Source of the DNA: Mobula birostris
Taxonomy: Eukaryota
Assembly (NCBI RefSeq): GCF_030028105.1
Contig: NC_092374.1
Location: forward strand, 204,996,724 to 205,047,323
Length of the DNA: 50,600 nucleotides
Reading direction: 5' to 3'
Made by a program: the position numbers and the translations under genes. This document shows, piece by piece, positions 1-50,600 of this stretch. A model generated the notes under the pieces. The model saw only the letters and a list, made by a program, of their open reading frames with translations. It did not search any database and was not told the DNA's origin. Position 1 is the first letter of the stretch. Each line of letters opens with the position of its first letter.

Positions 1-1610
1 ATTTCTCCTTTGGCTCCTCCCACTTCCTCCAAACTAAAGGTGTAGCCATGGGCACCTGTATGGGCCCCAGCTATGCCTGCCTTTTTTGTTGGTTTTGTGG
101 AACAATCTATGTTCCGTGCCTATTCTGGTATCTGTCCCCCACTTTTCCTTCGCTACATCGACGACTGCATTGGTGCTGCTTCCTGCACGCATGCAGAGCT
201 CGTTGACTTCATTAACTTTACCTCCAACTTTCACCCCGCCCTCAAGTTTACCTGGTCCATTTCTGACACCTCCCTCCCCTTTCTTGATCTTTCTGTCTCT
301 GTCTCTGGAGACAGCTTATCTACTGATGTCTACTATAAGCCTACGGACTCTCACAGCTACCTGGACTATTCCTCTTCTCACCCTGTCTCTTGCAAAAATG
401 CCATCCCCTTCTCGCAATTCCTCCGTCTCCGCCGCATCTGCTCTCAGGATGAGGCTTTTCATTCCAGGACGAAGGAGGTGTCCTCCTTTTTTAAAGAAAG
501 GGGTTTCCCTTCCTCCACCGTCAACTCTGCTCTCAAACACATCTCTCCTATTTCACGCACACCTGCTGTCATCCCATCCACCCTCCACCCCACTAGGAAT
601 AGGTTTCCCCTTGTCCTCACCTACCACCCCACCAGCCTCCGGATCCAACATATAATCCTCTGTAACTTCCGCCACCTCCAACGGGATCCCACCACTAAGC
701 ACATCTTTCCCTCCCCCTCTCTACTTTCCGCAGGGATCGCTCCCTACGCGACTTCCTTGTCCATTCATCCCCCCCATCCCTTCCCACTGATCTCCCTCCC
801 AGCACTTATCCTTGTAAGCGGAACAAGTGCTACACATGCCCTTACACTTCCTCCCTCACCACCATTCAGGGCCCCAGACAGTCCTTCCAGGTGAGGCGAC
901 ACTTCACCTGTGAGTTGGCTGGGGTGATATACTGCGTACGGTGCTCCTGATGCGGCCTTCTATGTATTGGCGAGACCCGACGCAGACTGGGAGATCACTT
1001 TGCTGAACACCTACGCTCTGTCTGCCAGAGAAAGCAGGATCTCCCAGTGCCACACATTTTAATTCCACGTCCCATTCCCATTCTGATATGTCTATCCACG
1101 GCCTCCTCTACTGTAAAGATGAAGCCACACTCAGGTTGGAGGAAGAACACTTTATATTCCATCTGGGTAGCCTCCAACTTGATGGCATGAACACTGACTT
1201 CTCAAACTTCCGTTAATACCCCACCTCCCCTTCGTACCCCATCTGTTATTTATTTATTATTATTATTTTTTCTCTCTCTCTCTCTCCGTTTTCTCCCTCT
1301 GTCCCTCTCACTATACCCCTTGCCCATACTCTGGGGTTTCCCCCCTCCCCCTTTTCTTTCTCCCTAGGCCTCCTATCCCATGATCCTCTCATATCCCTTT
1401 TGTTAATCAACTTTCCAGCTCTTAGCTCCATCCCTCCCCCACTGTCTTTTCCTATCATTTTCGATCTCCCCTTCCCCCTCCCACTTTCAAATCTCTTACT
1501 ATCTCTTCTTTTAGTTAGTCCTCTTCCTAGAGATGCTGCCTGGCCTGGTGCATTCACCAGCAACTTTTATGTGTGTTGCTTGAAATTCCAGCATCTGCAG
1601 ATTTCCTTGT
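1..1610 (+). mobile_element. Penelope-like retroelement (RT C-terminal half + GIY-YIG), 5' part outside window, frameshifted
   Basis: GVAMGT and LRYIDD RT motifs, [31 protein letters not shown], and [33 protein letters not shown], followed by a pyrimidine-rich tail and pLTR-like gatgctgcctggcc segment. Confidence 0.9.
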
Positions 1611-1689
1611 GTCCACAACTGTTATGGACTTGCTTCTCTCTGCTAATTTCCCTTCAGATCTTATAGAGGTATATACAAAGGCGGTTCCT

Positions 1690-2790
1690 TAAGGCCATAA
1701 GATATAGGAACAGAATTAGACCATTTGGCCTATCGAGTCTGATCCATCATTCCTTCATGGCTGAACCATTTCCCCTTCAGCCGCAATTTCCTGCCTCCTC
1801 CCTGTATTCCTTCATGCCCTGACTAATCTGTCAACCTCTGCCTTCAATGGACCCTATGACTTGGCCTCCAAAGCCACCTGTGGCAATGAATTCCACACTC
1901 ATTGCTTGTGACAACAATTCACCACTCTCTTTCTAAAGAAATTTCTCCTCATCTCCATTCTAAATGGATGTCCGTCTATTCTGAGGCTGTGCCCTCTGGT
2001 CTTAAACACTCACCTACCTCACCCTCCCGCCACTATAGGAATTATCCTCTCCACATTCGCTCTATCACGGCCATTCAAAGTTCGACAAGTTTCAATGAGA
2101 TCCAAACTCACTCTTCTGAATTCCATTGAGTACACCCCCAGAGCTATCAAGCACCTCTCATCTGATAAGCTCTCAATACTGGAAGCATTTTTGTGATCCT
2201 GCTTTGAGCCGTCTCCAATGATAGCACATCCTTTCTTAGATAAGGTGCTCAAGCCTGCTCACAATGCTCCAAGTGAGGCCTCTTTATAAAGTTTTAACAT
2301 TACATCCTTGGTTTTATATTCTAGTCCTCTCGAAATGAATGCTATCATCACACGTGCCTTCCCCACCACAGACTCAACCAGCAAAATGAGCCTCTAGGGA
2401 ATCCTACCAAGTCCCCATGCACCTCACAGTTTTGAATTTTGTCTCCATTTAGAAAGCGGTCAATCCTGTCATTTCTTCTACCAAAATGCATGACCAGACA
2501 CTTCCTAACACTGTATTGCACCTGTCACCTTTAGCCCATTCTTGTAATCTGTCATTCTGCAGCATCTCTACTTTCTCAAAACTTGTACCTCTACAATCTC
2601 TTCAGACACCTCCTTCAGAACACTGGGGTGCCTTCCATCTGGTTCATGTGACTTTTCAGTTTCACAAGCATCTTCTGCCCCACGGCACTCTTGAACTGCT
2701 GGTGTCTGCCACAGTGAACGCTGATGCAAAATACTTACTCAATTCATCCACCATTTCTCTGTCCCCCATTGCTACCTCTGCAGTGGTGTA
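1690..2790 (-). mobile_element. CR1 LINE, internally deleted 3' fragment
   Basis: Minus-strand peptides LGVYSMEFRRV..DLIET and ELSKYFASAFTV; CR1 3' tail near 1700. Confidence 0.8.
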
Positions 2791-2799
2791 ATAGTGTTG

Positions 2800-5070
2800 T
2801 GTAATAACCCAGATCTTATTAGGGAGATCAACATAAAGGAACACTGAGGAGACAGTGATCATAATATGATTGAATTCAGGCTGCAGTTTGAGAGAAGCAT
2901 AAATCAGATGTGTCAGTATCACAATGGAGTACTGTAAAGGGAATTACAGAGGCAAGAGAGAGGAGCTTGCCCAGGTGGATTGGAGGAGGATACTGGCAGG
3001 GACGATGGCAGAGCAGAGATGGCTGAAGTTTCTGGGAATAGTTCACAAGTCACAGGATAGATATGTCCACCAAAGGAGGAAGTTCTCAAATGGCAGGGGT
3101 AGCCAACCATGGCTGACAAAGGAAGTTAAGGGCTGCATAAAAGCCAACGAAATGACATATAAAGTAGTAAAAGTGAGTGGGAAGTTGGATGATTGGTAAG
3201 CTTTCAAAATCCATTAAAAGGCTACTTAAAAAGCTATAAGAAGGGAAAAGATGAAATAGGAGGGCAAACTAGCCAATAATTAAGCAGGATACCAGAAGTT
3301 TTTTCCAGTTATATGAAGAGTAAAAAGGAAGTGAGAGCTGATATTGGACCACTGGAAAATGATGCTGGTGAGGTAGTAATGGGGGACAAAGAAATGGCAG
3401 ATGAACTTAATGGGTACTTTGCATCAGTCTTCACTGTGGAAGACACTAGCTGTATGCCAGAGGTCTGTGAGCGTCAGGGAGCAGGGGTGAGTGCCATTGC
3501 TATTACAAAGGAAAAAGTGCCAGGCAAGCTCAAACGTCTTAAGGTGAATAAGTCACCTGAACCAGGTAGACTACATCCCAGAATCCTGAGAGAGGTTGCT
3601 GAAGAGATAACGGATGCATTGGTCATGATCTTTCAAGAATCATTTGATTCTGGCATGGTCCCGGAGGACTGGAAGATTGCAAATGTCACTCCACTCTTTG
3701 AGGAAGGAGGACGCCAAAAGAAAGGAAATGACAGGCCAGTTAGTCTAACCTCGGTGGCTGGGAAGGTGTTGGAGTCTATTATTTAGGATGAGGTTTCGTG
3801 GTACTTGGAGACTAACAAAATAAGTCAAAGTCTGCATGTTTTCTGTAAAGGGAGATCTTGCCTGACAAGTCTGTTAGAGTCCTTTGAGGAAGTAACAAGC
3901 AGGGTGGACAAAGGGGAGGCAATGAATGTCATTTACTTTGATTTTCTGAAGGCTTTTGATAAGGTGCCACTCATGAGGCTGCTTAACAAATCTTATGGCA
4001 TTACAGGAAAGATACTGGCATGGATAGCAGAATGGCTGACAGGCAGGAGGCAGAGAGTGGGGATAAAAGGGGCCTTTTCAGGTTGGCTGCCAATGACTAA
4101 TGGTGTTCCTCAGGGGTCAGTATTGGGACCACTACTTGTCACAATGTTTGTCAGTGATTTAGATAATGGAATTAATGGCTTTGTGGCAAAGTTTGCGGGT
4201 GATACGAAGATAGGTGGAAGGGTAGGTAGTGCTGAGGAAGCAATGCCATTGCAGCAGGACTTAGAATAATTGGAAGAATGGGCAAAAAAGTGACAGATGG
4301 AATATGGTATTGGGAAATGTATGATAATGCATTTTGGTAAAAGGAACAATAGTGCAGACTATTATCTAAATGGGGAGAAGGTTCAAACATCAGAGGTGCA
4401 GAGGGACTTAGGAGTCCTTGTGTAAGACTCCCAGAAAGTTAACTTACTGGTGGAGTCTGGGGTAAAGAAGGCAAATGCAATGTTGGCATTTATTTCAGGG
4501 GGAATAGAATATAAAATCAAGGAGATAGTGTTGAGTCTTTATAAGATACTAGTCAGGCCACACCTGGAGTATTGTCAACAGTTTTGCCCCCATATCTCAG
4601 AAAGCATGTGGTGTCATTGGAGAGAGTCCAGAGGACGATTCTGGAAATGAAGGGGTTAACATACGAGGAGCGTTTGGCAGCTTTGGGCCTGTAATTTAGA
4701 AGGATGCAGGGGAACCTGCATTGAAGCCTACCGAATGTTGAAAGGACTAGATGGGGTGGATGTGAAGATGTTTCCTATGGTAGGGGTATCCAGAATTAGA
4801 GGGCACAGTCTCAAAATTGAGGGGGCGACCCTTTAGAACAGAGGTAAGGAGGATTTCTTTTTTCAGCCAGAAAGTCATAAATTTGTGGAATGCTGTGCCA
4901 CAGACTGCGGTGGAGGCTGTGCGTGGGTATATTTAAGACTGAATTTGATAGTTTCAGGGCACCCAAGGATAGGGCGAGAAGGCAAGTGTAGGGGGTAGTG
5001 TGGGATCCAGCATCCGCCATGATGGGATGACAGCAGACTCAATGGGCTGAATGGCCTAAATCTGCTTCTA
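2800..5070 (+). mobile_element. CR1 LINE ORF2 (endonuclease C-terminus to 3' end), degenerate
   Basis: [47 protein letters not shown] and FAGDTK; multiple stops. Confidence 0.92.
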
Positions 5071-5489
5071 TAGGAATAAAAAAATGATTTTTTAAAAACC
5101 CTCTGTACTCCATCTTTTCCTTTTTTTTATGACTTTGTAAAAGCTACTGAATCTTCTGGTGGTTTTTAAAAGCTACCGAATACTCCGATTTCCCTTCTAA
5201 TTTTTGTCCTGTTGCTTTGGCTTCTCTTGTCAGCCACGGTTACATCATCCTGCCATTAGAATAATTCATCGTCTTTGGGATGTATCTATCCTGTAACTCC
5301 CAGAAATTCCAGCCATTGCTGCTGGAGTTCCCTTCCAATCAATTTTGGCCAGCTCCTCTCCAATGGCTCTGTAAATTCCCATTGCTCCACTACAATACTG
5401 ATGCATCCGACTTTAGATTCTCCTTCTCAAATTACTGGGAGAATTCTTTCATATTATGATCACTATATCTTTAGCATTCAATCATCTTC

Positions 5490-5795
5490 AAGGGCAATGC
5501 TTCAAAAAGGCAGCATCCATCATTAAGGACCCCCATCACCCACGACATGCCCTCCTCTCATTGCTATCATTGAGGAGGAGGCACACGCAGCGTTTCAGGA
5601 ACAGCTTCTTCCCCTCTGCCATCAGATTTCTGAATGGACACTACCTCACCACTCCCCCCCGCCTATTTTTGTACCTCTTATTCAATTTTCATATACTTTT
5701 AACTGTAATTTTTAGTTTTTAATTGTTCCAGTTTACTGCTGCCATAAAACAACAAATTTCACAACATATGCCAGTGATATTAAACCTGATATTCT
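5490..5795 (+). mobile_element. Rex1/Babar LINE 3' fragment
   Basis: KKAASIIKDPHHP..RFRNSFFPSAIRFLN plus the characteristic 3' UTR. Many similar short copies occur in the window (12430, 15590, 21230, 23540, 39020). Confidence 0.7.
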
Positions 5796-6083
5796 ACTGC
5801 CCTCACTCAGGCATTGTAACATCAACTAGACAGTCAGCCAAACTCCACTCCAAAATGACATGAGAGTCACGGTGTCGTGTCCTAGCTCCTTGGTTTTATT
5901 GCAGACTCAATGGCACGTCACAGTGAATAAAGTCGGATATGAGAGAGGTCAGAGGAGAATGGCCAGACTGGTTCAAGCTGACAGGAAAGCGACAGCAACT
6001 CAAACAGCCATGCACAGAGAAGAGCATCTCTGAATGTACAGCATGCCAAACTTTGGCTAGCAGATGACCACGACCATACAGTG

Positions 6084-6160
6084 TACTCAGTGGCCACTTT
6101 ATTAGGTACAGGGCCTTGCATTACAACAGAACGTACCTAATAAAGTGGCCACTGAATGTA
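6084..6160. mobile_element. Tc1-type MITE / short TIR element
   Basis: Perfect 22-bp inverted repeat cagtggccactttattaggtac (6088..6109) / gtacctaataaagtggccactg (6133..6154) with TA near both ends. Tc1-like transposase remnant immediately to the left (~5930-6060). Confidence 0.65.
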
Positions 6161-6479
6161 ATTTCACAGAGAGTAATAAAGGCAGCCATTTGTTTTTTAA
6201 CAAGGCTTTATTACAAATACATACAAGGAATCAGTAGGTCATCATCACTGCCCCTCCACCCTGCGTTTGGAAACTTTGGACATTGGCAAAAATGTAGTGT
6301 ACAGGTAAAGGTTCAAAGGGGCAGGTGTGACAGACCAAATCTGATGTTCCTTCTTACAGACACACAAAATGAAAGTGTTCATCTTCATTTACAAATAGGC
6401 AAATACATTTGCAAATTTACTTCACTTGGAAAATACACTATCAGAGCCAAGCACTGTAAACTGGTTGCATCATCAGCGA

Positions 6480-7060
6480 GTTTGAGACACGGAAAGATAT
6501 CAATAAAATTGAAGAGGTGCAGAGAAGATTTACAAGGACATTGTCGGGACTGGGGGCCCTGCGTTACAGAAAACGGTTGAATAGGTGAGGACTTTATTCA
6601 GCAGAGCAAGGGTCCTAGGTTAACGGTACGTCTCCATGATATAAAAGAAGTTAGGAACTTCTGCCCCATGGCATAGCAGAATGAGGGGAGATTTGATGGA
6701 AGAATACAAAATTATCCGGGGTATAGATAGGGTAAATGCAATCAGGCTTTTTCCACTGAGATTGGGTGAGGTGAGAACTAAAGGTCATGGGTTAAGGGTG
6801 AAAAGTGAAATGTTTAAGGTGAACATGAGGGTGGGGGGACTTCACTCACAGGATGGTGCAGGTGTGGAACAAGTTGCCAGTTGAAGTGGTGGATGTTGGT
6901 TCAATAGCACCATTCAAGGAAATCGGAATCGTACTTGGACGGGAGAGCTATGGAGGGCAATGGTCTGGGTGCAGGTCAATGGGACTAGGCAGAATAATAA
7001 TCCAGCAGGGAGTAAATGGGCAAAAGAGCCACTTTCTGTGCTGTAGTGGTCTATTCCTGC
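6480..7060 (+). mobile_element. CR1 LINE 3' fragment
   Basis: MRGDLMEEYKIIRGIDRV..RLFPLR..TKGHGLRV. Confidence 0.8.
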
Positions 7061-7254
7061 AGAGGCCAGTCACAAAGAGCCTTGGTGAGCGTCCATCTGC
7101 AATGTTTTGTGCAAGTCTACTATTAAGGATTACAGAACGCAGCAGAGAATTGGACAGCAGAGCAAAGGATACCCCACTTTACTAATCCCATTTGCCCACA
7201 TCCCTCCAGGCCTTTCCTACTCCATTGCCTGTCCAAATTGCTGAAGGTTGTCAC

Positions 7255-7525
7255 AGCTGCGGGAGGTAGTGGGGATGAGATCTCACGACCTATTAAATAC
7301 TCCCAATGACGAGTGTCTCAAATAGCCTGTGACGGCTGAGTCCCGCTCCTGGCCTCCACGTCTGGCTTAGCTACTAATACCAAGGGAGTTGTGTCGACTG
7401 CCAGAAGGGCAAGGGCGGGTTACTGGTGCCTAAAATCCAGTCACTCTGGGCAGGCGAGGCACGTCGGCTGTGGGTGGCAGCTCATCTAGAAGGAACTCTC
7501 TGATCTCAAACCTCCACTGCCTTTT
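7255..7525. repeat. Partial copy of an unclassified ~560-bp dispersed repeat (opposite orientation to the copies at 24285 and 29500)
   Basis: tctgatctcaaacctcc is the reverse complement of ggtttgagatcaga in the other two copies; similarity extends ~270 bp. Confidence 0.7.
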
Positions 7526-7531
7526 TATACT

Positions 7532-7766
7532 TGTTACAGCGAGTCAAAACAACCAATCCCAGGCTGACCTTCATTTAGCAGCCATTGTTCCTATCATTGT
7601 CTCGAAAGCTCGTTGTGTAAACTATTTAAATAGTCGCGCTTTGAGATGTACTGCTGAGTTTTGTAATTATTACCGAATAAAGGTTTATTTCAAGTTCCTG
7701 CTTTGTCTATATCTCCTGGCTTTGGTTCTCTTCGTGGTTCCGAGGTGAGTGGAGCGAGTGAACACA
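7532..7766 (+). mobile_element. Candidate solo LTR (235 bp)
   Basis: TGT...ACA termini; flanks atact/atacg (4 of 5 match, putative TSD); internal CCAAT (~7554), tatttaaa (~7623) and AATAAA (7676..7681) in LTR order. Confidence 0.55.
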
Positions 7767-8679
7767 ATACGAAAGGGGTTATGAAACAGTAGATGATATT
7801 TACACAGTAGATAATTCTGCAAAAATACTTTACAAACCTAGAATTTATAATTTAAACTTGATTATATCTCACATCCATTCCATGTTAGGGAGCTTTGCTT
7901 TATGACTCTGTTACAATACTGCATAGAGGCATGAATTTAAAAGTCTAATGCCTTGCAGAAAGAAGCTGAGCCTGTTGGCCCTGGCTTTAATGCTGCGGTA
8001 GCATTTGGCAGACGGAAGCAGCTGAAACAAGTTGTGGCTGGGGTGACTGCTGTTCCCGATGATTTTCCGAGCCTGCTTCTATAAATGTTCTCAGTGGAGG
8101 GAGGTTCACATCTTCAGATGCGTTGGGCTGTCCGCGCCACTCTCTGTCAATGGTACCTTTAGGAACTTGGCAGAAAGTCACAATTTAGAGAGAAAGTTCC
8201 AGTGTTCAACATTACTGCCACATGCAGTATCAGAAAGTCTCACACATTCTGGGTAGTGCAGGAGTTACAGGCCTTCCTTTTGACTATCTGGAGTTCACAT
8301 TAATTCACACACTTCTGAGTGCATTTCAGAGCGAATAACAGCAGACACTGGGTTGTGTGGGTGGGGGAAAGCAACTCTTGGTGAAGATTATTCTGCTGCC
8401 ATGGGTAGTTAATCCCACCGGATAGATCAGCTATCTGTAAGGAATTTGTACTTACTCCTTGTGGACTGTATGCTTTCCTTTGGGTGCCTCAGTTTCTTCT
8501 CACAGTCCAAATTGTCCCGTGATTAGGTTAGGGTTAAACTGGGAGTTGCTAGGCAGCGTGGCCCGAAGCGTTGGAAGGAACAGTTGCATGTTGTATCTCA
8601 ATACATTTTTTAAAATGGAAATGAACGTTTCAGGCAAAGACACTTCTTTGGTAATGAAGGGTGAAGGTGCCAGGATAAG

Positions 8680-8985
8680 GTGAGGGGTGCGATGGGGTAC
8701 AGGCAAGGAGTTGATAGGTGAAGCCAGGTGGGTGGGGGAGGAGGATGAAGCAAGAAGCTGGGAGGTGATAGGTGGAAGAGTTAAGGGGCTGAAGAAGAAT
8801 CAATCTGATAGGAGAGAAGAGTGGATCATGGGAGAAAGGGAAGGAGGAGGGGGAATGAGAGGGAGGCAAGGAGACAAGCTAAGAGGCCAGAGTGGGGGGA
8901 GATGAAGAGGATGGGAAGGACAGTGGGAAAAATACTGGCAGATGGAAAACTCAATGTTCACGTTTCAGGTTGATGGCTACCTTCC
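8680..8985 (-). mobile_element. Penelope-like 3' tail fragment
   Basis: Reverse complement of the purine/pyrimidine tail and GIY-YIG end seen at 19690..20210 and 25100..25610. Confidence 0.65.
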
Positions 8986-9014
8986 GCCAGAATCAGCTGC
9001 TCCATCAGCTTCCA

Positions 9015-9270
9015 GTGGTAAAAGATGCAACACAGAGCGTCATAGGAAGTCATTCCTGCCTGTGGCCATCAAACTTTACAACTCCTCCCTTAGAGGGTCA
9101 GACACCCTGAGCCAATAGGCTGGTCCTGGACTTATTTCCTGGCATAATTTACATATTACTATTTAACTACTTATGGTTTTATATTGCTATATTTCTACTC
9201 TGTTCTTGGTTGGGGCAACTGTAACAAAAATCAATTTCCCTTGGAATCAATAAAGTATGACTATGACTAC
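9015..9270 (+). mobile_element. Rex1/Babar 3' end (same subfamily as 20212..20970)
   Basis: Near-identical to 20720..20970, including the aataaa plus (atgact)n tail. Confidence 0.85.
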
Positions 9271-10370
9271 AGCATAGGACCAGTCCATTAATCCCACAAT
9301 GCTGCACTGAACCAGTTGAAAAGTAAATCAAACCCCCCCCCCAAAATTAATCCCTCCACAATGTCCATATCTCTCCATTTTCCTCATATTCATGTGCCTA
9401 GCTAAAGGACTCTTAAAGGCCTCTAGTATATTTGCCTCTACCACCAGACCAGGCAGCGTATTCCAGGCATCCGCTGTTCTCCGAGTAAAAACGTACCCCA
9501 CACATCCCCTTTGAACCTAACCCCTCTCACCTTCGATCCATGCGCTCTGGTGTTAGGCACTTCTACCCTGGGAAAGAGATACTCTCTGTCCACTCTACCT
9601 ATGCCTCCCAATCTTATGAACCTCTTATCAGATCTCCCCTCAGCCTCCGATGCTCCAGAGCAAACAACCCAAGTTTACCCAGCCTCTCCTGACAGCGGAT
9701 GCCCTCTAAACCAGGCAACATGCTGGTAAACCTCTCCTGCACCCTCTCCAAAGCCTCAGCAACCTTCCTATAGCGGGGTGACTAGAACCGTACTCAACAC
9801 TCCAGTGCAGCCTAACCAAAGTTTTATAAAGCTGCAGCAGCTCCTCCTGACTTTGGAACCCAATGCCTTGACTAATAAAATCAAGCATTCCACAAACCTT
9901 CTTAACCACCCTATCAACCACTCTCAAGGAGCTGTGAACTCGGACCCCAAGTTCTGCCCGCTCAGCAACACTGCTAAGGGTCTTACTAAGCCATCCATCC
10001 ACATTTTCATCTAGGTCGTTTATAGACATCAGGGGTCCCAGCACAGATCCCTGTGGAACACCACTAATTACAGACCTCCAGCTCGAATCCATCCCTTCGA
10101 CCACGACCCTCTGTCTTCTGTGCATGAGCAAGCCAATTCTGAATGGAACTAACCAATTCGCCACAGACCCCATAGTTAATCTTCTGGATGAGCCTCCCAT
10201 GAGGGACTTTGTCAAATGCCTTACTAAAATCCATGTAGACAACATCCACAGCCCTAACCTCATCAATCTCTCTAGACACTATGTCAAAACTCATTGAGTT
10301 GATACGGCACGACCTGCCATGCTCAAAGCATTGCTGGCTCTCCCTAGTTAGGCCATGAGCTTCCAAATAT
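9270..10370 (-). mobile_element. CR1 LINE RT/3' fragment, internally deleted
   Basis: [17 protein letters not shown] and VPQGSVLGP on the minus strand. Confidence 0.85.
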
Positions 10371-10399
10371 TCAATACAGAAACATAAAATTTCCTTGCA

Positions 10400-11200
10400 A
10401 GTGGCAAGCAATGTTCGAGTCATGCAAGTGCCAGGCAATGACCATCTCCAACAAGGGAGGCTCTAACCATCGTCCCTTCACATTCAGTGGCATCACCATC
10501 ACTGAATCCCCTACTATCAACATCCTGGGGGGTTAGTATTGACAGGAAACTGAACTGGTCTGGCCATATAAAGACCGTGGCTACCAGAGCAGGTCAAAGG
10601 CTAGGAATCCTGCAGCGTGTAACTCACCTCCTGACTCCCCAAAGCCTGTCCAATGTCTACAAGGCTCAGGTCAGGAATGTAGTGGAATACTTGCCACTCG
10701 CCTGGATGAGTGCAGCTCCATCAATACTCAAGAAGCTGGACACCATCCAGTACAAGGCAGCCCACTGGATTGGTACCCCTTCCACAAGCATCCAGTCCCC
10801 CCACCATCGACGGACAGTTGCAGCAGTGTGTACTATCTACAAGATGCACTGCAACAACACACCAAAGTTCCTAAGGCAGCACCTTCCAGACCACCGACCA
10901 CTACAAACTAGAAGGGCGAGAACAGCAGATACCTGGGAACACCACCAGTTGGAAATCCCCCTCCAAGTCACTCACCATCCCGACCTGGAAACGTATTGCT
11001 ATTCCTTCATTGTCACTGGGTCAAAATCATGGAATTCCCTCCCTATCAGCACTTTAGGTGTCCCTACACCTCAGGGACTGCAGTGGTTCAAGAAGGCAGC
11101 TCATCACCACCTTCTGAATGGCAACTAGGGATGGGCAATAAATGCTGGATTAGCTGGTGATGCCCACATCCCGTAAACGAATAAATAAAAAATAAAATTT
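10400..11200 (+). mobile_element. Divergent CR1/L2-superfamily LINE 3' fragment
   Basis: WQ(A/V)MF..CKCQAMTISNK, GVSIDRKLNWSGHI and VYKAQVRNVVEY..WMSAAP; A-rich aataaataaaaaataaaa tail at ~11180. Confidence 0.75.
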
Positions 11201-11549
11201 CCCTACAACTGGTGTGAGACTCACCAATTTATAGTCCCCTCCTTCCCCTCCCTCCATTTTTAAAAAAAATTCTGGCATCTTTTCAGCCCTGGTGAAGGAT
11301 CTCAGCCTGAAATTTTGACTGTTTATACATTTCCATAGAAGAAGCCTGATCTGCTGAATTGTTCCAGCATTTAGTGTGTGTTGCTCCAGATTTTCAGCTT
11401 CTGAAGAATCTCTGGTGTTTATGATCTCTGCAGTGTCTCTTTAAGGCATCTGTAAAGGTCACTTCCTGTTTAATGGACTTAGGAGTAATTTTCCCAGTTG
11501 GCCACAGGCTTCCTCCCGTGCTTCCGTATCAAGCTCACTGCCGGAAGGG

Positions 11550-12064
11550 TCAAAGGGGGGAGATCTTCATTTTCTCCTGTGACCCCCAAGGACTGAAGAA
11601 AGGGTACACTTTCTCAGTAAATGTGGCTCGAAATGAGTAGATGTGGGCCATGGCTTCGGCATCATATATGTGGATCTTGCCCAGGTTGTGGTCCACGTAA
11701 ACGCCAATGGTCTCAGCAGCGGCCATCCCCTCCAGCGGCGTGGGTAATTCGTCGTTGGCCTCGTACAACTGGCCACGCTTGCCGACGGTCCAGATCCTGT
11801 TATCGGGGCTCAGGGTGACCCAGTCGTTCTTGGGGATGGACGCGTAGGCCGCCCCCAGGTCCCAGTCGGGCTTGTTACCCACCGACACCTCCCAGTACTG
11901 CCTGCCGCTGTCGTAGCCCTGGCAGGCCATCACGAAGAGCCTGGCGTTGAAGCGCTTGGAGTTGTCCTTTTTCTCGTTCCACTCTTCGGTGAACGAGACA
12001 CTCAGCTGGTCGTCTGAGATGACCAGGTACGGGTTGGCAGTGTCTGGGTCAAAGGTGATCGACA
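11550..12064 (-). CDS. BTN-like terminal exon 12: B30.2 (PRY-SPRY) domain
   Basis: Acceptor cctcctcttccctcag|TG and TGA at 11552..11550. Motifs [36 protein letters not shown] and KVYPFF. Confidence 0.96.
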
Positions 12065-15000
12065 CTGAGGGAAGAGGAGGAGACCGGAGGTTAGGCCTAC
12101 CTAGTTTCCAGCAGAACTAGTGCACCAGCCCAGAGCCCGGCTCCAGGCTTTCCTGGTTCATCCTCCCCGGTGACAGCCCCAGCCAGTCTGCGGCCGTCCT
12201 CCACCGCACAAACCCCTGTGCCACCGTTCCACACCCCCCCAGCCCCAAATCTGTCTCAACAGCACTCAGCCCCCCGCCCCCCAACACTCACCCCTCCCTC
12301 TTTCAGCCCCTGCCTCCCGGCATGGCTCCTCCCACAGGACACGGACACCTTCCCACCCAGCCCCTTTACCCCAGCTCAGACCCGCCTCCCAAGCAGCACA
12401 CGCTCTGCCCCGAAACGCCTGAATGGAACATCCTAGAAAAAGTCGTGGATACGGCCGAGTCTGTCAAGGGTAAAGCCCTCCCCCCTCCCCGTTGAGCACA
12501 TCTACGCGAGAAGGCAGCATCAAGGATCCCTACCGCCCAGGCCAGGCCCTCATCTCACTGCTGTCATCAGGCAGGAGGTACAGGAGCCTCAGGACCCACA
12601 CCGCCAGGTTCAGGAACAGTTATTACCCCTCAACCAGCAGGAACCACCACCCAGGCCAGGCTCTCTTCTCGCTGCTGTCATCAGGCAGGAGGTACAGGAG
12701 CCTCAGGAATCCCACCACCAGGTTCGGGAACGGTCATTACCCCTCGGTCACTGGGCTCTTGAACCAGAGGGGATAATTTCACTCGCCCCAGCACTGAACT
12801 GTTCCCACAACCTATGGACTCACTTTCAAGGACTCTTCATCTCATGATCTCGATATTTATTGCTCATTTATTATTATTTTTCTCTCTTTTTGTATCAGCA
12901 GTTTGTTGTCTTTTGCACATTGGTTGTTTGGCTGCCTTGCTAGATACAGTCTTTTACTAATTCTATTACTTTTCTTTGTACTTATTGTGAAGGGCCACAA
13001 GAAAATGAATCTGAGGGTTGTGTCTGGTGATACACATGAACTTTGATAATGAATTGACTTTGAACTGAACGCACACCTCCTGTTCCCCATGACGAACACA
13101 CCCCAACGATGGCACCCCCTCCTCCCCTCCCCACCGATGGCATCCCCACCCTCCGCTCTTCCCATCTCCAGCTCTTCCTGCAAAGGGAAGCCCACCAGGT
13201 TATGACTATGCCGGAATATTGGGTCAGCTCGAGTTATCAACAAAACGGCACTCACCTGCGGCGACAATGACTCTCTCTGCGGCTGAAAACACAAAGAAAC
13301 CAGAGTTGAACTATCTCCAAACCAACCACCTCAGCCTGGGGTACACGTGCCCCACCCCGAAAACAGCTCTGTCACGCTGAAGGGTTTGGTAGGATTGCAA
13401 GTGAAATGTGCCATTTGTATTCGTGACCAACACAGTCCGAAGATTGTGCTGGGCAGTCTGTAAGTGAGGCCATACTTCCAGTGCCAACAACGCATGCCCA
13501 CAGCTACACGAGCCCTAACCCATGCGTCTTTGGAATGTGGGAGGGAACAATGTGAACGTACAAACTCCTGACAGACAGCGGTGGGAATCGAACCCCACTG
13601 CTAAGCATTTTGCTAGCCACCATGCTGGGTGAGTCAGTGTCAGACAGCTGTTCCTTCACCGATGGGAGAAAGTTCTCTCCCCACCACGGTGCAGGAAATC
13701 TTTCAGATTTCTCACAGTGAGATGGCAGCTCTGCAGGCCTAACGCTTCCTGTATAGAACACAGGAACAGGCCATTCGGCCCACAATGTTGTGCCGATCCA
13801 ATGAAATTAGTCATCAAAAGGGCAACTGAACTAATCCCTTCTGCCTACACAATGTCCGTATCCTTCCATTTTCCTCACATTCATGTGTCTATCTCAACAT
13901 CTTTTAAAGTCTCCAGTGTACCTGCCTCTCCCATCACCCCAGGCAGAGTATTCCAGGCACCTACCACACTCTGTGTAAAAAAAAAACCCTGCCCCTCACA
14001 TCTCCTTTGAAATTTCCCCCTTCTCATCTTAAGTAAATGTCTTCTGGTATCAGACATGGAAAAAGTTACTATCTGTCTACTCCATCTAATTAAAGGCATC
14101 CATTAGTCTTGCAAGATCTTGGATTTGCGCCTTGGAAGGTTTCCAGGGCGCAGGCCTGGGCAAGGTTGTATGGAAGACCGGCAGTTGCCCATACTGCAAA
14201 TCTCCCCTCTCCACGCCACCGATGTTGTCCAAGGGAAGGGCATTAGGATCCATACAGCTTGGCACCAGTGTCGTCGCAGAGCAATGTGTGATTAAGTGCC
14301 TTGCTCAGGGACACGTTGCCTCGGCCAAGGCTCGAAACCACAACCTTCAGGTCGCTAGTCCAATGCCTTAACCACTTGGCCATGTGCCCACTACTTACTC
14401 CATATATGCCTTTCATAATCTTATAAACCTGTATCAGATCTCTCAGCCTCTGTTGATGAAGTGAAACCAACCTAAGTTTGTCCAGCCTCTCGTTATAATC
14501 CAGGCAGAATCATGGTCAACCTCTTCTGCACCCTCTCCAAAGCCTCGACATCTTTCCTATAATGGGGAGACCACAACTGTATGCAACACTCCAGCTGGGG
14601 CTGCTGGGGTGACATTGGGGGCTCAGGGTCATTTCATTTAGCTTCTGTCTGTGCAGCGTGAGAAGGAGGTTCCCCAGTTGCGATGTGGAATCCCCCTCAA
14701 CCCAAGTCAGAGGAGATTTACCAGAATGCTGCCTGGATTAGAGAGCAGGTCCTATGAGGGCAGGTTGAGCGAGCCAGGGCTTTTCTCTGTGAAGCAAAGG
14801 AGGATGAGGTGAAGACGATAAGAGACATTGATTGAGTGGGCAGCCAGAGACTTTTCTCGCAGGGTGGAAAGGACTAATACGAGAGGGTATAATTTTACAG
14901 CAATCCGAGGAATGTATGGAGGGATGGGATAAGACCCCCCACCCCACAGAGCGTGATAAGTGCGTAGAACACGCTGCCGGGGTGGTGGTTGAGGCAGGTA

Positions 15001-18000
15001 CATTTGGGACATTTAAAAGAGTCTTAGACAGACACGTGGATGATATAAAAAATGGAGGGCAATGTGGAATGTAAGAGATCTTAGAGTAGTTTAAAAGGTC
15101 AGCACAGTGGCTGTACTGTGCTGTACTATTCAACGTTCTAAGTTCTGAATACACCCCTCCCAGGACGCCCAGCATTACACACTCCGTTAGCAGGAGGGGA
15201 CTGAAGACCGACACTTTCACTTTGTGGAAACTGCAGATATCAGCTTTGGGTATGGCAGATGAACATCAGTTCAGCACTGGCCCAAGGAGAAATCCACCCC
15301 CACCCGCCAAAGGTCTTTAGAACAGACATCTCTGGATGTACTGTCTCCATTGAAGATGGTTCTGTCAGTTCAAGTTCAAGAGCTTAGTGTGGGGCTTTGT
15401 TCTCAGCTCCACAGTGTGCCAGAGAACCAGAGCGTCCCAGAGGCTCACTCCAGGCTAGCGACAGTCTGTGACGTTTGAGACCTTACCTTCTGTGGACAGT
15501 GTCGTCTCCAGATCTGTAACAAAAGAGATGAGATTTCGGTTAACGAAACACCAGATTGTTATGGCTCAGCACAAGCTCAGTCAGCTCTGCTCCATCATAA
15601 AGGACGCCCACCAGCCAGGCTTTGTGCTCGTCTCGCTGCTGTCACCATCAGGCAGGAGGTACCACAAATAACCCACACACCATGAACCGCAGAGTCTGCA
15701 GAAGTGAGGGCACAGACACCAGCCAGTTCAGCACCGAGCCAAGCAGAAAGTCCGATGGCTGCAGGTCACAGCCACGGTGCCAGTTCAGGACCGAGGGAGA
15801 CGGACCAGGAGCCCGATGGCTGCAGGTCACAGCCACGGTGCCAGTTCAGGACCGAGGGAGACGGTCCAGGAACCCGATGGTTCTGTGGCTGTGGCCTGCA
15901 ACCAGTTCAGGACCGAGGGAGACGGTCCAGGAGCCCGATGGCTGCTGGTCACAGCCACGGAGCCAGTTCAGGACTGAGGGAGACGGACCAGGAGCCCGAT
16001 GGCTGCAGGCCACAGTGGCAGAGTCTTCAGGGTGCTGCTCTCCCCAGTGACTCTAGATTGTCCCCTAGGTGCTCCAATTTCCTCCCACAACCTTCATAAA
16101 TCAAAGCATTGAGTACAGCAGCTGGGATGTTACATTGAAGTCGGTGACACTGGTGAGGCCTAATTTAGATATTTTGTGGAGTTGCAGTCACCTACCCACA
16201 GGAAATATATCAGTAAGTGAAAGAGTACAGACGTTGCTGGCACTACAGGAGCTGAGTCACAGGAAAAGGATGGATAGGTCAGGACTTCATGTTGTACTCC
16301 CCAATCAGGGCCAGTCACAAGTTCCAAGAATCCACTCCCAGCTCCCAAGAAATCAGGAGCAAAAGCAGAGACAGTACAGGAAGAAAATTAAATTAGGTTA
16401 ACACATGAGGAGCAGTTGATGTCTCTGGACCTGTACTCACTGGAGTTTAGAAGAATGAGGAGGGAGGGGTAATCACTGAAACCTATCGAATACTGAAAGC
16501 CCTGGATACAGTGGATGTGGAGAGGATGTTTCCTATAGTGGGGGAGTCTAGGACCAGAGGGCACAGATAGAGTGGATGTGGAGAGGATGTTTCCTATAGT
16601 GGGGGAGTCTAGGACCAGAGGGCACAGATACAGTGGATGTGGAGAGGATGTTTCCTATAGTGGGGGAATTAGGACCAGAGGACACAGATAGAGTGGATGT
16701 GGAGAGGATGTTTCCTGTAGTGGGGAAGTCTAGGACCAGAGGACACAGATAGAGTGCATGTGGAGAGGATGTTTCCTGTAGTGGGGGAGTCTAGGACCAG
16801 AGGGCAGAGACAGAGTGGATGTGGAGAGGATGTTCCCTATAGTGAGGGAGTCAGCATAGTAGGACCAGAGGGCACAGCCTCAGAATAGAGGGACATCCAT
16901 TTAGAACAGATATGAGAGGGAGTTTCTTTAGCCAGAGAGTGGTGAATCTGTGGAATTCATTGCCACAGACAGTTGTGGGGACAAAATCATTGAGTATATT
17001 TAGATAAGAGGTTGATAGGTTCTTGATTAGTCAGGGCATCAAAGGTTATGGGGAGAAGGCAGGAGAATGGGGTTGAGGTGGTTAATAAATCAATCCTGAT
17101 GGAACAGCAAAGCAGACTCGATGGGCTGAATGGCCTTATTCTACTCCTATATCTTAAATCAATCCCCCACACTAGTCAAGAGCAACTTACCATAATTATT
17201 CTGGGCACTTTCTGGAATGAAACAAGAAAGAAAAAGAACAATTAATTCCACTGTGATCATTGGAGAGGAGAAATACAGTTTGGAACTTGACAAAAAATTA
17301 GCTTTTCATTGACCTTACATCTGACCAGCCTGAATCCCGGGGTCCCAGGTTCCACCTGCAGGACACATTCCCAGACTGGCAGTGCCCATGTTTCACACTG
17401 CTGCTGGACTTTCAATCAAAACCAGTGCGAAGGAACAGATCAGTCCCACCCTAGCTACTCTACATCAGCTTCCTCATCTTTCAGAATTGATCTTGAGATT
17501 CTCTTACTTGTTGTTAAAGCTCTCAAAGATCTGGTCATGGCTGAAATTAACTCCTGTCTCATCACGGACCTGGACCTACTGTAATCTGGCTACCGTCGTT
17601 ACAGAAAAGGCAAAGATCCCATTGACTCTTCATGTGGCCTTGGATCACGTGGACTATATAAATACCTTTGTCAGGATGCTGCTTATTGACTACATCTCAG
17701 TGTTTAACACAATCATTCCTACAGTTCTAATTGAAAAACTCCGTAAGCACCTCCTGTAACTGGATCTTTGACTTTCTAACCGGAAGGCCACAACATGTGC
17801 GGAAATAACATCTGCACCTTGCTGACGGTCAACACTGGGGCACCTCAGTGATGTGTGCTTAGCCCACTGCCCCACTCTCTCTCTACGCTCATGACTGTGT
17901 GGCCGGGCACAGCTAAAATGCCATCCACAAAACTTCTGGGCAGTGTCTTTACAAGACGGGTGACCGCAGCTCTTCAGAGGTTGCCTGCCTGGTGTCAGTG

Positions 18001-21000
18001 GTCACATAACCAGGACTTGTGATATGTACCGGCTGCTCATATGGCCATCCACCACCTGATCTCATGGATTCACGTGACCCTGATCAGTGGGGATGGCGGG
18101 GTGGAAGTGGTTTGGTGCTAAGCTGGTGCTACACCTTGTCCAAGGGTGACTTGTAGGCTAGTGGAGGGAAGGAGCATCTTACGTCTCCTTTGCCCTCTAC
18201 AGTCACCTCTAAACACACATCAGAGGGGCCGCACACACCCAATTATCATTGGCAAAATCGACAGACAACCAACACTATGCATTGCAATGTACAGCTGCCA
18301 CGAAACATCAAATTTCACAACAAGTGCGGGTGCTGTTAAGCCCGATTCTGATTCTGAACACACAGTTAAAGTCAGTGACCCATGGAACATGCTGATAGAG
18401 TCCCCAGCAACAGGATAACATCCCCTCCGGAGATGTGGATACACGTCTGTTTCATCAATAAAACTCACCCGTAAGGGTTTTCAGATTTTCTGAAATTAAA
18501 AGAGAAAGATGTTAAAATGAGCATCAAAACACTGAGATCTCAGCCTTGTCCTTCCCTGCCCTGCCCACACATGCGTCCTCTGTTAGAAAGCCGAACCATC
18601 AGCAACTTCAACTCAATACGCCCCACAAGAGGATCCCCATGGTAAATTAACCCTAACTGTAATGAACCGGGCTGTCATCCCAAGACTTGGGCCTTCCCCT
18701 GGAGAAGGTGGTACTGAACTGCCTTCTGGACATGAGGTAATCTTTCTAGCTGAAGGTGCTCCCGCAGTGCTGCTGGCGAGGGACTTCCTGGGTGAAAGAG
18801 GAACACAGAACAGTACAGGCCCTCTGGCCTACCATGTTGTGTCAACCCTTTAACTTTGACCTCCAAGATCAATCTAACCCTTCCCTCCCGCATAACCCCC
18901 CATTTTTCTTTCACCCATGTGCCTCTTAAATGCTCCGAATGAACTTGCCTCGCCTCTAGCGCCACTCCAGGCAGGCAGCATGTTCCACACACCCACCACA
19001 CTTTCCTCCAAACACCTGAAATTGATGGCCCCGCGTTCGTCCCTGGGAAAGTCCCCTCATTATAGGAAGGATATGGAAGCTTTACAAAGGAGATTTACCT
19101 GGATGCTGCCTGGAGCACGCCTTATGAGGATGGGTTGATAGAGGTGTACAAGACGATAAGAGGCGTAGATAGGGTGGATAGCCAGAGACTTTTCCCCAGG
19201 GCGGAAATGGAATAACTGTAAGGCGATTGGAGGGAAGTATGGGAGTGGGGGATAAATCAGCGGTAGCTTTTGTTTTAGACACAGGGAGCGGAAAGAGTGT
19301 GGCAGCTACACGAGGGACATAGATAGGCAGATGGTCGATAGAGAAATGGAGGGTTGTGTGGAAGAGAAGGATTTGATTAATCTTGGAGTGGCACAACTGT
19401 GGACTGAGGGGCATGTACCGTTCCCTGATCTGCCTGTCTGGACTAAGATGGCATCACGTTCGGAGCCCTGAACAATGCTCGATGTCGTACTGGACCCTAT
19501 CTACACGTCAAGAGGAAAACTCCAGATGATGCAGGAAGAACTTCAGCCTCTTACCTATTTCGTTGATTATGGACTCATATTCTGCAAGAACAGAAAAGTA
19601 GTGTCAAAAGCAAGCCGTTAGTAACAACTGATTACAGTTGAGTACAGTACTTTACAAAGCAAAGTAATATGATGGGCAACCATTTTAACCCCTATCCCCA
19701 TTCCCACGATCGGTCCATGGCCTCTTTTTACATGATGAGGCCACACTCAGGTTGCAGGAGCAACACCTCCTATTCCACCTGGGTAGCCCCCAACCTGAGA
19801 GCATGAACATCAATTTCTCCTTCCAAATTTTTATTTCTCTCCTTCTCTCTTTCCTCTTCTATCTGCCATTTCAGCCTCTTACTACTTCACCTCACTTTTC
19901 TAACATCTCCGCCTGCTGCCCCTCCTCCTTTCTTCTCTCCCATGGTCCACTCTCCTCTCCCATCAGATTCCTTCTTCTCCAGCCCTTTACCTTTTGGGAG
20001 GAACCAACTCGAAGGTTCCACCTATCACCTTCCAGCTAGTCCTCCAACCCCCCCACCCCCACTTTTTTATCTGGTATCGTCCCCTTTCCTTCCCAGTCCC
20101 GGTGAAGGCTCCCAGCAGAAACACTGAATGCTGATTCATTTCCATAGGATGCTGCCTGGCCTGCTAAGTTCCTCCACAATCTTGGTGTGCGCTGCTCTGG
20201 ATTTCCAGCAGCTTAATGTGAAAAAGACTAAGGAGCTGGTGGTAGGCCTGAGGAGAGCTAAGGTACCAGTGACCCCTGTTTCCATCCAGGGGGTCAGTGT
20301 GGACATGGTGGAGGATTACAAATATCTGGGGATACGAATTGACAATAAACTGGACTGGTCAAAGAACACTGAGACTGTCTACAAGAAGGGTCAGAGTCGT
20401 CTCTATTTCCTGAGGAGACTGAGGTCCCTTAACATCTGCCGGACGATGCTGAGGATGTTCTACGAGTCTGTGGTGGCCAGTACTATCATGTTTGCTGTTG
20501 TGAGCTGGGGCAGCAGGCTGAGGGTAGCAGACACCAACAGCATCAACAAACTCATTCGTAAAGCTAGTGATGTTGTGGGGATGGAACTGGACTCTCTCAC
20601 AGTGGTGTCTGAAAAGAGGATGCTGTCTAAATTGCATGCCATCTTGGTCAATGTCTCCCATCCACTACATAATGTACTGGGTGGGCACAGGAGTACATTC
20701 AGCCAGAGACTCATTCCACCGAGATGCAGCACAGAGCGTCATAGGAAGTCATTCCTGCCTGTGGCCATCAAACTTTACAACTCCTCCCTTGGAGGGTCAG
20801 ACACCCTGAGCCAATAGGCTGGTCCTGGACTTATTTCAATAATTTACTGGCATAATTTACATATTACTATTTAACTATTTATGGTTCTGTTACTATTTAT
20901 TATTTATGGTGCAACTGTAACGAAAACCAATTTCCCCCAGGATCAATAAAGTATGATTATGACTATGACTATCTGCAGAATCTCATGGCAATATTTTCTT

Positions 21001-24000
21001 CTATGTGCTGTGAGGATGTGGAGGAACGTTGCGCTGTTTGGTTGTACGCATGTACAGTCGAAATGACAATAAACGAACTTAATCTTGAACAAGGCTCTTC
21101 CAGTCCAAATGATGTGTTTGCAATGGGGGATTTTGTGACGTATATTTGAAATGGGAGCTCCAATGCACAGGATTAGAGAACGCTGCAGACCATGGCCAGC
21201 TCAGGCAGCTCAAGCATGGACACTAGCCTCCCACCATCAAGAACACCTTCAAAAGCTACTCAAGAAGGCAGCACACCTTATTAAGGACTCTCTCCATATG
21301 CCTCCTTCTCATTGCCGCCATCACAGGGGAGGTAGAGGAGCTTGAAGACCCACACTCAACATTTTAGGGGAACAGCGTCTTCCCGTCTATCAGATCTCTC
21401 AACGGTTCATGAACCCAGGGACACTCCCATGGTTCTTTGCTCTCTTTGTGCACATTTTTATATATTTCTTACTCTAGCTAAGACCATAAGACATAGGAGC
21501 AGAATGTGCCATTCGGTCCATCAAGTCTGTTCCACAAATGAACAGCTCTTCCATACCTCAGACCAGGTAGCTGAGGACATGGTGGCCCGTGGTGGAGTGA
21601 TTACTTTTGGGAATTAACCAGAATTGGTAAAATCCAGGGATCTAGCCATTCAATTACAAAGATGGCACGAGTTTGGCTACATTTCCCTAAGGGTCTGAGG
21701 AGACTCGGGATGTCACCAAAGTCTCTTGTAAATCTCTGCAGCAAGCACTCTAACTGGCTGCTTTCACTGTCAGGTATAGAGGGGCCACAGCACTGGGTCA
21801 GAAAGTTGCAGACTCAGCCTTTTCGATCGTTCGGTATGCCAACCTCAGTTTCTCCCATCCTGCACCCCCAACCTCCCAAAATCTACCTCCTACCCAAAAT
21901 CCACAAACCCAGCCTGTTTTTGCCCCCACTGAACTGATATCGGCATACCTCAACTCTGTTTTATCCCCCCAGTTCAGTCCCTTCCCACCGACATCCGTGA
22001 CACCTCACATGCTCCTGATCCTTTCAAGAATTTCAGATTTCCTGGCCCCCATCATCTTATTTTTACTGTGGATGTCCAGTCCCTATACACCTCCATCCCC
22101 CACCAGGAAGGCATCAAAACTCTCTGTCTCTTTCTGGACATCATCTTGCCTCTAACCTCCATCCTGCCCTCAGATCCATCTGTCCATTTCTGACAACTCC
22201 CTTCTCTTTCTTGATATCACAGTCTCTATCTCCAGAGAGAGCTAATACACTGATGCCTATTACAAACCTATGGACTCTCACAACTACCTGGACTATACCT
22301 CGCCCCCCCCTGCCACTTGTAAAAACGCCACCCCGTTCTCTCAATTCCTTCGTCTCCACCGCATCTGCTCTCAGGCTGAGGCTTTTCATTCAAGAACGAA
22401 GAAAGGGGCTTCCCTTCCTCCACCATCAAAGCTGTCTCAACCACATCACTTTCATTTCACGCATGTCTGATCTTAACCCATCCTCCCGCTACCCTACCAG
22501 GGTTCCTCTTGTCCTCACCTACCACCCCACCAGCCTCCACATCCAGCACATAATTCTCCGAAACGGGCGCCACCTTCAATGGGATCCCACCACCAAGCTC
22601 ATCTTTCCCCCTCCTCCCCCCTACTTTCTGCTTTCCGCAGGGATCACTCCCTACTTGACTCCCTTGTCCATTCATCCCTCCCCACTGATCCTCCTAGCAC
22701 TTATTCTTGCAAGCGGAACAAGTGCTGCACCTGCCCCTACACCTACTCCCTCGCTACCATTCAGGGCCCCAAACAGTCCTTCCAGGTGAGGCGACTCTTC
22801 ACCTGTGAGTCTGTTAGGGTCCTATACTGTGTATGGTGCTCCCGGTGTGGCCTCCTGTATATCGGTGAGACCCGACGTAATTGGGAGACAGCTTCGCCGA
22901 GCATCTATGCTCCGTCCGCCAGAAAAAGCCAGATCTCCCAGTGGCCACCCATTCTAATTTCAATTCCCATATTTCCATTCATGGCCTCCTCCACTATCGT
23001 GATGAGGCCACACTTAGGTTGGAGGAACAACACCTTATATTCCGTTTGGGTATCCTCCAACCTGATGGCATGAACATCGATTTCTCAAACTTCCAGTAAT
23101 GCCTCCCAACCCAACCGCCCTTCACCATTTCCCAGCCCCGTTTCCCTCCCTCACCGTATCTCCTTGCCCGTCCAACGCCTCCCTCTGGCGCTCCATCCCT
23201 TTTTCTTTCTCCCATGGCCTTCTGTCTCTTTCACCAATCAACTTCCCAGCTCGTTACTTCATCCCTCCCCCTCCAGGTTTCACCTATCACCTTGTGTTCT
23301 CTCTCCCCTCCCCCCCCCACCTTTTAAATCTAGTCCTCAGCCTTTTATCCTCCAGTCCTGCCAAATGATTTCGGCCCAAAATGTCAACTGTGCTCTTTTC
23401 CACAGATGCTGCCTGGCCTGCTGAGCTCCTCCAGCATTTTGTGTGCATTGCTCGGATTTCCAGCATCAGCAGAGTTTCTCGTCAGCCGTTTCGATCATGG
23501 GCACAAGCCTTCCCCAGCAATCAGGACACCTTCAAAGGGTATTGCTTCAAAAAGGCAGCATCCATCATTGAGGAGCCCCCTCACCCAGGACAGGCCCTCT
23601 TCTGACTGACACCGTCAAAGGGGTGGGAGAGGAGCCTGAAGACCCACACTCAATGTTTTAGGAACAGGTTCTTCCTCACCGCCACCAGATTTCTGAATGG
23701 ACAATGAACCAATGGACACTACCTCACTATTTTTGCATTAGTTAATTTTTTTCATACATGTATTTCTCACTGTTATTTATAGTTTTTTTAAAATTATGTA
23801 TTGCAATGTACTGTTGCAACAGATTTCTACATATGCCCAGTGATATTAAACCTGATTCTGATCTAGGAGGTCAGACATGTGACGAACATGAAAACTATTT
23901 CTGAAGGACCAATTTGCTCTTCACCAAGATGCCAGAGTAGGTAGTGAACACAAGGCTTGGTGTGTGTGTCAGGAAACAGAAAGATTAAATCAGGACTCTG

Positions 24001-27000
24001 AGGTCGATTTCAGCAGTTTCTAGATCACATACAACAGAGACAAGGACAAACTTCAGACACTGGAGCATTTACTCAGTGGAGTAGGCCAGGACGAAATTAG
24101 TCCAAAGTGTCAGGTTAAATTTCTGGAGAACGTACGATCTTTTAGTCTGGTCTCTGTTCATTGAAGTCCAAGTTCATTGTCACCTGAGTGTACACCTATA
24201 CAACCAAACGAAAGAACAGACCGCGGTGCGCCCACAAAACACATTATCACACACAGCACACTAAGCAAAATACTTCCATAACTGTGGCCCCTATTCGTCA
24301 GGGTCGACCGTGGATGTTGTGTCTCAGCTGCCTACGTGATATGCAAGCTGGTTCACAAGCCGCAGCAGTACGATATGGAGACCAAGCTGTTGCGCGTGCG
24401 GCAGGCTCCCTCTCTCCACACCAGCGGAGTCCAATACCATTTGGCACCAGCAGAGTAGCAGGAATTGCCAGTCAATGTTGAATCTAACGTGCAGCTGCCT
24501 TAGGGACCCTAATTCGAGGTTTACTCCTTTGGGGTTTACTCCCAAAGACTTCCCCATGAGAGGCTACAGGTGCGAGGCAGCGAGGGTTTGAGATCAGAAA
24601 CACAAAATAATCAGAGTTGTCCATCTCCTAGATAAGCTGCCAATCCTCATCTGCCTGAAGTGACTGGTTTTAAGGTGCCAATAACACACCATTACTCGTT
24701 CTCCTGAGAGTAGAAGCACTTTCGTCGGGTGTAATAGCTAAGCCACAGATGAAGACCAGGAGCTGGGCTTGGTTGTCAGAGGCTCTTTGAGGTTTGTTTA
24801 GTTTGCTTTAGCCAGGGTTAGTAGTGGGGATAAGATCCCACCACCATTACATGCTTCCAATGCAGCTTACCATAAACAAGTTATAAAATAGAATTGAAAA
24901 ATGCATGTAGCACGCAGCACAGGTAAATAGTAAACGTGAAACAAAGGAAAAGGATTACTTACGCTCAAGTGTTGGACGTTTGTACAACTCTGGAAGAGAA
25001 CAGACAGGTGCGTAAACACTTTGCACTTCTCAGTAAACCAACATGCGCATCGATACGATGTTGTAAGACAGGCTTTTAATCTGCCTGTGTACAATGAGGT
25101 CACACTCGGGAGAAACACCTCACACTCTGCCTGGATCATCTCCAACCTGATGGCATGAACATCGAGTTCTCCAACCTTTATCAATTTCTCCTTCCCTCTT
25201 CTTTTTTTCCATTCATCATTCTGGTTACCTTCTCATCTCATCTCCTCTCCTCACCTGGCCATTATCTCCCTCTGGTTCCCCTCCTCTTTCCCTTCTCCCA
25301 AGGTCCACTCTCCTCTCCTATCAGATTCCTTCTTCTTCAGCCCTTTATCTCTTCCACCTCTCACCTCCCAGCTTCTTATTTCATACCCCTCCCCTTCTCA
25401 CCCACCTTTCCCCTCACCCGGTCTCACCTATGTCCTGTCAACTTGAGCTCCTCCCTCCATCCCCACCTCCTAATTCTGGCTTCTGCCCCCTTCCTTTCCC
25501 GTCTTGATGAAGAGTCCTGGACCAAAACACCGACTATTTATTCCTCTCCGTAGATGCTGCCTCCAACATTTTGTGTCTGTTTCTCTGGATTTCCAGCATC
25601 TGCAGGATCTCTTGTCTTTGTGTGCACAAATCTACTATTGTAACAGCATTACGATAATCTGTTTATGTGCACCAGTCTACTGTCGTTAACACAATACGAT
25701 ACTCTACTCTGAACAAAGTGCTTTCCAAAATAGTCAAACTTTAAATCCACCATTACTGGTACATTCACCATTCCTCCCTTAGATGTTGTCCAATTAGCCT
25801 CCTGATTGGGTAACAGTTTTGTCCCCCAAGCCACTAGACTCTCAACTCCCAGAGTCCAGTCTGACACCAACCTAAACATACACTCAACTGAACACCACTC
25901 CATTCCCTTTGCAATTTTTGCTCATTTCTTTCTCAATTCCTGCTCAAACATTGTTTACTTTTACATTTACATCATTATTATATTGTAATTTGTCTTTTAC
26001 TGTGTCTATTGTCTTGTTTATTAATTATTGTACTGTCTTGCACTGTCTTGTGCACTTTGTGTAGTCCCATGTAGGCCTGAACTCTAATGTAGTTTTGTGT
26101 TGTTTCAGATAGTCTAGTGTAGTTCTGTGTTGTTTCAGGTAGTCTAGTGTAATTTTGTGTTGTTTCACGTAGCCTAGTGTAGTTTTGTGTTGTTTCACGT
26201 AGTCTACTGTAGTTTTGTGTTGTTTCAGGTAGTCTAGAGTAGTTCTGTGTTGTTTCATGTAGTTTAGTGTAGTTCTGTGTTGTTTCAGGTAGTCTAGTGT
26301 AGTTCTGTGTTGTTTCAGGTAGTCTAGTGTAGTTTTGTGTTGTTTCATGCAGCACCATGGTCCTGGAGAATCGTTGTTTTGTTTTTACTGTGTACTGTAC
26401 TAGCAGTTACAGTTGAAATGACAATAAAAGCGACTTGACTTGACTCCTTCCCAAGGACTTCCACCAACAATGGACTGTTCCCCAACCCCCCAAAGAACTC
26501 ATAACCTGAAACTCACTTTGTAATCTGGATGTCTATCGCATCGTTAAGTCCCAGAACCCTCATGTAACAGTTAGCATAACATTTACAGTGTCAACGATTG
26601 GGGTTCAATTCCCACCACTGCCTGTGAGGTGTTTGTACGTTCTCCCCGTAACTGCGTGGGTTTCCTGCCGCTACTCCAGGTTCCCCCCAGAGTCCAAAGA
26701 CATACCGGTTGGCAGGTTAATTAGTCACATGGGCATCACTGGGCGGTGCGCAGGCTCGTTAAGCCAGCGGGGGCCTGTTGACGTGCTGTAAGACGGCACC
26801 ATCTCAAACAGCGGCAGAGAAATGACCCACAGCAGAGGGGCTTACCACTCGCATTTGTCCGCTTCCTGTAGTAAAGCCACGCAGTGCACACAAGTACAAC
26901 AAGTAGAATGAGGAAGAACACCATGAACACGCTGAAGAATTTTGAAACACGTGGGAAGAATTCATCTGGGGAGAGGTGGGGAGAGAGAACACGAATTAAA

Positions 27001-30000
27001 ATCTGACGCAGTACGCTCGCCAACTCATGCACATGGTGCCTGCATTTACATAACCCCCGTTACATTGAAATGGGCCCTCCAAGTCCCACATTCACAAATC
27101 CTCTTGATTTCTGCGTGCCATCTCTATGCAAGTCCAAATCTCATCGTGAAATATTGTCTGTTCCCACCATTCCATCATGGCTGATTTTTTTAAAAATCCC
27201 TCTCAGTTGAATTTTCCTACCTTCTCCCGTAACCTTTGACATCCAGATTAATCAACAACCTATCAACCTCCATTTTAAGTATATCCAAAGACTTGGCCTC
27301 CACAGCCGTCTGTGGCAATGAATTCCACAGATTCAACACCCTCGGGCTGAAGAAATTCCTCCTCATCTCTGTTCAAATAGGATGCCCCTCTATTTTGAGG
27401 CTGTGCCCTCGGGCACTACCCCCACTATAGGAAACACCCTCTCCACATCCACTCTATCTAGGCCTTTCAATATTCGGCTCAGTTCCGAGATTCCCCCTAA
27501 TTCCTCTAAACTCCAGTGGGTACAGACCCAGAGCCCCAAATGCTCATCATGTTAACCCTTTCATCTCCAGAATCTTTCTCATGAACCTCATCCGGACCCT
27601 CTCTAATGCCAGCACATTTTCACGATACCCCAAGAGTGGTCTGACCAATGCGCTATAAGGCCTCAGTATTACAGACTTCATGACTCCTGTCCAGCAAACC
27701 CTCATCTCACTACATTGGCCAGGCCAATCCATGTTGAACTAATCTTCTGGTTCATGGATACAGGCTAGGTTCCTCTGGGCTTGTGTGTATAAGCTAACAG
27801 TGCCTCCGAGAAAGATATTCACCCCCCCCCCCCCCGGAAGTTTTCATGTTTGCCTGTTTTACAACATTGAATCACAGTGGACTTATTTTGGCTGTTTTTG
27901 ATACTGATCAACAGAAAAAGACTCATGTCAAAGTGGAAAAAGATCTCTACAAAATTCATTACAAATATAAAACACTAAAATAAAATTGATTGCACAATTA
28001 TTCAGCCCCTTTAATGTGACACATCAAATCATCACTGGTGCAGCCAATTGGTTTTAGAAGTCACATAATTAGTTAACTGCAGATCTCAAGTGTAATCAAG
28101 GTGTTTCAATTGATTGTAGTAAAAATACCCCTGTATCTGGAAGGTCCAACTGCTGGTGAGTCAGTATCCTAGCAAAAACTACACCACAGAGACAAAAGAA
28201 CACTTCAAGCAACTCCATGAAAAGTTTATTGAAAAGCACAAGTCAGGAGATGGATAGAAGGAAATCTCCAATTCACTAAATAGCCCTTGCAGTACAGTTA
28301 AATCAATCATCAAAAAATGGGGGAAAAAATGCACAGCTGTATATCTGCCTAGAGCAGAGCACCCACAAAAACCGACTGACCGTGCAAGAAGGAGACCACC
28401 AAGAGACCCATGGCAGCTCTGGAGGAGTTACAAGCTTCAGTGGCTGAGATGGCAGAAACTGCACAGACAACAACTGTTGCCCGGGTGCTTCACCAGTCAC
28501 AGCTTTATGGGAGAGTGGCGAAGAGAAAGCCACTGTTGAAAAAAGCTCACATGATATCTTGGCTAGAGTTTGCCAAAAGGCCTGTGAGAGACTCTGAAGT
28601 CAGCTGGAAGAAGGTTCTATGGTCTGATGAAACCAAAATTGAATGTTTTGACCATCAGACTAAACACTATGTGTGGGGTAAGCCAAACACCGCACATCAT
28701 CGGAAACACACCATCACTACCGAGAAGCATGGTGGTGGCTGCATCCTGCTGTGAGGATGCTTCACTGCAACAGGCCCTGGAAGTCTTGTGAAGGTAGAGG
28801 GTAAACTGAATACAGCAAAATACAAGGAAGGTCTGGAGGAAAACCTGATGCAGTCTGCAAGAGAACTGTCACTTAAGAGAAGAATTGTTTTCTAGCAAGA
28901 CAATCACCCCAAGTGTAAAGCTAAAGCTATACAGGAATGGCTTATAAACAACAAAGTCAATGTCCTGGAGTGGCCAATTCAGAGTCCAGACCTCAATCCA
29001 ATTGAGAATTTGTGACTGGACTTGAAAAGGCTGTTCACTCACGATCCCTATGCAATCTGACGGAGCTTGAGCAGTTTTGTAAAGTAGAATGGGGAAAGAT
29101 TGCAGTGTCCAGATCTGCAAAGCTGATAGAGACTTATCCACACAGACTCAAGGCTGTAATTGCTGCCAAAGGTACATCTACTAAATACTGACTTGAAGGG
29201 GGTGAGCAATTATACAATCAATTTTATGTTTAATAACTGTAATAAATTTAGACCAACATGCAGAGATTTGTTTTCACTTTGACACAAAAAGAGTCTTTTC
29301 TGTTGATCAGTGTCAAAAAAGCCAAATTAAATCCACTGTGATTCAATGTTGTAAAACAATAAAACATGAAAACTTCCAAGGAGGGGAGTGGATACTTTTA
29401 TAGACACTGTATATCCCCGTGTCTTGCACTGGGCAACCCCATGTTCCCTAAAACTGCTTCCCCTTGCCTGACATCCCACTGACTTGCTCAGACTCACCAC
29501 GGAGGCCCTCTGTTGTTCAGGGTCCACCATCAATGCTGTGTCCTAGCCGTCATATGCAAGCCAAGACGGTATGGTATGGAGAGCAAGCTGTCGCCCGTGT
29601 CGTAAGCTCCCACCCCCGCGCATCCGATGAACCCAAAGAAACGGCAGAGACCCACCCAGTTTGGCCCCAGTGGTATCGCAGGAATTGCCAGTTAGCACTA
29701 GACTCGATGTAGGGACTCCAGCACCGGTTCTCCCCCCCTCGGGGTTTACTCCCAAAGCCTTCTCCATGAGGGGGTCCAGCTGCAGGGCGGCGGAGGTTTG
29801 AGATCAGAGCTTTCCTTCTCCTAAGTGAGAAGGCTGAGGAGCCCCATCCGCCTGAGGCAGCTGGTTTTTAAGGTGCCATTGCCCCTTCTTCCGTCAGTAG
29901 AAATGGTTTTGTCAGGCTGAGCAGCCAAGCCACACGTGAAGGCCAGGAGCTGGACATGGTTGTCAGAATCTATTTGAGACGTACACCACTGAGAACACTT

Positions 30001-33000
30001 AACAGATCATGGGAGGTTATCCCCACTCCCATCAGCTATAACAACATCCATGTCCGCACGAAACCTGTGTGTGGTGCACCTGCACACACCCAGCCTGCAG
30101 GACGCACTCTTGAAGACACACTGAGCACGGGCATAGAACACAACAGCACAGTACAGGCCCTTCAGCCCACAATGTTGTGCTGGCCTTTTAATCTACCTTC
30201 CCTCCATTTTTTCTTACATCAATGTGACCAGTGTGTTAGATAAGTGATGGTCAGGGAAGCGAAGAAAGAGCTCCAATAGTAGAGAGCACCCCTGTGACCA
30301 TCCCCCTCAGTAATCGTTGTCTCGTTTTGGATGCTGTTGAGGGGGGTGACCTGACAGAGGACGACCACAGTGATTGGGTCTCTGGAACTGAGCCTGGTTC
30401 CGTGGTGCCAGGAGAGAAGAAGATGAGGAATGCGGTAGTCATAGGGGATTCCATAGTGAGGGGAACAGACAGGAGGTTCTGTCAGCCTGATAGAGATACC
30501 CACATGGTGTGTTGCCTCCCAGGTGCCAGGGTACGGGATGCCTCGGATCGGGTGCAGAGTATACTGAAGGGAGAGGGTGAACAGCCAGAAGTCTTGGTAC
30601 ACGTTGGTACCAATGACATAGGTAGAAAAAGGGAGGAGGTCCTGAAGATAAAATTCAGGGAGTCGGTTAGGAAACTGAAAAGCAAGACCTTGAGGGTAGT
30701 AATCTCAGGGTTGCTGCCTGTGCCACGTGCTAGTGAGTGCAAGAATATCATGATCAGGCGAATTAATGTGTGGCTGAGAGACTGGTGTAGGGGGTAGGGA
30801 TTCAGATTCCTGGATCATTGCGGCCTCTTCTGGGGGAGGTATGACCTGTACCAAAAGGATGGGTTACACCTGAACCCAGGGGGTCCAATATCCCAGTGGG
30901 CAGATTTAATAGAACTGCTGGGGAGGGTTTAAACTAATTTGGCACAGGGATGGGAACCACAGTGATAGAGCTGAGGAAGAGGAAAACAGAAATAAATCAA
31001 AGATAACGCGCAACAGAGATTATAGAAAGAACAGGCAGGAGATGAAGCATAATCACAGACAGTGGCATGAGTTACAGGGCAATAGAGGAATGGTACAGAT
31101 AAAACAGAACGCAACAAATACTGGACTGAAAGTGTTATATTTGAATGCACGCAGCATAAGGAATTAAATAGGTGATCTTGAAATTCAGCTACAGGTTGGC
31201 AAGTATGACGTTGTGGCCATCTCTGAAACTTGGCTAAAGGATGGCTGCCATTGGGAGCTGAACGTCCAAGGATATACGGTGTATCAGAAAGATAGGCTAG
31301 AAGGCAGAGGGGGTGGTGTGGCTCTGTGTTTAAGAAATAATATTAAATCGTTGGAAATAGATGATATTGGATTGGAAGGTGTGTGGTCTCTATGGGTCGA
31401 GTTAAGAAATGGCAAGGGTAAAAGGACCCTAATGGCAGTTGTATACAGGCCTCCAAACAGCAGCCAGGATGTGGATTACAAATTACAGCAGGAGATAGAA
31501 AAGGCATGTCAGAAGGGCAATGTCATAATCGTTGGGGATTTTAATATGAAAGTGGATTGGGAAAACCAGGCCAGTACTGGGCCTCAAGAGAGAGAATTTG
31601 TAGAATGTCTACGGGATGGCTTTTTGGAACAGCTTGTTGTTGAGCCCACCAGGGGGATCGGCTGTGCTGGATTGGGTGTTGTGCAATGATCCAGAGGTGA
31701 TGAGAGAGCTTAAGGTTAAGGAATCCTTAGGTAACACTGATCACAATATGATCGAGTTCACATTGAAATTTGAGAGGGAAAAAAATAAAATCCAATGTGT
31801 CCGTGCAATAAAGGAAATTACAATGGTATGAGAGGGGAACTGGCTGAAGTTGACTGAAAAGGGACATTAGCAGGAAGGACAGCAGAGCAGCAATGGCTGG
31901 AGTTACTGCAAAAAATGAGGGAAGTACAAGACAGATATATTCCAAATAAGAAGAAATTTTCAAAGAATGACATTACCATGGCCGACAAGTGAAGTCAGAG
32001 CCAAAGTAAAAGCAAAAGTGAGGACATACAAGGATGCCAAAGCCAGTGGGAAGATAGAGGATTGGGGAGCTTTTAAAAACTTGCAGTAGGAAACTAAGAA
32101 GGTCATTTCGAAGGAAAAGATGAATTCTGAGAGGAAGCTGACGACTAATATCAAAGAAGATACTAAAAGCTTTTTTAAGTATATAAAGGGTGAAAGGGAG
32201 TTGTGGGTAGATATAGGACCAATAGAAAATGACGCTGGAGATATTGTAATGAGAGAAGCAGAGATGGCAGAGGAACTGAATGCGCATTTTGCATCAGTCT
32301 TCACAGTCGAAGACGTCTGCAGTATACCGGACATTCAAGAGTGTAAGGGAAGTGAAGTATCTGCAGTGAAAATTATGACCGAGAAGGTGCTCAGGAAACT
32401 TAATGGTCTGAGGGTGGATAAATCTCCTGGACCTGATGGAATGCACCCTCAGGTTCTGAAGGAAGTAGCTGGAGAGATTGCGGAGGTATTAACAATGATC
32501 TTTCAAGAATCGATAGATTCTGGCATTGTACCGGATGACTGGAAAATTACAAATGTTACTCCGCTATTTAAGAAGGGTGGGAGGCAGCAGAAAGGAAACT
32601 ATAGACCTGTTAGCCTGATATCAGTGGTTGGGAAGTTGTTGGAATTGATTGTTAGGGATGAGATTATGGAACACCTGGAGGTACATGACAAGATAGACCA
32701 AAGCCAGCATGGTTTCCTGAAAGGAAAATCCTGCCTGACTAACCTACTGCAATTCTTTGAGGAAATTACAAGCAGGGTAGACAAAGGAGATGCAGTAGAC
32801 ATGGTGTACTTGGATTTTAAGACCTTTGACAAGGTTCCACACATGAGGCTGCTTTGCAAGATAAGAGCCCATGGAATTACAGGTAAATTACTAGCGTGGG
32901 TGGAGCATTGGCTGATCAGCAGAAATCAGAGAGCGGGAATAAAGCGATCCTATTCTGGTTGGTGTTCCAAAGGGGTCGGTGTTGGGACCACTGCTTTTTA

Positions 33001-36000
33001 CGATGTTTGTCAATGTTCTGGGACCTCTACTTTCCATGATTTTTATTAACGACCTGGATGTGGGGGTAGAAGGGTGGGTTGGCAAGTTTGCAGACGACAC
33101 AAAGGTTGGTGGTGTTGTGAGTAGTGTAGAGGATTGTCAAAGATTGCAGAGAGACATTGATAGGATGCAGAAGTGGGCTGAGAAGTGGCAGATGGAGTTC
33201 AACCCGGAGAAGTGTGAGGTGGTACACTTTGGAAGGACAAACTCCAAGGCAGAGTACAAAGTAAATGGCAGGATACTTGGTAGTGTGGAGGAGCAAAGGG
33301 ATCTGGGGGTACATGTCCACAGACCCCTGAAAGTTGCCTCAGAGGTGGATAGGGTAGTTAAGAAAACTTATGGGGTGTTAGCTTTCATAAGTCGAGGGAT
33401 AGAGTTTAAGAGTCGCGATGTAATGATGCAGCTCTATAAAACTCTGGTTAGGCCACACTTGGAGTACTGTGTCCAGTTCTGGTCACCTCACTATAGGAAG
33501 GATGTGGGAGCATTGGAAAGGGTACAGAGGAGATTTACCAGGATGTAGCCTGGTTTAGAGAGTATGCATTATGATCAGAGATTAAGGGAGCTAGGGCTTT
33601 ACTCTTTGGAGAGAAGGAGGATGAGAGGAGACATGATAGAGGTATACAAGATATTAAGAGGAATAGATAGAGTGGATAGCCAGCGCCTCTTCCCCAGGAC
33701 ACCACTGCTCAATACAAGAGGACATGGCTTTAAGGTAAGGGGTGGGAAGTTCAAGGGGGATATTAGAGGAAGGTTTTTCACTCAGAGAGTGGTTGGTGCG
33801 TGGAATGCCCTGCCTGAGTCAGTGGTGCAGGTAGATACACTAGTGAAATTTAAGAGACTACTAGACAGGTATATGGAAGAATTTAAGGTGGAGGGTTACC
33901 TGGGAGGCAGGGTTTGAGGGTCGGCACAACATTGTGGGCTGAAGGGCCTGTACTGTTCTATGTACTATATTCTCAACTATGGTATTAATGAATTTGTGGC
34001 TAAATTTGCTGATGATACAAAGATAGGCGGAAGAGTGAGTAGTGTTGAGGAAACAGAGAACCTACAGAGAGACTTAAATAGTTTAGGGGAATGGGCAAAG
34101 AAGTGGCAAATGAAATACAATGTTGGAAAGTGTATGGTTATGCACTTTGGTGGAAGAAATAAACAGGCAGACTATTATTTAGATGGGGAGAGAATTCAAA
34201 ATGCAGAGATGCAAAGGGACTTGGGAGTCCTTGTGCAGGATACCCTAAGGGTTAACCTCCAGGTTGAGTCGGTTGTGAAGAAGGTGAATGCGATGTTGGC
34301 ATTCATTTCTAGAGGTATAGAATATAAGAACAGGGATGTGATGTTGAGGCTCTATAAGGCACTCATGAGACACACTTGGAGTATTGTCTGCAGTTTTGGG
34401 CTCCTTATTTTAGAAAGGATATACTGACATTGGAGAGGGTTCAGAGAAGATTCACGAGGATGATTCCAGGAATGAAAGGGTTACCGTATGAGGAACGTCA
34501 GGCAGCTCTTGGGCTGTATTCCCTGGAGTTCAGGAGCATGACGGGGGGATCTCATAGAAACATTCAGATTGTTAAAAGGTCTGAACAGATTAGATATGGC
34601 GAAGTTATTTCCCATGGTAGGAGATGCTAGAACAAGAGGGCATGACTTCAGGATTGAAGGACGTCAGTTTAGAACAGAGATGCAGAGAAATTACTTAGTC
34701 AGAGGGTGGCAAATCTGTGGAATTTGTTGCCACGAGCGGCTGTGGAGGCCAAGTCATTGGGTGCGTTTAGGGCAGAGATAGATAGGATCTTGATTAGCCA
34801 GGGCATCAAAAGGTATGGGGTGAAAGCAGGGGAGTGGGGGTGACTGGAAAAATTGGATCAGTTCTTGATTGAATGGCAGACTCGATGGCCCGAATGGCCT
34901 ACTTCTGATCCTATATCTTATGGTCTTATGTCTTGAATGTTCCTAATGTATCTGCCTCCACCACCACCCCCCAGCAAGGCATTCCGTGCACCCACCACTG
35001 TCCGTGTTTAAAAAACCTACCCCTGACATCCCTCCCAACTATATTTTCCTCAAATTACCTTTTTAAAATTATTCCTCCTTGTATTAGCCGTTTCTACCCT
35101 GAGGAAAAGCACTTGATCTATGCCTCTTTTAAAGTCACCTCTCATCCTCCTTTGCTCCTAAGCGAAAAGCTCTAGCTCACTAAACCTTTCCGCATAAGAC
35201 GTGCTCTCCAATCCAGACAGCATCCCGGTAAACCTCCTCTGCACCCTCTCTAAAGCTTCCACATTCTTCAGATAGGAGCTGACCAGAAATGAACGTGTGG
35301 TCTAACCAGAGTTTTATAGAGTTGCAACGTTACCTCGCGGCTCTTGAACGCGATCCCCCAACTAATGAAGGCCAACCCACCGTACGCCTTCTTAACCACC
35401 CTATCCACTTGACTCGATGGACGTGGACCCCCAGATCCCTCTGTTCCTCCACACGGCTAAGAATCCTGCCATTATCCTGCCTTCCAATTCGACCTTCCAA
35501 ACTGACACACCTCCGGATTCTCAGTCCAGCTTTGCATCCTGCACGTTCTGTTGTAACCGACGGCAGCCTCCCGGACTGTCCGCACCACCACCTCCACTCA
35601 GCGGTAGGTTGAGCTATCACTCAATGAGGGTGAGAGGTAGAAGATGACAAGTGGACAACCAAAGGCTTTTTCCACAGGCCGGAAATGGCCAAATCAAGGG
35701 AACTCAATTTTAGGGTGATGGGAGGGCAGTATAGGGGGGGACATCCGAGGAAGTTCTTCACACAGAGAATGGTGAGCACATGGAACGTCCTACCAGAGGT
35801 GGTGGTAGAGTGAGATACAACAGGGATATTTAAGAAACCCTCACAACACGCTGGAGGAACTCAGCAGGTCGGGCAGCATCCGTGGAGACGATCAGTCAAC
35901 GTTTCAGGCCGGAACCCTTCGTCAGGACTGTAGAGGGAAGGGGCAGAGGCCCTATAAAGAAGGTGGGGGGAGGGTGAGAAGGAGAAGGCTGGTAGGTTCC

Positions 36001-39000
36001 AGGTGAAAAACCAGTAAGGGGAAAGATAAAGGGGCGGGGGAGGGGAAGCAGGGAGGTGATACGCAGGAAAGGTGAAGAAGGAATAGGGGAAAACACAATG
36101 GGTAGTAGAAGGAGGTGGAACCATGAGGGAGGTGATAGGCAGCTGGGGTAGGGGGCAGAGTGACATAGGGAGAGGGGAAGGGAGGGGGAGGGAATTACCG
36201 GAAGTTGGAGAATTCAATGTTCATGCCAAGGGGCTGGAGACTACCTAGACGGTATATGAGGTGTTGCTCCTCCATCCTGAGTTTAGCCTCATCGTGGCAG
36301 TAGAGGAGGCCATGTATGGACATATCTGAATGGGAGTGGGAAGCAGAGCTGAAATGGAAATTGAAGGGATATGTAGGAGACTCTTAGGCACAAGGATGAA
36401 AGAAAAATGCAGGGCTATGTACAAAATGAGGATTAAATTGATCTTAGAGTAGGTGAAACAGAAAATGTACAACAGCACAGGATCAGGCCAGAATGTTGCG
36501 CCAGCCCAGTTAAATTAGCAATCAAGTGGCCAGCACTGTGGGCCATAGGGCCTGCGCTGTTCGATGTTATCAAGTTGGCACAGCTCGGAACCACATCCAT
36601 CTTTAGGCAAGTATCACCGAGACTGTCCTGAGCAGTTGCATCACTGTCTGGTACGGGAATCGCCAGGCCCACCAGGGTTTCCCTTCCACCCACCACGGGA
36701 ATCACCAGGCCCACCAGGGTTTCCCTTCCACCCACCACGGGAATCGCCAGGCCCACCAGGGTTTCCCTTCCACCCACCACGGGAATCGCCAGGCCCACCA
36801 GGGTTTCCCTTCCACCCACCACGGGAATCGTCAGGCCCACCAGGGTTTCCCTTCCACCCACCACGGGAATCGCCAGGCCCACCAGGGTTTCCCTTCCACC
36901 CACCACGGGAATCGCCAGGCCCACCAGGGTTTCCCTTCCACCCACCACGGGAATCGCCAGGCCCACCAGGGTTTCCCTTCCACCCACCACGGGAATCACC
37001 AGGCCCACCAGGGTTTCCCTTCCACCCACCACGGGAATCACCAGGCCCACCAGGGTTTCCCTTCCACCCACCACGGGAATCGCCAGGCCCACCAGGGTTT
37101 CCCTTCCACCCACCACGGGAATCGCCAGGCCCACCAGGGTTTCCCTTCCACCCACCACGGGAATCACCAGGCCCACCAGGGTTTCTCTTCCACCCACCAC
37201 ATCTTCACCATCAGCGCTGTGTGTGCAGGGGCCTCAGCATCGGCAATGATCCCTCCCATCAGTCCAGCAGACCCCTCCATCAGGCAGAATGTTCTCAGAA
37301 CTGCTCTTTCTCCCAGACTGTGTGGCTACCGGGACTCCCAGCCACCACCCATGTCTCACCACGTAATGAAACATCAGTAGCATTACACTGTTCACTTTCT
37401 ACCTCGTGTCAAAAATGCACCTTAACATTTGCTAACTTATTTACGGTAGTACTACTTTGGGGAGGAGATGTATCTCTACCGAGGAGAGATACAAGGTGCT
37501 ACTTCCATCCGCTACCCTGCAGCTCACCCTTGGCCAAGGTGAAACAACCGCTTAGTCCCCTGATCAGGGTCCCATGCAGGCATGGAAGCCGGTGGTGGAC
37601 GGTCATAGAAGCATATCACAAGACCACTAACGCCAGGCAGACAATCTCTGAAGAGTATTGACGACGGCTGGGGGGGGGGGGGGGGGGGTTGTCACCCATC
37701 TTATAAAGGCACTGCCCAGAAAGTGGCAATGGCAAACCACTTCTGTAGAAAAGTTTGCTAAAAACAATAATGGTCATGGAAAGACCATGACTGCCCATGT
37801 CATACAACATGGTACATGAAGATCAAATAAATGTTATCTTGTGTGTTATTTGTGTGAGTTACATGTACTGTATTGTGTACCTTGCTCCAGAGGAGCATTG
37901 TTTCGTTTGACGGTACACGTGTATGGCCGAATGACAATAAATTGGACTTGAACTTCCCCCAGCCTGCTACATGCGACAATGCCGTATCTGTTGGGTTGCA
38001 GATTCACCGAGCTGCATGAGACCGGTTGTGATGACACCACAGCCTCTCTCCTGACCTGCCAGTGGCATTCACCCAGGCACCATCCCCCGGTTTATGCCCA
38101 CAGTGCCCTCTCCCCACCACCAGTTCGCTCCTCGTCTCTGGACTGACCTGGGATCCTCAGCCTGGACGTCAGCACCTTCAGCGTGCCGGCCTTCACCCTG
38201 CACTTGACGTCGGTCATGTCACTCATCACCTTCAAGGTGCTGGCAATGCGGTAGAAGCCATCTGGGTCCTTTGTCATCTGGGACTCAGCCTTCACCTCCT
38301 GCTCCCCGCTTCTGGTCCACTGAATACTGGGTTTGGGGTACCAGCCAGAGGAGCTGCACTTGATCTTGATCCTGTTGCCTTGGTAACCTTCCAAACGAAT
38401 GGAAGGTTGAAGGCCCAGGCCTGTGAAGAGGCAAATCAGGTTTAGTATCACTGACATTTGTTGTGAAATTTGTTGTCTTGCCGCAGCAGTACAGTCAGTG
38501 CAAGACGTAAAAATCACTATCAATTAAAATAAGAATCTATGTTAAAAAAAACATAGCAAAATAGTGAAGTGGTGTCCGTGGACCTTTTAGAAATGTGATG
38601 GTGGAGGGGAAGAAGCTGGTCCTAAAACATGTCTTCATGTGTGTCTTCGGGCTCTTATACCTCCTGCTTTTTTAAAAAAATTATTGTGTTCTTTATCTTG
38701 TTGTGTTTTATTTAGTGCCGCATGGAATCCAGTGTAATTGTTATTTCATCTGTGTACTGGAAACAACACTGAACGATCTTGAATCTCCTCCCTGATGTAG
38801 AATGTCACCACCTTGAGGCATCGCCTTTTGAAGGTGTCCTGGATGCTGAGGAGGCTCGGGGCCCACGAGGGAGCAGGCCGCGTCTGTATCCTCTGCAGAC
38901 TGGCTGCCTCGCTGCCTGGTATGGAGGGGCCACTGCGCAGGATCGGAAAAAGCTGCAGAATGTTGTAAACTCAGACAGCTCCATCGAGGCCACCAGCCAC

Positions 39001-41289
39001 CCCGCCTTTCAAAAGGCAATGACTCAGATTTGCAGCATCCACCATTAAGGGCCTTCACCGTCCAGGACATGCCCTGTTCTCATGTTACCACCTAAGAGGA
39101 GGTACAGGAGCCTGAGGAGAAGGCCAGAATGAATTAAATTGGGGGAAAAGAGAGGTTTGGAGATGCAGGGAGGGAGGGAGAGGGTTGTCAAGATGGGTTG
39201 ATATGGGGGAGAGAGATATGGGATGTGTATGATCTTGCACTTTGGTAGAAGGAATAGAGGCCTAGACTACTTTCTAAACAGGGAGAAAATTCAAAGAGAC
39301 TTGTGAGTCCTCGTGCAGGATGAACTTGCAGGTCAAATTAGCAGCAGGGAAGGCAAATGCAACGTTGGCATTTACTTTGAGAGGACTGAAATAAAAGAGC
39401 AAGGATATACAAGGGATTGGTCGGACCACATGGAGTATCAAGAGCAATTTTGGGCCCCAGAAACGATGTGTTGGCATTGGAGAGGGTCGAGAGGTTGTTC
39501 ACAGGAATGATCTTGGGAGACAAATATTAGATTAGAGAGGAGGTTGGGACAGAGACAAGGTATCCGAGAAACTTACTGGAAACCTTCAGTGAAACGACAG
39601 CCTGCTCGGGGACTCTGTTATACTCCACCATACACAAGTATTCCCCCTCATCGGCCAGCCGCACACCACTCAACCTGAGCGAGACATTGCCCTTCTGGAA
39701 GTCGTCCTTGAAGAGCTCGGTGCGGCCCCGGTAAGCCTCGTCCTGGCCCTCCACAACATCCTTGCCGTTGCGGTACCGGTGGACGACGGTGCTCGCCTTG
39801 GTGTCACTGCGCATCCAGCGTATCTCCATGCTGGGTGGCATGTTCTCCGGGACCAGCTGACACTCCAGGACAGCCACGCTCTGAACCATGGCCGCGACGG
39901 CCTGCGCCGGCCCCGTGACCTTGAACTGTTCTACCCTCTCTGTCGTGGGAGAGAGGAGAGAAGCAGGTGTGTTATCCTCACGGATACTCGAGCAATGATA
40001 CACAAAGGGTGAGCGCGCTATACAGCAGGCAATTAGGAAGGCTGGTTTTGGGGGGGGGGTAGCAGTTGGCATAATGCTTGACTGTAAGGGCTTTATATGT
40101 TCTCCCTATGACCATGTGAGTTTCTTCTGGTTACCCCCCGCAGTCCAAAGACGTACTGGTTACTAGGTTAATTGGTCATGGCTGTAATTGGGTAGCACAA
40201 GTTCGAACGGCCTGTTACCCAGCAGTATCTTGGGATATTCAGGATAGATAAAAATCCTGAGGAAGGGACTCAGCCTGAAATGTCGACCATTTATTCCTCT
40301 CCATACAGGCTGCCTGACCTGCTGAAGTTCTCCAGGATTCTGCGTGTGGCCTTTACTTTTAATATTTTCAGTCAGATGACTATAAACTTGAAACTTGAAA
40401 AGCAAGTAAGAAAGAGGAATAGGAGCCGGCCAATCTATAACAGGCCCCTCCTGCCCAACGAGGCCGTACCACCCAATTACAACCATGTGACCCACGAATC
40501 TACTAACCCGTACATCTCTGGGACGTGGGAGGGAACTGGGGCACTCAGAGGTGGTCACAGGGAGAACGTATTTCCAGAAAGAACCTGCTCCGCAATGTCA
40601 CCAAGACAAAGGAAGTGGTTGTCGACTTCAGAACTCACCCCCATCACATCCCTTTTTCACATGCACGGCACAGCAGTGGAAACTGTGAGCGGTTTCAAAC
40701 TCCTGGGAGCGCACGTCTCACACAACCTCTCGTGGTCCCAGGACACATCGTACGCAATCGGGAAAGCTCACCAACACCCCTGCTTTCTGAGGGGAGCGGG
40801 TCTTTGCACATCTATACTCATGTCATTCTACAGATGAGTAGCAGAGAGCATCCTAACAAGATGCATCACTGCTTGCGGTGGAACCTGCAGTGCAGCGGAC
40901 TCTACAACCGGTAGTCAGAACTGCCCAGTGCATCACTGGCACCTATCAACAATGCATATCCAGAAAGGTGCCAGAAACAACCAGAGTCTAAGGACAGTCC
41001 GCCACTGCCACCACAGCACACGCACAACTCACCAATCCTAATCGGTACATATATGGGACATGGGTGAAAACCAGACAACCTGGTGGAAATACAAACTCCT
41101 TACAAGCAGCAGTGGGAATTGAAACCTGCGCAATAACGTGACTGAATTAACCGTACGCTGCTGTGCCGCCATGAGAGAGGACTTCAGAAAATGGCATCAC
41201 TCACGGGTGCAGGTGAAGTAGATCCTACAGAAGAGCAGGATTAGAGTCCAGCGTATCTTCCATCTACCCATCTCTCTTCGCATCAGCAT
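11550..41289 (-). CDS. Butyrophilin-like (BTN/BTNL family) type I membrane protein, 501 aa: SP-IgV-IgC-TM-heptad linker-B30.2. join(complement): 41205..41289, 39577..39939, 38148..38420, 26846..26965, 24963..24989, 19555..19581, 18469..18489, 17191..17211, 15487..15513, 13256..13282, 11550..12064
   Basis: All 11 coding exons have pyrimidine-tract+AG acceptors, and all but the terminal exon have GT donors. All junctions are phase 1. Lengths sum to 1506 nt (502 codons) with no internal stop. Domain order and motifs (QFKVTGP..LECQL..IRW..DEGEYLC; [10 protein letters not shown]; DEFFPR+TM; [17 protein letters not shown]) match the butyrophilin family. Orthology to a specific mammalian BTN cannot be assigned. 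Confidence 0.93.
12430..13070 (+). mobile_element. Rex1/Babar 3' fragment with a ~114-bp internal tandem duplication (units at ~12536 and ~12650)
   Basis: [19 protein letters not shown] occurs twice, followed by the 3' UTR. Confidence 0.75.
13256..13282 (-). CDS. BTN-like micro-exon 11 (27 nt, AAERVIVAA)
   Basis: gtttctttgtgttttcag|...|GTGAGT, phase 1-1. Occupies the position of the short exon that precedes the B30.2 exon in BTN genes. Confidence 0.87.
13740..14595 (-). mobile_element. CR1 3' fragment interrupted by a SINE
   Basis: [17 protein letters not shown] and [13 protein letters not shown] on the minus strand, either side of 14095..14390. Confidence 0.75.
14095..14390 (-). mobile_element. 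tRNA-derived SINE
   Basis: Minus strand starts gggcacaTGGCCAAGTGGttaagg (A box) ... GTTTCGAGCC (B box), then a gtgtccctgagcaaggcacttaa conserved SINE body and a non-tRNA tail. Confidence 0.8.
15487..15513 (-). CDS. BTN-like micro-exon 10 (27 nt, DLETTLSTE)
   Basis: ctcttttgttacag|...|GTAAGG, phase 1-1, open frame. Confidence 0.83.
15722..16015. repeat. 61-bp minisatellite, ~4.8 copies
   Basis: Unit ccgatggctgcaggtcacagccacggtgccagttcaggaccgagggagacggaccaggagc; one copy carries an internal inversion. Confidence 0.92.
16395..17155 (+). mobile_element. CR1 3' fragment containing an expanded minisatellite
   Basis: [18 protein letters not shown]..; continues to the CR1 tail after the tandem array. 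Confidence 0.8.
16505..16875 (+). repeat. ~61-bp minisatellite, ~6 copies, derived from CR1 ORF2 ([18 protein letters not shown])
   Basis: agtggatgtggagaggatgtttcct variants at ~16510, 16571, 16632, 16692, 16753 and 16814. Confidence 0.92.
17191..17211 (-). CDS. BTN-like micro-exon 9 (21 nt, ESAQNNY)
   Basis: ttctttttctttcttgtttcattccag|...|GTAAGT, phase 1-1, heptad-sized. Confidence 0.87.
17600..17920 (+). mobile_element. Rex1/Babar RT fragment
   Basis: [29 protein letters not shown]. Confidence 0.75.
17935..18195 (-). repeat. Short dispersed repeat (SINE-like; reverse copy of 37490..37815)
   Basis: Reverse-complement similarity to 37490..37740. Confidence 0.6.
18469..18489 (-). CDS. BTN-like micro-exon 8 (21 nt, ENLKTLT)
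   Basis: ctttctcttttaatttcag|...|GTGAGT, phase 1-1, heptad-sized. Confidence 0.87.
19555..19581 (-). CDS. BTN-like micro-exon 7 (27 nt, QYESIINEI)
   Basis: cttttctgttcttgcag|...|GTAAGA, phase 1-1, open frame. Confidence 0.85.
19690..20210 (+). mobile_element. Penelope-like 3' fragment
   Basis: [34 protein letters not shown] plus the tail/pLTR segment. Confidence 0.8.
20212..20970 (+). mobile_element. Rex1/Babar LINE, 5'-truncated, with an uninterrupted C-terminal ORF
   Basis: [49 protein letters not shown]; (atgact)n tail. Confidence 0.9.
21860..23470 (+). mobile_element. Penelope-like element with an internal deletion of the RT core
   Basis: [10 protein letters not shown] and [14 protein letters not shown], then a jump past motifs B/C; [25 protein letters not shown]; tail. 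Confidence 0.88.
24285..24850. repeat. Unclassified ~560-bp non-coding dispersed repeat, copy 2
   Basis: Colinear similarity with 29500..30050 (ggggtttactcccaaag, ggtttgagatcaga, gtttt(t)aaggtgcca, ggttgtcaga). Confidence 0.75.
24963..24989 (-). CDS. BTN-like micro-exon 6 (27 nt, ELYKRPTLE)
   Basis: cctgtctgttctcttccag|...|GTAAGT, phase 1-1, open frame. Confidence 0.85.
25100..25610 (+). mobile_element. Penelope-like 3' tail fragment
   Basis: ..[12 protein letters not shown] plus the pyrimidine-rich tail. Confidence 0.75.
26081..26352. repeat. 30-bp minisatellite, 9 copies, in a LINE 3' UTR
   Basis: agtt(t/c)tgtgttgtttca at 26091, 26121 ... 26331 with an exact 30-bp period. Confidence 0.92.
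26570..26790 (+). mobile_element. tRNA-derived V-SINE/HE1-like SINE
   Basis: gggttcaattccc B box plus the gtttgtacgttctccccgt..gtgggtttcc..gtccaaagac body. Related copies at ~8420, 13500, 40050, 40400, 41040 and 42560. Confidence 0.7.
26846..26965 (-). CDS. BTN-like exon 5: transmembrane exon (120 nt) [40 protein letters not shown]
   Basis: Acceptor cctctccccag|AT and donor AGT G|GTAAGC. A ~22-aa hydrophobic span followed by a basic RKR stop-transfer. xxFFPR is the usual BTN post-IgC motif. Confidence 0.92.
27150..27720 (-). mobile_element. CR1 3' fragment
   Basis: [21 protein letters not shown] on the minus strand, plus the CR1 tail. Confidence 0.75.
27798..29409 (+). mobile_element. Full-length (1612 bp) Tc1-family DNA transposon, IR/DR type, transposase inactivated
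   Basis: ~215-bp TIRs (27798..~28012 and ~29195..29409) starting CAGTG and ending CACTG+TA, each with inner and outer direct repeats. Transposase remnants [38 protein letters not shown] and AAKGTSTKY-stop (29191). Start codon mutated and premature stops present. Confidence 0.93.
29500..30050. repeat. Unclassified ~560-bp non-coding dispersed repeat, copy 3
   Basis: Colinear with 24285..24850. Confidence 0.75.
30230..33015 (+). mobile_element. Long CR1 LINE (ORF1 SGNH-esterase + endonuclease + RT), 5' part of an interrupted copy
   Basis: ORF1 [23 protein letters not shown]; endonuclease ISETWL, VYRPPN, VGDFN and DHNMIEF; [22 protein letters not shown] and NYRPVSL. Confidence 0.93.
33016..33973 (+). 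mobile_element. Second-subfamily CR1, 5'-truncated, nested inside the previous CR1
   Basis: Resembles the 49650..50600 subfamily ([23 protein letters not shown]); ends in a ctatgt-type tail at ~33973. Confidence 0.85.
33974..34925 (+). mobile_element. 3' remainder of the interrupted CR1
   Basis: Resumes at [20 protein letters not shown], matching the 4160..5070 subfamily. Confidence 0.87.
34925..35500 (-). mobile_element. CR1 3' fragment
   Basis: [16 protein letters not shown] on the minus strand. Confidence 0.7.
35837..36350 (-). mobile_element. Penelope-like 3' fragment inserted in a CR1 tail
   Basis: Reverse complement of the [31 protein letters not shown] segment and tail. Confidence 0.8.
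36655..37200. repeat. 42-bp minisatellite, 13 near-identical copies, inside a Rex1 remnant
   Basis: Unit gggaatcgccaggcccaccagggtttcccttccacccaccac; 13 x 42 = 546 bp. Confidence 0.96.
37490..37815 (+). repeat. SINE-like repeat with an RTE-type tail
   Basis: atggcaaaccacttc..gaaaa tail resembles RTE/Bov-B 3' ends (recalled, not searched); second copy at 17935..18195. Confidence 0.55.
38148..38420 (-). CDS. BTN-like exon 4: IgC domain (273 nt)
   Basis: Acceptor ctcttcacag|GC and donor CCA G|GTCAGT. Contains the [15 protein letters not shown] motif typical of BTN/B7 IgC and a second Cys in VKCRVK. Confidence 0.93.
39577..39939 (-). CDS. BTN-like exon 3: IgV domain (363 nt)
   Basis: Acceptor ctctcctctctcccacgacag|AG and donor TCC A|GTAAGT. 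Ig C..W..C triad (LECQL, IRWMR, DEGEYLC), a BTN-type HRYRNGKD...YRGRTELF segment, and an N-glycosylation sequon NVS. Confidence 0.95.
40580..40980 (+). mobile_element. Rex1/Babar fragment
   Basis: [25 protein letters not shown]. Confidence 0.75.
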
Positions 41290-41304
41290 TAAACCAATGG
41301 ATCC
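41205..41304 (-). CDS. BTN-like exon 2: 15 nt UTR plus signal peptide [28 protein letters not shown] (CDS 41289..41205)
   Basis: Acceptor ttttttgctctgttgcag|GGATCC and donor ACC C|GTGAGT (phase 1). Basic n-region followed by a hydrophobic core. In-frame ATGs at 41289, 41283 and 41271; the last (GAGATGG) has the best Kozak context. Confidence 0.8.
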
Positions 41305-41319
41305 CTGCAACAGAGCAAA

Positions 41320-41500
41320 AAATGGATAATAAAAACCGCTGAGAGAATCACCGGGGTCTCCCTCCCTCCCGTATGTGATATTTACCGGGATTGTCGTAGG
41401 TAAAGGGCCCAAAGTATTGTTGAGGTTCCCAACCACCCATCCCACAAACTCTTTAACCCACTACTGTCAGGAAGAAGGTACGGAAACATCAGTAGGATTA
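41320..41500 (+). mobile_element. Rex1/Babar C-terminal fragment abutting the exon 2 acceptor
   Basis: The plus strand reads IIKTAERITGVSLPP..DIYRD..HPSHKLFNPLLSGRRY. Confidence 0.75.
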
Positions 41501-42019
41501 GTCATATTAGTATATTAAAATATTATTAAATTAGTTATATATATTAATAATTAAAAATGTTTTCTTGTGTTTTATTTTGTGCTGCATGGAATCAATGGAT
41601 TAATATATATTAATATATTATTAATATAGTAATACCATATATTAATATATTATTACTGTATTATTATTATTACTACATATTAGTCATACACTAGCTTCTT
41701 CCCTCAGGCTGTGAGACTAATGAGTACTCTGCTACCCCCCCCGGTCTCAATAGGAGAGCGAGCTGTTTACCTGTGCTGAGCTCTATATGCATTTTGAATT
41801 ATATTTTATTATTTTGCCTGTGGAAACATTTTGTTTTATGTGCCGTGTGTGATACATGTGCTGTGGGTGCCAATGTGGTCTGGAGGAACGTTGCTTTGTT
41901 TGGTTGTATATATGTACAGTCAGATAATAAACTTGAAAAGGAGGTAAGAGAAGAGGAGCAGGAGTTGGCTAATCCACTACCCTGCTCTGCCATTCGGTAA
42001 GTCAGCGGATGCTTATTTA

Positions 42020-42559
42020 TGTTAACGTGCTGTAGGGTTTCACTGATAATGTAATGGTTTCTCTGTAGCAGCAATGTTTGGGTTATGACTGGAGATAACA
42101 GGGTTCGGAATGCTGTTGTTCTTTCTTGTGAGTCTGGAAGAGAGATTTTCCCAGTCTTTTGCTTGGGAGAGATGAGGAGAGAAGACGTGAATGGAGAGAG
42201 TTGGTAGACCACCAGACAGGGTGGACTTGGAGCGAGGGTCCGAAGGGCAGCGACGATCGGAGGAGGTCGATGGTGGACAATCGGTTTATCACTGAGCTCC
42301 AACATTGCGCAACAGACTGATTAATAAGATTGGGCCCTTTTTTTCTTTATTTATTGTTTCTTTACTAACCATATAGTCAAAGTAAGAATTATTAAAATTC
42401 ATCGTTTAATCGCATATTGTGTACTGTTTGTTATTTTGGGGGGCTGATTTGTAACAGGGGACACATCGCAGCACCCACCCAAGCGAGATTTCTTTAAGTT
42501 TAGCCAGGCCGGGGGCCACCACCCCCTATATTAAACCGCTAGCCGAAGTGAGAGTCACA
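42020..42559. mobile_element. Possible solo LTR (~540 bp)
   Basis: TGT...ACA-bounded non-coding block unlike the LINE families around it; TSD unconvincing (ttta/ctta). Confidence 0.3.
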
Positions 42560-42759
42560 CTTAATTTAGAGATAAAGTACAGTAACAGGCCCTTCGGGTC
42601 TTACAAGCCTAAAGCACCCAATTTCATCCACGTGAGCAATGAACCGACTAACCCGTGTGTCTTTGGAATGCTGGCGGAAACCGGACCACCGGCAAGAAAC
42701 ACATGCAGTCACGTGCAGAACGTACCAAGTCCTTCCGCTAATCATACCACCCAATCCGT

Positions 42760-43660
42760 GTGCTTGGATCTTCAGAAGGTCTTTGACAAGCTGCCATACG
42801 AGGCTGCCGAACAAGCTACGAGCCCACGGTACCACAGAAAAGATTCTAGCACGGAGAAAGCAGTGGCTGACTGGCAGGAAGCACAGAGTGGGAATAAAGG
42901 GGGCCTTTTCTGGTTGGCTGCCAGTGACTAGTGGTGTTCTGCAGGCATTGGTGTTGGGACCCATGCTTTTTACGTTATACGACAATGATCTGGATGACAG
43001 AATTGATGGTTTTGTGACCAAGACTGTGGATGAAACAAAAATAAATAGAGGGGCAGGTAATTTTTCAGGAATCAGGGACTCTGCAGAAAGACTTAGACAT
43101 ATCAGGAGAATGGGCAAAGAAGTGACAGATCGAATACAGTGTGGGGAAGTGTAGGGTCATGTACTTTGGTAGAAATAATAAAAGCATTGACTATTTTCTG
43201 AACAGGGAAAAAATTCCATCAACCCAACGACAAGCGCCATCCCTCGCTGCACACATTCCTCCAAACCATCAAGCCCCGTCCATCCACGCACACATTGTCC
43301 AACCCAACAACAAGCCCCATCCATCCATCCATCCACCCACATACACAATCCTGCAACCCAACAGCAAGCTGACTGTGGACTCGTTGACTCGTGGTCGCTG
43401 GCTTTTTGATTTCTGATTTCAGCACAATCAATATACCGCCCCATAACTTCATATAAGTGGAGAAGATGTTTCCTATAGTGGGGGGAGTCCAGGTCCAGAG
43501 GGCACAGCCTCAGAATAGATGGACGTCCACTTACAACAGAGATGAAGCCAAATTTCTTTAGCCAGAGAGTGTTGAATCTGTGGAATTCATTGCCACAGAC
43601 AGCTGAAGAAGCAAGTCATTGGGTATATTTAAAGCAGAGGCTTGGATTGATGGGAGAAGG
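42760..43660 (+). mobile_element. Degraded CR1 RT/3' fragment interrupted by a low-complexity (CCAT-rich) insert at ~43215..43400
   Basis: DLQKVFDKLP, KQWLTGRKHRVGIKGAFSGW and LGPMLFTLYDNDLDD. Confidence 0.75.
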
Positions 43661-43694
43661 AGTTAAGACAGGAAGGGAAGGAATTATATTGACT

Positions 43695-43965
43695 TGACTT
43701 AGAATTGGCATACTATGCTTAATTATTCCTTGTATCCTGTTGGATACATCACCCTGGGATGTGAAGGCATTGTCATCACTGTGAAACAGTTGAACACATT
43801 ATTTTACAGTGTAAAGCGTACAGGGTTGAAAGAAAGCAAATACAGGCTGCACTCCTAGCTTTGGGGTTGACAGTTTTCATTTTAAAATTTTACTAAGTTA
43901 TGGAAGAGATGTGTCTTTCAGTATTTACAATCTACAGGGCTCTTCGGGGTAATTTAGTTTTCAGT
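43695..43965 (+). mobile_element. I-clade (Nimb-like) LINE 3' fragment
   Basis: Frameshifted LRIG(H)T.LNYSL..G.HHPG..CHHCETVEHIILQCKAYRVER, the C-terminal CCHC knuckle region typical of I/Nimb ORF2. Confidence 0.6.
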
Positions 43966-44310
43966 TAAACATAGAAACATAGAAAACCTACAGCACAATA
44001 CAGGCCCTTCGGCCCACTAAGCGGTGCCAAACATGTCCCTACTGTAGATATTACTAGGCTTAGCAATACATAGCCCTCTATTTTTCGAAGCTCCATGTAC
44101 CTATCCAAAAGTCTCTTAAAAGACCCTATTGTATCCGCCTCCACCACCGTTACCGGCAGCCCATTCCACGCACTCACCACTCTCTGAGTAAAAAACTTAC
44201 CCCTGACATCTCCTCTGTACCTGCTCCCCAGCACCTTACACCATTTCAGTCCTGGGAAAAAGCCTCTGACTATCCACACGATCAATGCCTCTCATCATTC
44301 TATACACCTA
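43966..44310 (-). mobile_element. CR1 3' fragment
   Basis: [31 protein letters not shown] with an (atgtttct)n-type tail. Confidence 0.85.
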
Positions 44311-44319
44311 AACGATTCA

Positions 44320-45110
44320 TGCGGAGTCGCTGCGAGCAGCTGATGAAGGAGTGGAAAGAGATTTACTTCCCAACTCTCTCCACACCACACTCCAGTCCGG
44401 CTGGTGACGGTAAGGCTCCTTGAAGTTGGACTGCGAACCTCCATCAAAAGTCAAAAGAAGGTTCTCGATTTGTCGGGGCATCAAAGGCGGGGAATGGGTT
44501 TAAACGGATAATAAACCAGCGATGATGAAATGGCGGAGCGGAGCCGACCCGAGGTGCCGAATTCTGTTCATGTGTCCGATGGAACCGGCCGGAGTCCGGC
44601 CGGCAGACCCCGGCCCGGTCCCGGGGACAACGCCTCGGCCCGAGGTAACCATTCGGCCCATACTCACCTGCTGGGGGAACGGCGGCCTCTCTCCGTGCGA
44701 GTGCGAGATGAGGGCCTTCCGGGACTTCTTTAGTTTCACTTTGCGAGCGGGCCGCAGGGCGGAATCGGGCTCCCCGCGATCAGAAACGGCCGGGGCCCCG
44801 TCCGGCCGACCCCCTCAGCGGCAGCTTAAACATCTCCGTCCCGGCACTACGCTGTCGACTGCAGAGCCGCCGCTCTCCCCGGAGAAAGAGCCACAGCCGC
44901 GGCGGCGGTCGCTCTCTCCTCTCCCTCTCCCTCTGCCACTTCCGCAACCACTGCCCGGATCGTCACAAAGTCCAGAGACCGCTGTTGCGCTTCAGTCGGC
45001 GTCCCCGTCACCGAAAAACCCCGACTCCGGGTACGGAGCGAATACAGGCGCGGCCGCCGGGCATCGAGGGAACCAGAACTGTCACCTTTCAGATCGTAGA
45101 GATAATCGTT
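44320..45110. promoter_or_regulatory. CpG island, probable promoter of the BTN-like gene
   Basis: Sharply raised GC and CpG density relative to the CpG-depleted surroundings, not recognisable as a TE, and contains the exon 1 donor. Confidence 0.7.
44668..44820 (-). other. Putative non-coding exon 1 (5' UTR) of the BTN-like gene; 5' end not determinable
   Basis: Consensus donor CAG|GTGAGTA at 44668/44667 inside a CpG island. No ATG in frame with exon 2, and an in-frame TGA at 44817..44815. Exon 2 has a good acceptor upstream of its ATG, so an upstream exon is implied. Confidence 0.6.
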
Positions 45111-45328
45111 TGGGGCTAAACTATTATTGAAAGACAATAGGAAAACATCCTGCTGGATTGTGTGACTGTGCTTGTCCGGAGACAGTCCAGCATGTTTTGC
45201 TGAGCTGTAACCGATATCAAATTGAAAGAAGATGTTGTTCAAGGGGCTGTTTGTTTTTCTATTAAATAATTGTTTGGCCACCAAGAGAACCGACATCAGA
45301 TTGAAGAGTTTATTATTCAGTTTGTACG

Positions 45329-47760
45329 TGGGGAGGGAGAGAGGTGGGGAATAGTGGGGGGGAGAGAGGTGGGGGATAGTGGGGGGAGAGAGAGGTGGGG
45401 GATAGTGGGGGAGGGAGAGAGGTGGGGGATAGTGGGGGGGGGATAGTGGGGGGAGAGAGAGGTGGGGAATAGTGGGGGGAGAGAGAGGTGGGGAATAGTG
45501 GGGGGAGAGAGGTGGGGGATAGTGGGGGGGAGGGAGAGAGGTGGGGGATAGTGGGGAAGAGAGGGGTGGGGGAATAGTGGGGGAAGAGAGAGGGGTGGGG
45601 AATAGTGGGGGGAGAGAGAGGGGTGGGGGAATAGTGGGGGGAGAGAGAGGGGTGGGGGAATAGTGGGGGGAGAGAGGGGTGGGGAATAGTGGGGGAAGAG
45701 GGGTGGGGAATAGTGGGGGGGAGAGAGGGGGGGAATAGTGGGGGGAAAGAGGGGGGAATAGTGGGGGGAGAGAGGGGGGAATAGTGGGGGGAGAGAGGGG
45801 GGAATAGTGGGGGGAGAGAGGGGTGGGGGAATAGTGGGGAGAGAGAGGGGGGTGGAGGAATAGTAGGGGGAGAGAGAGGGACGGGGGAATAGTGGGGGGG
45901 GAGAGGGGTGGGGGAATAGTGGGGGGGAGAGAGAGGGGTGGGGGAATAGTGGGGGGGAGAGGGGTGGGGGAATAGTGGGGGGGGAGAGGGGTGGGGGAAT
46001 AGTGGGGGGGAGAGAGGGGTGGGGGAATAGTGGGGGGGAGAGAGAGGTGGGGAAATAGTGGGGAGAGAGAGAGGTGGGGAATAGTGGGGGGAGAGAGGGG
46101 TGTGGAATAGTGGGGGGAGAGAGGGGTGGGGACTAGTGGGGAGAGAGACAGGTGGGGAAATAGGGGGGAGAGAGGGGTGGGGACTAGTGGGGAGAGAGAC
46201 AGGTGGGGAAATAGTGGGGAGAGAGGGGTGGGGAATAGTGGGGGGAGAGAGGGGTGGGGAATAGTGGGGGGAGAGAGTTGTGGTGGAATAGTGGGGAGAG
46301 AGATAGAGAGGCAGGGGAACGGGTGAGAGAGGGGGTGGGGGAATAGTGGGGAGAGAGAGGGGTGGGGGAATAGTGGGGGGAGAGAGAGGGGTGGGGGAAT
46401 AGTGGGGGAAGAGAGAGGGATGGGGAATAGTGGGGGGAGAGAGAGAGGTGGGGGAATAGTGGGGGAGAGAGGGGGGAATAGTGGGGAGAGAGATAGAGAG
46501 GCAGGGGAACGGGTGAGAGAGGGGGTGGGGGAATAGTGGGGAGAGAGAGGGGGGAATAGTGGGGAGAGAGATAGAGAGGCAGGGGAACGGGTGAGAGAGG
46601 GGGGTGGGGGAATAGTTGGGGAGAGAGGGGTGGGGGAATAGTTGGGGAGAGGGGGTGGGGGAAGAGAGAGGGGTGGGGGAATAGTGGGGGAAGAGAGAGG
46701 GGTGGGGGAAGAGAGGGGTGGGGGAAGAGTGGGGGGAGAGAGGGGTGGGGAATAGTGGGGGGAGAGAGAGGGGTGGGGAATAGTGGGGGGAGAGAGAGGG
46801 GTGGGGGAATAGTGGGGGGAGAGAGAGGGGTGGGGGAATAGTGGGGGGAGAGAGGGGTGGGGAATAGTGGGGGGAGAGAGTGGTGGGGGAATAGTGGGAG
46901 AGAGAGCGGTGGGGGAATAGTGGGAGAGAGAGGGGAGAGAGAGGGGTGGGGGAGAGGGAGTGGGGGGGAGAGGGGGGTGTGGGATAGTGGGGGGGAGAGA
47001 GGGGTGGGGAATAGTGGGGGAGAGAGAGGGGTGGGGGATAGTTGGGGAGAGAGAGGGGTGGGGGAATAGTGGGGAGAGAGCGAGAGGGGCAATAGTGGGG
47101 GGAGAGAGTTGGGGGAATAGTGGGGGGAGAGAGGGACGGAATAGTGGGGGGGAGAGAGGGGTGGGGGATAGTGGGGGGAGAGGGGTGGGGGATAGTGGAG
47201 GGTGGGGGATAGTGGGGGGAGAGAGAGGTGGGGAATAGTGGGGGGAGAGAGAGGGGCAGGGGAATAGTGGGGGAGAGAGGGGTGGGAAATAGTGTGGGCA
47301 GAGAGAGGTGGGGAAATAGTGGGTGAGAGGGGTGGGGGAATAGTGGGGGAGAGAGGGGTGGGGGAATAGTGGCGGGAGAGAGAGAGGTGGGGGAATACTG
47401 GGGAGAGAGCGAGAGAGGCAATAGTGGGGGGAGAGAGTTGGGGGGAATAGTGGGGAGAGAGATAGAGAGGCAGGGGAATGGGTGAGAGAGGGGTGGGGGA
47501 ATAGTGGGGAGAGAGAGGGGTGGGGAAATAGTGGGGGTAGAGGGGGCAGGGGAATAGTCAGGAGAGAGCAAGAGGAGCAATAGTGGGGAGAGAGTGTTGG
47601 GGGAATAGTGGGGAGAGAGAGGTGGGGGAACAGTGGGGAGAGAGAGGGGTGCGGAAATAGTGGGGAGAGAGATAGAGAGGCAGGGGAACGGGTGAGAGAG
47701 AGGGGGGTGGGGGAACAGTGGGAAGAGAGAGAGAGGTGGGTAGAAGAGGGGAGAGAGGCG
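45329..47760. repeat. ~2.4-kb G-rich purine satellite (unit ~25-30 bp, e.g. gagagagggGTGGGGGAATAGTGGGGG)
   Basis: Dozens of degenerate aatagtggggg-anchored units; the plus strand is almost entirely G/A. Confidence 0.96.
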
Positions 47761-48339
47761 GGGAAGACGAGCGAGGGTGAGGCAGTGGAAGAGGATCGAG
47801 GAAGGGTGGCGTAGGGGTGAGAGGTTCTGGGTGGGGGGCAGGAGAGGGGACTGATAAACGCCGGGTCGGTGGGGAAGAGCGGAGAGATAGGGAGCCAGGC
47901 GGATGGGAGGAAGGACGGGAATCAGCCCACAGTGCACCGATTTGAAATGACTTGGGGTTTCTGACCACAGAACCCTTTCGAACAACTGTGTTAATTTCCT
48001 CTTTGCAGAAAAGATTTTGTTTGAATATTGAAGTTATGGTGTGTCTCTGCCGTGAATGTGAATCATCCATTTCAGTTTTAAAACATTACACTATAAAACT
48101 GCCCATCTAGTCCGCTCCATTATTCCACCATGGCTGATTTTTATTGCTCTCAACCTCATTCTCCTGCCTTCTCACTGTAACCTTTGACACCTGGATTAAT
48201 CAATTACCTCTGCTTTAAATATACCCAATGACCTGGCCTCAACAGCCCTCTGAGGCAATGAATTCCACAGATTGAGCACAGCCTGCCTCATCTCTGTTCT
48301 CAGGAGATGTCCCTCTCTTCTCCCCAGGAGATCCTGGTC

Positions 48340-50600
48340 AGGTGTCGGATCTCTCAGTGGGAGAGCATTTTGGAGGTAGTGACCACAACTCTATCTCCTT
48401 CACCATAGCGCTGGGGAGGGACGGGACAGGAACCGTCAGATTTGACAGGAGCAGACAATTTGGGAAAACATTTAATTGGGGTAGGTGGGGAAATACGATG
48501 CTATTCATCAGGAACTTGGGAGCAGATGTTCTCAGGGAAATGCACGGCAGAAATCTGGGAAATGTTCAGGGATTTTTGCATGGAATTCTGCATAGGTATG
48601 TTCCACTGAGGCAGGGAATGGATGGTAGGGTTAAAGAACCATAAAGGATGTAGAAAATCAAGTTAAGAGGAAAAGAAAAGCAGGTGAAAGGTTCAAGAAA
48701 CTAGGTACTGTTAGAGCTCTCGAAAATTACAATGTTGCTGGGAAGGAGTTTAGGAATGGAATTAGGAGAGCCAGAAGGGGCCATGAGAAGGCGTTGGTGA
48801 GCAGGGTTAAGGAAAACCCCCAAGGCATTCTACAAGTATGTGTGAAGAGCAAGAGGATGAACTGTGTGAGAATAGGACCAATCAGGTGTGATAGTGGAAA
48901 CGTGTGCATGGAGTCAGAAGCGGTAGCGGAAGTACTTAATGAATACTTTGCTTCATTATTCACTAGGAAATAAGACCTTGGCAATTATGCCGATGACTTA
49001 CAGCAGACTGAAACACTTGAGCATATAGACATTAAGAATGTGCTGGAGCTGTTGAAAAGCATTAAGTTAGATAAATCACCGGGACCAAATGAGATATACC
49101 CCAGGCTACTGTGGGAAGCGAGGGAGAAGATTGCTGAGCCTTGTGCAATGATCTTTGCATCATCAATAGGGACAGGAGAAGTACTGGAGGATTAGAGGGT
49201 TGCAAATGTTGTTCCCTTGTTCAAAGAAGGGAGTAGAGATAACCCAGGAAGTTATAGACCAGTGAGTACGACTTCAGTGGTGGACAAGTTGTTGGAGAAG
49301 ATCCTGAGAGGCAGGATTTATGAGCATTTGGAGAGACATAATCTGATTCGGGATAGTCAGCATGGCTTTGTCAAGGGCAGGTCGTGCCTCACGAGCCTGA
49401 TTGAATTCTTGAGGATATAACAAAACACATTGATGAAGGTAGAGCAGTGGATGTAGTGTATATGGATTTCAGTAAGGCATTTGACAAAGTTCCCCGTGAA
49501 AGGTTTATTGAGAAAGTAAGGAGGCAAGGGATCCAAGGAGACCTTGCTTTGTGGATCCAGAATTGCCTTGCCCACAGAAAGCAAAGGGAGGCTGTAGATG
49601 GTTTGTATTCTATATGGAGGTCAGTGACCAGTGGTGTTCTGCAGGGATCTGTTCTGGGACCTCTCCCTTTGTGAGTTTTATAAATGACCTAGATGAAGAA
49701 GTTAGTAAATTTGCTGATGACACAAAGGTTGGAGGTGTTGTGGACAGTCTGGAGGGTTGTCAGAGATTACAGCGGGACATCGATAGGATGCAGAACTGGG
49801 CTGAGAAGTGGCAGATAGACTTCAACCCAGATAAAAGCAAAGTGCATTCATTTTGGTAGGTCAAATTTGAAGACAGAATGTAAATGCTAAGACTCTTGGC
49901 AGTGTGGAGGATCTGAGAGATCTGGGGTCCCTGTCGATAGGACACTCAAAGCTGCTGCACAGGTTGTCAGTGTTGTTAAGAAGGCGTGTGGTGTGTTGGC
50001 ATTCATCAACCATGGGATTGAGTTCAAGAGCAGTGAGGTAATCATCAACCATGGGATTGAGTTCAAGAGCAGTGAGGTAATGTTACAGTGAGACAAAACA
50101 TTAGTCAGACCCCACTTGGGGTACTGTGTTGAGTTCTGGACACCGCACTACAGAAAGGATGTGGATGTAGAGAGAGTGCAGAGGAGATTTACAAGGATGT
50201 TGCCTGGATTGGAGGGTGTACCTTATGAGAACAGGTTAAGTGTACTTGGCCTTTTCTCCTTGGAGCGACGGAGGATGAGAGGTGATCTGATAGAGGTGTA
50301 TAAGATGATGAGAGACATTGATCGTGTGGATAGTCAGAGGCTTTTCCCCAGGGCTGAAATGGCTAACACGAGTGGGCACAGTTTTAAGGTGCTTGGAAAT
50401 AGGTACCGAGAGGATGTCAGGGGTGAGTTTTTCACAGAGAGAGTGGTGAGTGCGTGGAATGCACTGCCGGCGACAGTGGAGGAATCAGATACAATAGGGG
50501 CTTTTAACAGCCTCTTCGATAGGTACATGGAGCTTAGAAAAATAGAGGGCTATGCACTAGGGAAATTCTAGGCAGTCTCTAGAGTAGGTTACATGGTCGG
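48340..50600 (+). mobile_element. CR1 LINE ORF2 (endonuclease C-terminus to 3' end), degenerate, with a 39-bp tandem duplication at 50003..50080
   Basis: [45 protein letters not shown] and RMRGDLIEVYK. Confidence 0.92.

Follow-up and report, generated by a model that had tools for sequence, protein, structure and literature searches.

An intact, transcribed butyrophilin-type gene in repeat-rich DNA of a manta-type ray

The 50.6-kb stretch of DNA analyzed here (the window) carries on its minus strand a butyrophilin-type gene of a manta-type ray that codes for an immune surface protein and is both intact and transcribed. It is very probably a functional representative, in this ray, of an old butyrophilin gene present across elasmobranchs and coding for a type I membrane glycoprotein of 495-501 aa. 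Its domains follow in the order signal peptide, IgV, IgC, transmembrane (TM) segment, six micro-exons (27-27-21-21-27-27 nt), and PRY-SPRY (B30.2). We found no second gene within the window. The call is sound, but it is not a discovery, because annotations of this gene exist for many sharks and rays: full-architecture butyrophilins have been automatically annotated in at least 10 of their species, and a paper of 2026 describes butyrophilins across jawed vertebrates, including the stingray Hypanus sabinus, placing those of chondrichthyans on the MHC class I chromosome (PMC12841164). An earlier note on this DNA had thus recognized a full-architecture elasmobranch butyrophilin correctly while overstating its novelty. 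It had also supposed that the function is uncharacterized, and indeed none of the elasmobranch BTN3A1/A3-like proteins compared here has been studied experimentally. Exact coordinates can now be given for the butyrophilin of a manta-type ray:

44400..45199, no strand: CpG island, likely promoter region (CpG observed/expected 0.95-1.15, GC 0.53-0.70)
44668..44850, minus: probable non-coding first exon (5' UTR); donor CAGCAG/GTGAGT at 44668, upstream end not defined
41205..41304, minus: leader exon, 15 nt of 5' UTR and signal peptide; coding 41289-41205 (85 nt)
39577..39939, minus: IgV exon, 363 nt; Pfam V-set; Cys55-Cys131, N113 motif
38148..38420, minus: IgC exon, 273 nt; Pfam C2-set_3; Cys171-Cys223
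30294..34630, plus: decayed LINE (endonuclease and reverse transcriptase), antisense to the gene, in the 11.2-kb IgC-TM intron
26846..26965, minus: TM exon, 120 nt; IPDEFFPR stalk motif, TM helix 250-273, RKR
24963..24989, minus: micro-exon 1, 27 nt; encodes (E)LYKRPTLE; pyrimidine tract, cag acceptor, gtaagt donor
19555..19581, minus: micro-exon 2, 27 nt (27 nt in sawfish); splice score 10.0
18469..18489, minus: micro-exon 3, 21 nt (21 nt in sawfish); splice score 11.3
17191..17211, minus: micro-exon 4, 21 nt (21 nt in sawfish); splice score 11.6
15487..15513, minus: micro-exon 5, 27 nt (27 nt in sawfish); splice score 11.9
13256..13282, minus: micro-exon 6, 27 nt; encodes (A)AERVIVAA; splice score 11.9
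11550..12064, minus: PRY-SPRY (B30.2) exon; Pfam PRY and SPRY; stop codon 11552-11550
11086..11549, minus: 3' UTR; lower end estimated from contig overhang

We rebuilt the gene model from the sequence and obtained, as claimed before, eleven coding exons that join into a stop-free frame of 501 codons (1503 coding nt). The ten coding introns are without exception GT..AG and in phase 1, and no stop, frameshift, or lost splice site was found across the eleven exons. The gene spans around 30 kb and its coding span is 5% exonic; a sequence-only reading can thus recover from repeat-rich DNA a gene with so little coding sequence and with exons of 21-27 nt. The range first proposed, 11550-44820, is right at its lower end, which is the stop codon, but nothing is coding at around 44820, and the first coding exon lies at 41289-41205. 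The leader exon is bounded by an acceptor ttgcag/GGATCC and a phase-1 donor C/GTGAGT and has in-frame methionines at positions 1, 3, and 7. It encodes a hydrophobic leader that aligns with, and by that alignment is homologous to, the leaders of the orthologues. Since the orthologues start at Met7 and this codon has the better Kozak context, translation probably starts there, giving a product of 495 aa, the length also annotated for the Mobula hypostoma orthologue. Two other starts were rejected. The ATG at 40072, in frame and directly upstream of the IgV exon, was considered as an unspliced leader and discarded because every phase-1 donor there would leave an intron of 42-48 nt and because it is the exon at 41289 that is homologous to the orthologue leaders. 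The ATG at 41050, located within a repeat, is followed 6 codons later by a phase-0 donor.

The butyrophilin identity and the domain order proposed earlier are borne out by Pfam matches to V-set (5e-14), C2-set_3 ("butyrophilin Ig-C", 2.5e-18), PRY (3e-16), and SPRY (8e-19), and by the best matches in the PDB, which are CD276, MOG, and BTN3A for IgV, BTNL8 and BTN3A1 for IgC, and human BTN3A3 and BTN3A1 for the B30.2 exon (E = 1e-33). Judged by these similarities, the ectodomain falls within the BTN/B7 group, as the note had expected. The canonical Ig cysteine pairs (Cys55-Cys131 in IgV, Cys171-Cys223 in IgC) are invariant across an alignment of 29 proteins, and IgV has an N-glycosylation motif at N113. 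A single TM helix (residues 250-273), which is the strongest hydrophobic stretch between IgC and B30.2 (Kyte-Doolittle mean 2.97), is followed by basic residues (RKR), as in a type I topology; the TM exon aligns with those of the orthologues and its IPDEFFPR stalk motif is conserved. The exon layout is that of butyrophilins, with one domain per exon, phase 1, and several very short juxtamembrane exons. Membership of the TRIM family, for which RING, B-box, and coiled-coil are expected, was rejected: the exons that precede B30.2 code for Ig domains and a TM helix, and TRIM proteins align with the B30.2 portion only. The combination of Ig and SPRY domains has been listed as a domain shuffle of gnathostome origin (PMC11788884), and our results leave unchanged the published picture in which full-architecture butyrophilins date to the ancestor of jawed vertebrates.

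The six micro-exons are not chance occurrences. Over the minus strand of the whole 50.6 kb, five open AG..GT candidates of 21 or 27 nt reach a combined splice score of at least 8, and all five lie between the TM and B30.2 exons; the sixth micro-exon, at 24989, combines a gtaagt donor with a C at -1 and falls outside these five. Its peptide (micro-exon 1) is conserved in every orthologue and its length is equal in the sawfish locus. Micro-exon 2 is collinear with the Mobula, Hypanus, and Pristis proteins, and micro-exons 3-5 are collinear with the orthologues. Micro-exon 6 has a second in-frame acceptor 6 nt downstream, at 13276; the AAERVI motif is kept in all orthologues, hence the 27-nt form is the conserved one. 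The linker had been described as made of heptads. This holds for the length of two exons, those of 21 nt, but the 3.5-residue periodicity is not significant: the a/d enrichment in the best register was equalled by 910 of 5000 shuffles, and the power at period 3.5 by 1530 of 5000. A coiled-coil dimer is therefore unsupported by the sequence alone, while a linker helix is possible because the segment has one Pro and no Gly.

Evidence for transcription comes from contigs of runs that are presumed to be RNA, which makes the contigs transcript-like. Those of runs X1, X2, X3, and X5 (1866, 1981, 2492, and 1726 nt) end their match exactly at the B30.2 acceptor, 12064, and continue for 887-1547 nt in sequence unlike the intron or the genome. 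Splicing is thus read from a break point common to four runs, and not from junctions followed base by base, the micro-exons being too short to be placed. In X1-X3, depth is 0 over the unique intron bin 12230-12429, spliced-type contigs reach a depth of 48-89 in three runs of the same organism, and a low-depth unspliced contig ends at 13255, next to micro-exon 6. Downstream, contigs cover 11230-11549 continuously with the B30.2 exon and extend 110-144 nt beyond 11230, hence a 3' UTR of at least about 430 nt. At the other end, 44668-44850 is probably a non-coding first exon within the CpG island, at best 5' UTR. The CpG observed/expected ratio is 0.95-1.15 in the island vs a window mean of 0.35, and sampled words of the exon are found at 100% in the four organism-A runs carrying the spliced transcript and at 40% in organism-B runs; no junction to exon 2 was seen. 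We had considered a coding first exon near 44820, but the frame opened by the ATG at 44833 ends after 17 codons, that of the GTG does not resemble a leader, and the segment has no usable ORF.

The surrounding DNA was aptly described as transposon debris. ORFs within the introns match RVT_1, Exo_endo_phos, and a Tc1-type HTH, and there are several minisatellites. The decayed LINE accounts for Exo_endo_phos and RVT_1 matches on the ORFs 31213-31689, 32120-33049, 32979-33548, and 33960-34427. Its host intron, between IgC and TM, measures 11.2 kb in the ray vs 765 nt in sawfish. Insertions of LINE, Tc1, and minisatellite sequences have very probably inflated the introns about three-fold relative to sawfish, leaving the exons unharmed.

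The nearest proteins are those of Mobula hypostoma, then Hypanus, Pristis, and Rhinoraja, then sharks, in agreement with the elasmobranch host suspected from the sequence. The M. hypostoma protein (P0167, "butyrophilin subfamily 3 member A3-like") is 93% identical and aligns without gaps over residues 7-501, across every junction; identity drops to 81% with Hypanus and 70% with Pristis. In sawfish (locus L001), the exons measure 67-354-279-120-27-27-21-21-27-27-515 nt and are in phase 1 throughout, in a compact gene of 10.3 kb. Hence, the 27-27-21-21-27-27 linker plan is also present in the one other locus examined. We built a midpoint-rooted tree without mammalian sequences, since a homologue search seeded with a caecilian butyrophilin yielded mainly turtles and caecilians, with no clean mammalian sequence among them. 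The window protein lies in a clade with 100/100 support, whose branching follows the species tree and which is separate from a second elasmobranch butyrophilin clade. This tree, with no mammal in it, indicates lineage-specific clades and no one-to-one orthology with a tetrapod subfamily. Other searches were less informative. The 171-aa B30.2 exon retrieved only teleost fragments, at no more than 43% identity, because of the length window; the IgV search of a representative library was dominated by multi-IgV fused models, with P0102 and P0042 as the only useful matches. The ray product itself was absent among the protein-search matches.

The gene has been under long-term purifying selection: against sawfish, the only comparison computed, dN/dS is 0.25 overall, 0.13 in IgV, and 0.20 in B30.2, with a dS of 0.75 that is high but not saturated. 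On the recent branch the picture differs. Polarizing changes with Hypanus and Pristis, we counted 24 derived amino-acid changes in the window lineage vs 8 in M. hypostoma (binomial p = 0.007), of which 7 vs 0 are in IgV, and of 8 differences from organism B listed for the last exon, 6 are non-synonymous. The manta branch is thus unusually fast, an excess that could reflect relaxed constraint in the window species. One might go further and suppose that the gene, intact by sequence, is drifting to a pseudogene, its frame open only because little time has passed. We consider this improbable: the eleven exons are undamaged, the deep spliced-type contigs of three same-organism runs speak for an active gene, the derived changes include many conservative ones (I/V, L/V, M/I), nothing has been lost among the conserved motifs, the tryptophan, and the Ig cysteines, and the long-term dN/dS is low.

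The similarity of the B30.2 domain to human BTN3A3 and BTN3A1, together with relatives named "BTN3A1-like" or "BTN3A3-like", might suggest a BTN3A1-type sensor, in which B30.2 would bind pyrophosphate metabolites and switch the ectodomain for gamma-delta T cells. In BTN3A1, phosphoantigens are held by a basic pocket of H351, H378, K393, R412, R418, and R469 (PMC4303140). These positions align to R/D/T/E/P/S in the ray B30.2, i.e., five of the six positions have lost their basic residue to a non-basic one (D, T, E, P, S), and the sixth is Arg, the residue of BTN3A3 at that position. The replacements are common to all aligned orthologues. Moreover, the mammal-free tree has no one-to-one match with a tetrapod subfamily, and butyrophilins have been called class-specific (PMC12841164). 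As judged from the aligned pocket, the ray gene is not a BTN3A1-type phosphoantigen sensor, and we give this reading hardly any credit; since the clade has no phosphoantigen pocket, its "BTN3-like" label is an artefact of similarity. Least credible of all is a false join of Ig exons and a B30.2 exon from different genes, or from a gene and a relic: these exons do lie 26 kb apart, linked by tiny micro-exons found via splice-site scoring, but the model is gapless and collinear at every junction with independently annotated proteins of four batoids, the sawfish has the identical exon plan within 10.3 kb, the contig portions that precede the B30.2 exon (1035 and 1032 nt) agree in length with upstream exons of 906 + 100 nt plus a short 5' piece, and the micro-exon candidates are confined to the TM-B30.2 interval.

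For a functional butyrophilin of this kind, mammalian butyrophilins suggest how the protein may work. The IgV-IgC ectodomain would be exposed on the cell surface and engage a lymphocyte receptor, for which the gamma-delta T-cell receptor is a candidate by the same analogy, other partners being possible. The short-exon juxtamembrane linker would position the cytoplasmic B30.2 domain, which may bind an intracellular partner that tunes or relays the interaction with the receptor; if B30.2 senses anything, it would do so by a mechanism other than the BTN3A1 basic pocket. A bolder proposal, which we think unlikely, is that this clade, taken as MHC-linked, provides some of the T cells of rays and sharks (a gamma-delta or other subset) with a ligand or selecting element encoded in the germline, with B30.2 sensing an intracellular cue that is not a phosphoantigen, and that the three-fold excess on the manta branch (7 to 0 in IgV) reflects co-evolution with a receptor V segment and not decay.

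Among known systems, the closest are the elasmobranch BTN3A1/A3-like RefSeq proteins (M. hypostoma P0167, Hypanus sabinus P0168, Pristis pectinata P0166, Rhinoraja P0169, Heterodontus P0102), which share with the ray gene the architecture, the exon plan, and conserved motifs, at identities from 93% to 51%. The ray copy differs from them by a possible N-terminal extension (Met1/Met3; three extra in-frame codons' worth), by introns far larger than those of sawfish, and by its excess of lineage-specific substitutions. The second elasmobranch clade ("BTN1A1-like / BTN2A1-like", e.g., Pristis P0182) has the same architecture but only 33-38% identity, forms its own well-supported clade, and is absent from the window; in sawfish, a gene of this clade precedes the orthologue at a distance of 6.4 kb, both reading in the same direction. 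MOG and CD276 (B7-H3) are closest in IgV sequence, with 9e-25 for MOG and 1e-29 for CD276 (summed over two IgV domains), but both are without B30.2; MOG also has no IgC, and the cytoplasmic tail of CD276, a B7 protein, is short. Human BTN3A1 and BTN3A3 differ from the ray protein in the pocket (H/H/K/R/R/R vs R/D/T/E/P/S), in the lack of visible one-to-one orthology, and in the linker, a run of 21-nt heptads vs the mixed 27- and 21-nt exons of the ray with no significant heptad periodicity. Yet they are built like it: IgV-IgC-TM-juxtamembrane-B30.2, each domain in a phase-1 exon of its own and the juxtamembrane part in short exons.

We searched the window, which has no gaps over its 50.6 kb, for domain-bearing open frames and found three large ones on the minus strand with Pfam matches. 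Splice sites in the flanks of each delimit an exon in phase 1. We scanned hydropathy across the 26 kb from the IgC to the B30.2 exon and obtained a single standout hydrophobic segment, which lies in a 120-nt exon, also in phase 1. All open AG-N-GT candidates between this TM exon and the B30.2 exon were then scored, yielding five very strong micro-exons and a sixth with a perfect gtaagt donor (27-27-21-21-27-27 nt in order). When both strands of the whole window were scored as a control, the minus-strand candidates of at least 8 all fell within the TM-B30.2 interval, and only two plus-strand candidates reached that score. The first coding exon has 85 nt (28 residues and one base) and a GTGAGT donor, and its leader aligns with those of shark and ray orthologues.

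Features of the butyrophilin gene
39527-40072, minus strand: open frame with V-set match (5e-14)
38092-38523, minus strand: open frame with match to C2-set_3, the butyrophilin Ig-C model (2.5e-18)
11550-12065, minus strand: open frame with PRY (3e-16) and SPRY (8e-19) matches
41289-41205, minus strand: first coding exon
39939-39577, minus strand: IgV exon
38420-38148, minus strand: IgC exon
26965-26846, minus strand: TM exon
24989-24963, 19581-19555, 18489-18469, 17211-17191, 15513-15487 and 13282-13256, minus strand: micro-exons 1 to 6
12064-11550, minus strand: PRY-SPRY exon

Joined, the eleven exons give 1503 nt, or 501 codons, with zero stops, across ten introns of 1.1 to 11.2 kb that are all GT..AG. 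The Mobula hypostoma protein is 93% identical to this model, its residues 1-495 aligning with 7-501 with zero gaps. This confirms the intact 11-exon, 501-codon butyrophilin described in an earlier note, with its ends corrected. That note had placed the gene at 11550-44820: the stop-codon end at 11550 stands, but the coding start moves to 41289, since no sequence near 44820 could code for a leader. The count of 501 residues needs an 85-nt first coding exon, which is what lies at 41289-41205. An acceptor 15 nt upstream of its ATG makes this exon internal. The stretch 44668-44850 is a probable non-coding first exon, because it ends in CAGCAG|GTGAGT, lies within a CpG island (observed/expected around 1.0 vs 0.35 for the window) and is fully present in the four transcript-carrying runs. 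Just upstream of the island, a 2.6-kb imperfect 26-nt purine-rich minisatellite (45313-47985, G/A on the plus strand) creates a spurious minus-strand open frame of 890 codons. The product is more likely to be 495 aa long, starting at Met7, because this codon is preceded by a purine at -3, is followed by G at +4 and is the annotated start in the Mobula, Hypanus and Pristis orthologues. At micro-exon 6, a pair of in-frame CAG acceptors spaced by 6 nt (13276-13282, minus strand) is a possible source of alternative splicing; use of the downstream one would shorten the conserved AAERVI motif by two residues.

Querying a representative library with the IgV exon retrieved a 515-aa Heterodontus protein of the same architecture, which in turn retrieved shark and ray RefSeq proteins named butyrophilin subfamily 3 member A1/A3-like. 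Identity to the model is 81% in Hypanus sabinus and 70% in Pristis pectinata, and the orthologue alignment is uninterrupted across every exon junction. The sawfish (P. pectinata) coding exons measure 67-354-279-120-27-27-21-21-27-27-515 nt, all in phase 1, so the two genes have the micro-exon plan in common. In the Pristiophorus and Chiloscyllium proteins as annotated, blocks are missing from the linker part encoded by micro-exons 2-5, either as skipped-exon isoforms or because automatic annotation overlooked micro-exons. In the sawfish locus L001 (1-3578 and 10001-20339), a butyrophilin of a second elasmobranch clade (BTN1A1-like / BTN2A1-like) is followed 6.4 kb downstream by the orthologue in the same orientation, as a tandem pair; the ray counterpart of this neighbour would fall past the window end.

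The introns of the ray gene have been inflated: the sawfish gene, with the same micro-exon plan, spans only 10.3 kb. The IgC-TM intron is 11.2 kb here vs 765 nt in sawfish, and contains a decayed LINE, a Tc1 fragment and a 42-nt minisatellite (36653-37200, 13 copies, 98% identity), the last producing long spurious open frames on both strands. Beyond the gene locus, the window holds only LINE-type reverse-transcriptase debris and the long purine-rich minisatellite. The transposon debris noted earlier was thus found.

Four small runs from one organism contain every sampled word of the last exon, against 58% in the runs of a second. We placed reads on 11230-17229. The longest contigs in the runs X1, X2 and X3 (1866, 1981 and 2492 nt, depth 48-89) cover 11230-12064, end exactly at the last-exon acceptor and extend 887, 1035 and 1547 nt further with no fit to the adjacent intron, whose unique bin 12230-12429 has zero depth in these runs. 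A contig of the second organism (B) shows the same break and extension, with 16 differences. Upstream of the last exon, the lengths of 1035 and 1032 nt are the sum of 906 nt of coding exons, 100 nt of exon 2 and around 30 nt. This looks like spliced mRNA, on the guess that the runs are RNA; the break at 12064 is the sole junction seen directly, as the micro-exons are too short for read placement. Collinear pieces of low depth around 13191-13786 resemble pre-mRNA. At its six non-synonymous differences, the organism B contig has exactly the M. hypostoma residues; hence organism B is M. hypostoma or a very close species. Intronic repeats at 12430-12830, 14030-14430 and 16430-17229 have contig depths in the tens of thousands in each of the four runs, peaking around 120,000 at 16630-16829 (X2). 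The families to which they belong are highly transcribed or else very abundant in both ray species.

By the Nei-Gojobori method, dN/dS relative to the sawfish coding sequence is 0.25 overall (IgV 0.13, B30.2 0.20, TM exon 0.29, linker 0.35, IgC 0.44); the gene has historically been under purifying selection. At 34 residues the model differs from M. hypostoma; polarised with Hypanus and Pristis as outgroups, 24 of these changes were derived on the window branch, 8 on the M. hypostoma branch and 2 were ambiguous (binomial p = 0.007), with counts of 7 vs 0 in IgV. Tree branch lengths are likewise asymmetric (0.05 vs 0.015). Since many window-branch changes are conservative (several I-to-V or L-to-V) and all structural residues are retained, we read this excess as a live gene evolving faster, not as one in decay; it may reflect positive selection or relaxed constraint.

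In a midpoint-rooted maximum-likelihood tree of 31 proteins, the window sequence pairs with M. hypostoma (support 100/99), joined in turn by Hypanus, Pristis, Rhinoraja and three sharks. This 100/100 clade mirrors the species tree and stands apart from the second elasmobranch clade and the bony-vertebrate sequences; the proposed elasmobranch butyrophilin identity is supported. With mammalian sequences absent, the tree shows orthology within elasmobranchs, kinship with a particular mammalian subfamily being outside its reach. Butyrophilins are reported to occur in all jawed vertebrates, with Hemiscyllium, Carcharodon, Hypanus and Callorhinchus named, and most chondrichthyan copies to lie on the MHC class I chromosome (PMC12841164, January 2026). 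Their pairing of Ig and SPRY is listed as a domain shuffle of gnathostome origin (PMC11788884). What is new is hence one more species in a known family, already annotated and recently published. We know of no non-mammalian butyrophilin with an established function.

The suggested domain order (SP-IgV-IgC-TM-heptad-B30.2) holds except for its heptad part: just two of the six linker exons code for seven residues, and the register and periodicity of the 51-residue linker are no better than 18-31% of shuffles. Heptad motif numbers are noted to vary in the family, which is described as class-specific (PMC12841164). The coiled-coil linker remains an analogy. The best solved-structure match of the B30.2 exon is BTN3A3/BTN3A1 (1e-33), and the RefSeq names of the relatives also point to BTN3. 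The basic phosphoantigen-binding pocket of BTN3A1 comprises H351, H378, K393, R412, R418 and R469 (PMC4303140). At these positions, however, the ray has R, D, T, E, P and S, as do its orthologues, and we therefore rejected a BTN3A1-type phosphoantigen sensor for the elasmobranch clade.
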